Origin: Oscillospiraceae bacterium
GTDB taxonomy: Bacteria; Bacillota; Clostridia; Oscillospirales; Ruminococcaceae
Length of the DNA: 56,371 bases
Direction: 5' to 3'
Assembly: GCA_017847995.1 (NCBI GenBank)
Contig: JAGAPB010000024.1
Location: forward strand, 1 to 56,371
Position numbers and translations under genes: made by a program. Shown here one piece after another: positions 1 to 56,371 of this stretch (position 1 is its first letter; each line of letters opens with the position of its first letter). Under the pieces are notes generated by a model. That model worked only from the letters and a program-made list of their open reading frames with translations, had not been told where the DNA came from and ran no database searches.

Positions 1-446
1 CCATCGTGAAGAAGACCGCTTATTCCGATGGCGAACGCGCCAAGGTCAACTGCTACGGCGCTGACGACGTGCGTGAAGGCGTTGCCATCATGTGGCACGA
101 AGGCGTGGGCGTTTCCATCACCGGTAACTCCACCAACCCCACCCGCTTCCAGCATCCCGTAGCCGGCACTTACAAGAAGTGGTGCTTCGAGAACGGCGTT
201 AAGTACTTCTCGGTAGCTTCCGGCGGCGGCACCGGCCGTACCCTGCATCCCGACAACGTGGCTGCTGGCCCTGCCTCCTACGGCATGACCGACACCATGG
301 GTCGTATGCATGGCGACGCCCAGTTTGCCGGTTCTTCCTCTGTTCCCGCCCACGTAGAAATGATGGGCCTGATCGGCGCCGGCAACAACCCCATGGTTGG
401 TATGACTGTAGCTTGCGCTGTTGCAGTTGAAGAAGCTAACAAGTAA
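1..446 (+). CDS. GGGtGRT-family protein, C-terminal part (5' end outside the window)
   Basis: The ORF is open to the window start in the frame of 6..446. It contains the family-name motif GGGTGRT (SVASGGGTGRTLHPD) and uses host-like C-ending codons. That the true start lies upstream is inference from typical family length. Confidence 0.8.
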   Translation, partial: IVKKTAYSDGERAKVNCYGADDVREGVAIMWHEGVGVSITGNSTNPTRFQHPVAGTYKKWCFENGVKYFSVASGGGTGRTLHPDNVAAGPASYGMTDTMGRMHGDAQFAGSSSVPAHVEMMGLIGAGNNPMVGMTVACAVAVEEANK

Positions 447-448
447 GC
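351..448 (+). repeat. Left copy of a 98-bp imperfect direct repeat (last 31 codons + TAA + GC of the GGGtGRT gene)
   Basis: Hand alignment with 18840-18937 at a constant offset of 18489 gives 94/98 identical. The mismatches at 353, 407, 428 and 437 are all synonymous third-codon positions. Confidence 0.9.
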
Positions 449-500
449 CTTTGTTTAAGCCATTTTTAAGGTGGCAAGGCTGAATAAGTTCTGAAATAGA

Positions 501-550
501 GTTGGACACATCATTTTGCGTAAAACGCCAGTGATGTGTCCAACTTTTTT
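501..550 (+). terminator. Rho-independent terminator after the left GGGtGRT gene end
   Basis: A perfect 13-bp stem gttggacacatca (501-513) / tgatgtgtccaac (532-544) is followed by tttttt (545-550). Confidence 0.6.
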
Positions 551-823
551 GTTTGGGCCCATTGGAATGATGGGAGCAATGGTTTTTGAAGAAGCTGAGA
601 ATGATTTCAGAAGGTGGAATCACCTTCATATAACAAGGTGTGGGAAGGGGCATTTGTCAGGGTATGGATTAAAAAGTTAAAAGAAAATTTTCATACGTGA
701 GTAAAACTCAAAAAATCCCTTCATAGAACCAGCCCTGAGAAGAGGTGTTTTTGAAGCCTCCGGATAACAAAATTTTCAAAGTGGGGGGAAGGGATACAAA
801 TTTTTCAGATAATTAAACCCGGA

Positions 824-863
824 TAAAAAGCAATGGGCCAGAGAGGAGCTTGCCTCTCTGGCC
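824..863 (-). terminator. Terminator of the AAA+ ATPase gene
   Basis: An 11-bp stem ggccagagagg (836-846) / cctctctggcc (853-863) with a 6-nt loop. On the minus strand it is followed by CATTGCTTTTTAT. Confidence 0.5.
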
Positions 864-922
864 TTTCGCTTTACTATTCGTCTTCTATCTGAAATAAGGC
901 GCGCTTAAACAATGACAAAATA

Positions 923-2122
923 TCACGTTTCAAAATCGAGGAGCCAGTCTGCAATATCTACAATTTGCACTCCTTCATACTGGCATCTGTCATGCCTTGT
1001 GCGGGCAATTACCATTTTTGGGTAAGCGTCCTTGATCAAAAGCAATGGGGAAACCTCGCGTTCAAAGGTTTTTTCATCGCTGATATGATCCGAAACCTGT
1101 ATATAAATCTTCTCATTACGCTTAATCGCAACAAAGTCGATTTCTTTCTTGTAGAGTACTCCGGCATAGACTTCGTACCCTCTGCGCAGTAGTTCTACAG
1201 CAACCACATTTTCAAGGACTCTGCCGTAATCCATGTTCTTCGTGCCAAGCTTGGCATAACGGAATGTATGGTCGCTTAGATAATATTTATCATTACTGGA
1301 AAGATACTTTTTCCCCTTGATGTCATATCTGCGAATCTTATAAAAGGCAAAAGCGTTGCACAGATACTGAATATATGCGCTGATAGTAACATGATTGACC
1401 CTTTCCTTCAATCCACTAAAAGCATTTGTGATATTTCTTGCAGACGTCAGGTTGGAAATATTGTCCATCAGATAATCCACAAGCCTGTCCATCAACTGCA
1501 TATTGCGGATTTTGTATTTCCTTCGGATATCACGGACAATCAGCGTATTGAAAACATCGGCAATATAATCATACTTTGCTTCCTGATCCCGGTAGAGATA
1601 AGAACCTGCCATACCGCCTTCAAGTATATATCGATCCAGGGCGGTATACCTTTCTTCACAGTCAAAGTATTGCGTATATTCTCGAAATGAAAACGGAAAC
1701 ACTTTGATTTCAAATGTTCTCCCGGTAAATAACGTCGCCAAATCAGAACTCAACAGGAAAGCATTCGAACCGGTGATATAAATATCAATTTTTTCAGATG
1801 CGTGCAATCCGTTTATTGCCCTTTCAAAACCGGTGCACATCTGGACTTCATCGATCAGAACAAAATTGTCTTTTCCCTCCGTGTATCGCGCATTGATATA
1901 ATCATACAAAGGCCTGTACTCAAGCAGATGGTCAAACTCCGGCAGATTGAAGTTTATTTGAATAATATTGCAATCAGATATGTTCTGCTCAATATAGCTT
2001 TTAAATGCTTCAAGTAGCTTGGATTTTCCGCTGCGTCGGACACCTGAGATAACCTTAATGTCCGGAGTTCCGACTACATTGATAAGTTTTTCCAAATATT
2101 GAGTTCGGGTAATCAATTTCAC
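923..2122 (-). CDS. AAA+ ATPase of the AAA_14 + DUF4143 type
   Basis: 399-aa ORF with Walker A GVRRSGKS and a Walker-B-like FVLIDEVQ. The overall layout is typical of DUF4143 ATPases. A hand count of a 60-nt line gives about 33% GC, far below the neighbours. Confidence 0.8.
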   Translation of the reverse strand: MKLITRTQYLEKLINVVGTPDIKVISGVRRSGKSKLLEAFKSYIEQNISDCNIIQINFNLPEFDHLLEYRPLYDYINARYTEGKDNFVLIDEVQMCTGFERAINGLHASEKIDIYITGSNAFLLSSDLATLFTGRTFEIKVFPFSFREYTQYFDCEERYTALDRYILEGGMAGSYLYRDQEAKYDYIADVFNTLIVRDIRRKYKIRNMQLMDRLVDYLMDNISNLTSARNITNAFSGLKERVNHVTISAYIQYLCNAFAFYKIRRYDIKGKKYLSSNDKYYLSDHTFRYAKLGTKNMDYGRVLENVVAVELLRRGYEVYAGVLYKKEIDFVAIKRNEKIYIQVSDHISDEKTFEREVSPLLLIKDAYPKMVIARTRHDRCQYEGVQIVDIADWLLDFET

Positions 2123-2463
2123 GGTACATCACCTCTTACGAGGTATTGCACCACGTCTGTTTACCAAAATCAACAAAAACACGAAAGTGGTAAATAGATG
2201 CGTGGGTATGAGAGTTTCCTATACGAAGCATTGGAAGCGATTGTTTTGGAAGTTCGGCAATCACTGCTCAAAAATACTTCTGCTAAGAGTCACGCTTGCG
2301 TGTACTTATTGTATGTACCGCCAACCTTCTTAGACTTAGACTGTCGGGTTATACATGGCGTTTTTCGGTGCTCACATTTTATCCACAACGAACCCTTTTA
2401 CATAACTCTTTAATTGCCCAATATAAGCAAGAGAAGATTATTTCCGCGGGAGACCTGTAAAAA

Positions 2464-4452
2464 TCAAAGCTTCGGAATCCGCATGATAAAAACACTGCCT
2501 TTTCCTTTTTGGGAGTCCACTTCCACAGTACCGCCATGTTCCAGCGTGATAGTTCGAACCAGAAACAGCCCCAGACCATCTCCGCTTCCGTCAGGACGAG
2601 TGGTAAATCCCCGGTCAAAAACATAGGGTAGATCCTCCGGAGCGATTCCCACACCAGTATCTGCGACAGAGATTACAGCTTTCCCCTTTTCCTCCCGTAA
2701 CGAAAGAGTGATTATTCCATCCTCCGGCGTAAAAGAAAGCGCATTGTAACAGAGGTTTTCCAAAGCGGAACAAAGTCGATCTGTATTTCCTGAAACTGAC
2801 AGGTTTTCTTTCGGCAGATGGAGTTCGAATGATTGTCCATACAGTTCTACATCCGGTCGGTTATCCTCATAAAATCGGTGCAGAAGGTCATTTAAGCAGA
2901 TGGATTCATATTGGAAAACGCCTCGCTCTCCACGGGAAAATCCCTGAAGCAAACCAAAACGATCCTCCATTGTAACAACCCGTTCTGACAGGGCGTCCAG
3001 ATATCCTGTGGTTTCCCCGTCCAGAGCCACTCCGCCGCCTCTCACCAGTTCTGTGTAACTGCGTACAGCGGTAAGGGGATTTTTTAAATCATGGATAAGA
3101 TTTGCCAGAAGTTCTTTTCTTTCAGACAACAGGGTTTCCAGATACTGTGTTTTTTTGTCCACCTCCTCCTGCAGATGTTCGGTCAGCCTCAGGTTTTCCG
3201 CAGCCATTTCTCTGCCCCGACAGACCATCAGCGCGGAGAAAATGACGACCAGCAAAAACGCGCCGTATTCCTCCGGCCATGCCCCGCAGACAGGTTCAAA
3301 GCGGTTGATGGACAGCACCGCCCAGAGCTGGGAGACGCCGAAGAGGACGGCCCCCGCCAACTGCAGGCGCTGGAACCGCGCTCCGTTCAGCAGGCCGCTA
3401 AAGGAAACGCCAACCAGCCAGAAGGAATAGAACAGCTTAAAAAGCGTGGTTGCCACGCCGTATCCATTGATTAGCAGGGGTGCGTGTGGTAAAATAAAGA
3501 GCGGAAACAACGCGGTCGCCGCCGCGAAAAAGACGCAGGCGGGCAGTACCGCTTTTTGAAAAAGAGCGCCTTTCGCCCTGCCGGAAAGCGACGCCGCGAT
3601 CCATGCGGCGCAGAGCAGGATCACGCCTGCGGCCATATCCTCCAGCGCGTAGAGCAGCCGCACAGAGGGTACGCCCAGCATCCGCCAGAACGGATAGCTG
3701 ACCCGGACGGCAAAGGCGGCGCAGAGGACGCCGAACCAAAGGGCGGTTTTGTCCCTGTGAGGACGCCCAAACAGCCAAAGTGCCAGATTGGAAAGGGCTA
3801 CCGCTGCCGCACCAAAGCAGAGGACGCCGTAAACCGCCATCCGCAGCGCGATCATGCGCGCAATGGCGTCGGGGGTTCCCACCGCGGGCGGGTAATAGAG
3901 CCCGCCGTAATAGTGGTCATGGTTGGCGGCCTGTATGATGATCTCGGTGTCTCCGTCCGCCTCAAAGGTGTAAACGGTATCCCGGATATGGGCAAGGTAA
4001 GGCTCCACCGAGCCGGTTTCTCCCATGAGCTCCCCGCCGATATACACCCGGCTGGCGGAGGGGATCTCCGGCAGGAAAAGAGATAGCCGCACCGCTTCGC
4101 CGGGGTTTGTCAGTACCATGCGGTAGGTTGCCACCCCATAGGGAGTGCCCAGCGCGTCGGAGAAATTGGGATACTGACCGGCGTAGATGTGCTCCCGCGG
4201 AGCCTTGCCAGTAGTGAATTCCTCCGGGGCAAGCAGTTGGCCGGGATAATACTCCCAGCCGTCCACCAGAAAACGCGGGGAACCGGTCTGGACGGCTTCC
4301 AGCCGGCTTCGCCCTTCCCCCGCAGGCAGCGCGGCGGCATATTTGTTATCCACGGCATACAGCCACGCAAAGGCTGCGCCGCAGAGCAGCACCAGCGCGA
4401 GGATGAGGCTGCCGCCCTTTAAAATCTGCTTTTTCAAGAAATCACCTCCCAT
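2464..4452 (-). CDS. Sensor histidine kinase, 7TMR-DISM-like (extracytoplasmic domain + ~7 TM + HisKA/HATPase_c)
   Basis: It has a signal-anchor and a ~200-aa outside domain (LVDGWEYYPGQLL), followed by multiple hydrophobic helices. Kinase motifs are the H-box LIHDLKNPLTAV, N-box CYNALSFTP and G-boxes DTGVGI / GDGLGLFLV. An alternative TTG start at 4437 sits behind GGAGGTGA. Confidence 0.85.
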   Translation of the reverse strand: MGGDFLKKQILKGGSLILALVLLCGAAFAWLYAVDNKYAAALPAGEGRSRLEAVQTGSPRFLVDGWEYYPGQLLAPEEFTTGKAPREHIYAGQYPNFSDALGTPYGVATYRMVLTNPGEAVRLSLFLPEIPSASRVYIGGELMGETGSVEPYLAHIRDTVYTFEADGDTEIIIQAANHDHYYGGLYYPPAVGTPDAIARMIALRMAVYGVLCFGAAAVALSNLALWLFGRPHRDKTALWFGVLCAAFAVRVSYPFWRMLGVPSVRLLYALEDMAAGVILLCAAWIAASLSGRAKGALFQKAVLPACVFFAAATALFPLFILPHAPLLINGYGVATTLFKLFYSFWLVGVSFSGLLNGARFQRLQLAGAVLFGVSQLWAVLSINRFEPVCGAWPEEYGAFLLVVIFSALMVCRGREMAAENLRLTEHLQEEVDKKTQYLETLLSERKELLANLIHDLKNPLTAVRSYTELVRGGGVALDGETTGYLDALSERVVTMEDRFGLLQGFSRGERGVFQYESICLNDLLHRFYEDNRPDVELYGQSFELHLPKENLSVSGNTDRLCSALENLCYNALSFTPEDGIITLSLREEKGKAVISVADTGVGIAPEDLPYVFDRGFTTRPDGSGDGLGLFLVRTITLEHGGTVEVDSQKGKGSVFIMRIPKL

Positions 4453-4476
4453 TGGGGTGCCATTTTATCAGAAAGG

Positions 4477-6195
4477 ATGTTTTTGATGCAATACCGCTCT
4501 GTGGCCGCACTTATCATTGCGGTTTTGCTGCTGTTTTGCCAGCTTCCGGTCTGTGCGCAGGCCAGCGACGGGCTGACCATCGGCACTTCTCAGGCCTTGG
4601 GGAATGTTATCCGTCAGGATGAAACATATCCGTCCGAACAGGATACAGAGCCGTCGGAAGAACCGGCTCCCTCCGGATATGCTCCGCTGGATGTTCTGTC
4701 CGCCGATCACCAGCCTGACGCGCCGGTAGAGATCACACTGACGCAAAACTGGGTCATTGAGGATGCCCGGGGACTGATCACTTTGAACCCACAGATGTCC
4801 TCCTTTACCCCGGAGGACATTGCGGGGATGCTGGGATTTCCGGGCATCTCGCAACCGGTCACCATCTATACAAACGGGTTTCAAATTATAATCAAAGACG
4901 GCGGCTCGCTACTTTTGCAGGAATGGGACGCGGGCAGCGCGCAGCTCTGTGTTGAGGGCGAACACCCGGACGGCCTATTCCGGGTGGAAGGCTGCGGAAC
5001 GCTGGAACTTCATCAGGTATATGTCAAAACCTCCGGCACGGCGGTCATGCTGTGCGAGGACGCAAGCTATACATGGAGCAACGCCAACGAACGGGATTAT
5101 CCCGAACCGGTCGCAGTAGGAATAAAGGGATTTGAAGCGTTGGAGCTGTCCTCCTCTCCCAAACCGCTGCGTGTCTATGACGACACTCCGTGGTCGGACG
5201 AGCTTGCCGCAGAGCACCAGCCCGTTCTGTCGGTTTATTGCGGAGTAGATGGAGTGAGGGAAGAATTTCCGCAGGAACTGAAAGTGGTCTGGGATACTTC
5301 CTCCCAGGCGGAATCCCTTGCGGCACGGCAGGACTGTGTGCTGACAGGGACGCTGTATGATGAAAACGATCAGCCGGTGGAGAGCCGGTTTATCCCGGAG
5401 TTGCAGGTGCTTTTCCGCCAGCGCAGCCCGGTGGAGATCACAAAGGCCGCCTTTGAGCAGACCGGCGCGGGCAACTGGTTCGGGGATATCCGCTTTACCG
5501 CGCCTGCCGGTTATGAATCCATCATCCTTGAAGTATCCGAAGATGATGGGGAAAGCTGGTCGGAAGCCGAAGGGAGCGCGGCGGGATGCAAAAGAGGCGA
5601 AGGATACGCCTATTTCTTTGCAAATGACGACCGGTCACGGCTTTACCGCATCGTTGTGGAAGGCGGCCCCAATTCAGGATCGTCCGAAGCGGTAATACTG
5701 CCGGAACCGCAGGACAGCGGAAACTCTGGCAGCGGGAAAAGGCCGGGTAAAGATTCCGGCAGCAGCGATGATGACGACAACAGCAGCGACGGTGATCTGA
5801 GCGGAAACCGCGGCGGCGGCACAGCCATCGACATGCCGGACAGAAATACGGGACCCGACCTGATTAGAAACGAAAGTGAAGAAGCTTCCCGTATGAAGGG
5901 GGAAGAACGGCCGCAAATGCAGAATGGCCATCCCACCTCGGAAGGCTTCCTGCCCGAAAGGCCAAAGGATGAACAGGCGCCTTGCAAGTCCGACGGTGAG
6001 CTGACGGACGCTGCTTCGGCTCCTGCAGACACGGAAGCCAAAGAACAAAGCACCTCAGTCCTGCCAAAGGCCGTGCAGGCAGCTGTCGCTGCTGCGGGCG
6101 TTACCGTCTGTGCCGGTTCGGCCGGTATGGTATGCAGCGCAACGCTGCGGAGCAAGGTTCTGAAATGGGTATTCAGGTTGTTGCGGCGCGGTTAA
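4477..6195 (+). CDS. Secreted/membrane-anchored protein of unknown function
   Basis: 572-aa ORF with an N-terminal signal peptide (AALIIAVLLLFCQLPVCAQA) and an acidic Ser/Gly/Asp-rich low-complexity stretch. The C-terminus has a hydrophobic segment plus a basic tail (RLLRRG). The ATG at 4486 has better RBS spacing (GAAAGGA). No catalytic motif was recognised. Confidence 0.6.
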   Translation: MFLMQYRSVAALIIAVLLLFCQLPVCAQASDGLTIGTSQALGNVIRQDETYPSEQDTEPSEEPAPSGYAPLDVLSADHQPDAPVEITLTQNWVIEDARGLITLNPQMSSFTPEDIAGMLGFPGISQPVTIYTNGFQIIIKDGGSLLLQEWDAGSAQLCVEGEHPDGLFRVEGCGTLELHQVYVKTSGTAVMLCEDASYTWSNANERDYPEPVAVGIKGFEALELSSSPKPLRVYDDTPWSDELAAEHQPVLSVYCGVDGVREEFPQELKVVWDTSSQAESLAARQDCVLTGTLYDENDQPVESRFIPELQVLFRQRSPVEITKAAFEQTGAGNWFGDIRFTAPAGYESIILEVSEDDGESWSEAEGSAAGCKRGEGYAYFFANDDRSRLYRIVVEGGPNSGSSEAVILPEPQDSGNSGSGKRPGKDSGSSDDDDNSSDGDLSGNRGGGTAIDMPDRNTGPDLIRNESEEASRMKGEERPQMQNGHPTSEGFLPERPKDEQAPCKSDGELTDAASAPADTEAKEQSTSVLPKAVQAAVAAAGVTVCAGSAGMVCSATLRSKVLKWVFRLLRRG

Positions 6196-6245
6196 ATCAC
6201 AACGGGCACGTCCGGTAAGGGCATGCCTTTTCTTTTTTCAGAGGC

Positions 6246-6926
6246 TCAATCCTCACCCACAAAGCGGTAGCCTTTTCTCCGCACCGTTTCGATGTAATGG
6301 ATATCGGGACAAAGCTGATCCAGCTTCTGCCGAACTCGCGCCATACAAACCTGTATATTATGGATCCCTTTATTCACGGGGGATTTCCACACCCGGTCAT
6401 AGAGCTGCTCATAGGAGAATACCTGTCCCGGATTTTGCGCCAGAAAGGCCAGAAGATTGAATTCCAAGGTGGAGAACGGGATCGTATTGTTCTGATAGCG
6501 CACCTCTTGCAGTCCAAGGTCGATCTCCAGCAGTCCGAAACGCAGCACCTCGCGGATCTCCTGATTCAATCTGCGCTGGATCCGCAAACGTATCCTAAGC
6601 TCCAATTCCGTCAGCGAATACGGCTTTCCAAGATAGTCGTCGCCGCCTGCCATCAATCCCCGTATACGGTCATCCGTCCGTGCGTAAGCCGACAAAAAGA
6701 TTATGGGGACGCTGCTTATCTCCCGTATCTTCCGGCAAACCGCGATGCCGTCCGCACCGGGCATATCTACATCCAAAACGATAGCGTCCAATGCTGCGGA
6801 GGATGAAATCTTTAGGGCATCGGCGCCATTTTCGGCTGAAATGACCTGATAACCCTGCCTTTTCAAAAAAACAGAGTTGGTTTTTATAATATGAGGGTCA
6901 TCGTCTACTAGCAGGATCCGATACAT
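6246..6926 (-). CDS. OmpR/PhoB-family response regulator
   Basis: REC domain (ILLVDDD, VLDVDMPG, LGKP) plus a winged-helix output (ETVRRKGYRF). The ATG at 6926 is preceded by AAGGAAAGGAAG. The 97 upstream codons of track ORF 6246..7217 are judged non-coding. Confidence 0.85.
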   Translation of the reverse strand: MYRILLVDDDPHIIKTNSVFLKRQGYQVISAENGADALKISSSAALDAIVLDVDMPGADGIAVCRKIREISSVPIIFLSAYARTDDRIRGLMAGGDDYLGKPYSLTELELRIRLRIQRRLNQEIREVLRFGLLEIDLGLQEVRYQNNTIPFSTLEFNLLAFLAQNPGQVFSYEQLYDRVWKSPVNKGIHNIQVCMARVRQKLDQLCPDIHYIETVRRKGYRFVGED

Positions 6927-7040
6927 ATCTATCTTCCTTTCCTTTGGCTTTATCATACCACAAAATATCCTTCGAAAAAAACTCCGCTTGCCATGTTTCC
7001 CAAAACAGGTAAAAAGTTTTGACAAATCAAAATGGCTCGT

Positions 7041-7101
7041 CAAAAGCCGGCTTACCGCACCGGTTGTACTGCGGCAAAGCAGACGTCGGTGCAGCAGCCG
7101 G
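7041..7101 (-). terminator. Putative terminator after the SpoIIE-type phosphatase gene
   Basis: A long imperfect stem pairs ccggcttaccgcaccg (7047-7062) with cggtgcagcagccgg (7087-7101). On the minus strand it is followed by a T-run (plus-strand aaaa, 7042-7045). Confidence 0.4.
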
Positions 7102-7128
7102 CCTGATATTTGGATATAACGGAGCATT

Positions 7129-8517
7129 TTACTGAAGGATCCGCCGCCCATAATAACGCAATCCCAGCATGGTGATATCATCAAACTGAGGAGCCGCCCC
7201 AACAAACGTATCCACATCGGCTTTCACGGCTGACAAAAGCGGTTCCGGGTCATGGTCGCCATGAGCGTTCAAAACAGCTGACAGGCGCTCCTCCCCGTAA
7301 AGCTCCAAACCGGTGTCGGTGGCCTCAGTAACACCATCGGTATAAAGGTAGAGAGTGTCACCGGCGGACAGCTTCAGCGTTCCCATTCGGTAGCGGGTTC
7401 CCTCCATACCGGCCAGCACAAATCCGGAACGGCCGCGAAGAAACACAAATTCCCCGCCCGCTTGCCGGAGCAAGGGGGGATTGTGTCCGGCATTCACATA
7501 ACTCAGATGCCCTGTGGACAGCTCCAGAACTCCCATCCACACGGTAACGAATAGCCCTTCGTCATTGGATTCGCACAGCAGCTGGTTTACCTTGGCGAAA
7601 ACGGCGTCCGGCGCAGCTCCCGTCTGTGTGTGATCTTTAATCAATGTTTTGGCAATGACCATGAACAGCGCCGCCGGGACGCCCTTGCCGGAAACATCCG
7701 CGATGACCACTGCCAGATGATCGTCGTCCACCAGAAAGAAATCGTAGAAGTCGCCCCCCACTTCTTTTGCCGGCTCCATGGTTGCGAAGATGTCAAACTC
7801 CTCGCGTTCGGGGAAAGCGGGAAAGATGCAGGGAAGCATTGAGGTCTGGATATGCGTTGCCACAGCCAGCTCCGAAGCGATCTGCTGTTTGTCCATACTG
7901 TCCCTGACCTGTCGTTCCAGCAGCCTCCGGGTGCGATCCGCCAGGGTCGTGCAGACCGTCGTCAGGCCGTACAGGATCAGGCTTCTTGGCAGGATGTAAT
8001 ACAGAACCACCCGGCGGATGGTGTTGAAATTGACCACCCGGGGACCGCTGGTATCAACGGCGTAAAGCAGGTTGCTGTCCCATTCCCCCCAACAGACGCC
8101 GATGAGCAGGGAAATGGCCATGCAGATGACTGAAACAACCAGCAGCCCGCGGGAAAACCGCTTGGAATAGTAATGGGAGCCGAGGAGTATGGGGGCAGGC
8201 CAGGCGAGGATGGCATGTTTGGGAAGCGCCGCTGACAAAAGGGTGATGCCAAGGATACAGCAGAGCAATATGTAAAACTTCATCCGTGGGGAATCTCTGT
8301 CCATCTTCCTCAACAGGATCGTGGGGAGAAGGAACAGCAGAATCCCGCCGGCCCCTGCGATTGCCATAATGACATCCGGGACAATAAAGAGCCCTAAAAT
8401 ATTCAGTATCCAGATGACAGCAATCACCGCCGCAAGGACTCTCATGCACCGGGCGGCATAAAGATTGGCTTCTTTCTCATTCTCCGCAAAGGCTGCGGAG
8501 TAATCCAATTCATTCAT
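7129..8517 (-). CDS. Membrane-bound SpoIIE/PP2C-family protein phosphatase
   Basis: The N-terminal half has about 6 hydrophobic helices. The C-terminal PP2C/SpoIIE domain has the motifs GGDFYDF, VVIADVSGKG, YTDGVTE and DDITML. The track ORF starts at TTG 8544, but the ATG at 8517 is preferred. Confidence 0.85.
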   Translation of the reverse strand: MNELDYSAAFAENEKEANLYAARCMRVLAAVIAVIWILNILGLFIVPDVIMAIAGAGGILLFLLPTILLRKMDRDSPRMKFYILLCCILGITLLSAALPKHAILAWPAPILLGSHYYSKRFSRGLLVVSVICMAISLLIGVCWGEWDSNLLYAVDTSGPRVVNFNTIRRVVLYYILPRSLILYGLTTVCTTLADRTRRLLERQVRDSMDKQQIASELAVATHIQTSMLPCIFPAFPEREEFDIFATMEPAKEVGGDFYDFFLVDDDHLAVVIADVSGKGVPAALFMVIAKTLIKDHTQTGAAPDAVFAKVNQLLCESNDEGLFVTVWMGVLELSTGHLSYVNAGHNPPLLRQAGGEFVFLRGRSGFVLAGMEGTRYRMGTLKLSAGDTLYLYTDGVTEATDTGLELYGEERLSAVLNAHGDHDPEPLLSAVKADVDTFVGAAPQFDDITMLGLRYYGRRILQ

Positions 8518-8555
8518 AGCATCACCATCCTGTTCTGAAACCAAAACATCGTCGT

Positions 8556-8855
8556 TTATTGGATGGTCAGAATGTCGGTAAAGCCGGTGAGCTCAAAAAC
8601 TTCCATAACGGTCTCGTTGGCATTCATCACAACCATTGGACTGTTTTGCTTGTTCATTTGTTTCTGCGCTGCCAGAATAACCCGCAATCCCGCAGAGGAG
8701 ATGTACTCCAGCATCTCCAGATCCAAAACCAGTTCAGTCACATCATACAGCGAAGTCTTTACTTCCGCCTCCAACTGAGGAGCTGTCGTGGTATCGAGAC
8801 GTCCTTCCAGAGCCAGAGTCATGCGGGTGCCTTCCTTGTTTTTCGTGATCGTCAT
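8556..8855 (-). CDS. STAS-domain protein (anti-sigma-factor-antagonist type, SpoIIAA/RsbV-like)
   Basis: It has the conserved phosphorylatable-serine context LEYISSAGLRVIL. The ATG at 8855 is preceded by GGAGGA with 7-nt spacing, whereas the track start at 8870 has no RBS. Confidence 0.85.
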   Translation of the reverse strand: MTITKNKEGTRMTLALEGRLDTTTAPQLEAEVKTSLYDVTELVLDLEMLEYISSAGLRVILAAQKQMNKQNSPMVVMNANETVMEVFELTGFTDILTIQ

Positions 8856-8879
8856 GTCAGTATCCTCCATTTTTTATTT

Positions 8880-9494
8880 TTAATTGTTTTCAGGTGCCTT
8901 GGCTTTGAATGTTTTAAAGACGGTAATAGCTATCCTCTCGCTGCGCAGACCTATGCGGACGTCATCCGCCAGGCGCAGCAGGATAGACGCTTCCAGTTCA
9001 TCCCATTGGGCGGCCTTCTTTTCCCGTGCAAGACGGTTGCGCATCCTGACCAGCGACCACTCCTCCGGGATATGGCTTGCAAATCCGGCCCCAACGTAAA
9101 CATCCTGATCCGCCTGCCGGGTGCCCTTGCTGTACCAGTCGGCCACCATGCGCAGTTTGCCGACAACGCCCTGGTAGAACGCGTTTTCGCCGCTGGAGGA
9201 TGCGCCCAGCAGTCGTTGCTGCGCCGTTTCACCCACAGGGAAGGTTCTGGCTGAAAGCTGAAGCCGATATTCCTCATTCTCCTGTTCAATGACAAAAGAG
9301 CCGTCCTTCACCTCCGTCACTCCATTGAGTACGCCCAGCAGTTCTTCGGTCAGGAGACGCAGGTGTAAGGCCTGTTTGCCTGTCAAACCGGTTTCTTTTG
9401 CAAACCGGTCTGCTTCCCGCAGAGCAGCCGATGTAGCCCCCCGGCTGCCATCAATGGGGCAGATTGCAGATGTACTCACATAGATCCCCTCCAT
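8880..9494 (-). CDS. Hypothetical protein with a degenerate RsbW/GHKL-like domain
   Basis: 204-aa ORF. The helix ALHLRLLTEELLGVL and the C-terminal SILLRLADDV...RIAITVFK align by eye with the N-box helix and C-terminal strand region of the adjacent RsbW-like protein. The N-box Asn and Gly-rich ATP-lid are absent. Confidence 0.5.
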   Translation of the reverse strand: MEGIYVSTSAICPIDGSRGATSAALREADRFAKETGLTGKQALHLRLLTEELLGVLNGVTEVKDGSFVIEQENEEYRLQLSARTFPVGETAQQRLLGASSSGENAFYQGVVGKLRMVADWYSKGTRQADQDVYVGAGFASHIPEEWSLVRMRNRLAREKKAAQWDELEASILLRLADDVRIGLRSERIAITVFKTFKAKAPENN

Positions 9495-9499
9495 TTCTT

Positions 9500-9910
9500 T
9501 TAGTTGATCTCTTTTGTTATGGTAAGAATATTTCTGCCGTCTTCATAGGTATAAGCCACATGATCCATCGTCTTTTTTACGAGCAGGATACCCAATCCCC
9601 CAACTCCGCGTTTTTCGGCTGAAAGGGTTGTATCTGTATCCGGCTTTTCCAGAGGATTAAAAGGGTATCCCTGATCCATAAATCGGATCGTGACAGTAGA
9701 GGGGTCGCCATCCACATCCACGCAGATCTCAGCTTCCCCTGTTTTGGGATGATAGGCATAGCTGGAAATGTTGACAAAAATCTCCTCCACAGCCAGGGCA
9801 ACCTGCATTTGGACTTTTACAGGACAGCCGCTCTGCTCCAGATGTTTTTGGATAAAAGCATTGACAGACTCCAATTCCTCTGCCTTCGCGTGAACAACCA
9901 TTTTTTCCAT
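9500..9910 (-). CDS. RsbW/SpoIIAB-like serine protein kinase (HATPase_c_2-type anti-sigma regulatory factor)
   Basis: N-box ALAVEEIFVNISSYAY, D-x-G region FMDQGYPFNPL and G-box RGVGGLGILLVKK. The ATG at 9910 is preceded by ACAGGAGGCGAGTC. Confidence 0.75.
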   Translation of the reverse strand: MEKMVVHAKAEELESVNAFIQKHLEQSGCPVKVQMQVALAVEEIFVNISSYAYHPKTGEAEICVDVDGDPSTVTIRFMDQGYPFNPLEKPDTDTTLSAEKRGVGGLGILLVKKTMDHVAYTYEDGRNILTITKEIN

Positions 9911-10069
9911 GACTCGCCTCCTGTACATATCAAAATAGAAGTAACGCATTGGCCCCCTCTCTTTCGCATTCGGGATGGCTCCTCTGCGCAGCCTTCCGGG
10001 ACCCTTTTGCTAAACTTTTCGAGAGACAAACACGCCTCCCAAACGGATATAGTTTTATATATGCAGGCG

Positions 10070-11662
10070 CTATCTGCTCCGCAAAATATCCAAATCCAAC
10101 CGTTCCAAAGAACCGGACAGTTCTACCAGCTCCATCTGAAGACAAAGAAGGTTGACAGCAGTACCGAAGAACTCCAAAATGACGTTCAACGCAACGGTGA
10201 TGGCAACAGCCTCGATCGGGATGTCCAGCTGAAGGAACAGCATGGTATAGCAGGTCAGTCCACCGCCGGGAACCGGAGGCGCCGCTACCGCAAGAACCAC
10301 CGTGATTAACAGGGCGCTGATCAACCATGCGGGAGAGATCGCCACTTCATAGATTTCCGCCATGCACAGCCCGGCGGACAGGAAGATCACAGCTGCTCCC
10401 GGCATAAAAATCACCTGGCCCAGCGGTACGCCGAAGTTTACAACCTGCCGGTTGATGCCGAGCCGCTTTTCGCAGCATTCCACATTGGTGGAAAAGGCGG
10501 CGGCGGACGAGGCGGTACTCAGGCCAATCAAAAATGTAGGGAGTATTTTTTTCAAAAGGATTGGCAGACGTACCTTCTTTCGGATGCAGACCATGGTTAC
10601 ATAGACAGCCGAAACCAGCAAATGCCCCAAAAGCATGATAGGAAGCAGCTTGTAGGACTGCAGCAAAACAGAAAGGCTTCCGCTCAGAATCATACTGAAA
10701 ATGCTGCAGAAAACGAAAAATGGGATCAGGTTGCTGACTGCTTCCATGATGAGCTGTGCAACGGAATTCAACTGCTCAACAAAGGTGGAAACTACAGCTG
10801 CTTTGTTTCCCATCACCAGCATCGCCAATCCGATCAAAACGGCGACAAAGATGATTTGCAGGGGATTCGCCTCGGTAAAGGGGGTAATTAGGTTATCTGG
10901 GACGATATCCAAAACCATCCGCAGCAGCTCAGACGGATTAAAGGAACTGCCGCCACTGGCTGTCAGAGGGAAAAACAAGAGCATAGCAGCGCCTGCCAGA
11001 AGTGTAAGCAGAACGGACATCATAAGGAAACGCAGAACCATCCGCTTCCCGATTCGGCTCAATGTGGCGGTGTCTCCAATGCTGCAAACGCCCCAAGCTA
11101 CCGAAAGAAAGATCATTGGGCCGGCGATCGCGGTGAGCAGCCCCATAAATGTTTGGAACAGCGGCGCAACCAGTCCATCGGTCAAAAAAGCGCGTAAGCT
11201 TTCTGGAAGCAGCCGGCACAGCAGACCGCACGCAATAGCCAGACCTATCGAAATCGCCAACAGCAGGATTTGGGGCGGCTTTCGCTTTTTGGGAGTAAAT
11301 ACGACCAGATTTACGCCATTTTTGTACTGCCATACAGGGGCGATCCCCATTCCCGCGAGGATGCTCTGCAGAACCTCACCGCCCTCTTCGCTGATTTTAA
11401 GAGGGTCAAGCCGGGGCCCTGGGAAAGACAGCTCTACCCGCGGTCTCCCCAACCGTATCAGACATTTCAGAATACCTTCTCCGTTTTGGCCCAGCGTCTG
11501 CTGATAAAAAAGGAGGGTCTCCTCAACGGCCAGACGAATGCGCAGAATATCCTTTCTGTCTACGCCGGAATCGGCTAAAAAACGCTCTGTGATCTCTACA
11601 GCAGTATTGATGCTTTCATTGGTCAGTAAAACCGATGGGCAGCCTGCCGTTGTTTTTATCAT
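10070..11662 (-). CDS. Dicarboxylate/amino acid:cation symporter (SDF/DAACS family) with a ~125-aa N-terminal degenerate RsbW-like domain
   Basis: SDF motifs STASSAAAFSTN and PPVPGGG, with many TM helices. Residues 1-125 (FLADSGVDRKDILRIRLAVEETLLFY ... LSFPGPRLDPL ... YKNGVNLVVFTPKK) align by eye with the 9500..9910 protein. RBS is CAAGGAGGAAAATT. Confidence 0.8.
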   Translation of the reverse strand: MIKTTAGCPSVLLTNESINTAVEITERFLADSGVDRKDILRIRLAVEETLLFYQQTLGQNGEGILKCLIRLGRPRVELSFPGPRLDPLKISEEGGEVLQSILAGMGIAPVWQYKNGVNLVVFTPKKRKPPQILLLAISIGLAIACGLLCRLLPESLRAFLTDGLVAPLFQTFMGLLTAIAGPMIFLSVAWGVCSIGDTATLSRIGKRMVLRFLMMSVLLTLLAGAAMLLFFPLTASGGSSFNPSELLRMVLDIVPDNLITPFTEANPLQIIFVAVLIGLAMLVMGNKAAVVSTFVEQLNSVAQLIMEAVSNLIPFFVFCSIFSMILSGSLSVLLQSYKLLPIMLLGHLLVSAVYVTMVCIRKKVRLPILLKKILPTFLIGLSTASSAAAFSTNVECCEKRLGINRQVVNFGVPLGQVIFMPGAAVIFLSAGLCMAEIYEVAISPAWLISALLITVVLAVAAPPVPGGGLTCYTMLFLQLDIPIEAVAITVALNVILEFFGTAVNLLCLQMELVELSGSLERLDLDILRSR

Positions 11663-11809
11663 AATTTTCCTCCTTGTTCCGGTGCGGAAACGGTTTGTCT
11701 GACGCCTCCGGAAGCTTTACTTCATTCCATCGATGCAAAGGCAGGATTTGTACCGTCCTTTGGCAGCGCTGCTGCAGAAGGTCAGGTGTTTTTTCGACGT
11801 CACAGGGGA

Positions 11810-12907
11810 TCACTCCAGCCTTAGTTTCATGGTCAACTCGTTTGTAAAGGGCTGTGTATGGGCTTTTCCATAAGAGATCTCTTCGCACAATCCCTTGACC
11901 AGCAGAATGGACAGATCATCCCCCTCTGCCAACGGGTCAAAGGCTGGGCCAGTGTAACGGATGGATATACGGGTATCGTTATTTTCCTCGTTGTATTCCA
12001 CCATCGTATGGATCTGAAATTCCTTTTCCATCCGGGGCAAGAGAGCCTGAATGCAGAGTTCCTCGAAGATGCTCTGCATCCGGCAGATCGTCTTCTGTCC
12101 CATTTCATGCTTGCGGCCAAACTGCTCGATCTGGCTATTAATGCCGATAAAATCATATCCATGGGAATCAATGACAGTTTCAAACACTTTCAGGCGCTGG
12201 ATAAACTGCCGGGTGCGTTCCCGCCGGGGATTGTCAAAAATCTGCTCTGGGGTACCGTCTTCATAGATCTCGCCCTGATCCATATAAAACACACGGGTGG
12301 AAACATCCCGGGCAAATTTCATTTCGTGGGTGACGATCATCATGGTCAGCCCTTGCCGGGCCAGATTGCGGATGACCGACAAAACTTCTCCCACCATAGT
12401 CGGGTCGAGGGCGGAGGTCGGTTCATCGAAAAGGACGATCTCCGGATCCATGGCGAGGGTGCGGGCGATTGCGGCCCTCTGCTTCTGTCCACCCGAAAGT
12501 TCATCCGGGAAGGCCAGAGCCTTGTCTCTCAGCCCCACCATCTGCAACAGCTCCATTCCCCTGTCGCAGGCGTCCTGCCGACTATGGCCCAAAAGGGAAA
12601 CCGGTCCTGTCATAATATTTTCAATGATGTTCATGTGGTTGAAGAGATTAAAGGACTGGAACACCATACCCATCTTGCGCCGCAGAAGATGCACCTTGCA
12701 TTTCGGATCGGTGATTGCCTGCCCATCGATGAAGATCTCGCCCGAGGTAGGCGTTTCCAGCAGGTTCAGGCATCGCAGCAGGGTGGATTTCCCAGTACCG
12801 GAAGGGCCGATGATGGAGATGACCTCCCCCTGTCCGATCTCTGCGCTCACATCCTTCAGCGGCGTGACATTGGGATACTCTTTTCTCAGATGTCGGATCG
12901 AAATCAC
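11810..12907 (-). CDS. Amino-acid ABC transporter ATP-binding protein (GlnQ-like) with a ~120-aa C-terminal degenerate RsbW-like domain
   Basis: Walker A GPSGTGKST, signature LSGGQKQR and Walker B VLFDEPTSALD. The C-terminal extension (ICRMQSIFEELCIQAL ... ISIRYTGPAFDPL ... LSILLVKGL ... NELTMKLRLE) resembles the RsbW-like protein. There is a 4-nt start/stop overlap with the upstream permease gene. Confidence 0.85.
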   Translation of the reverse strand: MISIRHLRKEYPNVTPLKDVSAEIGQGEVISIIGPSGTGKSTLLRCLNLLETPTSGEIFIDGQAITDPKCKVHLLRRKMGMVFQSFNLFNHMNIIENIMTGPVSLLGHSRQDACDRGMELLQMVGLRDKALAFPDELSGGQKQRAAIARTLAMDPEIVLFDEPTSALDPTMVGEVLSVIRNLARQGLTMMIVTHEMKFARDVSTRVFYMDQGEIYEDGTPEQIFDNPRRERTRQFIQRLKVFETVIDSHGYDFIGINSQIEQFGRKHEMGQKTICRMQSIFEELCIQALLPRMEKEFQIHTMVEYNEENNDTRISIRYTGPAFDPLAEGDDLSILLVKGLCEEISYGKAHTQPFTNELTMKLRLE

Positions 12908-15141
12908 GGCAGCTTCACCCCTTTCACCGTTCTGTTCCTCCGGTCAGGCGTCACCCTGCGTTCAATGGGACGCAGCAGAGAGGTAAGCGCCCATGCAATG
13001 ATAAAATACATAACTGCCGTGCTGATAAGAGGGAAAAATGCCTCATAAGTGCGGCTGCGGATGATATCGCTCATCTTGGTCAGATCCTCAACCGCTATGT
13101 ATCCCACCACAGAGGTCATTTTGATCAGGGAGATAAATTCCCCCTTGAAGACCGGCAGGAACTGCCTCGCCGCCTGGGGCATGACGATCTGGAAGAAGGC
13201 GCGGGATGGGGTAAATCCCAATGCCAGCGCAGCCTCTGTCTGGCCGCGATCCACCGACTGGATGCCAGTGCGGATCATTTCGCACACATAGGCTGCCAGA
13301 TTAAGCCCGAATCCGATGACGGCGACCCAGACGCCGCCCAACCCACTGCCGGAAAATACCAGATAAAACAGGATCATCAGCAGCACTACCATAGGCGTAC
13401 CCTGCAGGATGCGGATATAGGTCTGGGCAAACCCTTTTGCCAAAGAAGAACCGGAGAGCTTCATCATACAAAGCCCAAAGCCGAGAACCGATCCTAAAAT
13501 TGTGGCCGACAGAGAAATGAGAACGGTCGTTTTGACGCCCTCCACGATGAGTTTCCAGCGGCTTTCCCGGACAAAGGTTTTTTCAAAGCTCTCAGCCAGA
13601 GAGGTAAAGAAGCCCTTTTCCGGCTCTATCCCCTTGACCATCATTACCGTCCCTCCGGAATAGTCCGGATCGGAAAAATACACGCTTTCGGCCCGTTCCT
13701 CTGTTACAGCGATGCAGGAGGCGGCGATGTTGTACCGTTCCCCCAGACCGGGAATGATTGCAGCAAAGTCCATGTTGTGGATCTCCAGATCATAGCCGTA
13801 GGCTGCGCAGAAACGAGCCGCAATGTCGATTTCATATCCTACGATCTGCCCGTTTGCCAGATAGGAAAAGGGGGGATTCTCCGTGTTGGTCGCCAAATGG
13901 AGGGTACCGTTTTCCCCGGTAAGCCCGGACAGATCGATCACTTTTTTCTCTTCCTCTGGGCCGAACCAGAGACTGTCGAGTTCTGCCAGTGTACCGTCCG
14001 CCCGGAGTCCTGTCAGAAATTCATTCATCTCATCCCGAAGCCTTCCCCCTTCAGGGCTTTTGGGAAAAGCGAAGGCGTAGTCGGTCTCGCTCATCAGCTG
14101 GGGGATATGGGTCACGGCAGGATACTCCAGCTCCATGTAGCGGGCCACCGGCTCGTCCACCATAAAAGCGTCCAGCTGGCCGTTGGTTACCGAATAAGCC
14201 ATGTCCGGGATGTTGTTGTAATATAAAAGCGCCCCTTCCGGGAAGGCTTCCTGAGTCAGCGCGTCAAACACCGATCCTGTAAGGATACCTAAGCGGGTAC
14301 CGGGCACTTCCAGCTCCTCCACCGTTTGATATCGCTGGCCATTTTCTTCCGGCCCGCTCCGCACCATTATCACTGTTTCTGAAAGAAGGTATCCATCAGA
14401 AAAGCCCAGCTTCTCCCGCCGCTCGGGTGTGGCGTTGAGGTTAGCCATAATGCAGTCAATGTCGCCGCTCTCCGCCGCCGCAATGATCCCGCCGTAATCG
14501 TATACGCTGATCTCCACATCAGCGTTCAGCCAATGGGCAAACCGGTTGATCAGCTCAATATCGTAACCCGTCAAGGCAGTCCCTTCATAATAGCTGAAGG
14601 GCTGCACCACTCCGGTGGTTCCTACTCTCAGATGATACTTTGGATTTTCCGCTGTCGGAATATCCGGCATGGTGCTGTCGGCGGACCTTACCCAACGGTT
14701 ATACATCTCATCAAGGGTTCCGTCTGTCCGAAGCTCTGCCAAAAATTCGTTGATCTTGCGGGTCAAATCCGGGATCGTTGTTTTGGGCGAAACGCCCACG
14801 GCAATGTCCATGGGCTCCCCAAGCCTTCCGTCCAGCAGCCTGACGCCATCCACCCCACCGGCGATAGCAAAATCTATCATGATGCGGTCGTAGGCATAGG
14901 CGTCCAGTTCCCCTTGCTGGACGGCGGCAAAGCCGGTGACATGATTGCTGAAAAATCTTATCTCCGCTTCGGGAAGATACTGCTCTACGGCAAACATACC
15001 GGCGGAGCCCTCATCGACCCCTATCGTATACGATTTGTCGTTGAGCTGCTCAATCGTTGTTACAGCCCGTTCTGTCCTTGCGGAGCAGCCGCACAGACAG
15101 AGCAACAGCAGACCGGTAAGGATCAGTCCTTGTTTTCTCAT
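12904..15141 (-). CDS. Fused amino-acid ABC substrate-binding lipoprotein / permease (GlnP-like)
   Basis: 745-aa ORF with a lipobox LLCLCGCS. SBP_bac_3-like segments are followed by a C-terminal polar-amino-acid permease domain (RWKLIVEGVKTTVLISLSA ... EAALALGFTP). Confidence 0.85.
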   Translation of the reverse strand: MRKQGLILTGLLLLCLCGCSARTERAVTTIEQLNDKSYTIGVDEGSAGMFAVEQYLPEAEIRFFSNHVTGFAAVQQGELDAYAYDRIMIDFAIAGGVDGVRLLDGRLGEPMDIAVGVSPKTTIPDLTRKINEFLAELRTDGTLDEMYNRWVRSADSTMPDIPTAENPKYHLRVGTTGVVQPFSYYEGTALTGYDIELINRFAHWLNADVEISVYDYGGIIAAAESGDIDCIMANLNATPERREKLGFSDGYLLSETVIMVRSGPEENGQRYQTVEELEVPGTRLGILTGSVFDALTQEAFPEGALLYYNNIPDMAYSVTNGQLDAFMVDEPVARYMELEYPAVTHIPQLMSETDYAFAFPKSPEGGRLRDEMNEFLTGLRADGTLAELDSLWFGPEEEKKVIDLSGLTGENGTLHLATNTENPPFSYLANGQIVGYEIDIAARFCAAYGYDLEIHNMDFAAIIPGLGERYNIAASCIAVTEERAESVYFSDPDYSGGTVMMVKGIEPEKGFFTSLAESFEKTFVRESRWKLIVEGVKTTVLISLSATILGSVLGFGLCMMKLSGSSLAKGFAQTYIRILQGTPMVVLLMILFYLVFSGSGLGGVWVAVIGFGLNLAAYVCEMIRTGIQSVDRGQTEAALALGFTPSRAFFQIVMPQAARQFLPVFKGEFISLIKMTSVVGYIAVEDLTKMSDIIRSRTYEAFFPLISTAVMYFIIAWALTSLLRPIERRVTPDRRNRTVKGVKLP

Positions 15142-15193
15142 AACTACTCCTTTTTAATATGCAGTTTTGATGATTATACCTACCCGGACAGGG

Positions 15194-15595
15194 TTATTGG
15201 TCGATGGTTTCGTCCATGGCTGAAACTGCTGGTCCCATGCCGCCGGAAACACTTTCCAACGCGTTCTCATACAGTTCGTTGGTCGTCTCCGGATTTTCAA
15301 GTTCCTTTTTCTGATGCATATTCGGTTCCTTCTTTCCGCTCATCGTTTCAAATGGTCTGTCCAGCCATTGCCGCAGTTCTTCCGGAGAGGAGAGTCTGAT
15401 TCTCCGATCGTAGAGGACGGCCAGACCGGCTTGCCATTCTTCCAGAGTGTACCGTTCCGTGGGAATCCGGCGCAGGTGGGTGCACAGCAATCCGGCTTTT
15501 CCAAGAAACTGCAGTTCCTCCAGAGAAAGTCCGCTGCATTCTTCCAAATCAACGAGCAAAGGATCACTGCATTTACGGTTTGATAGTTTTTTCAT
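15194..15595 (-). CDS. Hypothetical protein (133 aa) with a double-glycine-like motif near the C-terminus
   Basis: The ATG at 15595 is preceded by AGGGGGTG (the track ORF starts at 15631). No known domain was recognised. The C-terminal region reads NELYENALESVSGG followed by a 14-aa tail. Confidence 0.5.
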   Translation of the reverse strand: MKKLSNRKCSDPLLVDLEECSGLSLEELQFLGKAGLLCTHLRRIPTERYTLEEWQAGLAVLYDRRIRLSSPEELRQWLDRPFETMSGKKEPNMHQKKELENPETTNELYENALESVSGGMGPAVSAMDETIDQ

Positions 15596-15646
15596 ATGCC
15601 ACCCCCTGGCAAAGTGTTTGGGGATCTTCATTGCGGCTTACGAGGG

Positions 15647-16438
15647 TCATAACGGCAAGAAGCGTTCATAAAGAAATTTGGCGAACTGCGCACTTGTATA
15701 AGCGGCAAATTTTTGATATTCGTCCGATTTTTCCCCGTTGGCATAGTCGCTGACACCCTTAATCACCAATGCGGCAGGTCGTGGATGCACAGCGTGCTCC
15801 ACCGCATATGCGACTGCATAAGATTCCATATCCAAGCCAACCGTATCCGGAAACTGCGAATGAACCTGCTTATCAAGAATTTCCTGATTTGCCACCACCA
15901 TACTGCCGCAAGCCATAGGACCTATACGGACATGGCATTGGTTTTCTGCAGACTCCGCAGCTGACTGTACATATTTTTTGAGCATGGGTTCAAGTCGGAT
16001 CGCCGCCGGCCTGGGAATAAACCCTACGGTGCCAAAGCGAATGTCACTTTCCTGTGGGCCGACGAATTTGCCTGTGACGTAGTTCCAGATCATATCGGCA
16101 ACCACGACATCGCCGTAAAACTGTTCGTCATCGCCGATCGAGGCAATCCCTGCGGCGATTCCGACGGAGATTATATAACGGGGGCGAAACCTTTGGAACA
16201 GCTTCATGGAGAGTACCGCCGCAGCAGTCATTCCCATTTCGCTCTGTTGTGCCAAAACAACAGGACAGCAGGTATGCCCGCGTTCAAATGAGGATACAAA
16301 ATAAGTCTGGGGGTCGCCATCAAACTGCACTTCCTTCCAGCTGGGATAAAGTGCTTTAGCGCCGAAGGTTTCTGTGTCAGTCGCTGTGATCAGAGCGACC
16401 GAATAATCGTACCCACTTAATGTCCTATCTTCTTTCAA
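15647..16438 (-). CDS. PNP_UDP_1-superfamily protein, MTA/SAH-nucleosidase-like
   Basis: 263-aa ORF. Motifs match MTAN-type nucleosidases by eye: N-terminal ALITATDTE, GLDMESYAVAYA (M-E pair) and VIKGVSDYANG (S-D-x-A). Confidence 0.7.
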   Translation of the reverse strand: MKEDRTLSGYDYSVALITATDTETFGAKALYPSWKEVQFDGDPQTYFVSSFERGHTCCPVVLAQQSEMGMTAAAVLSMKLFQRFRPRYIISVGIAAGIASIGDDEQFYGDVVVADMIWNYVTGKFVGPQESDIRFGTVGFIPRPAAIRLEPMLKKYVQSAAESAENQCHVRIGPMACGSMVVANQEILDKQVHSQFPDTVGLDMESYAVAYAVEHAVHPRPAALVIKGVSDYANGEKSDEYQKFAAYTSAQFAKFLYERFLPL

Positions 16439-16509
16439 GAATCAAACCACCCTTCTTTTCTGCTGCTTTCATTATAAAATCGGTAAAAGGCTTTTCAATG
16501 CTTTTGTCC

Positions 16510-16565
16510 AAAATGTGACGAGCCAGTGACTTTTCAGAAGAAAAATCACTGGCTCGTCACATTTT
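16510..16565. repeat. Perfect 20-bp inverted repeat with a 16-nt spacer (bidirectional terminator-like or operator)
   Basis: aaaatgtgacgagccagtga (16510-16529) and tcactggctcgtcacatttt (16546-16565) are exact reverse complements. The A-tract / stem / T-tract layout is symmetrical. Confidence 0.7.
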
Positions 16566-16875
16566 CCTGATTTACGACACAGTTCGCTTTGATGTCGCTA
16601 TAATGAAAATCAGGGACGCACGGGTATCTGTTCCACCAACCGAACGCTTGGAAAACATTTGGTCAGGTCTTGTGGTCACTATTTTGATTACAGCTGCGGA
16701 AATGCTTCTGGCTACAACTCTGTGCCCAATCGGAATTCTTCTGCCGGAAACACAGAACTAGCAGGGGTAACCGGCTATAAGGCTGCGACTGCTGCGTTCT
16801 AAAACAAAACGGATAGAGTATACCAATGACCACAACGGCAATCATTTAAAATTTCTTATGTAAACGGGGGCTCTT

Positions 16876-18378
16876 ATGAAAACCTTTCTTTCAGGACTTT
16901 TGATTCTTGTTATTGGAGCGGCCCTTTATGGAAAGCTCTGCGAAAAAGTGTTCGGTCCCGATGACCGGAAAACACCGGCCTTCACCAAACAGGATGGCGT
17001 AGACTACATCCCCATGAAGGGGTGGAAAAACAGTCTCATCAACCTGCTGAACATTGCGGGCACCGGCCCCATCTTTGGCCCGATCCAGGGCATCTTATTC
17101 GGGCCGCTGGCCTTTATCACGATTCCTGTCGGCAATATCATCGGCGGCGCCATGCACGACTACTTCTCCGGCATGATCTGCCTGCGGGACGGCGGCAGCC
17201 AGATGTCTGAAACCGTGCGCCGGTACAGCAACCGGGGTGTTTTCTCGGTCTATCAGGTCTTTTGCAGTGTGCTGCTTTTGCTGGTGGGTGCGGTATTCAT
17301 CTACACTCCCGGGGACATCGCCGCCACCCAGGTATTCGGATTTGACGGCAAGGCCACCAGCGTTTCCACCTGGGTCATCTATGGTGTGATCTTTGCTTAC
17401 TATCTTGTAGCCACAGTATTTCCCATCGACAAGATCATCGGCAGGATCTATCCCATCTTCGGAGCAGTTCTCCTGTTTTCCGCCGTGGGTATATTTATCG
17501 GCATATTCGTCAAGGGCTATCCTCTGACCGAGCTTTGGGGCGTCTGGGATGTGCCGCTGGCCTTTGTAGTGCAGGATGGCGCCCGGACTGCCTTCAGCTA
17601 CGCCGACTATTTTACGGCGGAACGGTTTTTTCCCACCTTCTTCATCACCGTGGCCTGCGGAATCCTGTCCGGCTTTCACTCTACTCAGACAGCGATCATC
17701 TCCCGTACTATGCGCAGCGAACGGCAGGGTCGTATGACCTTTTATAATATGATGGTGCTGGAAGGTTTCATCGCCATGGTCTGGGCAGCCGCCGCGATGG
17801 GAGTCTACAATCTGGGCCTTCAGGCGGCGGACGCTAACCTGTATTCCTCCACCGTGGGAATTGTATGCCGGGATATTCTGGGAGATATAGGCGGCGTTGT
17901 TGCCCTGTTGGGTATTATTATCCTGCCCATTACATCCGGCGACACCGCTCTGCGGGGTCTGCGGCTGGCCATCGCGGAGTCTCTCCATCTGGATCAGAGC
18001 AATGGGAAAAAGCGTATCGCCCTCTCTGGCGTGATTTTCACTCTGGTGGCGGTCATTATGGTATTCGCCAAGCTCTCGCCTGACGGCTTCAAGATCCTTT
18101 GGCGATATTTCGCATGGTCCAATCAGACATTATCCTTATTCGCATTCCTTGTAATTTCTGTATGGATGTTTAAAAACGGAAAACGGCGTTTTGTATGGAT
18201 GCCCCTCATTCCCGGGACATTTTATGCCTTTGCTACCGTTAGTTACATTATGAGCGCAAAAATCGGCTTCAATCTCCCGTGGACGGTGTCCTACATCATC
18301 GGAGGGGTTGCGGCGGCCGCCTATCTGGCTGTGATCCTCTGGTACGGGAACAGGAGGGCCGCACTCAGACGCCTGTAA
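16876..18378 (+). CDS. cstA: Carbon starvation protein A family transporter
   Basis: 500-aa polytopic membrane ORF. The N-terminus (GKLCEKVFGPDDRKTPA ... GWKNSLINLLNIAGTGPIFGPIQG) is typical of CstA-family proteins. Confidence 0.85.
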   Translation: MKTFLSGLLILVIGAALYGKLCEKVFGPDDRKTPAFTKQDGVDYIPMKGWKNSLINLLNIAGTGPIFGPIQGILFGPLAFITIPVGNIIGGAMHDYFSGMICLRDGGSQMSETVRRYSNRGVFSVYQVFCSVLLLLVGAVFIYTPGDIAATQVFGFDGKATSVSTWVIYGVIFAYYLVATVFPIDKIIGRIYPIFGAVLLFSAVGIFIGIFVKGYPLTELWGVWDVPLAFVVQDGARTAFSYADYFTAERFFPTFFITVACGILSGFHSTQTAIISRTMRSERQGRMTFYNMMVLEGFIAMVWAAAAMGVYNLGLQAADANLYSSTVGIVCRDILGDIGGVVALLGIIILPITSGDTALRGLRLAIAESLHLDQSNGKKRIALSGVIFTLVAVIMVFAKLSPDGFKILWRYFAWSNQTLSLFAFLVISVWMFKNGKRRFVWMPLIPGTFYAFATVSYIMSAKIGFNLPWTVSYIIGGVAAAAYLAVILWYGNRRAALRRL

Positions 18379-18839
18379 ATGAGGGTGGACAAACGCCCTG
18401 ACACTGAAATCCACCGCTGCGGATCCGGATGGGAAAGTCCTCGCCTCCTTCGGCACGCCTATCCCCGAGGAGGAATTTGAATCGCTGATGAATGAGCGTA
18501 TCGGCGGCTATGAAAAGGCTCACACAATGCGTTTTTACCTTGTGTGAGCTGGCTTTGTAGATGTTTGAGGGCGGCGGCCGCCGCACTTAACAGAGATGAA
18601 TAGAGATGCTGGATTCGTTGTGCTTTTGGAACAAAGATGTTTGTTGTTCAGCAAAATTGTATCGTGAACAAAGAATGATGTATGATAGATGTACAAACAA
18701 ATAAAAAAGGTGTGCCCAAGCAATTAGAATCTGCCAAAGTCCATGCTTCTCTTGGAAAAAAAGGATGCTCTTAAAAGGCTGATGGAATCAAGAGAATCCT
18801 CGTTCCCGCTCTTTTCTGAAAGCCGCCACAGGCGGATTT

Positions 18840-18937
18840 CATGTAGAAATGATGGGCCTGATCGGCGCCGGCAACAACCCCATGGTTGGTATGACCGTAG
18901 CTTGCGCTGTTGCAGTAGAAGAAGCCAACAAGTAAGC
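18840..18937 (+). repeat. Right copy of the 98-bp direct repeat (orphan 3' end of a GGGtGRT gene: 31 codons + TAA)
   Basis: See 351-448. It encodes HVEMMGLIGAGNNPMVGMTVACAVAVEEANK*. Upstream of 18840 there is no homology and no open frame. Confidence 0.9.
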
Positions 18938-18962
18938 AATATTTCCCCAAGAGCAAAACAAA

Positions 18963-18990
18963 CCCCCAACTCGGCTGAGTCGGTGGTTTT
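18963..18990. terminator. Bidirectional terminator between the orphan GGGtGRT 3' end and convergent xth
   Basis: Stem cccccaactc (18963-18972) / gagtcggtgg (18977-18986) with one mismatch and one G-U pair, loop ggct. T-runs follow on both strands. Confidence 0.5.
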
Positions 18991-18995
18991 CTCGT

Positions 18996-19745
18996 TTATT
19001 TCAAAATCAGTTCCACCGGGCAGTGGTCGCTGCCCATCACTTCGGTCAGGATGCGGCTGTCCTCTACCTTGTCCATCATCCGGTCGGAAACCAGCCAGTA
19101 GTCGATGCGCCAGCCGGCGTTCTTTTCCCTTGCCTTGAACATATAGCTCCACCAGGAATAGGTTTCCTGTTCGGGGTAAAGGGCGCGGAAGCTGTCGGTG
19201 AAGCCGCTTTGCAGCAGCAGGGTCATCTTTGCCCGTTCCTCATCGGTAAAACCGGCATTGCCCCGGTTGGTTTTGTCGTTTTTCAGGTCGATGGGCTGGT
19301 GGGCCACATTCAGGTCGCCGCAGACCAGCACCGGCTTTTTGGCGTCCAGATCTTGCAGGTAGGCCCGGAAGGCGTCCTCCCACTCCATGCGGTAGTCCAG
19401 GCGGGTCAGCTCCCGCTGGGCGTTGGGGGTGTAGCAGGTCACCAGGTAAAAATCCTCATACTCGGCGGTGATGACCCGGCCCTCGTGGTCGTGTTCCTCC
19501 ACCCCGATGCCGTAGCTGACGGCAAGGGGCTCGGTTTTGGTGAACAGGGCGGTGCCGCTGTAACCCTTCTTTTCGGCGCTGTACCAGTACTGGTGGTAGC
19601 CCTCGGGCGAAAATTCGGCCTGGCCGGGCTGCATTTTGGTCTCCTGCAGGCAAATAATATCGGCATCGGCACCGGCAAAAAAATCGCCGAAGCCCTTGCC
19701 CAAAACGGCACGGAAGCCGTTGACATTCCAGGAAATAAGTTTCAT
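18996..19745 (-). CDS. xth: Exodeoxyribonuclease III (AP endonuclease)
   Basis: Motifs SWNVNG, CLQETK, CGDLNVAH and GSDHCPV. RBS is AAAGGAGACCGC. Confidence 0.9.
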   Translation of the reverse strand: MKLISWNVNGFRAVLGKGFGDFFAGADADIICLQETKMQPGQAEFSPEGYHQYWYSAEKKGYSGTALFTKTEPLAVSYGIGVEEHDHEGRVITAEYEDFYLVTCYTPNAQRELTRLDYRMEWEDAFRAYLQDLDAKKPVLVCGDLNVAHQPIDLKNDKTNRGNAGFTDEERAKMTLLLQSGFTDSFRALYPEQETYSWWSYMFKAREKNAGWRIDYWLVSDRMMDKVEDSRILTEVMGSDHCPVELILK

Positions 19746-20025
19746 GGCGGTCTCCTTTGGGGGAAAGCTGGGCTTGCGCCCGCACCACCATTATACAATG
19801 GATGGCGGTCCTCTTTCAACCCAAAGAGGGGCATCCAAAATCCGTACAAAAAGGGGAAGAAACTGACTTGGAAATTTTGTGCAAATTTATGCCGTCATTT
19901 GGCGGGCGAAATCGCCGAAAAACCTTGCAATAAAGGGCCCCAGACAGTATAATAGTACGGGTAAAAATGTGTCTTGCATTTTTCAAATTTGTTGAACCCA
20001 TTCTTATTAACAGGAGATGTTTTAT

Positions 20026-21213
20026 ATGAGAACTGTTGGTACTGTAGTACGCGGTGTTCGTTGCCCCGTCATCCGCCAGGGCGATGACCTGGCCCAGATC
20101 GTTTGCGACAGCATCCTGGCTATGGGTGAAGAACAGAAGGTGGAATTCCACGACCGTGATATCGTTGCAGTGACCGAGGCTGTTGTGGCTCGCGCCCAGG
20201 GCAACTACGCCACCGTGGATGCCATCGCCAAGGATGTGGCCGGCAAATTTGGCACCGACACCATTGGCATGGTTTTCCCCATCACCAGCCGCAACCGTTT
20301 TGCCATTTGCCTGCGCGGCATTGCCAAGGGCGTAAAGAAGATCTATCTGCAGCTCAGCTACCCCTCCGACGAAGTGGGCAACCATCTGTTTGACCCCGAA
20401 CTGATGGACCAGAAGGGCATCAACCCCTATACCGATGTTCTGGATGAAAAGAAGTACCGCGAGCTGTTTGGCTATGAAAAGCACACCTTCACCGGTGTTG
20501 ATTATGTGGAATACTTTGGCGAGCTGATCCGCTCCTGTGGCTGCGAGGTGGAATTTATCTTCTCCAACAAGGTCACCACCATCCTGGATTACACCAAGAA
20601 CATTCTGTGCTGCGACATCCACACCCGCGCTCGCAGCAAGCGTCTGCTGCAGGCCGGCGGCGCCGAAAAGGTGCTCTGCCTCAACGATATTCTCAACACT
20701 TCGGTTGACGGCAACGGCTACAACGAAGCCTATGGCCTGCTGGGCAGCAACAAGGCCACCGAAGACACCGTAAAGCTCTTCCCCCGCGACTGCGGCGCCT
20801 TTGTTGGCCGCGTGCAGGAACTGCTGAAGCAAGCCACCGGCAAGACCATTGAAGTGATGGTTTATGGCGACGGCGCCTTCAAGGACCCCGTGGGCAAGAT
20901 CTGGGAACTGGCCGACCCCGTTGTTTCCCCCGCCTACACCAGTGGCCTGGCCGGCACCCCCAACGAGCTGAAGCTCAAGTACCTGGCCGACAACGACTTT
21001 GCAGGCCTCAGCGGCAAGGAACTGGATGACGCCATCCGCGAAAGCATCCGCAACAAGGACGGCGACCTGAAGGGCAACATGGCCAGCCAGGGCACCACTC
21101 CCCGCCAGCTCACCGACCTGATCGGCTCGCTGTGCGACCTGACCAGCGGCAGCGGCGACAAGGGCACCCCCATCATCTTCATCCAGGGTTACTTTGACAA
21201 CTACTCGATGTAA
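20026..21213 (+). CDS. CofE-like (F420-0:gamma-glutamyl ligase family) protein
   Basis: The N-terminus VRCPVIRQGDDLAQIV...DRDIVAVTEAVVARAQG is typical of the F420_ligase fold. The ATG at 20026 is preferred over 20017, which abuts the RBS AGGAG. Confidence 0.65.
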   Translation: MRTVGTVVRGVRCPVIRQGDDLAQIVCDSILAMGEEQKVEFHDRDIVAVTEAVVARAQGNYATVDAIAKDVAGKFGTDTIGMVFPITSRNRFAICLRGIAKGVKKIYLQLSYPSDEVGNHLFDPELMDQKGINPYTDVLDEKKYRELFGYEKHTFTGVDYVEYFGELIRSCGCEVEFIFSNKVTTILDYTKNILCCDIHTRARSKRLLQAGGAEKVLCLNDILNTSVDGNGYNEAYGLLGSNKATEDTVKLFPRDCGAFVGRVQELLKQATGKTIEVMVYGDGAFKDPVGKIWELADPVVSPAYTSGLAGTPNELKLKYLADNDFAGLSGKELDDAIRESIRNKDGDLKGNMASQGTTPRQLTDLIGSLCDLTSGSGDKGTPIIFIQGYFDNYSM

Positions 21214-21228
21214 AAAACCAAAAACCGG

Positions 21229-21261
21229 CGCCTCCGCACACCACGGTGCGGGGGCGTTTTT
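21229..21261 (+). terminator. Rho-independent terminator
   Basis: Stem cgcctccgcac / gtgcgggggcg (one G-U pair) followed by ttttt. Confidence 0.6.
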
Positions 21262-21542
21262 GCGTTTGCTTTTGCCCGCTAAAGAAGAGGGGAAAAGAAT
21301 ATACACAAATTTGTGCAAGGAATGTCTGTTTTTTGAAAAGTTCCTGTAAAAAAGGGAAAAAATGTGCCGCAAACAGGCTAATTTACTGCAAAATATTGCG
21401 AGAAAACGAGGGATTATGATATTATGTAGGACAGCAAGATTTTTTGCAAAAGGAAATCCTTTGGCAAAATCTCTGCCCGAAAAATCCGCGGCCCAACGCT
21501 GCGGAGAATCCGAATCAAGGATATTTTTAGGAGGAAAAGAAA

Positions 21543-22595
21543 ATGAAGAAACTGCTTGCTATGCTGCTGGCTCTGATCATGGTTCTGTCCATGGCTGCCT
21601 GTGGCGCAAAGGCTCCCGCAGAAGAAGCTCCCGAAGCCGACGCTCCCGAAGCTGAAGCTCCCGTAGAAGAAGCTGTTGAACTGAACATCGTTTCCATCCC
21701 CAAGCTGGTTGGCGTTGCTTGGTTTGACCGCATGGATGTTGGCGGCCAGGAATGGGTTTCCGCCAACGGCGGCACCTTCTACCAGAACGGCCCCTCTACC
21801 GCTGACGCTGCTCTGCAGCTGCAGACCCTGCAGGATGCCATCACCGAAGGCGCTAACGTAATCCACGTTGTTCCCAACTCCACCGAAACCCTGGAAGTTG
21901 CCATGGCTGAAGCCCGTGACGCCGGCATCATCGTGCTGAGCCACGAAGCTCCCGGTGCTGAAAACGTTGACTACGACGTAGAAGCTTTTGAAAACGACGC
22001 TTACGGCGAACACTTCATGAAGATTCTGGCCGAACAGATGGGCGAAGAAGGCGAATACGCCATCATCGTTGGTTCCGTTCAGGCTCAGACCCACGTTGCC
22101 TGGGCTGACGCTGCTGTTGCTTACCAGGAAGCCAACTACCCCAACATGAAGCTGGCCTGCGACTACATCGAATCCGGCGAAGACCATGACACCGCTTACA
22201 ACAAGACCAAGGAAGCTCTGAAGACCTACCCCAACCTGAAGGGTATCATCGGCTGCTCCGTAATCGACCCCGCCGGCGCTGCTTTGGCAGTTGAAGAAGC
22301 TGGCCTGGTTGGCGAAGTTACCGTTATCGGCACTTCCGTTTCCGACGTTGTAGGTTCTTACCTGGAATCCGGCGCTGTTTACATGTTCAGCTCTTGGGAT
22401 ACCTCCGCAACCAGCTATGCTATGTGCGAAGCTTCCAAGATCCTGGCTGAAGGCGGCGAAATCACCACCGGCACCAACCTGGGCGCTGAAGGCTACGAAT
22501 CCGTAACCGTTGACGGCAAGGTTATCTACGGCGCTGCTTGGCTGGACTTCACTGTAGACAACTACAAGGACGATCCCTACCGCACCGCTGAATAA
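21543..22595 (+). CDS. Sugar ABC transporter substrate-binding lipoprotein (RbsB/LsrB-like periplasmic-binding fold)
   Basis: Lipobox LSMAACG, an Ala/Glu/Pro linker, then a Peripla_BP-like sequence. It is the first gene of an ABC operon. RBS is AGGAGGAAAAG. Confidence 0.8.
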   Translation: MKKLLAMLLALIMVLSMAACGAKAPAEEAPEADAPEAEAPVEEAVELNIVSIPKLVGVAWFDRMDVGGQEWVSANGGTFYQNGPSTADAALQLQTLQDAITEGANVIHVVPNSTETLEVAMAEARDAGIIVLSHEAPGAENVDYDVEAFENDAYGEHFMKILAEQMGEEGEYAIIVGSVQAQTHVAWADAAVAYQEANYPNMKLACDYIESGEDHDTAYNKTKEALKTYPNLKGIIGCSVIDPAGAALAVEEAGLVGEVTVIGTSVSDVVGSYLESGAVYMFSSWDTSATSYAMCEASKILAEGGEITTGTNLGAEGYESVTVDGKVIYGAAWLDFTVDNYKDDPYRTAE

Positions 22596-22791
22596 GCTTA
22601 TTCCAACCGAATAACTTTTTCTAAAAGCGACCGAAACAGGCCCGCTGCTCCGGCGGCGGGCCTGTATTTCCATATATTCGACTTTGAAAGATGAGAAGAA
22701 TGTGCCGGCTGCGGCACATGGTTCTGATCCTTTGAGGAACTGCCCGGCAACGGGTTTTTAATCTATTACGGAAGAGGAAGGGGAGACCAAA

Positions 22792-24285
22792 ATGGGCGCA
22801 CCATTTTTGGAAATCCGCAATTGCAGCATCAACTTTGGCGGTGTCAAGGCGCTGCAGAATGTCGATTTCAGCATTGAAGCCGGCCAGGCCTATTGCTTGA
22901 TGGGCGAAAACGGTTCGGGCAAATCCACCCTGATCAAGATCATTTCGGGTGTATACACCGCCACCAGCGGCGAAATGATTTTGGACGGCAAGCACTACAC
23001 CAACATTACCCCCAAGCAGGCCATCGAAGCCGGCGTACAGGTAATTTACCAGGACTTTTCGGTTTTCCCCAACCTGACTGTGGCCGAAAACATTGCCATT
23101 TCGGGCATTATGTCGGGCAAAAAGAAGACCGTTGACCGCAAAAAAATGCGCGAGGTGGCTGCCGAGGCCCTGGCCCGCATCAATGTGGACCTGCCCCTGG
23201 ATAAGCGGGTGGAGGAACTGCCCGTAGCCGGCAAGCAGCTTGTTGCCATTGCCCGCGGCATTGCCCAGGACGCCAAGCTCATCATTATGGACGAGCCCAC
23301 CACCGCCCTTACCCACAAGGAAATTCTGGCCCTGTATGAGATCATCGACAACCTGAAGAAGAAGGGCATCGCCCTTATCTTTGTCAGCCACAAGCTGGAA
23401 GAGGTCATGCAGATCTCGGAACGGATTGCCATCCTGCGCAACGGCCAGAAGGTGCTGGACGACAGCATTGAAAACTTTGATGTAAACAGCGTGGCCTACT
23501 ACATGACCGGCCGCGAGGTCCCCGACGTTCCCTACGAACTGGTGGAAGTGCCCGAAGGCACCGCCCCCATCCTGGAACTGGAAGGCCTGACCATGAAGGA
23601 TAAGTTTGAGGACATCACCCTCAGCCTTTATCCCAAGGAAGTGCTGGGCATCACCGGCCAGTTGGGCTGCGGCCGCACCGAGCTGGCCCAGGCCCTGTTC
23701 GGCATCGGCGAATACACCGGCACCGTAAAGCTCAACGGCGAAGTGGTTGAGATCAAAACCGTGCAGGACGCCCTGCGGCTCAAGATCGGCTATGTGCCCG
23801 AAGACCGCCTCAGCGAGGGGCTGTTCCTCACCCGTTCCCTCAGCGATAACCTGGCCGCCGCCTCCATCGACGACCTGGCCGACGGCATCCGCCTGGACTA
23901 TAAAAAGGTGGAAGATACCGGTCGCCAGTGGGTCGAAGACCTTAAAATTGTCATCGGCGACATTCTGGACCCCGCCAGCAGCCTTTCGGGCGGCAACCAG
24001 CAGCGCATCGTTTTGGCCAAGTGGCTGGCCACCAACCCCCGTCTGCTGATCCTCAACTGCCCCACCGTTGGCGTTGACGTGGGCTCCAAGAGCCAGATCC
24101 ACGAAATTGTAAAGGACCTGGCCCGCAAGGGCATCGGCGTCATCGTTATTTCGGACGACATCGGCGAAGTGATGAGCTTGTGCAGCCGCGTGCTGGTGAT
24201 GAAGAAGGGCCGCATTGTGCGCCAGACCAACCGCACCGAAATGACCGTAAGCCAGCTTGAAGATTATTTGACCAAGGAGGAATGA
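22792..24285 (+). CDS. Sugar ABC transporter ATP-binding protein (two fused nucleotide-binding domains)
   Basis: Walker A GENGSGKST and a second P-loop GQLGCGRTE, with signature LSGGNQQR. 497 aa, typical of RbsA/MglA-type ATPases. Confidence 0.9.
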   Translation: MGAPFLEIRNCSINFGGVKALQNVDFSIEAGQAYCLMGENGSGKSTLIKIISGVYTATSGEMILDGKHYTNITPKQAIEAGVQVIYQDFSVFPNLTVAENIAISGIMSGKKKTVDRKKMREVAAEALARINVDLPLDKRVEELPVAGKQLVAIARGIAQDAKLIIMDEPTTALTHKEILALYEIIDNLKKKGIALIFVSHKLEEVMQISERIAILRNGQKVLDDSIENFDVNSVAYYMTGREVPDVPYELVEVPEGTAPILELEGLTMKDKFEDITLSLYPKEVLGITGQLGCGRTELAQALFGIGEYTGTVKLNGEVVEIKTVQDALRLKIGYVPEDRLSEGLFLTRSLSDNLAAASIDDLADGIRLDYKKVEDTGRQWVEDLKIVIGDILDPASSLSGGNQQRIVLAKWLATNPRLLILNCPTVGVDVGSKSQIHEIVKDLARKGIGVIVISDDIGEVMSLCSRVLVMKKGRIVRQTNRTEMTVSQLEDYLTKEE

Positions 24286-25283
24286 GCAGGATGAATTCGA
24301 CTATGAAAAAAATCGTAAAATCCAACGAGTTTTTCATGTTTGCCATCATTCTGGTGATGTTCTGCATCTTCGGCATCATCAACCCTGCCTTTTTCTCGGT
24401 GGCAAACCTGTTTGACCTTTCCCGCAGCATGGTGGAAACCGGCATCCTGGCACTGGGTGTTCAGGTGGTTATGATCTCGGGCGGCATCGACCTTTCCTTT
24501 ATGGCCATTGCCGTATTTGCCATGCACACCGTAAGCAAATACATGGGCATGTACTGGAACGACGCCCCCTTCATCCTGCTGGTGCTGATGGGCGCCGTCA
24601 TCGGCCTGGTGCTTGGCCTGTTCAACTCTTTGTTCATCGCCAAGTTCAAGCTGCCCCCCTTCATCGTTACCCTGGGCACCACCAACATCTTCAAGGGCCT
24701 GTGCCTGGTGTTCATCGGCAGCCGCCAGATCAACAACATCCCCGCCAGCATGATCGATTTTTCCAAGACCAACCTGATCTCGGTGCAGGCCGAACAGGGC
24801 ATGGCCAACCTGCACATCGGCGTGCTGATCTTGGTGGTGCTGGCCCTGCTGACCTCCTATATGCTGAACAAGACCCGCCTGGGCCGCAGCATCTACTGCG
24901 TGGGCGGCAGCGAGGCCTCGGCCCAGCGTGTTGGCCTGAACACCGTGGCCATCCTGGCCTTCTGCTACGCCTTCCTGGGGGCCATTGCCGGCATGACCGG
25001 CGTGATGCACGCCTCCTTCCAACGCATGAGCAACCCCTTTGACATGATCGGCGGCGAACTGACCGTTATTGCCGCTGTTACCATCGGCGGCCCCCGCGTT
25101 GGCGGCGGCTACGGCAGCACCGCCGGCACCATGCTGGGTGTTTTGCTGCTGACCATGATCAACAACAGCCTTGTAATGCTGAAGATCCCCACCTTCTGGC
25201 AGTTGGCAGTAACCGGCATGATCATCATTCTGGGCACCATCATGCAGATCTACCGTTACAAGCGCAGCCTGAAGAATGCATAA
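24282..25283 (+). CDS. Sugar ABC transporter permease (RbsC/AraH-like)
   Basis: Polytopic membrane ORF overlapping the ATPase stop. An alternative in-frame ATG at 24291 has better spacing to AAGGAGG. Confidence 0.85.
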   Translation: MSRMNSTMKKIVKSNEFFMFAIILVMFCIFGIINPAFFSVANLFDLSRSMVETGILALGVQVVMISGGIDLSFMAIAVFAMHTVSKYMGMYWNDAPFILLVLMGAVIGLVLGLFNSLFIAKFKLPPFIVTLGTTNIFKGLCLVFIGSRQINNIPASMIDFSKTNLISVQAEQGMANLHIGVLILVVLALLTSYMLNKTRLGRSIYCVGGSEASAQRVGLNTVAILAFCYAFLGAIAGMTGVMHASFQRMSNPFDMIGGELTVIAAVTIGGPRVGGGYGSTAGTMLGVLLLTMINNSLVMLKIPTFWQLAVTGMIIILGTIMQIYRYKRSLKNA

Positions 25284-25298
25284 GGAGGAGGGAAAAAC

Positions 25299-26297
25299 AT
25301 GGAACGTATCAAGTCTGTTCTTTTCAAAGACAAGCACCAGACCCGTCTGTTCTGCGCCTTCGCCCTGGTGCTCATCCTCATGGCAATTCTGGTGCCCGAT
25401 AAATTCTTCACCGTACGCAACTTCCAGTCCATGGCCACCCAGTTCCCCGAACTGGGCTTTCTGACCATCGCCGCCGCCCTGGTGCTCATCACCGGCGGCA
25501 TCGACCTTTCGGTCTGCGGCACCGCCGTGCTTTCCGGCATTGTGGCCGCCCGCATCATGGACAGCAACGGCAGCAGCGAGGCCGGCCTGGGCGTTGTCGT
25601 CGGCGCAGTTGCCGCCGCCTTGCTGGTTGGTTTGTGCTGCGGCGTGCTCAACGCCATTTTGGTGGCCCGCTTTGGCATTGCCCCCATGCTGGCCACCCTG
25701 GGCACCTATAACCTCTATGTCGGCCTGGGTATCGTCATCACCGAAGGCTCGGCCATCAGCAAATTCCCCGAAACCTTTTTGGCCATCGGCAACGGCAAGG
25801 TGCTGGGCATTCCCGTGCCCGCCCTGCTGTTCGTTCTGGCCATTGCCATTCTGGGCTGGTTCCTCAGCCGCACCAAGCTGGGCTACAAGCTCTTTGTCTT
25901 CGGCACCAACTCCACCGCATCCTATTACTCCGGCATCCACAACACCAAGGTGCTGTTCACCACCTATGTTGTGGGCGGCATCGTCTGCTCGCTGGCCGGG
26001 CTTATCATGTTCAGCCGCACCAACAGCGCCAAGGCCGACTTTGGCAGCAGCTACGGTCTGCAGGCACTGCTGGTAGCACTGCTGGGCGGCGTAGGCGCCA
26101 GCGGCGGCAGCGGCAAGGCCAGCGGCCTGCTGCTTTCCATCATCACCCTGCAGTTCATCTCCAGCGGCTTCAACCTGCTGCACGTCAGCTCCTTTATGAA
26201 GGACCTGATTTGGGGCGCACTGCTGGTGCTGATCATGGTGCTGAACGTTGTGGACTTCAAAAAACTGAGAAGAAAGACCAAGAAGGCCGCTGCCTAA
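25299..26297 (+). CDS. Sugar ABC transporter permease (second subunit)
   Basis: Polytopic membrane ORF paralogous to 24282..25283. RBS is GGAGGAGGG. Confidence 0.85.
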   Translation: MERIKSVLFKDKHQTRLFCAFALVLILMAILVPDKFFTVRNFQSMATQFPELGFLTIAAALVLITGGIDLSVCGTAVLSGIVAARIMDSNGSSEAGLGVVVGAVAAALLVGLCCGVLNAILVARFGIAPMLATLGTYNLYVGLGIVITEGSAISKFPETFLAIGNGKVLGIPVPALLFVLAIAILGWFLSRTKLGYKLFVFGTNSTASYYSGIHNTKVLFTTYVVGGIVCSLAGLIMFSRTNSAKADFGSSYGLQALLVALLGGVGASGGSGKASGLLLSIITLQFISSGFNLLHVSSFMKDLIWGALLVLIMVLNVVDFKKLRRKTKKAAA

Positions 26298-26316
26298 GCG
26301 GAAAGAGGAAACGACT

Positions 26317-27414
26317 ATGGAGAAACAGGAACGCAAGGAACTGCTGCGGCAGTATATGTCCATCCCCCGTCTTTCGGGCTACGAAAAGGAAATGGCCTAC
26401 CGCTTCCGCGACGATCTGGCACCCCTGGCCGACCGCGCTGTTATTGACCGTGTGGGCAATGTGATCGCCACCTTTGAGGGCAGCCAGAAGGACGCCCCCG
26501 CCCTGATGATCTTTGCCCACATGGACGTCATCGGCTTTATCATCACCTGCATTGACGAAAAGGGCTTTATCAAGGTGGACCGCATGGGCGGCGTACCCGA
26601 AAAGATCGTTGCCGCCACCCAGGTGCTGGTTGGCACCGAAAACGGCACCTATGTCAACGGCCTCATCGCCGCCAAAAGCTACCATGTGCAGTCGGCCGAA
26701 GAACGCAGCCGTGCCGATTCGCTGGCCAATATGTTCATCGACATCGGCGCCAACAGCCGTCAGGAAGTGCTGGACCTGGGCATCCAGGTGGGCTGCCCCG
26801 TAGTGTATGCTCCCCGTTATATGGAACTGCTCAACGACCGTGTTTCGGGCAGCTATCTGGACGACGCCTCCGGCATGGTGACCATGCTGGAACTGGCCCG
26901 CCACATGAAGGAGCACCGTCCCAAGGCCACCGTACACCTGGTGGGCACCGTTTGGGAAGAATTTAACGCCCGCGGCGCCATGCTGGCCGCCCGCACCGCC
27001 AAAACCGACATGGCCATCTGCCTGCTGGGCCCCGGCGCAGGCGACACCCCCGACCAGAAGGGCCTGAACAATGTGGTGCTGGGCGAAGGCCCCGCTGTCA
27101 CCATGTTCAACTTCCACGGCAAGGGCACCCTCAACGGCTGTGTGGTACACGCAGGCATGTATAACCTGCTGAAGCAGTCGGCCGAGGAGAAGAACATCCC
27201 CCTGCAGCGCAGTGCAGGCCGCGGCGCCCTTTCGGACGCAGCCTATCTGCAGTTGGAGGGCGAGGGCATCCCCTGCATGGATATGGGCTGTCCCGACCGT
27301 TACAGCCACAGCATGTTGGAATGCCTGTCGCTGGATGACCATGAACGCACCGGCGCTTTGCTGGCCGCCTTCATCGACAACCTGGACAACAGCTTCAATC
27401 TGGACCGCTATTGA
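26317..27414 (+). CDS. M42-family metallopeptidase / FrvX-like protein
   Basis: The N-terminal LSGYEKEM, MIFAHMDVIGF and overall similarity to YsdC/FrvX-type M42 proteins were recognised by eye. Confidence 0.75.
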   Translation: MEKQERKELLRQYMSIPRLSGYEKEMAYRFRDDLAPLADRAVIDRVGNVIATFEGSQKDAPALMIFAHMDVIGFIITCIDEKGFIKVDRMGGVPEKIVAATQVLVGTENGTYVNGLIAAKSYHVQSAEERSRADSLANMFIDIGANSRQEVLDLGIQVGCPVVYAPRYMELLNDRVSGSYLDDASGMVTMLELARHMKEHRPKATVHLVGTVWEEFNARGAMLAARTAKTDMAICLLGPGAGDTPDQKGLNNVVLGEGPAVTMFNFHGKGTLNGCVVHAGMYNLLKQSAEEKNIPLQRSAGRGALSDAAYLQLEGEGIPCMDMGCPDRYSHSMLECLSLDDHERTGALLAAFIDNLDNSFNLDRY

Positions 27415-27486
27415 TGAAAAACAAGGCCTCCTTTTTGCAAGGGAGGCCTTTGCCTTAAAATTCTTCTTTGGAAAGGAAGTTTTGCT

Positions 27487-28962
27487 ATGCGTGATCTGCT
27501 GATCGGCTTGGACGGCGGCACCGGCGGCATGCGTGCCTTTGTGTTTGACAAACAGGGCAATGTGCTGGCCAGCGCCGACGCCCCCTACGAAACCATCTAT
27601 CCCCAAAGCGGCTGGGCCGAACAGCGCCCCCAAGATTGGTGGCAGGCTGTCTGCACCAGCCTGCGGGAAGCCATGGAAAAGGCCGATGTGACCGCCGACC
27701 GGGTGGCCGCCCTGTGCGCCGCCACCACAAGCTGCACCGTAATGACCTGCGGCCGTGACGGCAGCACCAACGATAACGCCCTGCTGTGGATGGACGTGCG
27801 GGCCGCCGCCCAGGCCGAAGAAATTTTTAAGGCCACCGGCGAAAGCCCCAGTGCCGAACACTTCCCCAGCAAGGCTCTGTGGCTGAAGCAAAACCAGCCC
27901 CAGCGCTGGGCCGAAGCCCAGGTGCTGTGCGAATATCAGGACTGGATCAACTACCGCCTGACCGGGCGCTGGTGCTTCAGCGTAAACACCGCCTGCAACT
28001 GGGGCTACAACAAGCGCAAGGGCGGCTTTTACACCGATTTTTACCACAAATGCGGGCTGGGCGACGCCCTTGAAAAAATGCCCAAGGATGCCGTCTGCGC
28101 CGGCGACAAGGTGGGCCATTTGACCGCCGAAGCCGCCGCCCAACTGGGCCTGGATACCGAAGTTTTGGTGGCCCAGGGGGGCATTGACGCCTCCATCGGC
28201 ATGCTGGGCATGGGGGTAAGCAAGCCCGGCGCCGCCGCCATGATGACCGGTTCTTCCAACCTGGTGATGGCCGCCACCACCGAGCCCACCTTCTGCGGGG
28301 TGGATAGCTTCAACGCAGGGCCCGACTTTTTGCTGGAAGGCTGCTACACCAGCGTGCAGGGGCAGGTTTCCACCGGCTCCATCCTGCGCTGGTTCCGCCG
28401 CGAATTTGCCCGCGACCTGGACGAAAAGGAATGCTTCAAGCTGCTGGACAAGGTCGCCGAAGAGGTGGAGATCGGCTGCGGCGGGCTGACCCTGCTGGAT
28501 TATTGGCAGGGCAACCGCGCCCCCCACAACGACGCCGAGGTGCGCGGGGTCATCTATGGCCTTTCCATGAGCACCACCCGCGAGGCCATCTTCCGGGCCG
28601 TGCTGGAGGGCATTGCCTGCGGCACCGAGGACCTGCTGGAGCAGTTCCGCAAAAAGGGCACCCCCATCACCGAGCTTTACGTTTCGGGCGGTACCACCCG
28701 TTCCCCTTTGTTCATGCAGATCCACGCCGACCTGAGCGGCATCCCCATGCACATCACCTCCGACTATTCGGTGGCCCTGGGCTGCGGCATCTGCGCCGCC
28801 CACGCCGCCGGGTTCTACCCCACCATTCCCCAGGCGGTGGAAAGCATGGTGCGCCCTGCCGGCACCGTTCTGCCCGACCCCCAGCGCCACCAGGCCTACA
28901 AGCCGGTGCTGGAACGCTACCGCAGCTTCTACGCCGCACTGCGTCCCTGGGTACATCAGTAA
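27487..28962 (+). CDS. FGGY-family carbohydrate kinase
   Basis: N-terminal LIGLDGGTGGMRAFVFD plus QSGWAEQRPQDWW, and C-terminal SGGTTRSPLFMQIHADL. Confidence 0.85.
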   Translation: MRDLLIGLDGGTGGMRAFVFDKQGNVLASADAPYETIYPQSGWAEQRPQDWWQAVCTSLREAMEKADVTADRVAALCAATTSCTVMTCGRDGSTNDNALLWMDVRAAAQAEEIFKATGESPSAEHFPSKALWLKQNQPQRWAEAQVLCEYQDWINYRLTGRWCFSVNTACNWGYNKRKGGFYTDFYHKCGLGDALEKMPKDAVCAGDKVGHLTAEAAAQLGLDTEVLVAQGGIDASIGMLGMGVSKPGAAAMMTGSSNLVMAATTEPTFCGVDSFNAGPDFLLEGCYTSVQGQVSTGSILRWFRREFARDLDEKECFKLLDKVAEEVEIGCGGLTLLDYWQGNRAPHNDAEVRGVIYGLSMSTTREAIFRAVLEGIACGTEDLLEQFRKKGTPITELYVSGGTTRSPLFMQIHADLSGIPMHITSDYSVALGCGICAAHAAGFYPTIPQAVESMVRPAGTVLPDPQRHQAYKPVLERYRSFYAALRPWVHQ

Positions 28963-28970
28963 CAAAAGAA

Positions 28971-29004
28971 AGACCCCGTTTTTTGCCGAAAGCGGGGTCT
29001 TTTT
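28971..29004 (+). terminator. Rho-independent terminator of the sugar operon
   Basis: Stem agaccccg / cggggtct followed by tttt. Confidence 0.6.
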
Positions 29005-29142
29005 GCGTCCCAAAGGGCCTTTGCAACCGCCGGTTGCGGAAATTTCCAACACAAATTGATGGAAAGCAACCTCAAAACATGGTATCCTGTAACCAGAAGA
29101 AAACCGGTTGCCTCTTCCAAACCTGTGATGGGAGGAACGAAA

Positions 29143-30117
29143 ATGATACTTGCTGAAAAAATTTTGGCCCTGCGCACCGCCCAGGGGTGGAGCCAGGAAG
29201 AACTGGCCGAAAAGCTGGGGGTCAGCCGCCAGTCGGTCTCCAAATGGGAAAGTGCCGCCAGCATCCCCGACCTGAACAAAATACTCCAGTTGGCCCAGGT
29301 GTTTGGGGTTTCCACCGACTATCTGCTCAAGGATGAGATGGAGGCGGTGGAATACAGCGGCGAAGAGGAAACCAGCGGCATCCGTATCAGCCTGAAGCAG
29401 GCCGAAGAATTTTTGGCTGTGCGGCAGAGTGAGTTTAAAAAGGTGGCTATCGGCGTGATGATGTGCATCCTCAGCCCCATTCTGCTGATTGTGCTGCCGG
29501 TGCTGGCCATCCCCGCCCCCGGCGAGGTGGTGGGCTGGTTCACCGAAGAAACAGCCGCCGGCCTCGGCCTGACCGCCCTGCTGGTCATTGTGGCCGCCGC
29601 GGTGGCCCTTTTTGTGGTTGCGGGCATGCGGCTGGGCAAATATGAAAGCTGGGAAAAAGAACCCATCGAACTGGACTACGGCGTAAAGGGAATTGTGGAA
29701 GAACGGCTGAAGGCCTGCGAAGGAGACTGCACCAGAAATATTGTGCTGGGGGTGGTGCTTTGCATCCTTTCGCCCATTCCGCTGATCTCGGCGGCTCTGT
29801 TTGGGGCCCCGGATGTTGTGCTGGTGGGGCTGGTGGGTGTTTTGCTGGCCCTTGTGGCGGTGGCGGTGGTGTTTTTCATCACTTCGGCCCCCATACGCGG
29901 CGGATGTCAAATTTTGCTGCGGGTGGGCGACTACACCCCGGACAACATCGAAAAACAGAAAAAGGCCGACCGCATCGGCGGCATCTACTGGCCGGTGGTG
30001 GTAGCCCTCTATCTGGCGGTCAGCTTTATCACCAACCGGTGGGAGATCACCTGGATTATCTGGCCGGTGGCGGCGGTGGCCTTTGGTGCTGTCAGCGCCT
30101 TTGTGGCACGCAAGTGA
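29143..30117 (+). CDS. XRE-family HTH protein fused to a multi-TM membrane domain
   Basis: HTH_3 motif GWSQEELAEKLGVSRQSVSKWE, then several hydrophobic helices. The ATG at 29143 is preceded by GGAGG. The upstream 29 codons of the track ORF were discarded. Confidence 0.75.
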   Translation: MILAEKILALRTAQGWSQEELAEKLGVSRQSVSKWESAASIPDLNKILQLAQVFGVSTDYLLKDEMEAVEYSGEEETSGIRISLKQAEEFLAVRQSEFKKVAIGVMMCILSPILLIVLPVLAIPAPGEVVGWFTEETAAGLGLTALLVIVAAAVALFVVAGMRLGKYESWEKEPIELDYGVKGIVEERLKACEGDCTRNIVLGVVLCILSPIPLISAALFGAPDVVLVGLVGVLLALVAVAVVFFITSAPIRGGCQILLRVGDYTPDNIEKQKKADRIGGIYWPVVVALYLAVSFITNRWEITWIIWPVAAVAFGAVSAFVARK

Positions 30118-30196
30118 AAAAAATATTGCAGGCCAATTAAAACCATGTTAGAATAAAACAAAGGAGAGAAGATCCGCCGCAGTACGAGGTGATTTG

Positions 30197-30457
30197 ATGC
30201 AGTGGGATGACAATAAAAGAAAGGTGCTTAGAAGGGTGCTGTATGCAGCAGGCATTCTACTGCTGCTTTTTCTTGCCTTTGCCATTTATGCAATGCAATG
30301 GCCGGGGAAAAGCGTTGAAACAAAAGTGATTGCCATACTGTCAATGGCCTGCGTCATAGCTGCCGATCAAATGAAAGAAAAACTACAGCTGGATGCAGCA
30401 ACGATCATCCGATATATTTTTATTTTGGCGCTTTATGCACTTGTCATATGGCTTTAA
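30197..30457 (+). CDS. Small hydrophobic protein (86 aa), unknown function
   Basis: Two predicted TM segments, RBS GAGGTG, and an AT-rich composition relative to neighbours. Confidence 0.4.
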   Translation: MQWDDNKRKVLRRVLYAAGILLLLFLAFAIYAMQWPGKSVETKVIAILSMACVIAADQMKEKLQLDAATIIRYIFILALYALVIWL

Positions 30458-30465
30458 GAGAAAAA

Positions 30466-30495
30466 CCCCTCCCGATCAATATCGGGAGGGGTTTT
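30466..30495. terminator. Bidirectional terminator
   Basis: A perfect 11-bp stem cccctcccgat / atcgggagggg with loop caat. It is flanked by an A-run and a T-run between convergent genes. Confidence 0.7.
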
Positions 30496-30517
30496 GTGTT
30501 GATATTACCGTTTGAAC

Positions 30518-31111
30518 TTAGTCCAGGATGGGCAGTTCGTAAAGGTAGAACAGGTCTTCGGGGAAGTTGGCGCCCTGTTCCACACCGATAACGGCATGGC
30601 AGGCAACCTCGGCACCGGCTGCTGCAACCAGGGCGCGCAGGGCCTTGGTGGTGCCGCCGCCGCCAAATACGTCGTCAACCATCAGAACCTTTTTGCCCTT
30701 GATGTATTCGGCGTCATCATCGGTCAGGGAAAGGATCTGATCGTGGTTGGTGGTAACAGAACGGTAGGTGGCCTGAACCTTGCTGGCGCCTTCCGAGCTC
30801 TTGCGGGCCACTACGGTGTGGGTCAGTTCGGGGTGCTTTTTGCTCCAGCGCACGGCGATGGCGTGGGCCAGGGCGTTGCTCTTGGAAACGGGGTTGAGGA
30901 TGGTGTCAAATTCGGCACCGGCAGCTTCCAAAGCTTCCACCAGCATGTCGGCAGAGGCTTCGATCAGGGCATGCTGACCGGAAATATCCAGAAAGCCCAC
31001 CCACTTGCCGGCAATCAGCTTAAAGGGAAGATAAAACACATCTTCGCCCATGTTTACCTGCAGGAACTTGTCTTCGCCCTTTTTGATGATTTCAGTGGTG
31101 ATCTTGCTCAT
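30518..31111 (-). CDS. Phosphoribosyltransferase-domain protein
   Basis: PRPP-binding motif VLMVDDVFGGGGTT. 197 aa. Confidence 0.7.
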   Translation of the reverse strand: MSKITTEIIKKGEDKFLQVNMGEDVFYLPFKLIAGKWVGFLDISGQHALIEASADMLVEALEAAGAEFDTILNPVSKSNALAHAIAVRWSKKHPELTHTVVARKSSEGASKVQATYRSVTTNHDQILSLTDDDAEYIKGKKVLMVDDVFGGGGTTKALRALVAAAGAEVACHAVIGVEQGANFPEDLFYLYELPILD

Positions 31112-31190
31112 GTTGATCTATCCTTTCGCAGTCCTTATTGATTCAAAATTGGTTTGGTTTTGGTGCAGCGGGGGGATTTGCCGATGAGGA

Positions 31191-32954
31191 TCATTCTTCC
31201 TCGGTTCTGGTGATGGCGATGCACAGCTCGTCCAGGTTCTTGGGTTCCACTTCGCCGGGAGCCTGGGTCATCAGTTCGCTGGCGTTCTGTACCTTGGGGA
31301 AGGCGATGACGTCGCGGATACTTTCCTTGTTCAGCATCAGCATGACCAGACGGTCCAGACCAAAGGCCATGCCGCCGTGGGGGGGAGCACCGTACTTGAA
31401 GGCCTCCAGCAGGAAGCCGAACCGTTCGTTGGCGGTGGCTTCGTCCAGATTCAGGGCTTCAAAGACCTTGCTTTGGATATCGGGGTCGTTGATACGGATG
31501 GAACCGCCGCCCACTTCGCAGCCATTCAGAACCATGTCGTAGGCACGGGCGTAGCAGTGGCCGGGGTCGGAAAGCAGCTTGTCCACATCCTCCAGACGGG
31601 GGCTGGTGAAGGGATGGTGCATGGCCATCCAGCGGCCTTCTTCTTCCGAGTATTCAAACATGGGGAATTCGGTGACCCACAGCAGGTCAAAGCTGTTTTC
31701 GGGGATGAGGTCCAGGCGCTTGACCAGCTCGCAGCGCAGGGCGCCCAGGGCGGCAAACACAACGCTGTTCTGGGGGTCGGCCACAATGAGAATGACGTCA
31801 CCGGTTTTGGCGCCCAGGGCGTTGCGGATGCCCATCTTTTCCTCTTCGGTCAGGAACTTTTCGTAGGAAGAGGTTTCGGCGTCGGCGGTCAGGCGGGTGT
31901 AGGCCAGGCCCTTGGCGTGGTAGGCCTTTACAAAATCCACCAGCTTGTCAATTTCCTTGCGGCTGAGTTTGGCGGCAGCATCGGGAACCAGGATGGCGCG
32001 AACCGAGCCGCCATTGTCAATGGCGCCGCGGAACACCTTGAATTCGGTGTCCTTTACGATGTCGGTCAGGTCATTGAGCTCCAGGCCAAAGCGGGCCATG
32101 GCCTCGTCGTAGCGGATGCGGCGGAAAGGAGTTTCGATATCGATGCCGTGAACTTCCTTAAAGACCTTCTTCATAAAGCCTTCGTTCATGGTCATGACGT
32201 CGTCCTCCTCCACAAAGGACATTTCCAGGTCGATCTGGGTGAATTCGGGCTGGCGGTCGGCACGCAGGTCTTCGTCACGGAAGCAACGGGCCACCTGCAT
32301 ATAGCGGTCGCAGCCGGAAACCATCAAAATCTGCTTGTAAAGCTGGGGGGACTGGGGCAGGGCGTAAAACTTGCCGGGATGCACACGGCTGGGTACCAGA
32401 TAGTCGCGAGCACCTTCAGGGGTGGACTTGATGAGACAGGGGGTCTCGATCTCCATAAAGCGGTTCTGGTCGTAATAGTCGCGGGCGATCTTGACGATGC
32501 GGTGGCGCAGCATCAGGGCATTCTGCATTTCGGCCCGGCGCAGGTCCAGGTAGCGGTAGCGCAGGCGCAGCTCTTCGCGGGCGTTGGTCTTGTCAGAAAT
32601 TTCAAAAGGAGGGGTTTCGCTCTTGGCCAGCACGCGCAGATCGTCAACATAAATTTCGATGGTGCCGGTGGGGATATCCTTGTTGATGGATTCGCGGGCG
32701 CGAACCTTGCCGTTGGCCATCAGCACAAATTCGGCACGGGCAGCGGCGGCCTTTTCAAAAATATCGCGGGCGGTGCCGTCGTCGAATGCCAACTGGATGA
32801 TGCCGGTGCGGTCACGCAGATCGATAAACACCAGATTGCCCAGGTCACGGGTCTTCTGTACAAAGCCGGCAACGGTAACGCTGCTGCCGATGTCGCTTTC
32901 CTTTACTTCGGCGCAATAGTGGGTGCGCTTCAGTCCCTGCATAGTATCTGCCAT
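31191..32954 (-). CDS. aspS: Aspartate--tRNA ligase
   Basis: 587 aa with class II motifs FRDEDLRADRQPEFTQID, GGGSIRI and GMAFGLDRL. Confidence 0.95.
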   Translation of the reverse strand: MADTMQGLKRTHYCAEVKESDIGSSVTVAGFVQKTRDLGNLVFIDLRDRTGIIQLAFDDGTARDIFEKAAAARAEFVLMANGKVRARESINKDIPTGTIEIYVDDLRVLAKSETPPFEISDKTNAREELRLRYRYLDLRRAEMQNALMLRHRIVKIARDYYDQNRFMEIETPCLIKSTPEGARDYLVPSRVHPGKFYALPQSPQLYKQILMVSGCDRYMQVARCFRDEDLRADRQPEFTQIDLEMSFVEEDDVMTMNEGFMKKVFKEVHGIDIETPFRRIRYDEAMARFGLELNDLTDIVKDTEFKVFRGAIDNGGSVRAILVPDAAAKLSRKEIDKLVDFVKAYHAKGLAYTRLTADAETSSYEKFLTEEEKMGIRNALGAKTGDVILIVADPQNSVVFAALGALRCELVKRLDLIPENSFDLLWVTEFPMFEYSEEEGRWMAMHHPFTSPRLEDVDKLLSDPGHCYARAYDMVLNGCEVGGGSIRINDPDIQSKVFEALNLDEATANERFGFLLEAFKYGAPPHGGMAFGLDRLVMLMLNKESIRDVIAFPKVQNASELMTQAPGEVEPKNLDELCIAITRTEEE

Positions 32955-32972
32955 GGGTATTCCTCCCTAAGA

Positions 32973-34271
32973 TTAAAGTTCGTTGTAGGCGGCGTTGGCC
33001 ATCATGTCGTAGATGATATCGGAAAAATCATCACCGATCTCTACCTCGGTCTGTTCGCCGGTGGACATGTTTTTCAGGTTGGCCTTGCCGGTTTCAATTT
33101 CGCTGTCGCCCAGCACCATGCTGTAGCGGGCGTTCAGCTTGTTGGCGTATTTCATCTGAGCCTTCAGGCTGCGGCCCATCAGGTCGCATTCGGCATAAAA
33201 GCCGGCCTGGCGCAGCTGGCCGCACAGTTCAAAGGCCTTGAGGGCAGCGGCCTCGCCCATATTGGCCAGGTAGATGTCACAGTTGACAGGGTCGGGCATT
33301 TCGGCCTTGGCGGCATCCAGCACCAGCAGCAGGCGTTCGATGCCCATGCCGAAGCCGAGGGCGGGGGTGTGCTGGCCGCCCAGCTCTTCCACCAGGCCGT
33401 CGTAGCGGCCGCCGCCGCAAACGGTGCCCTGGGCGCTGATCTGGCCCGAAACAAATTCAAACACGGTTTTGGTGTAGTAATCCAGGCCGCGGACGATGCG
33501 GGGGTTGACCACATAGGGGATGTTCAGGGCATCCAGACGGGTCTGCAGGCCCTGGAAGTGGGTGGAGCATTCCTCGCACAGGTGGTCCAGCACCACGGGG
33601 GCGCCGGCGGCAATTTCGCCGCAGATGGGGCTCTTGCAGTCCAGGATGCGCAGGGGGTTCTTTTCCAAACGCTCCAGACAGGTGGGGCAGAGCTTGTCCT
33701 TGTGGCCTTCAAAATAGGCCTTGAGGGCGTCGTGGTACTTGGGACGGCAGTGGGGGCAGCCGATGGAGTTTACCTCAAGGGTGAGACTTTCAGCAGGAAC
33801 GCCCACGGCGGTCAGCACCTCGCTGGCCATGGCGATCAGCTCGGCGTCGGCGCTGGGGCCTTCGGAGCCGAATACCTCGGCGCCAAACTGGTGGAACTCG
33901 CGCAAACGGCCGGCCTGAGGCTTTTCGTAGCGGAAGCAGGAGGTGATGTAGCTTACCTTGAGGGGAAGTGCCTCACCCAGCAGGCCGTGTTCCATTACGG
34001 CGCGCACGGTGCCGGCGGTGCCTTCGGGCCGCAGGGTGATGGAGCGGTCGCCCTTGTCGGTAAAGGTGTACATTTCCTTCTGCACAACGTCGGTGGTGTC
34101 GCCCACCGAACGCTGGAACAGCTCGGTGTGTTCAAAGGTGGGGAAACGAATTTCCCTGAAGCCGAACAGCTCGGCGGTGCGCAGCAGAGTATTCTCTACA
34201 TATTGCCATCTATGGCTTTCGCCCGGCAGAACATCCTGGGTTCCGCGGGGGGCTTTGGTCAGCAGTGCCAA
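32973..34271 (-). CDS. hisS: Histidine--tRNA ligase
   Basis: Motifs FRYEKPQAGRLREFHQFG and CGGGRYDGL. TTG start at 34271. Confidence 0.93.
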   Translation of the reverse strand: MALLTKAPRGTQDVLPGESHRWQYVENTLLRTAELFGFREIRFPTFEHTELFQRSVGDTTDVVQKEMYTFTDKGDRSITLRPEGTAGTVRAVMEHGLLGEALPLKVSYITSCFRYEKPQAGRLREFHQFGAEVFGSEGPSADAELIAMASEVLTAVGVPAESLTLEVNSIGCPHCRPKYHDALKAYFEGHKDKLCPTCLERLEKNPLRILDCKSPICGEIAAGAPVVLDHLCEECSTHFQGLQTRLDALNIPYVVNPRIVRGLDYYTKTVFEFVSGQISAQGTVCGGGRYDGLVEELGGQHTPALGFGMGIERLLLVLDAAKAEMPDPVNCDIYLANMGEAAALKAFELCGQLRQAGFYAECDLMGRSLKAQMKYANKLNARYSMVLGDSEIETGKANLKNMSTGEQTEVEIGDDFSDIIYDMMANAAYNEL

Positions 34272-34461
34272 TGGTGGTGGTCCTTTCGGGGGCAGTTTTG
34301 ATGCGGTTGCACCGGCCCATAAATATACATATTAAAATTACCGCAAAACGGCCAAAAAGTCAATGAAAAAGCCCTGTTTTTCGCCCGATTTGTGCCGGTT
34401 GCAAAGCCTGCAACACTATGATAAACTTTGGGCGGAAGGATATGCCCGCGGAGGTGACAAA

Positions 34462-34878
34462 ATGAAGCGAACGGTGCGCCCAAATATCGACCCGCCCTAC
34501 AGCCTGCACGATATGAACATCATCGCCTTTGAGGCAGAGGGGGATAAACTTACCCTCCGCACCCAGTCGGGCATGGTAAAGACCACGCCGCCCTGCAGCC
34601 AGCTTGACGGATACATCGAGTTTCACGGCGTTCAGTGGGATTTTTGCTATATTTACCTGCTGGGCGTTACCGGGAACGAAAGCGTTTTTAGCGGCGAAAA
34701 AATGTTTTTGAAGAACTTTCTTGCCAAAGGCGCGCCTTTTGGCTTTTCGGTGATGGACGAAACCTTTGGTTTTCGGCAAACCAAGCTGAGCGGCTATCTT
34801 TTGTCCCAGGGCCGCCACAATGAGTGCGTGGTTGAAATTTACCACGAGGGTGATATGGTTTATGTCACCGAAGAATGA
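34462..34878 (+). CDS. Hypothetical protein (138 aa)
   Basis: The ATG at 34462 is preceded by GGAGGTG, so the track ORF 34363.. is likely over-extended. No domain was recognised. Confidence 0.5.
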   Translation: MKRTVRPNIDPPYSLHDMNIIAFEAEGDKLTLRTQSGMVKTTPPCSQLDGYIEFHGVQWDFCYIYLLGVTGNESVFSGEKMFLKNFLAKGAPFGFSVMDETFGFRQTKLSGYLLSQGRHNECVVEIYHEGDMVYVTEE

Positions 34879-34965
34879 CAGCTTTCGGAACAAAAATTGA
34901 CAAGATTAAAAGAAAGACTGCGGCGCAGAATAAGCGTTGCAGTCTTTTTTGATGAGGTGAGGGAA

Positions 34966-35340
34966 ATGGCGAAGCGGCAAAAGGATGCGGCGGCACAGGC
35001 GGTGGAATATCTGAACAGCCGGAACAAACCTGCCGACCGGGCGCGGGTGCTGGTGATGGGCACCGGATGCGACGGCCGCTGCCGCCCGGAAAGGCCCTGC
35101 ACCATACGCAGCCTGCGGGATACAGGGGCGCTGGTGGATTTCTTCGACCCGGCGCTGCCCGAGGCCAACTGCGGCGGTCTGCGGGCACGGGGGGTGCGCA
35201 GCCTGACCCCTTCCGGCCTGGGCCGCTACGATCTGGTCATTCTGCAGCAGAATTGTGACGACGAGCTGCAAAGCAGGGTGGCCGCTTCGGCCCGCCATCT
35301 GCTGGATGCCCGCCCCGCCAAAGGGGACTGTATTATATAA
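34966..35340 (+). CDS. Hypothetical protein; weak resemblance to the C-terminal domain of UDP-glucose/GDP-mannose dehydrogenases (possible remnant)
   Basis: The ATG at 34966 is preceded by GAGGTGAGGG. VLVMGTG...SLRDTGALVDFFDP...RYDLVIL resembles the UDPG_MGDP_dh_C pattern, but the conserved residues are degenerate. Confidence 0.35.
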   Translation: MAKRQKDAAAQAVEYLNSRNKPADRARVLVMGTGCDGRCRPERPCTIRSLRDTGALVDFFDPALPEANCGGLRARGVRSLTPSGLGRYDLVILQQNCDDELQSRVAASARHLLDARPAKGDCII

Positions 35341-35344
35341 AAAA

Positions 35345-35370
35345 GGGCCGGTCGCCAGACCGGTCCTTTT
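35345..35370. terminator. Bidirectional terminator
   Basis: Stem gggccggtc / gaccggtcc (one mismatch) with loop gcca. An A-run precedes it and a T-run follows, between convergent genes. Confidence 0.55.
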
Positions 35371-35379
35371 GCTGTTTGT

Positions 35380-36063
35380 TTACTTAAGCAGTTTGCCCAG
35401 CAGGTCGCCCACCATTTCGGCGGTGTTGTCGCTGCTTTTCTTTTTCTTCTTTTTGCTGGAGGAATCGTCGGCCAACAGGTCGCCGGCCAGGTCCAGCAGG
35501 TCGATGCCCCCGCTCTTCTTTTTCTTTTTGCTGGAGGAGTCGTCGGCCAGCAGGTCGCCGGCCAGGTCCAGCAGGTCAATGCCGCCGCTTTTCTTTTTGC
35601 CGCCCATCACCGAGATCAGGTCGCCCAGATCCAGGCCGTCGTCCTTCTTGGCGGATTTTTCCTTTTCGTTGCCCACCAGGCCCATCAGCACGGGGGCCAG
35701 GGTGGCCAGCAGCATCAGGGTGTTTTTGTTGCTGAGGCCCGACTTTGCAGCCAGGGCATCGGTGATGTCATTTTTGCTGCCGCCCAGCAGGTGGCCCAGG
35801 ATCTTTTCGCCGTCGTTGGTGTCGGCCTGCTTCAGCAGGGTGGTGACATTGGTGGTGTTGGTTTGGGCGGCGTGTTGGCTCAGGGCCTTGGCCAGCGAGT
35901 CTTTGCCCTCCTTGGTGGAGGCGTTGTTGGCCATGTTCTGCATCAGAACGGGCAGGGCGGAGGTCAGCAGGCTTTCCACCTGGCCTTCGTCGGCCTTGGT
36001 GCTCTTGGCAAGCTGCGCGATGGTATCCTTGGTGATCAACTGGTTCAGCAGGTTGGTTGCCAT
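35380..36063 (-). CDS. DUF937-like protein with an internal 25-aa tandem duplication
   Basis: The N-terminal LLNQLITKDTIAQLAKSTKADEGQVESLLTSALPVLM pattern is typical of DUF937 proteins. The C-terminal half is lysine-rich and repetitive. Confidence 0.7.
   Translation of the reverse strand: MATNLLNQLITKDTIAQLAKSTKADEGQVESLLTSALPVLMQNMANNASTKEGKDSLAKALSQHAAQTNTTNVTTLLKQADTNDGEKILGHLLGGSKNDITDALAAKSGLSNKNTLMLLATLAPVLMGLVGNEKEKSAKKDDGLDLGDLISVMGGKKKSGGIDLLDLAGDLLADDSSSKKKKKSGGIDLLDLAGDLLADDSSSKKKKKKSSDNTAEMVGDLLGKLLK
35455..35604 (-). repeat. Two tandem 75-bp units inside the DUF937 gene
   Basis: 35455-35520 and 35530-35595 align with about 6 mismatches at a 75-nt period. They encode SGGIDLLDLAGDLLADDSSSKKKKK twice. 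Confidence 0.85.
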
Positions 36064-36253
36064 ATCTTTTCTCTCCTTGATGATGGTGTGAAATTTCCTT
36101 TTTTAAGTATATTCCATCGGCCGCGGGGTGTCAATTGAGGGAGGTGGCAGAAGATGGCGGGCTTTTGGTGCAAAAGGGGAAAATATGATATGATGTTGTT
36201 AGATTTGCGAAGAAAAGTTGTCTTTTAAAGCAGACGGTAAAGGAGTATGCACC

Positions 36254-36814
36254 GTGGAGGATAAAACAATTTTGTAACTGTACTGGCAGCGCAGCGGCGA
36301 GGCCATCCCCGCCACCCAGCAGAAGTACGGGGCCTATTGCACCACCATTGCACAGAATATTTTGGCAGACCACCGGGATGCCGAGGAATGTGTCAGCGAC
36401 ACCTGGCTGCGGGCCTGGAACAGCATGCCGCCCCAACGCCCGGCGGTGCTTTCGGCCTTTTTGGGCAAGATCACCCGCAGCCTTTGCCTCAACCGCTTCC
36501 GCCACGACCATGCCCAAAAGCGGGGCGGCGGGCAACTGCCCCTGGTGCTGGAAGAACTGGACCAAGCCCTGCCCGGCGGCACCGAAACGGAGGAAGAACT
36601 GGACCGGCGGCAGTTGGAGCAGACCATCAACGGCTTTTTGGCCGCCCTGCCCGAAAAAAAGCGGGCGATTTTTGTCTGCCGCTATTGGTACGCCGACAGC
36701 ATCGACAGCATTGCCGCCCGCTTTGGCATGAGCCGGGGCGGCGTGACCATGTGCCTGAGCCGGCTGCGCACCGATCTGCGGGAATGTTTGGAGAAAGGGG
36801 GCTATGCCCTGTGA
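36254..36814 (+). pseudogene. ECF-type sigma-70 family factor interrupted by an in-frame TAA at codon 8
   Basis: GTG at 36254 sits behind AAGGAG. It reads VEDKTIL-TAA(36275-36277)-LYWQRSGEAIPATQQKYGAYCTTIAQNIL..., continuous with track ORF 36362..36814. Region 2 is DAEECVSDTWLRAW and region 4 is IFVCRYWYADSIDSIAARFGMSRGGV. Confidence 0.6.
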
Positions 36815-37608
36815 AACGGCAAGACCTTTTGGAAGCGGTGGGCAACATCCACGACCGCTGGGTGGAAGAAGCCCACGCCCCCCGCAAAAAGACGGTGGGC
36901 TGGATGAAATGGGGTGCCCTGGCGGCCTGTTTGGTGATCACGGTAGTGTTATTGCTGCCCGGAACCGCTCTGCAAAAACCCCAGGAGCCGGAAGCCATGG
37001 CCGGTCCGCCGTCCACTGAGATCAACGGAATTCACTATATCCTTTCTTCCTATCTGGAGATCGAAACAGAACTGCCCCAGGGCTTCGAGTACGGCGGCGT
37101 GGGGGAGGTGGACGGCCAAAGCTGGGAATACTATGTCAATCCAGATATTCCCACCTGGGTTTATGTATACCAGGAGGTGTACGACAACATCACCCAGCAA
37201 AGCAGTATGAAGTATGTCCGCTATGTGGACAGCCGCATCCGGGGTAAAGACTACATCAGCTATGACGGCAGACTGTATGTTTCCATGTGGAGCGCCGCCT
37301 ATTGGGGAGAAAACCCCGATGTGACCCGGGAACGCTATGAACAGGTGGAGGCCGAATATGGCATCCGCATGAAGGGGCAAGCCCCCGCAAACTTTGTCCA
37401 TCTGGGCAAAGCCGAATTTACCGGGCACGACACCATCCCCGACCTGCCCCTGGGCTGCAATACCGGAAGCCCCGAGGTCTATCTCAACACCGAGGATGAA
37501 ACCATCCTGCTGGCCGGCACCGTTTGGCACACCGCCCCCGATGCAAACGGCGAACAGCGCCACGAAGGATACAACCTTTACATCCTCTGCGATGACCCCT
37601 TGAAATAA
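36811..37608 (+). CDS. Membrane-anchored anti-sigma-like protein
   Basis: The GTG at 36811 overlaps the sigma stop (GTGA). N-terminal KRQDLLEAVGNIHDRWVEEA, then a single TM (WGALAACLVITVVLLL) and an extracytoplasmic domain. The first 158 codons of track ORF 36337.. overlap the sigma gene in another frame. Confidence 0.6.
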   Translation: MKRQDLLEAVGNIHDRWVEEAHAPRKKTVGWMKWGALAACLVITVVLLLPGTALQKPQEPEAMAGPPSTEINGIHYILSSYLEIETELPQGFEYGGVGEVDGQSWEYYVNPDIPTWVYVYQEVYDNITQQSSMKYVRYVDSRIRGKDYISYDGRLYVSMWSAAYWGENPDVTRERYEQVEAEYGIRMKGQAPANFVHLGKAEFTGHDTIPDLPLGCNTGSPEVYLNTEDETILLAGTVWHTAPDANGEQRHEGYNLYILCDDPLK

Positions 37609-37633
37609 AAATTTGTGAAACCTAAAAACAAAA

Positions 37634-37670
37634 CCCCTCCCGAAAGAGAAACGGGAGGGGCTGTTTTTTT
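37634..37670. terminator. Bidirectional terminator
   Basis: A perfect 9-bp stem cccctcccg / cgggagggg followed by ttttttt, between convergent genes. Confidence 0.7.
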
Positions 37671-38751
37671 ATCGTCTTACGGCGCCGCTGGTGGGCTTTT
37701 CGCTGTATTCCAGCACATAGATATCCACAATGCGCCGCCCGTTGAGGGCGCTTTCCAGATAGCTTTCGTAATAAAGGTCGATGTCGATGATGTTTTGCAT
37801 CAGGCCCACGCCGGTGTCGTTGGTTACGGTGTAGCCATAGATGAAGCCGCCGTCGGCGGTACGGACATAAAGCTTGGTGCCATAGGGGAACTGGCTGGAG
37901 CGCACGGCGGCGGTGCCGGCCTCGCACCGCATGCGGCTGGCACCGATGGGGTTACGGGCCCAATAGCCGGTGGCCACCTGGTTGTGGAAAACGGCCTCGT
38001 ACTTCAGGGGGACGCCGTTTGCGTCCAGGGGATACTGGTCGCTGAAGTCAAAGTTGGAGATGGCGCTGCCATCCCCCACCAGAACGACCTGCTCGGTGGG
38101 GCGCACGGCGATGTCGGTGGCCAGCAGCTCCCGGTCCTGCACGATGCCGTCCACCGTGGTTTCGCTGAAGGTGTGCACCTCAACGCCTGTTTTGCCCTCC
38201 TGCAGAATGCGGGTCCGGCCGTTTTTCAGCAGGCTGGTGGATTTGTTGCGCACCGTAAAGGGGATGGGGTTGGTTTTCTGCACAAGGTTCTGCTCCACAC
38301 GCTGGATGGTGATATGTTCCCCCTGGGAAAGCATGGTGCGCAGGTTGGCGTCAATGCGGTCGTGCTCGCCCAACTGGATGTGATTTTCGCTGAGGAGCTT
38401 GTCCAGGGTGATCTCGGTGGTCATGATGCGGCGGGTGCCGCCGTCCACGGTCAGATAGACCGGGAAGGCCCGCTCCACATCCAGCAGATGGTAGCCCTCC
38501 ACCCCGGTGTCCTGCAGGGTATCGTAGCGTCCGATGGGGTCGATGTTGGTGAGGGAAAAGGCCTGGGTGGCCTGGCTGTTGGTGGTGTAAACCAGGTCCT
38601 GCCGCGCCCCCTCAACAATGACCACGGCGCTGGTGTTCATCACTGTGTATGTAAGCACCGCCGTGACCGCCGCCAGAAAAACGGGATAGCAAAAAGACCT
38701 GCTGGCCAAATAGCGGCAGGCGGAAAAAAACAGTCTTTTTGCGGTCGTCAT
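37669..38751 (-). CDS. Cell-wall-associated DUF348 / G5 / 3D-domain protein (YabE-like)
   Basis: TM anchor, DUF348-like VYLTVDGGTRRI, a G5-like region (ILQEGKTGVEV), and a C-terminal 3D domain (ATGYWARNP...YGTKLYV...VTNDTG). The ATG at 38751 is preceded by AAGGGAG. Confidence 0.7.
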   Translation of the reverse strand: MTTAKRLFFSACRYLASRSFCYPVFLAAVTAVLTYTVMNTSAVVIVEGARQDLVYTTNSQATQAFSLTNIDPIGRYDTLQDTGVEGYHLLDVERAFPVYLTVDGGTRRIMTTEITLDKLLSENHIQLGEHDRIDANLRTMLSQGEHITIQRVEQNLVQKTNPIPFTVRNKSTSLLKNGRTRILQEGKTGVEVHTFSETTVDGIVQDRELLATDIAVRPTEQVVLVGDGSAISNFDFSDQYPLDANGVPLKYEAVFHNQVATGYWARNPIGASRMRCEAGTAAVRSSQFPYGTKLYVRTADGGFIYGYTVTNDTGVGLMQNIIDIDLYYESYLESALNGRRIVDIYVLEYSEKPTSGAVRR

Positions 38752-38914
38752 AGCGGTTCTCCCTTGGATGTTTGATTGGAATGCCGGTGGGAAGGATTGG
38801 CAAAAATCGGCCGAATATTCAGCCAAAGACATATTTTCCCAATTATGAGGGTTATTATAGCCACAGGGGACACAGGTGTCAAGTTTTGCCAATTTGAAAG
38901 TACGCACAAAGAAA

Positions 38915-38938
38915 CAGGGGGAGCAGAGACTCCCCCTG
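38915..38938 (-). terminator. Terminator of the arg operon
   Basis: A 9-bp stem cagggggag / ctccccctg. On the minus strand it is followed by TTTCTTTGTG. Confidence 0.5.
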
Positions 38939-38950
38939 AGCTTTTGGATG

Positions 38951-39862
38951 TTAGCGGTCGGCCATCAGCTTGACCATAATGGCCTTCTGGGCGTGCAGAC
39001 GGTTTTCAGCTTCGTCAAAAATTTCGCCCGCATGCTTTTCAAAGGTTTCGGCCGAGATCTCCTCCTCGCGGTGGGCGGGCAGGCAGTGCATCACCATGGC
39101 ATCGCCGTGGGCAACGCTCATCAGCTTTTCGTTTACCTGGTAGCCGGCAAAAACCTTGCGGCGTTCGGCGGCTTCGCCCTCCTGGCCCATGCTGGCCCAA
39201 ACGTCGGTGTAAACGGCGTCGGCATCGGCTGCGGCGGCAAAGATATCGTCGGTGAGCTGGAACTTGTCGCCATACTGCTGGGCAAATGCAAGCACGGTGG
39301 GGTCGGGCTGGTGGCTCTTGGGGGTGGCGATGGAGACCTTCATGCCGGCCTTGAGGCCGCCGACGATGAGGGAGTTGGCCATGTTGTTGCCGTCGCCGAT
39401 ATAGCAAAGCTTCAGGCCGTCCAGGTGGCCCTTGTGTTCCCGGATGGTCATCAGGTCGGCCATGACCTGGCAGGGATGGCAAAAATCGGTGAGGCCGTTG
39501 ATGACGGGGATGCCGCCGTACTTGGCCAGGTCTTCCACTTCCTGCTGGGCAAAGGTGCGGATCATGATGCCGTCCAGATAGCGGCCCAGAACGCGGGCGG
39601 TGTCTTCCACGGGTTCGCCGCGGCCGATCTGCAGGTCGTGGGAAGAAAGGAACATGCCCATGCCGCCCAACTGGTAGATGCCGGCCTCGAAGGAAACACG
39701 GGTGCGGGTGGAGGACTTCTGGAAGATCATGCCCAGGGTCTTGCCCTCCAGGGGCTTGTGGTTGATGCCGTGCTTCAGCTCATATTTCAGCTGGTCGGCC
39801 ATGTCCAGCAGCTCCACGATCTCTTCGGTGGAACAGTCAAGCAGCTTCAAAAAATGGTTCAT
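38951..39862 (-). CDS. argF: Ornithine carbamoyltransferase
   Basis: Motifs SSTRTRVSFE, CHPCQ and HCLPAHR. RBS is GGAGGG. Confidence 0.92.
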   Translation of the reverse strand: MNHFLKLLDCSTEEIVELLDMADQLKYELKHGINHKPLEGKTLGMIFQKSSTRTRVSFEAGIYQLGGMGMFLSSHDLQIGRGEPVEDTARVLGRYLDGIMIRTFAQQEVEDLAKYGGIPVINGLTDFCHPCQVMADLMTIREHKGHLDGLKLCYIGDGNNMANSLIVGGLKAGMKVSIATPKSHQPDPTVLAFAQQYGDKFQLTDDIFAAAADADAVYTDVWASMGQEGEAAERRKVFAGYQVNEKLMSVAHGDAMVMHCLPAHREEEISAETFEKHAGEIFDEAENRLHAQKAIMVKLMADR

Positions 39863-39929
39863 AGGAAAACCCTCCGTTGTTCAAAATTAGCTTTAACCGC
39901 CGGCGGGGCCGGTGCGGTGAATTTTGGCC

Positions 39930-41111
39930 TTAAGCAAACTGTGCCAGGGCACGGCCCAGGGCGGCCAGGCCGCGGTCCAGTTCGTCATAGGTGATGTTCA
40001 GGGGGGGCAGCATACGCACCTTGGTTTTGGCGGTCAGCACCAGCACCCCTTCGGCCATGGCGGCCTTTACCACATCGGCTGCGGCAATGCCTTCCTTCAG
40101 CCGTACCCCCAGCATCAGGCCCATGCCGTCCACGCCCTCAACACCGGGCATGGCGGCCAAAGCCTTGCGGATGTATTCGCCCTTTTTCACCACTTCCTCC
40201 AGGAAGCCGGGGGCGGTGATGGTTTTGATGATCTGGCAGCCGCCGGCGCAGACCACCGGATTGCCGCCAAAGGTGGTGGCGTGGGTGCCGGGGGTAAGCA
40301 CGCCGTGGGTTTTTTCGCCAAACAGCACGCCGCCGATGGGCAGGCCGCCGCCCAGCCCCTTGGCCATAGAGACCAGGTCGGGCTGGATGCCGAACTGCTG
40401 GTAGCAGAACAGGCTGCCGGTGCGGCCGATGCCGGTCTGCACCTCGTCAACGATCAGCAGAATATCCTGTTCGGCGCAAAGCTGGGCCACTGCCTCAACA
40501 TATTCCTTGTTCTGGGGGATGACGCCGCCCTCGCCCTGGATCATTTCCATCATGATGGCGCAGGTGGCGGGGGTGATCTTGCTCTTCAGGTCCTCCAGGT
40601 CGCCGGCAACGGCGTAATTGAAGCCTTCCAGGAAGGGCATAAAGTGCTGATGAAAGACCTCCTGGCCGGTGGCGGTGATGGTGGCCATGGTGCGTCCGTG
40701 GAAGGAATTCACCAGGGTGATGATCTCGTAACGGCCGTCGCCGTATTTGTCGTGGGAGTATTTGCGGGCGGCCTTGATGGCGCATTCATTGGCCTCGGCG
40801 CCGCTGTTGGCGTAAAAGACGCCCTTCATGCCGGTGGCCTCGCACAGAAGCTGGGCCAGCTCGCCGCCGGGCATGGTGTAGTAGAGGTTGGAGGTGTGCT
40901 GCAGCTTGCTGAGCTGTTCGGTAACGGCCTGCTGCCAGTCGGCATCACAGAAGCCCAGGGCGTTTACGCCGATGCCGCTGGTGAAGTCGATGTACTCTTT
41001 GCCATCCAGGTCAAGGCAAAGGCTGCCGCTGCCCCACACAAGGCTCTGGTCAAAGCGGCCATAGGTGGGTTCTACATATTGGTACTGGTTTTTCAGTTGT
41101 TCATGGGTCAT
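39930..41111 (-). CDS. argD: Acetylornithine aminotransferase
   Basis: Class III aminotransferase with PLP-lysine context DLVSMAKGLGGG. The ATG at 41111 sits behind GGGGGTG (track start is TTG 41126). Confidence 0.9.
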   Translation of the reverse strand: MTHEQLKNQYQYVEPTYGRFDQSLVWGSGSLCLDLDGKEYIDFTSGIGVNALGFCDADWQQAVTEQLSKLQHTSNLYYTMPGGELAQLLCEATGMKGVFYANSGAEANECAIKAARKYSHDKYGDGRYEIITLVNSFHGRTMATITATGQEVFHQHFMPFLEGFNYAVAGDLEDLKSKITPATCAIMMEMIQGEGGVIPQNKEYVEAVAQLCAEQDILLIVDEVQTGIGRTGSLFCYQQFGIQPDLVSMAKGLGGGLPIGGVLFGEKTHGVLTPGTHATTFGGNPVVCAGGCQIIKTITAPGFLEEVVKKGEYIRKALAAMPGVEGVDGMGLMLGVRLKEGIAAADVVKAAMAEGVLVLTAKTKVRMLPPLNITYDELDRGLAALGRALAQFA

Positions 41112-41249
41112 ATCAGACACCCCCAAATTGAAGTAATAGGTAATGGTGAAGAGGTAAGAGGTAAGGAATTCCGCTTTGCGGAATGTTTTTGAATTGGTTC
41201 TGCGCAGCAGAACACCAATCTTATTCCCCTTTGCTTCTTGTTTTTACTT

Positions 41250-41279
41250 GGGACAATGTTTTTATAAAAACATTGTCCC
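41250..41279. repeat. Perfect 30-bp palindrome spanning the argB stop codon
   Basis: gggacaatgttttta (41250-41264) and taaaaacattgtccc (41265-41279) are exact reverse complements. Confidence 0.8.
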
Positions 41280-42125
41280 GATGCCTTCGTCGGTCATCAT
41301 TTCGATGAGGATGGAGTGGGGAATGCGGCCGTCGATGATGAAGGCGCGGGAAACCCCCTGGCGCACCGATTCCACGCAGCATTCGATCTTGGGGATCATG
41401 CCGCCCGAGATGATGCCCTCGCGGATGAGACCGGGCACCTCGCTGACACGGACCGAGGGGATGAGGGTGGATTCATCCTCCTTATCCCGCAGCAGGCCGC
41501 GGATGTCGGTCATGAGGATGAGGTTTTCGGCCCCCAGGGCGCTGGCGATGGCGGCAGCGGCGGTGTCGGCGTTGATGTTGTAAACATTGCCCTCGCTGTC
41601 GCAGCCCACGGTGGCAATAACAGGAATGTAGCCCTGGTCGATGGCGTCGGTGATGGGGGCGGTGTCAACTTCGGTTACGTCGCCCACAAAGCCCAGGTCG
41701 CCCTTGTCGGTCTTTTTGGTGGCACGGATCATGCCGCCGTCGATGCCGCACAGGCCCAGGGCACGGCCGCCGTGCTGTTCCACCAGAGTAACAAGGTTCT
41801 TGTTAGTTTTGCCCGAAAGCACCATCTGCACCACTTCCATGGTTTCGGCGTCGGTATAGCGCAGACCGTTTACAAAACGGGGCTCGATGCCCATGCGCTT
41901 GAGGGTGGCGTTGATATCGGGGCCGCCGCCGTGCACCAGCACCACCTTGATGCCGATGAGGTTGAGCAGAACGATATCACGCATGACGCAGTCCTTCAGG
42001 TGGTCGTCGATCATGGCGTTGCCGCCGTATTTTACCACAACGTATTTGCCGTAGTATTTTTGAATATAGGGCAGGGCGTGTACAATGACCGCCGCCTTGG
42101 CCTGGTTGGAGATGGAGTCGGACAT
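41262..42125 (-). CDS. argB: Acetylglutamate kinase
   Basis: Amino-acid kinase motifs VVKYGGNAM and VLVHGGGP. Confidence 0.92.
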   Translation of the reverse strand: MSDSISNQAKAAVIVHALPYIQKYYGKYVVVKYGGNAMIDDHLKDCVMRDIVLLNLIGIKVVLVHGGGPDINATLKRMGIEPRFVNGLRYTDAETMEVVQMVLSGKTNKNLVTLVEQHGGRALGLCGIDGGMIRATKKTDKGDLGFVGDVTEVDTAPITDAIDQGYIPVIATVGCDSEGNVYNINADTAAAAIASALGAENLILMTDIRGLLRDKEDESTLIPSVRVSEVPGLIREGIISGGMIPKIECCVESVRQGVSRAFIIDGRIPHSILIEMMTDEGIGTMFL

Positions 42126-42172
42126 GGAGAATTCCTCCTTGTGGTGTTTTGGGATGGGAAAGGCGTTAGCCG

Positions 42173-43393
42173 TTAGGTGCGGTAGTCGCCGTTGATCTTT
42201 ACATAGTCGTAGGTGAGGTCGCAGCCGTAGGCGGTGGCACAGGCTTCGCCGTCGCCCAGGGTGATGATGACGTCAATTTCCTTTTCGGTCAGCACGGTTT
42301 TGGCGATCTCTTCGCTGAAGGGGATGCCGGCGCCGTTTTGGCACACATCCACCCGGCCGGCCTTGCTGGCAAAGCTGACAGCGACCTTGGTCACATCCAC
42401 GGGGGCGTCGGCATAGCCGATGGCGCACAGCACGCGGCCCCAGTTGGCGTCGGCGCCAAACATGGCGGCCTTGAACAAAGAGGAGCAGCAAACGCTTTTG
42501 GCGATGGATTTGGCGGCGGCGGTGTCAACAGCACCGCTGACCTTGACCACCAGCAGCTTGGTGGCGCCCTCGCCGTCCATGGCCATCAGACGGGCGATCT
42601 TTTCGTTGACAAAGGTGAGGGCCTGGCAGAAGGCGTCAAAATCGGGGCCTTCGGCTTCGATGAGGGGAGCGCCCGACATGCCGTTGGCCAGCACGGCCAC
42701 AGTGTCGTTGGTGGAGGTGTCGCCATCCACCGAAACCATGTTGTAGGTATCACCCACCGAGGCGGTCAGGGCCTTCTGCAGCAGGGCGGGGGTGATGGCG
42801 GCGTCGGTGGTGACAAAGCCCAGCATGGTGGCCATGTTGGGGTGGATCATGCCAGAGCCCTTGGCAATGGCGCCCATCTTGCATTCCACACCGCCGATCT
42901 GGAAGCTGACGGCAACTTCCTTCTTGATGGTGTCGGTGGTCATGATGGCCTCGCTGGCGTTGGTGTCGCCATCCTTGGCCAGTTCCTGCACCAGTTGGGG
43001 AATGCCGGCGGCGATGGGGTCGAGGGTCATAGGCTGGCCGATGACGCCGGTGGAGGCAACCACCACGTCGGTGGGGTCGATGTTCAGGGCCTTGCCCACC
43101 AGTTCGCACATGCCTTCGGCAATTTCGATGCCGTTGGCGTTGCAGGTGTTGGCGTTGCCGCTGTTGCAGATGACCGCCTGGGCCTTGCCGTCGGCCAGGT
43201 TCTTCTGGTCCACCAGGATGGGAGCGCCCTTGACCTTGTTGGTGGTGTATACAGCGGCGGCGGCGCAGGGCTGCTGGCTGTAAATGAGGGCCAGGTCACG
43301 CTTGGTGCGGTTTTTGCGGATGCCGCAGTGTACGCCCGAGGCGGTAAAGCCCTTGGGGGCCGAAACCGAGCCTGCGATAAGTTTGATTTCCAT
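42173..43393 (-). CDS. argJ: Bifunctional ornithine acetyltransferase / N-acetylglutamate synthase
   Basis: ArgJ self-processing site context PNMATMLGFVTTDA. 406 aa. Confidence 0.92.
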   Translation of the reverse strand: MEIKLIAGSVSAPKGFTASGVHCGIRKNRTKRDLALIYSQQPCAAAAVYTTNKVKGAPILVDQKNLADGKAQAVICNSGNANTCNANGIEIAEGMCELVGKALNIDPTDVVVASTGVIGQPMTLDPIAAGIPQLVQELAKDGDTNASEAIMTTDTIKKEVAVSFQIGGVECKMGAIAKGSGMIHPNMATMLGFVTTDAAITPALLQKALTASVGDTYNMVSVDGDTSTNDTVAVLANGMSGAPLIEAEGPDFDAFCQALTFVNEKIARLMAMDGEGATKLLVVKVSGAVDTAAAKSIAKSVCCSSLFKAAMFGADANWGRVLCAIGYADAPVDVTKVAVSFASKAGRVDVCQNGAGIPFSEEIAKTVLTEKEIDVIITLGDGEACATAYGCDLTYDYVKINGDYRT

Positions 43394-43428
43394 GATGATT
43401 CTCTCCTTTACGGGGATTGTATGGGAAG

Positions 43429-44382
43429 TTAGGGCAGGGGAACAAGGCCGGTGGCCTCGTCGGCGCCCATGATGATATTCAGGTTTTGCACGGCGGCGCC
43501 GCTGGCGCCCTTGCCCAGATTGTCAAACAGGGCCATCACCTGGATGCGGTCGGCATTGCCGGTGACGCAGATGACCATGCCGTCGCTGCCGGCCAGCACA
43601 TTGGCTGCGGCAAAGCCGCCCTGGATGTAGCGCTGGTCGTCGGCCTCGGCCACCTGCACCAGACGGCAGCCGGAATAGAATTCCTTGTAGATGTTACGCA
43701 CCTCGTCGGGGGTGGCGGTTTTGGTCAGCAGACGGCCGATGAGGGGCAGGCTGACCTCCATGCCGGCGTAGAAATCGGCAACGATGGGGTTGAAAACGGG
43801 AACATAGTCCAAACCGGAGTAGACCTGCATTTCGGGCTGATGCTTGTGGCTTTGGGTCAGGCCGTACTGGCGGGGGCTATCCAGCAAAACATCACGGTTT
43901 TGGTCCTGATACTGGGCGATCATCTTTTTGCCGCCGCCGCTGTAGCCGGTCAGGCTGTGGCAGACTGCGGGGTAATCGGCGGGCATCAGCCCGGCCTGCA
44001 CCAGGGGACGGGCCAGGGCCAAAAAGCCGCTGGCGTGGCAGCCGGGGTTGGCCACACGCTTGCCGGTGGCAATGCCCTGGCGGAATTCTTTGCCCAGTTC
44101 GGCAAAGCCGTAGTTCCAGCCGGGGGCCACACGGTGGGCGGTGGAAGCATCCAGAACCACGGTGTTGGGGTTTTCGACAAGGGAAACGGCCTCCACAGCC
44201 GCCGCGTCGGGCAGGCAGAGGATAGCCACATCGGCTTCGTTCAGCAGCTCCTTGCGGGCGGCGGTATCCTTGCGCAGTTCGCTGGGGATGTGCAGCAGGG
44301 TCAGGTCGCTGCGGCCCTCCGGCCGTTCCTGGATGCGCAGGCCGGTGGTGCCTTCGCTGCCGTCGATGAATACTTTGGTCAT
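43429..44382 (-). CDS. argC: N-acetyl-gamma-glutamyl-phosphate reductase
   Basis: N-terminal KVFIDGSEGTTGL and catalytic Cys context ANPGCHASG. The ATG at 44382 is preferred over the track start at 44397. Confidence 0.9.
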   Translation of the reverse strand: MTKVFIDGSEGTTGLRIQERPEGRSDLTLLHIPSELRKDTAARKELLNEADVAILCLPDAAAVEAVSLVENPNTVVLDASTAHRVAPGWNYGFAELGKEFRQGIATGKRVANPGCHASGFLALARPLVQAGLMPADYPAVCHSLTGYSGGGKKMIAQYQDQNRDVLLDSPRQYGLTQSHKHQPEMQVYSGLDYVPVFNPIVADFYAGMEVSLPLIGRLLTKTATPDEVRNIYKEFYSGCRLVQVAEADDQRYIQGGFAAANVLAGSDGMVICVTGNADRIQVMALFDNLGKGASGAAVQNLNIIMGADEATGLVPLP

Positions 44383-44409
44383 AGGGGTCGTCACCACTTT
44401 CGGTTTGGT

Positions 44410-45786
44410 TTAAAGGTCAGCCAGGGTGCTGCGCAGGCTTTCCACCTGGGTCAGAACACTTTGGGGGGCGCCGCCGCCAAAGCTGGTGCGTCCGGCGGCG
44501 CATACATCCAGGTCAATGGCCTGGTAAACATCCTGCTCAAACACATCGGAAAGCTGCTTGTATTCTTCCAGGGGCAGGCTTTCCAGGGTGCAGTTCTTTT
44601 CGATGCACAGGGCAACCAGCTGGCCCACGATCTTGTAGGCGTCGCGGAAGGGCATGCCCTTTTTGGTCAGATAGTCGGCGGCGTCGGTGGCGTTGATGAA
44701 GCCGGCGGCGGCCGCTGCCCGCAGGTTTTCGGGATGTACCTTCATGGTGGCAACCATGGGGATGAAGGCGTCCAGACACATCTTGACGGTGTCGAAGGCG
44801 TCAAAGATGGCTTCCTTGTCTTCCTGCAGATCCTTGTTGTAAGCCAGAGGCAGACCTTTCAGCATGGTCAGCAGGGTGGTCAGGTCGCCATAAACCCGGC
44901 CGGTTTTGCCGCGGACCAGCTCGGCGATGTCGGGGTTCTTCTTCTGGGGCATGATGGAGGAGCCGGTGGAGAAGGCGTCATCCAGCTCGATGTAGCGGAA
45001 TTCGTAGCTGCACCAGAGGATGATCTCTTCAGAAAAACGGGAAAGGTGGGCCATCACCAGCGAAAGGGCGGCGGCCAGTTCCACGCTGTAGTCACGGTCA
45101 GAAACGCCGTCGATGCTGTTTTCGCAAGGGGCGGTGAAGCCCAAAGCCTCGGCGGTCATGTGGCGGTCGATGGGGTAGGTGGTGCCTGCCAGGGCGCCGC
45201 TGCCCAGGGGGCAGTAGTTCATGTTTTCCAGGGCATTGTTAAGCCGCTTGATGTCACGCAGGAACATGAAGGCGTAGGCCATGATCTGGTGCCCGAAGGT
45301 GATGGGCTGGGCCCGCTGCAGGTGGGTGTAGCCGGCCATCACATGGTTGGCGTTGGCCTTGGCCACGGTGCACAGGGTTTCTTCCAGCTCCTTGAGCTGC
45401 CCCACCAGGGCGGCAGCTTCTTCCCGCAGATAGAGGCGCAGGTCAACGGCGACCTGGTCGTTGCGGCTGCGGGCGGTGTGCAGGCGCTTGCCGGCGTCGC
45501 CCAACCGCTGGGTCAGGGTGGCTTCCACAAAGGTGTGAATATCTTCGCAGCCATAGTCGATGGCCAAAGCGCCGCTTTCCAGGTCGGCCAGGATGCCCTT
45601 CAGCCCCTCGATGATGGCGTCGGCTTCACTTTGGGGGATGATGCCGGTTTTGCCCAGCATGGCGGCGTGGGCCATGCTGCCGGTGATGTCCTGCTTGGCC
45701 ATGCGGCTGTCGAACCGGATGGAAGCGTTGAAGTCGTTGAGGCGGCTGTCGGCCTCCTTGGAAAAGCGTCCTGCCCAAAGTTTCAT
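44410..45786 (-). CDS. argH: Argininosuccinate lyase
   Basis: Fumarate-lyase signature GSSIMPQKKNPD. N-terminal KLWAGRF. Confidence 0.93.
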   Translation of the reverse strand: MKLWAGRFSKEADSRLNDFNASIRFDSRMAKQDITGSMAHAAMLGKTGIIPQSEADAIIEGLKGILADLESGALAIDYGCEDIHTFVEATLTQRLGDAGKRLHTARSRNDQVAVDLRLYLREEAAALVGQLKELEETLCTVAKANANHVMAGYTHLQRAQPITFGHQIMAYAFMFLRDIKRLNNALENMNYCPLGSGALAGTTYPIDRHMTAEALGFTAPCENSIDGVSDRDYSVELAAALSLVMAHLSRFSEEIILWCSYEFRYIELDDAFSTGSSIMPQKKNPDIAELVRGKTGRVYGDLTTLLTMLKGLPLAYNKDLQEDKEAIFDAFDTVKMCLDAFIPMVATMKVHPENLRAAAAAGFINATDAADYLTKKGMPFRDAYKIVGQLVALCIEKNCTLESLPLEEYKQLSDVFEQDVYQAIDLDVCAAGRTSFGGGAPQSVLTQVESLRSTLADL

Positions 45787-45875
45787 GTCCGGGGTCCTCC
45801 TTGCAAGGTTCCTTAATAATTAGGGAACAGCCGGAAGAGGATGCTCCTCCGGCTGTGTTTGGGGTAAATGTTCGG

Positions 45876-47105
45876 TTACTTGTTCAGCTTGGCTGCACGT
45901 TCCTGGTCCAGCTTGGCCTTTACCTTGATGGGCAGGCCAAACAGGTTGATGAAGCCGCCGGCATCGGCCTGGTTGTATTCTTCATCTTCGCCAAAGGAGG
46001 CGGTCACTTCGTCATACAGGGTGTAGAAGCTGGTGACACCAGCGTTGATGATGTTGCCCTTGTAGAGCTTGAGCTTCACTTCGCCGGTAACGGTCTGCTG
46101 GGTGGCGTCCACAAAGGCGTCCATGGCCTCGCGCAGGGGGGTGAACCACTGGCCGTTGTAAACCAGGTCGGCATACTTCTGGGCCACGATGGGCTTGAAG
46201 TGCATGGTTTCCTTATCCAGGGTGATGGTTTCCAGAACTTCGTGGGCGTGGTAGAGGATGGTGCCGCCGGGGGTTTCATAAACGCCGCGGCTCTTCATGC
46301 CAACCAGACGGTTTTCCACGATGTCGATGATGCCGATGCCGTTGGCGCCGCCGATCTCGTTCAGCTTGGTCACCAGTTCCACAGCGCCCATCTTCTGGCC
46401 ATCCAGGCTTACGGGAACGCCCTTTTCAAAGCCGATGGTGATGTAGGTGGGAACATCGGGGGCCTTTTCAGGAGAAACGCCCAGTTCCAGGATCTTGTCG
46501 TAGTTGGGTTCGTTGGCGGGGCTTTCCAGGTCCAGACCTTCGTGGGAAAGGTGCCATACGTTCTTGTCCTTGGAGTAGTTGGTCTCGCGGTTGATCTTCA
46601 GGGGGATGTCGTGGGCTTCGGCGTAGTCGATCTCTTCCTCACGGCTCTTGATGTCCCATTCTCTCCAGGGGGCGATAACATCCATTTCGGGAGCCAGGGC
46701 CTTGAAGGTCAGTTCAAAACGGACCTGGTCGTTGCCCTTGCCGGTGCAGCTGTGGCAGATGGCGTCGCAGCCTTCGGCCTTGGCAATTTCGACCAGACGC
46801 TTGGCGATGATGGGTCTGGCGTGGCTGGTGCCCAGCAGGTAGGTGCCTTCATACTTGGCGCCGGCCTTCAGGCAGGGCCAGATAAAGTCTTCGATGTATT
46901 CCTTGGTCAGGTCTTCCACATACAGCTTGGAAGCGCCGGTCTTGAGGGCCTTTTCTTCCAGGCCGTCCAGTTCGGTGCCCTGGCCAACGTCGCCCGAAAC
47001 GGCAATTACTTCGCAGTTGTCATAGTTTTCCTTCAGCCAGGGGATGATGATGGAAGTATCAAGACCGCCGGAATAGGCCAGCAGAACCTTCTTGTAAGAT
47101 TTCAT
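45876..47105 (-). CDS. argG: Argininosuccinate synthase
   Basis: ATP-binding motif AYSGGLDTS. 409 aa. RBS is AAAAGGAG. Confidence 0.95.
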
Positions 47106-47167
47106 TTTGCATGCGCTCCTTTTATGTAAATGATGTATTTCCCTTTTGGTGCGGGGTGATGGTTATA

Positions 47168-47195
47168 ATTATACGCTGATTGCCGAATTTTTCAA
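47168..47195 (-). promoter_or_regulatory. Candidate sigma-70-type promoter of the arg operon
   Basis: On the minus strand, TTGAAA (47195-47190), a 16-nt spacer, then TATAAT (47173-47168), about 60 nt upstream of argG. Confidence 0.4.
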
Positions 47196-47392
47196 GTATT
47201 TTTTGGATATTTATTCACTTTTATGGAATTTTGTTACCGTGGCATAGTTTTTTGAACAGTGGGGGGATTCCATTGTGAAAAATGCACCATAATCGGGTGG
47301 ATTCGACCTGGACGCGGGGCGCCGAAGGCTTTACTTTTCATGCAAAACAAGGCATACTTATACATATCCAACAAAAACACAAGGAGGCCGCC

Positions 47393-48127
47393 ATGGAAAA
47401 CGGTGTGGTAAAAAAGGTGTATTCCAAAATTTTGGGCAAAGAGGTGGACATCTGGGTGCTGTGCCCCCAGGAGCCAAAAGCCCTGCTGTATATGATGCAC
47501 GGCAACGGCGGCGACTGCCTGGAATGGGCTGAAAACACCGACCTGGTGGAGCAGGCCCACAAGTACGGTCTGGCTGTGGTGGCCCCCGATTTTGAGGACA
47601 GCTACTGCACCGACACCGCCGACGGACGCCCCTGGTTCCGATATCTTTCGCAGGAGATGCCCGCCCTGGCCGAGGGGCTGCTGGGGCGCTCCTTCGCCCC
47701 CGAAAAGACCTACATCGCCGGCATTTCGGCCGGGGCATACGGCCTGCTGAAGCTGGCCTTTGCCCACCCGGGACGCTACGCCGCCTGCGCCAGCCTTTCG
47801 GGCGTGACCGACATGGCGGGGCGCATCGCTCTGCTGCCCCAGCGGCGGCTGCCTTCCTTCCGGCCCATTTTTGGCGAGGAACTGAAAATCGGCCCCGAAA
47901 ATGACGTCGCCCTGCTGACCCGCACCGCCGTGGAGGCCGGCTGCACCATGCCGGTTTGGCTGGCCTGCGGCACCCAAGACAGCTTTCTTGAAATGAACCG
48001 CCGCTATGATGCCCTGCTGACCGAGCTGGGGGTGGAGCATGAATACCACCAAGGCCCCGGCGGCCACGAGTGGGACTTCTGGCAGCGGTGGCTGGCGCCC
48101 GCCCTGCAGTGGCTGCTGGAACATTGA
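47393..48127 (+). CDS. Esterase-D-like serine hydrolase (putative esterase family)
   Basis: Nucleophile elbow GISAG and a His in GGHEW. The ATG at 47393 is preceded by AAGGAGG; the track ORF start at 47282 was discarded. Confidence 0.75.
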   Translation: MENGVVKKVYSKILGKEVDIWVLCPQEPKALLYMMHGNGGDCLEWAENTDLVEQAHKYGLAVVAPDFEDSYCTDTADGRPWFRYLSQEMPALAEGLLGRSFAPEKTYIAGISAGAYGLLKLAFAHPGRYAACASLSGVTDMAGRIALLPQRRLPSFRPIFGEELKIGPENDVALLTRTAVEAGCTMPVWLACGTQDSFLEMNRRYDALLTELGVEHEYHQGPGGHEWDFWQRWLAPALQWLLEH

Positions 48128-48140
48128 CCCAAACAAAAAT

Positions 48141-48175
48141 CCCCGACAGCCTGGGCGGCTGCCGGGGTGTTTTTT
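48141..48175. terminator. Bidirectional terminator
   Basis: Stem ccccgacagcc / ggctgccgggg (one mismatch) flanked by an A-run and a T-run, between convergent genes. Confidence 0.55.
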
Positions 48176-48605
48176 ATTTCTGCTTCAGCGGCGCGGTGTC
48201 AATGCTTTTGCCAAACACCACAAAGCGGTCGTAGATATACTCGGTGACAAAGTTGACGATCATGGTGCCGGCCAGCACCAGGTATTCGTTCCAGGCAACA
48301 TCCGGCCCGGTCAGCACCGCCGTCCACCAGGTGGAAAGGGGAGTAAATACCAGATAGAAAACCGCCACCAGTGCCATGGCCTTGGGCACATTGTTGGCCG
48401 AACAGAAGGTGAATTTGCGGTTGAGGGTGAAGTTCCACAGCACCGAAAGCACCAGCGAAACCAGATAGGAAAGCCAGTGGGGCAGGTGCAGCAGCTCTTC
48501 CATCAGGGTAAAGCTGGCGATTTGGATGACCCCGGCGCTGATGGAGAAAAGGACAAACTTGAGGGAGCGGAGCAATTCTTTTTTTGTGTCGGTCACGGGG
48601 ACCAT
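48174..48605 (-). CDS. GtrA-family membrane protein
   Basis: 143 aa with 4 TM helices and the typical LKFVLFSISAGVIQIASF ... WNFTLNRKFTF pattern. ATG at 48605; the upstream 51 codons of the track ORF overlap the rodA-like gene. Confidence 0.7.
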   Translation of the reverse strand: MVPVTDTKKELLRSLKFVLFSISAGVIQIASFTLMEELLHLPHWLSYLVSLVLSVLWNFTLNRKFTFCSANNVPKAMALVAVFYLVFTPLSTWWTAVLTGPDVAWNEYLVLAGTMIVNFVTEYIYDRFVVFGKSIDTAPLKQK

Positions 48606-48619
48606 CTCCTTTGGAAGCA

Positions 48620-49732
48620 TTAACCGAACATTTTTGTGGAGCTGTGCATCTTTACACTGACCACAAGCCCCATTGCGGCATAAAGTGCCACCACCGAGGT
48701 GCCCCCCGAGGAAAGGAAGGGCAGGGTGATGCCGATGACCGGCAGGATGCTGAGGCACATGCCGATGTTGAAGATGGACTGGAAGGCCACCATGGCAAAG
48801 GCCCCCACGCAGAGATAGCTGCCCAGGGCGTCGCGGGCGTGGAAGGAATTATAAAGCAGCCGGGCGCAAAGGCCCACCAGCAAACAGCAAACCAGCAGAC
48901 AGCCGATAAAGCCCAAAGAATTGCCGATGAAAGAGAAGATGAAGTCGTTGCGTATTTCGGGAACATAAACATGCTCGCCGCTGAACAGGCCGGTGCCCCG
49001 CAGCTGGCCCGAACCGATGGCCAGCAGGCCGTTGAGCTGCTGGTAGCTTTGGCCCTGGGGGTCGGACATGGGGTTGAGCATGATGAGAAAACGGTTGCGG
49101 TGGTCGTCGTTCATAATAAAGAACCAGACGAAGGGGGATAGCACTGCCGCCGCACCCACCGCCATGGCGATATAGCGCCAGCTTACCCCGGCGGCAAACA
49201 GCATGCTGGCAAAGATGAGGGCGATCATCAGGGCGCTGCCGTCATCCCCCTGGAAGTGGATGAGCAGAACGGGCAGGGCCCCGTGGAGGCAAAGCAGAAT
49301 AAGCTGGCGGGGTTCGTTTACCTGGCCTTCCACCTTGGAAAGATGCAGCCCAAAGGCGAGGATGAAGGCCACCTTGAGCAGCTCGGAGGGCTGCAGCGAA
49401 AAGCCGCCGATGGTGATCCAGGCCTGGTCGTCGCCGCGGGCGGCGCCGATGACAAAGGTGGCCAGCACCAGGCCGTAGCACAGGGGCAGATAAAGCTTCC
49501 ACAGCCCGGCAATGGTTTCATAGTCGATGTTGGAGATGACCAGCACCATCATAAGGCCGATGAACACCGCCGCCGACTGCACAATGATGGCGCGGCTGGT
49601 GGCAAAGCCGGTGTTGCAGATGCCCACCAGCAAAAGGATGCTAAGACCCGAAAGCACCAAACAAAGTGCCCAGGTGATGTGGTCGGTGGACCGAATATAG
49701 GAAGCTACGGCGTTGCGGATCTTTTTCAGCAT
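48620..49732 (-). CDS. SEDS-family peptidoglycan polymerase (FtsW/RodA/SpoVE)
   Basis: Polytopic ORF with typical SEDS segments (SLQPSELLK, LPVIGITLPFLSSGGTS). The ATG at 49732 sits behind AAAGGA. Confidence 0.85.
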   Translation of the reverse strand: MLKKIRNAVASYIRSTDHITWALCLVLSGLSILLLVGICNTGFATSRAIIVQSAAVFIGLMMVLVISNIDYETIAGLWKLYLPLCYGLVLATFVIGAARGDDQAWITIGGFSLQPSELLKVAFILAFGLHLSKVEGQVNEPRQLILLCLHGALPVLLIHFQGDDGSALMIALIFASMLFAAGVSWRYIAMAVGAAAVLSPFVWFFIMNDDHRNRFLIMLNPMSDPQGQSYQQLNGLLAIGSGQLRGTGLFSGEHVYVPEIRNDFIFSFIGNSLGFIGCLLVCCLLVGLCARLLYNSFHARDALGSYLCVGAFAMVAFQSIFNIGMCLSILPVIGITLPFLSSGGTSVVALYAAMGLVVSVKMHSSTKMFG

Positions 49733-49861
49733 GGCGGTTCCTTTCGGCAAAACTTGAGAAGGCTAAAGAATAGCATACCCCTGCCTTATGAACTAATTAT
49801 AAACAGGAAACGGCAAAAAAGCAAAAAGTTTTGCGCAGGGGAAGAAAAGGCCAGTTTTACG

Positions 49862-49891
49862 TTGTATTGCCCCGCCAAAATGTGATATAAT
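49862..49891 (+). promoter_or_regulatory. Candidate promoter of fhs (extended -10)
   Basis: TTGTAT (49862-49867), an 18-nt spacer, then TGATATAAT (TATAAT at 49886-49891). Confidence 0.45.
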
Positions 49892-49955
49892 TTTTTATTA
49901 GTGAGCAGGATGCTGCCGCAAGAAAAAGGTAAATATTTTGGAGGAGGTTTTTCCA

Positions 49956-51623
49956 TTGAGAAGCGATATCGAAATTGCCCAGTCTGCCCAGATGAAGCCC
50001 ATTGATCAGATTGCCGCCCAGCTTGGCATCCGCCCCGAAGAGCTGGAATGCTACGGCCGCTATAAGGCCAAGGTCAGCGACGACCTGATGAACCGTCTGC
50101 AGGACAAGCCCGATGGCAAATTGATCCTTGTTACCGCCATCAACCCCACCCCCGCCGGTGAAGGAAAGACCACCACCACTGTCGGCTTGGGCGAGGCCAT
50201 GCCCCTCATCGGCAAAAACGCCATCATCGCCCTGCGTGAGCCCAGCCTTGGCCCCGTGTTTGGCATCAAGGGCGGCGCAGCCGGCGGCGGCTACTCCCAG
50301 GTAGTGCCCATGGAGGACATCAACCTCCATTTTACCGGCGATATGCACGCCATCACCGCAGCCAACAACCTGCTGTGCGCGCTGCTGGACAACCACATGC
50401 AGCAGGGCAACCCCCTGGGCATCGACCCCCGCCGGGTGCTGTGGAAGCGCTGCATGGATATGAATGATCGTGCCCTGCGCAACATCGTGATCGGCCTGGG
50501 CGGCAAGGTGAACGGCGTTCCCCGCGAGGACGGCTTTAACATCACCGTTGCCAGCGAAATTATGGCCATCCTCTGCCTGGCAGCCGACCTGGCTGACCTG
50601 AAGGAACGCCTGGGCCGCATCCTGGTGGCCTATAACTACCAGGGCGAGCCGGTTTACGCCCGCGACCTCAACGCCCAGGGCGCCATGACCGCCCTGCTGA
50701 AGGATGCCCTGAAGCCCAACCTGGTGCAGACTTTGGAAAACACCCCCGCCCTGATGCACGGCGGCCCCTTTGCCAACATTGCCCACGGCTGCAACAGCGT
50801 GCGCGCCACCAGACTGGCCCTCAAGCTGGCCGACTACACCATCACCGAAGCCGGCTTTGGCTCCGACCTGGGTGCCGAAAAGTTTTTGGACATCAAGTGC
50901 CGCGTGGCGGGCCTGAAGCCCAGCTGCATCGTGCTGGTTGCCACCGTGCGCGCCCTCAAATATAACGGCGGCCTGCCCAAGACCGAGCTGGTGCCTGCCA
51001 ACCCCGAGGCACTGAAGAAGGGCCTGGTAAATCTGGAGGCCCATATTGAAAACATGAAGAAATACGGCGTGCCCGTTGTGGTGGCCATCAACAAGTTCCT
51101 CACCGACAGCGAGGAGGAACTGGCCCTGATCGCCGACCGCTGCCGCGAACTGGGCGCCGACTTTGCCACCACCGAAGGCTTTGCCAAGGGCGGCGAAGGC
51201 GCCAAGGAGCTGGCCCAGAAGGTGGTGGATGCCTGCGAAAAGCCGGCCGATTTCCACCCCATCTATGAGCTGGAAGGCACCATTGAGGACAAGCTGAACG
51301 TGATCGCCCGCACCATCTATGGCGCCGAAGGGGTTGTGCTGACCGGCCCCGCCAAAAAGGCCGCCGCCGAAATTGCCCGCCTGGGCGGCGACGCTCTGCC
51401 CGTTTGCGTGGCCAAAACCCAGTACAGCCTGTCCGATGACCCCGTTAAGCTGGGCCGCCCCACCGGCTTTACCATCACGGTGCGCGACCTGCGCCTTTCC
51501 AACGGCGCCGGCTTTGTGGTCGCCCTTACCGGTGACATTATGACCATGCCCGGTCTGCCCAAGGTGCCCGCCGCCGAAAAGATCGACGTGGACCCCAATG
51601 GCGTGATCACCGGCCTGTTCTAA
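49956..51623 (+). CDS. fhs: Formate--tetrahydrofolate ligase
   Basis: P-loop region [12 protein letters not shown] and N-terminal SDIEIAQ. TTG at 49956 sits 8 nt after GGAGGAGG (track start 49938). Confidence 0.93.
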
Positions 51624-51662
51624 TTATTACTTTATCGATTTTTATGAAAGGAGTGTGCGGCT

Positions 51663-52106
51663 GTGCTGCGCTTTCTCTGCAAAGACCAGAATGACACTCA
51701 GGCAGCCGCCGCTGCTTTGGCAAAGCTGCTGCGCCCCGGCGATGTCATCGCCTACCGCGGGGGCATGGGGGCGGGCAAGACCACCTTTACCCGCAGCCTG
51801 TGCGCCGCCCTGGGCATCGAGGCCTGGGTCAGCAGCCCCACCTTTGCCCTGGTGCATGAATACCCCGGCAGCAGTTTTTCCCTCTGCCACTTTGATATGT
51901 ACCGCATCGATGGCTTCGACGAGCTGTATTCCACCGGGTTTTTTGACTACCTGGACCGGGGGGATATCCTGGCGGTGGAATGGAGCGAAAACATCGAGGG
52001 AGCTCTGCCGCCCGGAACCATCACCGTAACCTTTGAAATTACCGGCGAGACCAGCCGCATCATCACCGTGGAAGGAGTGGATGACCGTGAACCTGCTGGC
52101 CATTGA
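51663..52106 (+). CDS. tsaE: tRNA t6A37 biosynthesis ATPase TsaE
   Basis: P-loop GGMGAGKTTF and SPTFALVHEY. GTG start behind AAAGGAG. Confidence 0.85.
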   Translation: MLRFLCKDQNDTQAAAAALAKLLRPGDVIAYRGGMGAGKTTFTRSLCAALGIEAWVSSPTFALVHEYPGSSFSLCHFDMYRIDGFDELYSTGFFDYLDRGDILAVEWSENIEGALPPGTITVTFEITGETSRIITVEGVDDREPAGH

Positions 52107-52800
52107 CGCTTCGTCGCTGCCGGCCTCCTGCGCCTTTTTCCGCGGGGAGATGCTGGTGGCCGAGGAATATCTGCACAACCGCATGACCCACAGCCAGACC
52201 CTGATGCCCATGGTGGAGCACATGATGCAAAACGCCGGAGCCTTCCTGCAGGAGGTGGACGCCGTGGCCGTTACCATCGGGCCGGGGTCCTTTACCGGGC
52301 TGCGCATCGGCATAGCCGCCGCCAAGGGCATTGCCTGGGGCTGCGGCAAACCCTGCGTGCCGGTTTCCACCCTGCGGGCGCTGGCCTGCAACGGCCTGTG
52401 CCACAAGGGTGTAGTGTGCGCCGTAATGGACGCCCGCTGCGCCCAGGTTTACACCGCATTGTTTGAAAGCGACGGCGCCGGCAAGCTGACCCCCCTGGGT
52501 CAGGATGAGGCCATTGCCCTGGAGGAACTGAAGCAGCGGCTGGCCGCCATCGATCGGCCCATTTTGCTGGTTGGCGACGGCGCCCGGTTGTGCTACAATA
52601 GTTTGGAAAACAAGGAAAATGTGGTGCTGGCCCCGGCCACACTGCAGTTCCAGCGGGCAGGCGCGGTGGGTTTGGCCGCATTGGGCCTGGTGGAACAGGG
52701 CTTTGCTCCCATCCCGGCCGAAGAGCTGGCCCCGGCCTATCTGCGGCTGCCCCAGGCCGAACGGGAACTGCTGCAAAGGCAGGCCGCCCAAAACAAGTGA
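52081..52800 (+). CDS. tsaB: tRNA t6A37 biosynthesis protein TsaB
   Basis: LLAIDAS and GPGSFTGLRIG motifs. The ATG at 52081 overlaps the tsaE 3' end. Confidence 0.8.
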   Translation: MTVNLLAIDASSLPASCAFFRGEMLVAEEYLHNRMTHSQTLMPMVEHMMQNAGAFLQEVDAVAVTIGPGSFTGLRIGIAAAKGIAWGCGKPCVPVSTLRALACNGLCHKGVVCAVMDARCAQVYTALFESDGAGKLTPLGQDEAIALEELKQRLAAIDRPILLVGDGARLCYNSLENKENVVLAPATLQFQRAGAVGLAALGLVEQGFAPIPAEELAPAYLRLPQAERELLQRQAAQNK

Positions 52801-52838
52801 TTTCCGCGCCGCAGGCGCTTTGACTGGAGGAATTTGAT

Positions 52839-53294
52839 ATGAAAATCGCACTGAGTTGTGACCACGGCGGATTTGAGCTGAAGGAAGCCATCCGCGCCCA
52901 CCTGGAAGAGATCGGCGTGGAATACCACGACTTTGGCACCTATGCCGCCGACGAAGCCCGCGACTACCCCTACGCCGCCCTGTATGCCTGCAACGCCATT
53001 GTGGCAGGCGAGTGCGACCGCGGTGTGCTGGTGTGCGGCACCGGCATTGGCATTTCCATGGCTGCAAACAAGGTAAAGGGCATCCGTGCCGCCTGCTGCA
53101 GCGACTATTTTTCGGCCAAATATACCCGCCTGCACAACGATGCCAACGCCCTGTGCCTGGGTGGCCGTGTGCTGGGCCCCGGCCTGGCCATCGAGCTGGT
53201 GGATGTCTTCCTCAAGACCGAATTTGAGGGCGGCCGTCACGCCCGCCGTGTGGGCCAGATCATGGATATCCAGGACGGCAAAATTACCGAGTAA
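52839..53294 (+). CDS. rpiB: Ribose-5-phosphate isomerase B
   Basis: CDHGG and CGTGIGISMAANK motifs. 151 aa. Confidence 0.9.
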   Translation: MKIALSCDHGGFELKEAIRAHLEEIGVEYHDFGTYAADEARDYPYAALYACNAIVAGECDRGVLVCGTGIGISMAANKVKGIRAACCSDYFSAKYTRLHNDANALCLGGRVLGPGLAIELVDVFLKTEFEGGRHARRVGQIMDIQDGKITE

Positions 53295-53356
53295 GCATTG
53301 CGGAAATCCGCAAAACATAGAGGATGCCGCCCCGCGCGGTATGGAGGGAAGTTAAA

Positions 53357-53986
53357 ATGAGCAAACCTTTTATCATGGATCATCCCCTGATCCAGCACAA
53401 ACTGAGCGTACTGCGCAGCACCGGCACCAGCTCCAAGGAATTCCGCGAACTGGTTTCGGAAATTGCCATGCTGATGTGCTATGAAGCCACCCGCGACCTG
53501 CCCCTGGAAGAAACCGAGATCGAGACCCCCATCTGCAAGACCAAGGCCCAGGTTCTGGCCGGCCGCAAGATGGCCATCGTTCCCATTCTGCGTGCAGGCC
53601 TGGGCATGGTTGACGGCATGCTGGCCCTGGTTCCCAATGCCCGCGTGGGCCACATCGGCATGTACCGCGACCCCGAGACCCACATGCCCGTGGAATACTA
53701 CTGCAAGCTGCCCGCCGACATTGAAGAACGCGACGTATTCGTGCTGGACCCCATGCTGGCCACCGGCGGCAGCGCCATTGACGCCATCGACCAGATCAAA
53801 AAGTACGGCGCCACCAATGTCTACTTCCTGTGCATCATTGCCGCCCCCGAGGGCCTGGAAGCCCTGGTGGAAGCCCACCCCGATGTAAAGGTATACTGTG
53901 CCGCCCTGGATGACCACCTGAACGACCACAAGTACATCGTTCCCGGCCTGGGCGACGCCGGCGACCGCATCTTCGGCACCAAGTAA
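53357..53986 (+). CDS. upp: Uracil phosphoribosyltransferase
   Basis: [20 protein letters not shown] and [15 protein letters not shown] at 53357. Confidence 0.95.
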
Positions 53987-54001
53987 GCGAGAAAAAACGA
54001 A

Positions 54002-54028
54002 AGGACCTGCTTCGGCAGGTCCTTTTTC
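54002..54028 (+). terminator. Rho-independent terminator of upp
   Basis: A perfect 9-bp stem aggacctgc / gcaggtcct with loop ttcg, followed by ttttt. Confidence 0.75.
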
Positions 54029-54053
54029 CTTTTTAAAGTTTTTCAACTGTGCT

Positions 54054-54327
54054 TGTAGGGGCGGGGTTTTACTCCGCCCGACACTTTGCGAAATTTTACG
54101 GGAGGAGCAGAGCCCCTCCCCTACATAATAAATGCTCATTAGGATGTCAAAAGGCCCCCACCGCCGACCGAGCCGACAGGCGAGACGGCCGTAGGGACGG
54201 ATGAGGGAAACAAAAGGCTCCCCTGCGGTTCCCCTCATCCGTCTTTAACTTACGGTAAATCCACCTTCTCCCACAGGAGAAGGCTTTAAAGGCTTCCCCT
54301 TGGGGGGAAGCTGTCACCGCAGGTGAC
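54054..54327. repeat. Hairpin-rich GC-rich intergenic element (REP/MITE-like)
   Basis: There are at least six inverted repeats in 275 bp: 54054-61/54118-25; 54196-207/54232-43 (12 bp, perfect); 54264-71/54276-83; 54292-99/54304-11; 54313-18/54322-27; plus inner GC stems at 54058-54120. Confidence 0.6.
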
Positions 54328-54400
54328 TGATGAGGGAGACTATTTTTAAAAATACCAATAGAAAAAGCCGCGGGAGCGGCGGAATGGTACATTTTGCAGA

Positions 54401-54625
54401 TCAAAAGGAGTGGGAATAGGGGCAGCGTTTGTTGGTAAGGCCGAAGATGTAGTCGGTGCTGGTCTGGTAGTGCTGGGCGAGGATGATGGCGGCCCAGGCG
54501 GGAAGCTCGTGGACGCCTTTTTCATAGCGGCGGTAGACTTCGCGCTTGCAGCCAAGGATATCGGCGACCTGCTGCTGGGTGAGGTCGGCGTCAACGCGCA
54601 AATCTTCCAAACGCTGAAAAAACAT
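54401..54625 (-). CDS. XRE-family transcriptional regulator (74 aa)
   Basis: HTH_3 pattern LTQQQVADILGCKREVYRRYEKG ... TDYIFGLTN. Confidence 0.8.
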   Translation of the reverse strand: MFFQRLEDLRVDADLTQQQVADILGCKREVYRRYEKGVHELPAWAAIILAQHYQTSTDYIFGLTNKRCPYSHSF

Positions 54626-54650
54626 AGTAACACTTCCTTTCTATAAAGAA

Positions 54651-54704
54651 ATGCTACTATTTTGTTGCATACAAGGTGAAGATATGCTACAATATTGTGG
54701 CATA
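54651..54704 (+). promoter_or_regulatory. Candidate promoter of the secreted-protein gene, overlapped by two 21-nt direct repeats (putative operator)
   Basis: -35 TTGCAT (54665-54670), a 17-nt spacer, -10 TACAAT (54688-54693). The repeats atgctacTatTttgtTgcata (54651-54671) and atgctacAatAttgtGgcata (54684-54704) match 18/21 at a 33-bp period. Confidence 0.5.
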
Positions 54705-54812
54705 AATAAGCCGAATTTTTCAAGAATAGGGAATTTTTGGCGCAAAAACGGCCCCCAAGCGCACCGAAGCGCTAAAAAAATAAAAAATTTTTTAGAAAGA
54801 AGGAAAAAGTAA

Positions 54813-56371
54813 ATGAAAAAGATCATTGCTCTGGCTCTGGCACTGATCATGGTACTGAGCATGGGTACTGTAGCATTTGCTGCTACTAATGTAACTGACG
54901 AAGCTTCTTTGAGTTCTGCACTCGAAAGTGGCGGAGAAATTATTTTTGAAAACGACATTACTGTAGCAGGTAAAGTAACCTTTAAGGAAAACGCTATTAT
55001 TGACCTTAATGGTAAAACTTTGTACTTGGCTGTAGGGGATAATAATGTCGCAGTCGGAAAAGAAGTTACAATTAAAAACGGCACTATTAACATCAGTAAT
55101 GTTAACGCTTCGGGAAATGCAATTATTGGCGTTGGCCACTATAATAGCACTGCAACTCTTAATCTGGATAACGTTACATTAACTGGCGATGGATATAGTT
55201 CTGCTTATGCAGTAATTTATGTTTATTTTGATAGCACATTGAACGTAAAGAATTCTACCTTCAATCTTAAAAACGAAAAAAGTGCGGCTGGTGGTGTTAT
55301 TAAGGGGGATTCCGGAAAAGACATCTCTAACATTAATATCATCAATTCAGATATGAATTTGGAAAATGTTGTTCGCGGTTTTGTTGACGGCACTTACAAA
55401 ATCGAAAATTCTGAAGTTACTATTTCTGGTGAAAACACAGCAAGCACTCTTGATAATGGTATCAATGGCAGCATCAATTTGACCATCGATAACTCGGTTG
55501 TTGATATTTCAGGTGCTGCTGGCCGTTCGTTGACAGTTAGCGGTGGCAAAGTTGAAATCATCAATAGTTCCGAAGTTAATCTTGGTGAAGGCGGAGAGGC
55601 AAGTCTTCGATTCAAACAAGATAGTGAAATTTATATTGACGAAACCTCAAACTTTAAGTCTGAGAAGGTTGTTCTCGATTCCGCTGTAACAAAAGAATTG
55701 AATGAAATGGTGGAATCTGATAATCCCGATACTGTTATTTCTACTAATGGGGTAGAGAGCATTGCGTTTGGAGCTTCTTCGACTAATCCTGGTGAAACCT
55801 ATGTTGTGAAAACTGGAATCGATCGTACTGTTTACAAAGTAAAAAGCTATGACTTCACCACCGGCACCAAGGGCTACCGTGGCGCAAGCTACATCGACGA
55901 AGTGAAAATCAACAAGGATAACGAACTGGTTATCGTTCTGAAGGAAAACTACAAGCTGGCAGAAGATAAGACTATCAAGGGCGAAATCGTTCTGCAGCGC
56001 AAGGACAACAAGAACGTTACCGAAATCATCCCCGTTGAATACACCGTATACAACGAACTGGAAGAAGTTTATGGCAGCAAGAAGGCCGACGAAGCCACCC
56101 GTGTTTACGGCGGCGATAACACCATCATTCTGATGGACGAAGACGGCGGCTACGTATACTTTGAAGAAGAAATGCTCAAGGGCACCGTAAAGATGAACAA
56201 GGAAGAAAAAACCTACTTGAACCTCATCTACGGCGTAGACACCAAGACCGAAGACACCATCGACGCCATTGAAGAACTGCTGGGCGAAGAATATCTGGAT
56301 GAAGCCATCATCGAGTACTACACCTTCGAGACCCGCGCCTTCAAGAACGAGGTGGCCTTCTCCTACGAAGC
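54813..56371 (+). CDS. Secreted repeat protein (beta-helix/adhesin-like N-terminal part), 3' end outside the window
   Basis: I translated it by hand: ATG at 54813 behind GAAAGAAGGAAAAAG, with no stop through 56371, so it is absent from the ORF track. Signal peptide MKKIIALALALIMVLSMGTVAFA. Repetitive N-x-x-(I/V)-x-N-(S/G) segments are typical of parallel beta-helix repeats. Confidence 0.8.
   Translation, partial: MKKIIALALALIMVLSMGTVAFAATNVTDEASLSSALESGGEIIFENDITVAGKVTFKENAIIDLNGKTLYLAVGDNNVAVGKEVTIKNGTINISNVNASGNAIIGVGHYNSTATLNLDNVTLTGDGYSSAYAVIYVYFDSTLNVKNSTFNLKNEKSAAGGVIKGDSGKDISNINIINSDMNLENVVRGFVDGTYKIENSEVTISGENTASTLDNGINGSINLTIDNSVVDISGAAGRSLTVSGGKVEIINSSEVNLGEGGEASLRFKQDSEIYIDETSNFKSEKVVLDSAVTKELNEMVESDNPDTVISTNGVESIAFGASSTNPGETYVVKTGIDRTVYKVKSYDFTTGTKGYRGASYIDEVKINKDNELVIVLKENYKLAEDKTIKGEIVLQRKDNKNVTEIIPVEYTVYNELEEVYGSKKADEATRVYGGDNTIILMDEDGGYVYFEEEMLKGTVKMNKEEKTYLNLIYGVDTKTEDTIDAIEELLGEEYLDEAIIEYYTFETRAFKNEVAFSYE

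Follow-up and report, generated by a model that had tools for sequence, protein, structure and literature searches.

Elements that depend on tyrosine recombinases insert into the 3' ends of protein-coding or tRNA genes and bring along a substitute gene end, as ICESt1 and ICESt3 do at fda, and integrative islands are also found inserted at guaA, rplL, rpsI or tmRNA genes. Oliveira et al. are said to have described, in 2017, chromosomal integration hotspots between core genes, in which homologous recombination in the flanking DNA exchanges the contents. Cis-mobilizable elements (CIMEs) were defined for streptococcal islands derived from ICEs or IMEs, and ssrA-specific islands have been described in Dehalococcoides (PMC3146451). 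The locus analysed here lies in 56,371 nucleotides of DNA from an Oscillospiraceae bacterium (the window), and no report was found in the literature of its target, the GGGtGRT gene, as an integration site. The favoured reading, to which we assign a probability of roughly 0.65, is that the segment 449-18839 is an 18.4-kb, horizontally acquired, CIME-like island without an integrase, integrated at an att site and moved either by an integrase acting in trans or by RecA. Its features are collected in Table 1.

Table 1. Features of the island and its junctions (positions in the window)
Feature	Position	Strand	Evidence or remark
GGGtGRT gene, 3' part	6-446	+	PF14057, E 1.8e-89 (Pfam); TAA at 444-446
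Left repeat copy (putative attL)	351-448	+	Completes GGGtGRT ORF
AT-rich left block of island	449-2463	.	40% GC
Intrinsic terminator hairpin and T-run	498-553	+	After rebuilt gene end; -30.2 kcal/mol, z -7.2
AAA_14/DUF4143 ATPase	923-2122	-	Pfam AAA_14 3.9e-30, DUF4143 4.6e-18; GC3 0.44
Sensor histidine kinase	2464-4452	-	Pfam HisKA, HATPase_c
Conserved 569-aa protein	4486-6195	+	Between kinase and regulator; called in all island copies
OmpR-type response regulator, 236 aa	6246-6956	-	Pfam Response_reg, Trans_reg_C
Partner-switching module, four genes	7129-9910	-	Pfam
SpoIIE/PP2C phosphatase	7129-8517	-	Pfam
STAS antagonist	8556-8855	-	Pfam
Unknown 199-aa protein	8880-9479	-	Within partner-switching module
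HATPase_c_2 anti-sigma-type kinase	9500-9910	-	Pfam
Uptake genes	10070-15141	-	Pfam; symporter, ABC ATPase, fused binding protein/permease
SDF-family symporter	10070-11662	-	Pfam
ABC ATPase	11810-12907	-	Pfam
Fused polar-amino-acid binding protein and permease	12904-15141	-	Pfam
Unknown 133-aa protein	15194-15595	-	
PNP_UDP_1 nucleosidase	15647-16438	-	Pfam 8.3e-18; weak NCBIfam MTA/SAH nucleosidase matches
CstA-family transporter	16876-18378	+	Last island gene; Pfam CstA 1.2e-40
Non-coding right arm of island	18379-18839	.	No Pfam or Rfam match
Conserved hairpin GAAAGCCGCCACAGGCGGATTTC	18818-18840	+	Abuts orphan gene end
Orphan GGGtGRT 3' end (putative attR)	18840-18937	+	Repeat copy without rest of gene
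Bidirectional terminator-like hairpin	18965-18983	.	Between orphan end and xth
xth (exodeoxyribonuclease III)	18996-19745	-	Exo_endo_phos 4e-33 (Pfam); GC3 0.79

GGGtGRT is a highly conserved gut-bacterial gene, its protein being 86-93% identical across many Clostridia and Akkermansia metagenome-assembled genomes; in the window its reading frame runs past the start and is read from position 6 onward. A repeat search recovered the direct repeat of the original prediction as the one repeat family in the window (98 nt, 96% identity, spacing 18489), with no third copy in the 56 kb. Both copies are translated as HVEMMGLIGAGNNPMVGMTVACAVAVEEANK, and they match at 94 of 98 positions, the differences at 353, 407, 428 and 437 all being synonymous and in third-codon positions. 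The left copy had been thought to complete an intact gene with its own terminator, and the Pfam match and the hairpin, which none of 200 shuffled sequences equalled in folding, bear this out. The right copy is, as proposed, an orphan gene end, with terminator-like hairpins on both strands 3' of it, shared with the convergent xth.

The further proposal that this right-hand arrangement is ancestral holds for xth, but probably not for the whole of the repeat copy. At 353 and 407 the left copy carries C and T, the alleles of all intact genes, and at 428 it has T against A in empty-site relatives; the right copy carries T353 and C407 (left-copy numbering), both shared with the L164 orphan, and is host-like at 428. 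The host allele reconstructed in this way equals that of L082 at all four sites. The pattern, drawn from just four sites and from relatives about 10% diverged, suggests that both copies are chimeric and that the crossover fell between 407 and 428, as is expected for an exchange inside the repeat; the left copy would then be not wholly element-derived, and the right not wholly ancestral.

The xth gene is the ancestral downstream neighbour, and with it the core chromosome flank begins: xth adjoins GGGtGRT in both L083 and L082. In L083, a related lineage, the site is empty, the GGGtGRT stop being followed by a 111-bp spacer and convergent xth. The empty site had been predicted to read from the stop directly into 18938 onward; the gene order is as foreseen but the sequence is not literally so, the spacer having diverged such that alignment to the window reaches only 18945. 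The interval 3' of GGGtGRT is empty in L083, holds a 0.7-kb insert in L082 and the island in the window, and in L164 holds the island plus an Abi gene in place of xth; defence-type genes (PDC-S01, AIPR/AbiU-like) collect there. The orphan of host B differs by non-synonymous substitutions, which is what a dead gene end should show, and the native GGGtGRT terminator lies after it.

The island is 98.2-99.9% identical in 17 other metagenome contigs, and L164 and L169 overlap identically over 3176 bp, yet the flank genes of L164 are only 86-87.5% identical to those of the window. A near-identical island between diverged flanks in two host backgrounds argues that a species boundary was crossed recently, and we infer a recent transfer between two species. 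The left junction is reproduced in the independent assemblies L169, L170 and L185 and the right in L164, which rules out an assembly artefact as the source of the repeat. The composition of the interior is foreign, in keeping with the codon style first noticed: GC3 is 0.44-0.66 (mean 0.59) in the 14 island genes and 0.62-0.85 (mean 0.78) in 29 flank genes (Mann-Whitney p = 3e-7), and the codon fractions of island and flank are 0.38 versus 0.10 for CCG, 0.36 versus 0.17 for CGG, 0.25 versus 0.02 for GGA and 0.44 versus 0.92 for ACC. Neither host background shares this codon usage.

The cargo, a set of genes for nutrient scavenging and signalling, comprises a two-component system, a partner-switching module of SpoIIE, STAS and anti-sigma-kinase type, and transporters of the amino-acid, dicarboxylate and CstA types. 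The AT-rich block at the left end, placed at 447-2463 by the original prediction and confirmed by its GC content, encodes an ATPase that PADLOC matches to PDC-S01, a candidate anti-phage defence gene (E 6.3e-146); positions 801-1789 are deleted from the island copies L169 and L170. The 569-aa protein has no match in Pfam, NCBIfam or PADLOC, the response regulator is identical in L169, L170, L172, L175 and L178, and the STAS protein occurs in identical form in 65 indexed blocks of a public collection. The nearest NCBIfam models to the uptake genes, all below cut-off, are DctA/SstT/GltP and GlnH/cystine/arginine ABC components. The CstA-family protein has a homologue, P0121, at 99% identity, from a cluster of 109 members. 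The right arm (Pfam being searched in six frames) matches L164 at about 96% identity, with a 10-bp indel in L164; the short repeats reported within it, gaacaaagatg at 18629 and gaacaaagaatg at 18666, are present, with no sign found that they matter.

Comparison with other Clostridia shows the GGGtGRT 3' end to be a recurrent attB. In L034 a 93-bp gene-end repeat recurs 8.5 kb apart and a tyrosine integrase begins 146 bp past the stop; in L048 a 67-bp repeat lies 7.4 kb apart and a different integrase begins 117 bp past it. Both inserts terminate in an orphan gene end. L034-type integrases directly follow GGGtGRT also in L079 (79.5% identity), L056 and L043, the gene start lying 117-146 bp after the stop in L034, L079 and L048; the nearest NCBIfam models, below cut-off, are XerA/C/D recombinases. 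The orphan of the window begins at the same His codon as that of L034 and shares with it the changes CAC>CAT and ACT>ACC, codons present in no intact gene examined. Directly upstream, 22 of 26 nt are identical (chance about 1e-7 to 1e-10 at fixed register, by a binomial estimate), and the GAAAGCCGCCACAGGCGGATTTC hairpin, unique in the window with 0 chance matches expected, recurs as the same stem-loop at the corresponding place of the L034 element. The right end is accordingly best regarded as a probable homologue of the attR of L034, an element of another genus, the similarity being confined to some 26-50 nt beside the orphan; the two elements have no cargo gene or arm-type repeats in common.

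As had been claimed, no recombinase lies in the island: profile searches of main and unknown ORFs and of six-frame translations of its intergenic regions were empty, as was tblastn with two integrases that use the GGGtGRT site elsewhere. No relaxase, transfer gene or integrase remnant was detectable in the island either, so that the case for descent from an integrase-bearing element is one purely of att-site homology. No cognate integrase was found within the 56-kb window, nor any circular or attP form of the island. The island probably arose from a family docking at the GGGtGRT end, whose members usually encode a small tyrosine integrase of XerC/D type immediately past the rebuilt stop, a position now taken by the AT-rich block with its candidate defence gene. 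The element brings its own gene-end copy, so that recombination within the last ~95 bp of the gene rebuilds it as attL and leaves an orphan attR; with the att sites kept and the recombinase gone, the result is CIME-like. At present, a cognate integrase provided in trans might excise and integrate the island, or RecA might recombine the gene-end copies with the GGGtGRT gene of a recipient, and the two routes are about equally likely.

A possible though less favoured alternative, which rivals the step of current movement only, is that a single ancient integration has since spread solely by RecA double crossover, with GGGtGRT as left arm and the 98-bp orphan as right arm pairing with the recipient gene end. 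GGGtGRT is 91-97% identical at the nucleotide level among three host lineages, its neighbours only 82-87%, and it is patchily mosaic: between the window and L169 there is no difference at 110-256 and 10% divergence at 257-359, and L082 has a patch of 12 substitutions at 161-215. Homologous recombination is thus clearly active at the locus, and could explain interspecies spread without any integrase; none lies within reach here, and integrase-less inserts with gene-end repeats at both sides occur in L006 and L041 too. Against this, the tract of low divergence from L169 and L170 that takes in the island has its start near 360, a little way into the 98-bp copy and no further upstream in the 1-kb gene; generic flanking recombination would put the breakpoint there in only some 1 in 10 cases, and a mismatched 98-bp arm is a poor substrate.

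Far less probable is a homology-facilitated illegitimate join, anchored in GGGtGRT and with the far end joined 98 bp before the recipient stop. It would give the exact topology of intact gene, insert and orphan end without a recombinase, and homology does end abruptly at 18839/18840; the right copy should then match the recipient throughout, yet it has T353 and C407, which other orphans share and no intact gene examined has, and orphan ends with adjacent integrases recur at GGGtGRT. The original prediction had offered this route beside a decayed or satellite element; the latter is favoured because the junction is not arbitrary, the integrase-bearing L034 element having its orphan at the same codon, with the same CAT and hairpin. 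That the region is ancestral and was deleted in relatives through its direct repeats, or is an assembly or duplication artefact (contig L165/L169 does stop 10 bp short of the right repeat, and repeats are where assemblers break off), is ruled out by the foreign codon usage and by ~99% identity of the island between hosts whose flanks differ by ~13%, the junctions moreover recurring in four independent assemblies and the four differences between the copies excluding an assembly collapse.

As an att-site-integrated island, the segment resembles CIMEs in that its putative attL and attR are duplicates of the target gene's 3' end, it has neither an integrase nor transfer genes, related elements with an integrase dock at that site, and it occurs in more than one host. 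It differs in having no detectable ICE or IME module remnant that would attest to a conjugative or mobilizable ancestor, in showing, within the 56-kb window or L164, no tandem accretion with an intact element, and in its GGGtGRT target and uncultured Oscillospirales-like Clostridia hosts. As at the hotspots, close relatives differ in what follows GGGtGRT and the flanking gene is mosaic, but the hotspot model alone does not predict a precise gene-end duplication whose junction is common to integrase-bearing elements. Unlike the elements that tyrosine recombinases place at gene 3' ends, including the sister elements L034, L079 and L048, the island has no integrase next to its att site; it shares with them the gene-end direct repeats, the rebuilt gene at attL, the orphan at attR, foreign composition and an empty site.

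The island is bounded by an att-type duplication of the 3' end of GGGtGRT. As the original prediction had it, the two copies are 98 bp long, lie 18,489 bp apart and are identical at 94 positions, and the four differences (353, 407, 428 and 437) all fall at third-codon positions and are synonymous, each copy encoding HVEMMGLIGAGNNPMVGMTVACAVAVEEANK; the window contains exactly these two copies of the gene end. The left copy completes an intact GGGtGRT reading frame, recognised by Pfam. The right copy is preceded by no reading frame homologous to GGGtGRT; beyond it come, in this order, a bidirectional terminator-like hairpin and convergent xth. Both junctions are recovered in independent assemblies, the left one in contigs L169, L170 and L185 and the right one in contig L164. 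An apparent insertion of ~140 bp in L185 was rejected, because a scaffold gap, written as a run of N, accounts for it. In host B, the background to which L164, L169 and L170 are assigned, the orphan carries the non-synonymous changes V>G and M>R, as expected of a dead gene end.

The DNA between the repeats is of foreign origin. The claimed compositional contrast was upheld by computation: mean GC3 is 0.59 in the island (0.44-0.66, 14 genes) against 0.78 in the flank (0.62-0.85, 29 genes; Mann-Whitney p = 3e-7). The fractions of CCC, GGC and ACC are 0.34, 0.39 and 0.44 in the island and 0.82, 0.83 and 0.92 in the flank, while CCG, CGG, GGA, GCG and ACA/ACG, at 0.2-0.4 in the island, are almost never used in the flank, which is core chromosome (AspRS, HisRS, ArgJ, argininosuccinate lyase, FTHFS, RodA/FtsW). 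The flank of host B has a GC3 of 0.58-0.68, similar to that of the island; the proposal that the island is native to B by composition was nevertheless rejected, the codon preferences of B being as unlike those of the island as are those of the window. Elsewhere in the window, GC falls to 39-48% over the last ~2.4 kb, where there are short ORFs only; this stretch may mark the border of a further foreign insert. GC skew changes sign at ~29000, with the cumulative minimum near 29 kb and an HTH_3/CI-repressor-like gene close by; gene orientation there is inconsistent with a simple replication origin.

The gene content of the island, taken from Pfam, NCBIfam and PADLOC, is collected below with the other features. 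Copies in host B (L169, L170) lack window 801-1789, a deletion of 989 bp that takes the C-terminal two-thirds of the PDC-S01 gene, so that this candidate defence gene is dispensable cargo. The histidine kinase gene, intact in the window, is in two pieces in contigs L184 and L185, split at different positions in copies otherwise 99.7-99.8% identical; either the gene is truly decaying there by frameshift or the assemblies are in error. The inverted repeat beside cstA, found also in other island copies, may function as an operator or terminate transcription in both directions. Rfam searches gave no RNA family in the whole window or the right arm.

Features of the island, of its surroundings and of the comparison loci (positions are those of the window unless a contig handle is given)
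Feature	Position	Details	Source
GGGtGRT stop codon TAA	444-446	target gene	PF14057
Left gene-end copy (attL)	351-448		
Terminator hairpin	498-553	strong; 3' of left copy	
Island	449-18839		
AAA_14/DUF4143 ATPase	within 449-2463	40%-GC block; PDC-S01 match, E 6e-146	PADLOC
Histidine kinase	2464-4452	pieces at L184:818-2791 and L185:2514-4486	Pfam
Conserved 569-aa protein		no assigned function; between histidine kinase and OmpR-type regulator	
OmpR-type regulator			Pfam
Partner-switching module		SpoIIE-type phosphatase, STAS protein, unknown 199-aa protein, HATPase_c_2 kinase	Pfam
SDF-family symporter		cargo	Pfam/NCBIfam
ABC ATPase and fused binding-protein/permease		cargo; polar amino-acid type	
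Unknown 133-aa protein and PNP_UDP_1 nucleosidase		cargo	
CstA-family transporter		cargo	
Inverted repeat	16510-16565	26 nt, 96% complementary, 4-nt spacer; divergent nucleosidase/cstA intergenic region	
Right gene-end copy (attR)	18840-18937	orphan	
xth	18996-19745	convergent	
HTH_3/CI-repressor-like gene	29056-30117		
Low-GC end segment	54000-56371		
Insert after GGGtGRT, empty-site relative	L082:2185-2973	~0.7 kb, AT-rich; 150-aa ORF	
AIPR/AbiU-like segment, host B	L164:3284-5609	replaces window 18938-20017	
Second gene-end copy, L034		repeat 93 bp, spacing 8.5 kb	
Second gene-end copy, L048		repeat 67 bp, spacing 7.4 kb	
Insert and second gene-end copy, L006	L006:10379-14814	repeat at least 117 bp, spacing 4.3 kb; insert encodes protein kinase, BspA-type LRR protein, HTH regulator	
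Insert and second gene-end copy, L041	L041:835-1629	repeat 45 bp, spacing 0.7 kb; insert too short for an integrase gene	

The empty site that had been predicted exists in contig L083, where the GGGtGRT stop and convergent xth are separated by a spacer of 111 bp that contains two hairpins. The closest xth homologues (93% amino-acid identity) are those of L083 and L082, two short contigs of a lineage referred to here as C. L082 is likewise an empty-site relative apart from an insert directly after the GGGtGRT stop, whose ORF has no match in Pfam or PADLOC; since no gene-end duplication accompanies it, this insert arrived by a different route.

The island has been shared recently between species. 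The STAS protein occurs in identical form in 65 indexed blocks of the public collection, 17 contigs align to the island of the window at 98.5-99.8%, and identity over all pairwise BLAST comparisons among copies is 98.2-99.9%. Samples in which the island is present include ENA ERZ28654337 and ERZ28654462 and JGI 3300029305 and 3300031555. L164 carries the right end of the island and the orphan copy, followed by a native-type GGGtGRT terminator as in L083; because it is identical to L169 across an overlap of 3176 bp, we infer that these contigs, which come from different samples, hold the right and left junctions of one host, B. Between the native terminator and an F420-ligase-like gene, L164 has an AIPR/AbiU-like abortive-infection gene of low GC3 (0.38), and xth is absent; independently of the island, this forms a second variable segment at the GGGtGRT locus. 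The genes beyond it are the flank genes of the window, 86-87.5% identical. For the F420-ligase-like gene, identity is 87.5% between the host of the window (W) and B, 84-85.6% between W and C and 82-83% between B and C, and judged by these values the three are species-level backgrounds. The islands of W and B differ by ~1% and their flanks by ~13%, and the codon usage of the island is foreign to both of these hosts; the island therefore crossed a species boundary long after its hosts had diverged. Exact look-up of the xth and AAA_14 proteins of the window found neither on record, a metagenome scan based on xth returned only relatives at 69-74%, with GGGtGRT near none of them, and island genes were absent from the 80 genome loci fetched with GGGtGRT. 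Homologues of CstA at 81-89% identity occur in unrelated contexts, and none of them reveals an older version of the island.

The claim that no recombinase lies between the repeats also withstood database searching. No Phage_integrase, Resolvase, transposase, relaxase or phage domain was detected in any island ORF, the three ORFs of unknown function included, and when the four larger intergenic stretches were translated in all six frames, nothing was detected even at E up to 10. The integrases of L034 and L048, two other Clostridia in which the same site is used, had no tblastn match in the window. No ICE/IME remnants were found in the island, and no second element adjoins it in the window or in L164.

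The end of GGGtGRT has served repeatedly as an attachment site. The GGGtGRT C-terminus was used to fetch loci from 80 species representatives, and in four of these part of the gene end recurs downstream of the gene in the same orientation. In L034, a gene for a 315-aa tyrosine recombinase starts 146 bp 3' of the GGGtGRT stop and is followed by genes for a WYL/WCX regulator and a small serine resolvase; integrases of the same type lie directly 3' of GGGtGRT in L079, L056 and L043, that of L079 being 79.5% identical to that of L034, with the order integrase-WYL-resolvase kept. In L048, an unrelated 432-aa tyrosine integrase begins 117 bp past the stop. Both the L034 and L048 enzymes are nearest, in NCBIfam, to XerA/XerC/XerD-type recombinases, below the equivalog cut-offs. 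No relaxase was seen among the ORFs scanned in the L034 and L079 elements, and no integrase among those scanned between the repeats of L006, where the repeat also spans the downstream terminator and promoter region. Orphan copies start in classes ~96, 66 and 55 bp before the gene end, which suggests several element families at one site. A further candidate, L067, in which GGGtGRT and xth are 8.5 kb apart, was rejected as an occupied site, the interval holding housekeeping genes (serA/serC-like, ppx, thiT) and no island. In the 80 species sampled, tyrosine integrases of at least two unrelated lineages use this site, as do several inserts that have no integrase.

The right junction of the island is homologous to that of the integrase-bearing L034 family at the same site. 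The orphans of the window and of L034 start at the same His codon, which is CAT in both but CAC in every intact gene, and both carry ACC where their intact partners have ACT. Of the 26 nt directly upstream of the orphan, 22 match, GAAAGCCGCCACAGGCGGATTTCATG in the window and GAAAGACGCCGAAGGCGGCTTTCATG in L034, and in both they fold to the same stem-loop, with the hairpin GAAAGnCGCCnnnGGCGGnTTTC; the motif has no other occurrence in the window, where chance would give 0 matches. The likeness stops near the junction, and no cargo is held in common. Arm-type repeats common to the two right ends were considered and rejected, shared 9-mers being within the range of shuffled controls. Homology-facilitated illegitimate recombination, by which the joint would have been formed without a recombinase, is disfavoured, since the joint matches an integrase-bearing element in both position and sequence. 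It is mainly because an illegitimate joint would not reproduce a junction from another genus that a site-specific origin is preferred.

The distribution of differences between the two copies bears on the crossover itself. attL has host-type bases at 353 and 407, and at 428 a T against the A of empty-site relatives; attR is orphan-type at 353 and 407 and host-type at 428. The host allele so reconstructed (C, T, A, C) is that of L082 at 4/4 sites. These four sites, read against relatives ~10% diverged, faintly suggest one reciprocal exchange located between 407 and 428. When the window is compared with host B, the tract of low divergence begins at ~360, slightly within the left copy; there are 10 differences over 257-359 and again none over 110-256. 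The GGGtGRT coding sequence is patchy across the window, L082, L083, L169 and L170, with a private patch at 257-329 in the window and a patch of 12 substitutions at 161-215 in L082, amino-acid changes included; because the gene is a recombination mosaic in close lineages, the boundary at ~360 is open to over-reading.

The island probably derives from, or was put together on, an integrase-bearing element of the kind that docks at the GGGtGRT end, and would have lost the integrase, whose position is now taken by the AT-rich PDC-S01 block. Present-day movement would then depend either on an integrase acting in trans, as for a cis-mobilizable element (CIME), or on RecA acting between the gene-end copies and the GGGtGRT of the recipient. 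Excision would be predicted to give an attP junction, '...GAAAGCCGCCACAGGCGGATTTCATGTAGAA...AACAAGTAAGCCTTTGTTTAAGCC...', in which the right end joins the left end through one repeat copy. Pattern scans of viral and metagenome collections yielded no attP-like junction, a 48-nt repeat pattern had no match in viral or metagenome contigs, and the viral-contig collection had none to the attR hairpin pattern or to the L034 integrase. A much broader proposal is that the ~95-bp mimic of the gene end is a portable docking module, through which carrier DNA excises as a circle and re-inserts into the nearly universal, highly conserved GGGtGRT of distant gut bacteria, by integrases borrowed from unrelated resident elements or by RecA alone, so that the island and the inserts of L006 and L041 would form a self-propagating class crossing species or even phylum boundaries; this we consider improbable.

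The GGGtGRT 3' end extends the range of attachment sites listed for integrative elements. In the available parts of the literature, GGGtGRT is an uncharacterised protein named in papers on metaproteomes and gene expression of the gut and rumen; most of the papers that mention it are proteomic, metaproteomic or expression studies and none is on integration, so the gene appears to be unreported in this role. GGGtGRT is far more conserved across phyla than its neighbour genes, and since its nucleotide identity is 80-87% even between distant gut taxa, the site could serve as a landing pad of broad range through which genes flow in gut and rumen communities. The island is a clean natural example of an element that, though free of a recombinase, has recently crossed a species boundary (~1% against ~13% divergence), so a trans-acting integrase and homologous recombination can be directly tested against each other. 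Orphan GGGtGRT ends also provide an easy marker for accessory and defence islands in Clostridia MAGs.

Among known systems, the Pfam content of kinases, phosphatases and transporters sets the island apart from an ICE or IME, for it includes no integrase, relaxase/oriT or type IV secretion; and phage structural, packaging and replication domains, as well as satellite-type integrases and regulators, are absent, unlike in a prophage or satellite. With site-specific islands at gene 3' ends it has in common the repeat, the intact target gene, the empty site, the foreign composition and the homologous att junction, and differs from them in lacking the usual att-adjacent integrase. In having no integration and transfer genes while keeping both attL and attR, with junctions conserved in other assemblies, it resembles a CIME as defined in PMC5704250. 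The closest known kind is a CIME or a decayed integrative island at a gene 3' end; the ancestor of the island may have been an ICE or IME.

Follow-up and report, generated by a model that had tools for sequence, protein, structure and literature searches.

RsbW-fold pseudokinase domains on transporters, beside a partner-switching module of Clostridia that may act independently of sigma factors

Introduction

The SpoIIAA/SpoIIAB/SpoIIE and RsbV/RsbW/RsbU systems of Bacillus are built on the same core trio as the locus described here, namely a phospho-serine STAS protein, a GHKL serine kinase of the HATPase_c_2 type and a PP2C phosphatase. Partner switching also has outputs other than sigma factors, as in SiaABCD of Pseudomonas aeruginosa, HsbR/HsbA and BtrUVW. 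HenR/All4160 of Anabaena and SypE/SypA of Vibrio fischeri likewise couple a STAS or STAS-like phospho-switch to a non-sigma output, as we propose for the present locus. For SiaABCD, HsbR/HsbA and BtrUVW we draw on a review (PMC8256260), and a recent preprint on Anabaena describes a partner-switching-like module that directly regulates an enzyme (2026; 10.64898/2026.04.08.717354). None of SiaABCD, SypE/SypA, HsbR/HsbA, BtrUVW and HenR/All4160 is known to use an RsbW-fold pseudokinase fused to the target as a receiver, and none is known to target solute transporters. Among RsbW1, RsbW2 and RsbW3 of Mycobacterium smegmatis, one paralogue solely phosphorylates the STAS protein and the others act by binding alone (PMC7693655). 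Labour would be divided in the same way here, but the mycobacterial proteins are soluble, stand alone without any transporter fusion and feed into SigF.

Several transporters are regulated in ways that recall parts of the present arrangement. The ABC ATPase MlaF requires, and is bound by, the stand-alone STAS protein MlaB; the interface includes the residue at the STAS phospho-site, and binding is weaker with a phosphomimetic (PMC7367683). Unlike the system described here, MlaB contacts the nucleotide-binding domain itself, an RsbW-like domain is absent, neither a kinase nor a phosphatase is known, and the transporter is a Gram-negative lipid transporter. In SLC26/SulP proteins a secondary transporter likewise bears a fused partner-switching component, which serves as its cytoplasmic regulatory domain, but the layout is inverted: there the STAS domain sits on the transporter, whereas here STAS is free and the transporter bears a kinase-fold, putatively STAS-binding domain. 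Regulatory domains follow the nucleotide-binding domain in MetN (C2/NIL), MalK, ModC and OpuA (CBS; PMC7673798 for OpuA), the position occupied here by the domain that we call ABC_C; those domains have ACT, TOBE or CBS folds, whereas ABC_C is predicted to be of the GHKL type. The logic that we propose, in which the modification state of a small protein decides its docking on several transporters, is that of EIIA-Glc inducer exclusion and GlnK/PII-AmtB, from which the present system differs in its chemistry, serine phosphorylation of STAS by an RsbW kinase.

Here, we describe a locus of gut Clostridia in which the Bacillus trio is accompanied by additional domains that share the fold of SpoIIAB and RsbW. 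In contrast to the Bacillus switches, its operon has no sigma gene, its putative targets are dead kinase-fold copies carried by membrane transporters, and the kinase and putative binding roles are divided between separate proteins. We found no earlier description of such a system.

Results and discussion

Organization of the locus

Six minus-strand ORFs, encoding a PP2C phosphatase, a STAS protein, a 204-aa protein (p204), an RsbW-type kinase, an SDF symporter and a GlnQ-type ABC ATPase, were found in the window (the whole stretch of DNA analysed, 56,371 nt) exactly where a preliminary description had placed six co-oriented genes. They are listed here with their domains and neighbouring genes.

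6246..6926, minus strand: OmpR-type response regulator, likely start MYRILLVDD (Response_reg 5.2e-27, Trans_reg_C 1.3e-19)
7129..8544, minus strand: membrane PP2C/SpoIIE-type serine phosphatase, 471 aa (Pfam SpoIIE 2.4e-50, residues 273-464)
8556..8870, minus strand: single-domain STAS protein, 104 aa (Pfam STAS 3.7e-16; NCBIfam anti-sigma factor antagonist 7.3e-22)
8880..9494, minus strand: p204, 204 aa, N-terminal half homologous to the pseudokinase domain (hhalign)
9500..9949, minus strand: intact RsbW/SpoIIAB-type serine kinase, ORF of 149 aa with the domain starting at about residue 14 (HATPase_c_2 3.1e-24)
10070..11257, minus strand: membrane domain of the SDF/DAACS symporter, residues 136-530 including the stop codon (Pfam SDF 8.7e-61)
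11270..11662, minus strand: SDF_N, predicted cytoplasmic RsbW-fold pseudokinase domain, symporter residues 1-131 (AlphaFold, Foldseek, hhalign)
11810..12193, minus strand: ABC_C, predicted C-terminal RsbW-fold pseudokinase domain, ATPase residues 239-365 including the stop codon (hhalign)
12197..12907, minus strand: GlnQ/TcyN-type polar amino-acid ABC ATPase domain, residues 1-237 (ABC_tran 2.1e-36; GlnQ 2.3e-88)
12904..15141, minus strand: fused substrate-binding and permease subunit of the same ABC importer, 745 aa (SBP_bac_3 1.4e-53, BPD_transp_1 6.5e-22)

The phosphatase joins a polytopic membrane domain (residues 1-255, 7780-8544; hydrophobic segments 28-80, 87-114 and 129-155) to a catalytic domain (residues 256-471, 7132-7779), and the metal-binding motifs GGDFYD, ADVSGKG, YTDG and FDDIT are readable in its translation. 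This N-terminal domain is kept in 21 related loci, and across loci the sensor domain of the module's phosphatase is a polytopic membrane domain, dCache-HAMP or 5TM-LYT. The phosphorylatable serine of the STAS protein lies within Y-I-S-S-A-G-L-R, and Y-[IL]-S-S-[AS]-G-L-R is invariant in 20/20 distinct orthologues, which are unusually conserved (about 60-70% identical). The kinase carries the N-box Asn, the G1 Asp-x-Gly and the G2 GGxG, as do 15/15 orthologues. The motifs previously reported for the STAS protein (YISSAGL) and for the kinase (EEIFVN, GVGGLG) are indeed there. Judged from their sequences, the phosphatase, the RsbW-type kinase and the phospho-serine STAS protein make up a complete phosphorylation switch. 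The trio recurs in related loci (L001, L003, L004, L007, L009, L010, L011, L040, L050, L053 and L054), and in many loci the kinase is fused to the phosphatase. The response regulator gene (6246..6926) is located downstream of the phosphatase gene and may tentatively be counted with the module.

The symporter covers positions 6-374 of 387 in the SDF profile (8.7e-61) and shows weak, sub-threshold similarity to the DctA, SstT and GltP models. The ATPase matches positions 1-239 of 240 of the NCBIfam GlnQ model (2.3e-88, below the equivalog cut-off). The start of the ATPase gene and the stop of the gene upstream share 4 nt, and SBP_bac_3 matches three stretches of the 745-aa subunit. In many homologues the ATPase and SBP/permease genes are fused into a single polypeptide with a C-terminal pseudokinase domain. 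MatE proteins are a third transporter carrier of this domain.

Fold of the transporter-borne domains

The Pfam SDF match covers symporter residues 136-505 only and the ABC_tran/GlnQ match ATPase residues 1-239 only; symporter residues 1-135, ATPase residues 240-365 and the entire p204 received no Pfam assignment. Profile comparison by hhalign relates the true kinases (n=15) to SDF_N (96.4%, E 1.5e-9) and to ABC_C (97.2%, E 3.4e-11, 98 columns), and SDF_N to ABC_C (89%, E 2e-6). HATPase_c_2 is the sole recurrent Pfam match among their homologues, found in 21/30 for SDF_N and 11/31 for ABC_C. SDF_N and ABC_C of the window fall below its gathering score (E 0.025, or no match), which MatE fusions do attain, and the true-kinase HMM matches SDF_N domains (best E 9e-7) as well as MatE C-termini.

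An AlphaFold model of symporter residues 1-131, computed from an alignment that contained zero true RsbW sequences, has a pLDDT of 86.2, a pTM of 0.81 and the topology b-a-a-b-b-a-b-b, as expected of a Bergerat-type alpha/beta sandwich arranged like SpoIIAB. In a Foldseek search with this model, the top 13 PDB matches were all SpoIIAB, RsbW or UsfX (E 2.5e-5 to 7.6e-4, TM 0.59-0.69; 1tid_A at E 2.5e-5 and TM 0.68), with histidine kinases ranking lower and SiaB (6kko_B) among the weaker matches. The fold search, named beforehand as a possible refutation of RsbW-like domains on the transporters, returned the SpoIIAB/RsbW fold and not an unrelated one. As modelled, SDF_N has this fold, and from the profile alignments we infer it for ABC_C as well; for both domains the likeness to RsbW is far beyond chance. 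Kinases and pseudokinases also share a conserved N-terminal strand and a conserved C-terminal Y-x-x-G-x-N hairpin. The structural part of the preliminary description is thus borne out by independent evidence from profiles, structure and motifs.

No Pfam match to NIL, TOBE or CBS follows the ATPase domain in the window protein; in place of one of the known importer regulatory domains (NIL/ACT, TOBE, CBS) stands ABC_C, with its homology to RsbW kinases.

Loss of ATP binding and catalysis

The transporter-borne copies had been described as having lost their ATP-binding residues, which residue counts over 70 SDF_N domains, 50 ABC_C domains and 15 true kinases confirm. The adenine-binding Asp of the G1 box, present in 15/15 kinases, is found in 0/70 SDF_N and 0/50 ABC_C; its position is occupied by V/I/F/L in 70/70 of the former and by Y/W/F in 50/50 of the latter. 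The N-box Asn, which coordinates Mg-ATP, occurs in 15/15 kinases, 26/70 SDF_N and 0/50 ABC_C, the last having Q/T in 50/50 cases; in the window it is replaced by Phe52 in SDF_N and by Gln at ATPase residue 288 in ABC_C. All 15 true kinases have the G2 GGxG, and neither SDF_N nor ABC_C combines the G2 glycines with a full lid, as expected of an active kinase. The G1 Gly and the C-terminal Asn delimit 46 residues in kinases versus medians of 37 in SDF_N and 36 in ABC_C, the ATP-lid region being about 9-10 residues shorter than in true kinases. The EE pair of the N-box helix is invariant in all three groups.

With both the ATP-binding Asp and the ATP lid lost, the domains are predicted to be unable to phosphorylate anything, and the counts show SDF_N and ABC_C to be, at the level of sequence, catalytically dead RsbW-fold pseudokinases. 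In the published SpoIIAB complex the ATP lid reportedly forms part of the STAS contact surface, so that with a shortened lid the STAS interface may differ or be lost.

The p204 protein

p204 has zero Pfam and NCBIfam matches and represents a large family absent from Pfam (615 representative clusters), HATPase_c_2 matching 1/70 of its members. Its residues 17-84 align with SDF_N in hhalign (94.9%, E 4.4e-8), and the score against true kinases is 4.5%. It had been presented as an approximately 120-aa copy of the same fold. Homology over residues 17-84 upholds that relationship in part, but not the extent claimed for it: the C-terminal part aligns in the correct register without significance (E ~0.02), and an insertion of about 70 aa occupies the ATP-lid position. 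That p204 shares the pseudokinase fold may thus be regarded as half-proven. A STAS gene is present in 20/29 p204 metagenome loci of at least 8 kb, directly adjacent in most.

Distribution and genomic context

Species with the fusions number more than 44 and belong chiefly to the Lachnospiraceae and Oscillospiraceae. Loci L009, L010 and L053 have a window-like gene order, while corresponding parts are arranged differently in L001, L003, L004, L007, L011, L015 and others. In 14 of the 22 distinct STAS-containing loci, the STAS gene has a pseudokinase-bearing neighbour that is transcribed in the same direction and is no more than 133 bp away. The carriers adjoining it are of four types (SDF, ABC, MatE and p204), and a single STAS gene is typically accompanied by several of them. 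In about 14 Lachnospiraceae loci, ABC and SDF fusions stand together with STAS, PP2C and kinase all missing within 10 kb, so that linkage between fusions and module is not obligatory. These gene-neighbourhood comparisons show the combination of module and fusions to be conserved across many Clostridia, and thereby give the earlier interpretation further support.

As previously claimed, no sigma factor gene lies in the island or, in the window, within about 23 kb of it. A single sigma-like ORF is present, an ECF sigma at 36362-36814, 23.5 kb away; it had been credited with a putative anti-sigma partner of its own, but the 265-aa ORF downstream of it has zero Pfam matches. Nor does a survey of homologous loci reveal a regularly adjacent sigma factor: among about 49 distinct related loci, 3 have an ECF sigma, and no SigB/SigF-type sigma was found in 8 Pfam-annotated loci or in the flanking ORFs of 19 module loci. 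An ECF sigma adjoins the module in two lineages (L007 and L045), where a sigma output is therefore possible.

Proposed mechanism and alternatives

We consider it somewhat more likely than not that the locus is a sigma-independent partner-switching module with transporters as outputs and STAS docking on the pseudokinase domains. Upon sensing a signal, the membrane phosphatase would dephosphorylate STAS; dephospho-STAS would dock on p204 and, through their pseudokinase domains, on several transporters, altering transporter activity. Re-phosphorylation of STAS by the true kinase would then reset the system. The dead kinase domains would act as receiver domains by retaining the other activity of the RsbW family, binding of unphosphorylated STAS, and their retained N-box Glu-Glu pair may help to repel phospho-STAS electrostatically.

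Information could conceivably flow in the opposite direction, with the transporters as sensors (transceptors) whose pseudokinase domains would engage either STAS or the true kinase according to the state of the transport cycle; flux would then be the input, and the output would lie elsewhere, for instance in p204, in the adjacent two-component system or in an unlinked sigma factor. Synteny and fold evidence are compatible with either direction, ECF sigmas do stand beside the module in L007 and L045, and p204-family proteins pair with STAS also in loci without transporter fusions, so that p204 could be the real effector. Transporter-based sensing has a precedent in DctA-DcuS, a case cited in PMC5703999. 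We nevertheless think this unlikely: the phosphatase already bears dedicated sensor domains, the sharing of one STAS by unrelated transporters (two to three SDF, ABC, MatE) better fits one-to-many output than many-to-one input, and p204, the sole conserved downstream effector seen, is missing from most fusion loci. The dead domains might instead associate among themselves or with the true RsbW kinase, without binding STAS, and thereby bring ABC ATPase subunits together as dimers or hold the kinase at the membrane. In favour of such an oligomerisation or tethering role, SpoIIAB and RsbW work as dimers and C-terminal dimerising domains often regulate ABC importer ATPases, e.g. MetN and MalK. The strand and hairpin common to kinases and pseudokinases point the same way, as does M. 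smegmatis RsbW3, which acts by binding RsbW1 (PMC7693655). This role appears improbable, as gene linkage is tightest with STAS rather than with the kinase, and the kinase is in many loci fused to the phosphatase. SDF transporters, moreover, are trimers, ill-suited to an obligate dimer module.

Ligand-binding domains at the C-terminus of ABC importer ATPases are well known, as in MetN C2 and ModC, and the fused domains could accordingly be GHKL-derived small-molecule sensors through which a metabolite exerts feedback (trans-)inhibition, the partner-switching genes being unrelated neighbours. The CBS domain of OpuA is such a C-terminal regulatory domain (PMC7673798), and the roughly 14 fusion loci devoid of the module within 10 kb would be explained. 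We give this little credence, since the nucleotide pocket has been dismantled, with a bulky hydrophobic or aromatic residue for the Asp and the lid deleted, and since STAS immediately beside four carrier types in distant lineages would be very unlikely for unrelated neighbours. Hardly credible, finally, is a canonical partner switch whose target sigma factor is encoded at another site in the genome, the transporter fusions being incidental. The visible genome amounts to 56 kb only and includes an ECF sigma 23.5 kb away, which leaves some room for it, but RsbW-type anti-sigmas are normally co-operonic with a SigB/SigF-type sigma, a type absent from the 8 annotated loci and the flanks of the 19 module loci, and the fusion of the RsbW fold to transporters would be left unexplained.

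Docking of STAS on the pseudokinase domains so as to gate transport thus appears to be the best-supported mechanism, and suggests that a signalling module known for the control of transcription here controls transport directly. It is possible, if on balance doubtful, that a phospho-switchable STAS protein serves more generally as a diffusible hub in gut and rumen Clostridia, with pseudo-RsbW receiver domains on many effectors providing fast post-translational control of uptake and efflux. If so, the effectors would include SDF symporters, amino-acid ABC importers, MatE exporters, stand-alone p204 and Mbeg1-like hydrolases. The system would then be a serine-phosphorylation counterpart to PTS inducer exclusion or PII signalling, and the dead kinase fold a portable STAS-receiver module akin to the receiver domains of two-component systems.

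Apart from the genes discussed above, the window contains a histidine kinase gene at 2464-4452, and a comparable pair of histidine kinase and response regulator genes flanks the module in loci L004 and L054.

Genes of the island

The preliminary description placed six open reading frames between 7129 and 12907, and all of them are present there on the minus strand. Judged by the predicted products, they include a complete STAS phosphorylation switch (hereafter the module: STAS protein, SpoIIE/PP2C phosphatase and RsbW-type kinase). No catalytic motif is missing from the window's own kinase, and the phosphatase has ~4-5 hydrophobic segments within residues 1-155.

Genes of the island and the gene adjoining its ABC ATPase, with family-match values
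7129-8544, minus: SpoIIE/PP2C phosphatase; Pfam 2.4e-50, catalytic domain at residues 273-464
8556-8870, minus: STAS/anti-sigma-factor antagonist; 3.7e-16 (Pfam), 7.3e-22 (NCBIfam)
8880-9494, minus: p204, a 204-aa protein; no Pfam/NCBIfam family
9500-9949, minus: HATPase_c_2 kinase; Pfam 3.1e-24
10070-11662, minus: SDF symporter; 8.7e-61, match confined to residues 136-505
11810-12907, minus: GlnQ-type ABC ATPase; 2.3e-88, match confined to residues 1-239
12904-15141, minus: fused substrate-binding/permease gene, 745 aa

The ABC importer is complete, since the start of the ATPase gene overlaps the stop of the substrate-binding/permease gene by 4 nt. No family match was found in Pfam or NCBIfam for residues 1-135 of the SDF symporter, residues 240-365 of the ATPase or the entire p204. 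The promoter/terminator scan gave a signal no better than shuffled sequence, and operon boundaries were therefore not derived from it.

The module is flanked by genes for an OmpR-type response regulator (6246-6926) and a HisKA/HATPase_c histidine kinase (2464-4452), as it is in two distant loci from other genomes (L004:961-3578; L054:1222-3827); this pair may exert transcriptional control of the module operon. An AAA_14/DUF4143 ATPase is encoded near the island (923-2122) and adjoins an SDF fusion in the unrelated locus L003 (11666-13027), a proximity that may be a coincidence. Zero Pfam matches were obtained for five large minus-strand ORFs (419-1217 aa; 19816-29910) and for a 572-aa plus-strand ORF (4477-6195), the latter with a signal-like N-terminal segment and a hydrophobic C-terminal segment.

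The extra domains of the two transporters

The extra domains had only weak matches in pairwise BLAST (best E 4e-5 over 49 aa), suggestive and insufficient alone. SDF_N (SDF residues 1-131) by itself matched Pfam HATPase_c_2 below threshold (E 0.025), and two fragments homologous to ABC_C (ATPase residues 239-365) did so at E 9.6e-4 and 0.25, with a consistent register across the three matches. Domain-only queries of a word-indexed protein database returned 2-3 fragments only. Families were built with a composite query, the extra domain plus adjoining transporter sequence, which retrieved 72 full-length SDF homologues and ~50 ABC homologues; the N-domain is present in every one of the former and the C-domain in every one of the latter. 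Numerous ABC homologues unite binding protein, permease, ATPase and extra domain in one polypeptide.

The SDF_N and ABC_C families align with each other (hhalign 89%, E 2e-6, 100 columns), and the sole Pfam family recurring among their members is HATPase_c_2 (SDF_N 21/30, best 2.4e-5; ABC_C 11/31, best 1.3e-4). Against a profile of 15 true kinases from related loci, either stand-alone or phosphatase-fused, hhalign scored SDF_N at 96.4% (E 1.5e-9, 110 columns) and ABC_C at 97.2% (E 3.4e-11, 98 columns). Sequence and profile searches of the PDB gave no significant match for SDF_N, ABC_C or p204. SDF residues 1-131 were modelled with AlphaFold from the pooled SDF_N and ABC_C alignment, true kinases being deliberately left out; the model is a confident one, with a pLDDT of 86.2, a pTM of 0.81 and the topology b-a-a-b-b-loop-a-b-b. 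In the PDB, SpoIIAB, RsbW and mycobacterial UsfX take up all of its first 13 matches (E 2.5e-5 to 7.6e-4, TM at most 0.69), histidine-kinase catalytic domains ranking below them. This model and its matches support a SpoIIAB/RsbW fold for the transporter-borne domains, a fold that for ABC_C is predicted through homology. The earlier proposal of RsbW-like domains on both transporters is thus borne out by profile similarity for SDF_N and ABC_C and by the structure matches of the SDF_N model.

The same domains had been said to lack the ATP-binding residues, and the counts at catalytic positions agree.

ATP-site features in true kinases (15 sequences) and in the SDF_N (70) and ABC_C (50) families
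N-box Asn: true kinases 15/15; SDF_N 26/70; ABC_C 0/50 (Q or T)
G1 adenine-binding Asp: true kinases 15/15; SDF_N 0/70 (V/I/F/L); ABC_C 0/50 (Y/W/F)
G2 GGxG: true kinases 15/15; SDF_N not alignable; ABC_C not alignable
Residues from G1 Gly to C-terminal Asn: true kinases 46; SDF_N median 37; ABC_C median 36

Relative to true kinases, both families have a lid segment shortened by ~10 residues. The Glu-Glu pair of the N-box helix, the G1 glycine and the C-terminal Gly/Asn hairpin motif are invariant in all three groups. The transporter-borne domains have a SpoIIAB/RsbW fold without its ATP site and, going by these residues, 'pseudokinase' is a fitting term for SDF_N and ABC_C.

The p204 family

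An exhaustive search assigned 615 representative clusters to the p204 family, which has no Pfam entry. Its members are mostly stand-alone proteins of ~195-210 aa; some are tandem duplicates of ~400 aa, and in two the p204-type sequence is attached to the C-terminus of an Mbeg1-like alpha/beta-hydrolase (P0153, P0264; P0128, P0135 and similar). p204 had been taken for a further copy of the RsbW fold, and this holds for its N-terminal part: with a 132-sequence p204 profile, residues 17-84 match SDF_N residues 14-80 (94.9%, E 4.4e-8) over helices 1-2 and strands 2-3, Glu-Glu included. The C-terminal helix and hairpin, however, fall in the right register of the pseudokinase fold every time but match it without significance, and ~70 residues are inserted at the lid position. 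Of 29 p204-family genes in metagenome loci of 8 kb or more, 20 share their locus with a STAS gene, which is mostly the direct neighbour; a kinase and a phosphatase are often nearby. Considering the family size, the N-terminal profile match and the STAS adjacency, p204 is a real, conserved component linked to STAS.

A relationship to TfuA was discarded, as the weak match (E 0.0087, below the cut-off) is absent from the rest of the family. Some p204-family loci contain ~390-aa ORFs with a STAS domain beside ~98-aa STAS proteins (L121:7464-8636; L122:9123-10301); these ORFs are STAS fusions.

Distribution and gene order

Our species survey scanned species-representative genomes with a narrow peptide pattern and was biased to close relatives, and its count of 44 loci with fusions is a lower bound. 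Lachnospiraceae supply most of the loci, Oscillospiraceae/Ruminococcaceae some, and a MAG labelled Spirochaetales one; the nearest are those of a Bacillota MAG and Faecousia, and homologues are present in Phascolarctobacterium too. Cultivable carriers include Lachnospiraceae bacterium 10-1 and Petralouisia muris. Arrangements were read from local HMM annotation and Pfam-annotated contigs. A window-like order (ABC fusion, SDF fusion, kinase, (p204), STAS, phosphatase) is found in L009, L010 and L053, while L011, L012 and L048 have the SDF fusion, STAS, a phosphatase-kinase fusion with a 5TM-LYT sensor, and the ABC fusion. The Lachnospiraceae order is kinase, ABC fusion, STAS, NRPS-like gene, phosphatase and one or two SDF fusions. 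In L004, L007 and L054, a MatE exporter with a C-terminal degenerate domain directly follows STAS.

MatE fusions (STAS end 2-20 bp upstream)
L007:11968-13734
L004:7531-9285
L054:7660-9411

Two of the MatE fusions pass the Pfam gathering score for HATPase_c_2 (34.9 and 27.4 bits), and the N-box Asn and G2 glycines are missing from these C-terminal domains; MatE is a third transporter class bearing the same dead-kinase domain. Zongyangia-type loci encode a GH3-family acyl-acid amido synthetase between MatE fusion and phosphatase (L004:5843-7513; L054:5976-7643).

Switch genes and pseudokinase fusions are tightly and repeatedly linked: STAS lies at most 133 bp from a co-directional pseudokinase-bearing gene in 14 of 22 distinct STAS-containing loci. 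STAS orthologues are ~60-70% identical across lineages with an invariant phospho-serine motif, a conservation consistent with a hub protein under constraint from several partners. In ~14 Lachnospiraceae loci, among them those of Sporofaciens musculi and Lachnospiraceae bacterium 3-1, ABC and SDF fusions stand side by side with the module absent within 10 kb; STAS may lie elsewhere in the same genomes.

The sensor part of the phosphatase is a polytopic membrane domain in the window, dCache-HAMP in L007 (15525-17153) and 5TM-5TMR_LYT, with a true kinase at the C-terminus, in L011 (11892-14705), L012 and L048. The module's input is modular and its output parts are constant. In L053, a close relative of the window, there is a further ABC ATPase of 365 aa that likewise ends in a pseudokinase domain of this type (3050-4147; ABC_C E 5e-17), encoded beside CstA and individual permease and binding-protein genes; a genome can thus hold several pseudokinase-bearing importers. 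A 133-aa ORF of L053, considered as a split-off N-domain, proved unrelated and lipoprotein-like.

Sigma factors

No sigma factor is encoded in the island or its flanks, as originally noted. The description of a single distant sigma factor stands as well, the only sigma-like ORF of the window being an ECF sigma (36362-36814), but its anti-sigma partner is assigned by position: a 265-aa ORF (36811-37608) overlapping the sigma's stop and without a Pfam match is a plausible candidate on that ground alone. Nor do homologous loci regularly carry an adjacent sigma factor. None occurs in seven of eight Pfam-annotated related loci, and 24 non-redundant unannotated ORFs at most 2.5 kb from module genes in 19 loci yielded, with Pfam, only two already-known ECF sigmas. 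ECF sigmas are found in L007/L008, L045 and L049 (8 kb away in L049). That of L045 (7449-8030), directly upstream of phosphatase-kinase-SDF, is related to that of L007 (8982-9479; E 2.9e-47), and a sigma factor might be a further output of the switch in L045- and L007-type lineages.

A possible docking mechanism

Partner switching is the textbook control of sigma factors, and versions without sigma output are already known in principle. MlaB-MlaF is a STAS-ABC ATPase complex with the phospho-site within the interface (PMC7367683), and among M. smegmatis RsbW paralogues some are kinase-only and others binder-only (PMC7693655). Non-transcriptional targets are still reported as new, for example in a 2026 preprint on the Anabaena HenR/All4160 module, which regulates a single enzyme directly (10.64898/2026.04.08.717354). 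A STAS review covers the inverse architecture only, SLC26/SulP transporters with a STAS domain (PMC8256260), whereas here an RsbW-fold domain sits on the transporter. Neither RsbW-like/HATPase_c_2 domains on transporters nor the p204 family are described in the full-text literature covered, which mostly excludes subscription journals; domain databases, too, must display the combination of MatE with HATPase_c_2.

We take the SDF N-terminus, which a KKRK stretch precedes, and the C-termini of the ABC ATPase and MatE to be cytoplasmic. Dead kinase domains that keep STAS binding would serve as receivers: the activated membrane phosphatase would generate dephospho-STAS, which would dock on several transporters simultaneously until the true kinase resets the switch. 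The Glu-Glu pair kept by these domains may serve to reject phospho-STAS. Our observations point to a STAS-binding domain type that was copied, catalytically inactivated and fused to at least three transporter classes in dozens of species that abound in gut and rumen.

The same gene linkage could also reflect transporters acting as sensors, and domains that keep the fold and lose the ATP site could be ligand sensors, or dimerisation or kinase-tethering modules. Another possible target is a sigma factor encoded far from the module, as the lone ECF gene of the window would allow; the survey of module neighbourhoods found few sigma genes. For STAS docking, the target is indicated by the genome itself, through the fusion of a STAS-binding domain type to transporters, and we hold the full docking model to be somewhat on the probable side. 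If it is true, a single serine on a small STAS protein should switch several transporters, a clean experimental handle. Its confirmation would establish a portable receiver domain for STAS signalling, a role for the p204 family and a fast control of amino-acid/dicarboxylate uptake in Lachnospiraceae and Oscillospiraceae, where to our knowledge post-translational regulation is almost unstudied.

Additional genes in Lachnospiraceae loci

Between STAS and phosphatase, some Lachnospiraceae loci carry two more genes, one for a phosphopantetheinyl transferase and the other NRPS-like (1411 aa), with Condensation, AMP-binding, PP-binding and reductase domains (L001:2095-8539; the same insertion in L015, L025, L030, L031, L042 and L046). 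C-A-T-R-type NRPS genes of gut Clostridia make peptide aldehydes, and the NRPS-like gene may have a functional tie to amino-acid import. Immediately downstream of the SDF fusion, a ~154-aa protein with a cyclic-nucleotide-binding domain is encoded in L001 (11707-12171), and the same ORF recurs in L015, L025, L034, L042, L045 and L046.
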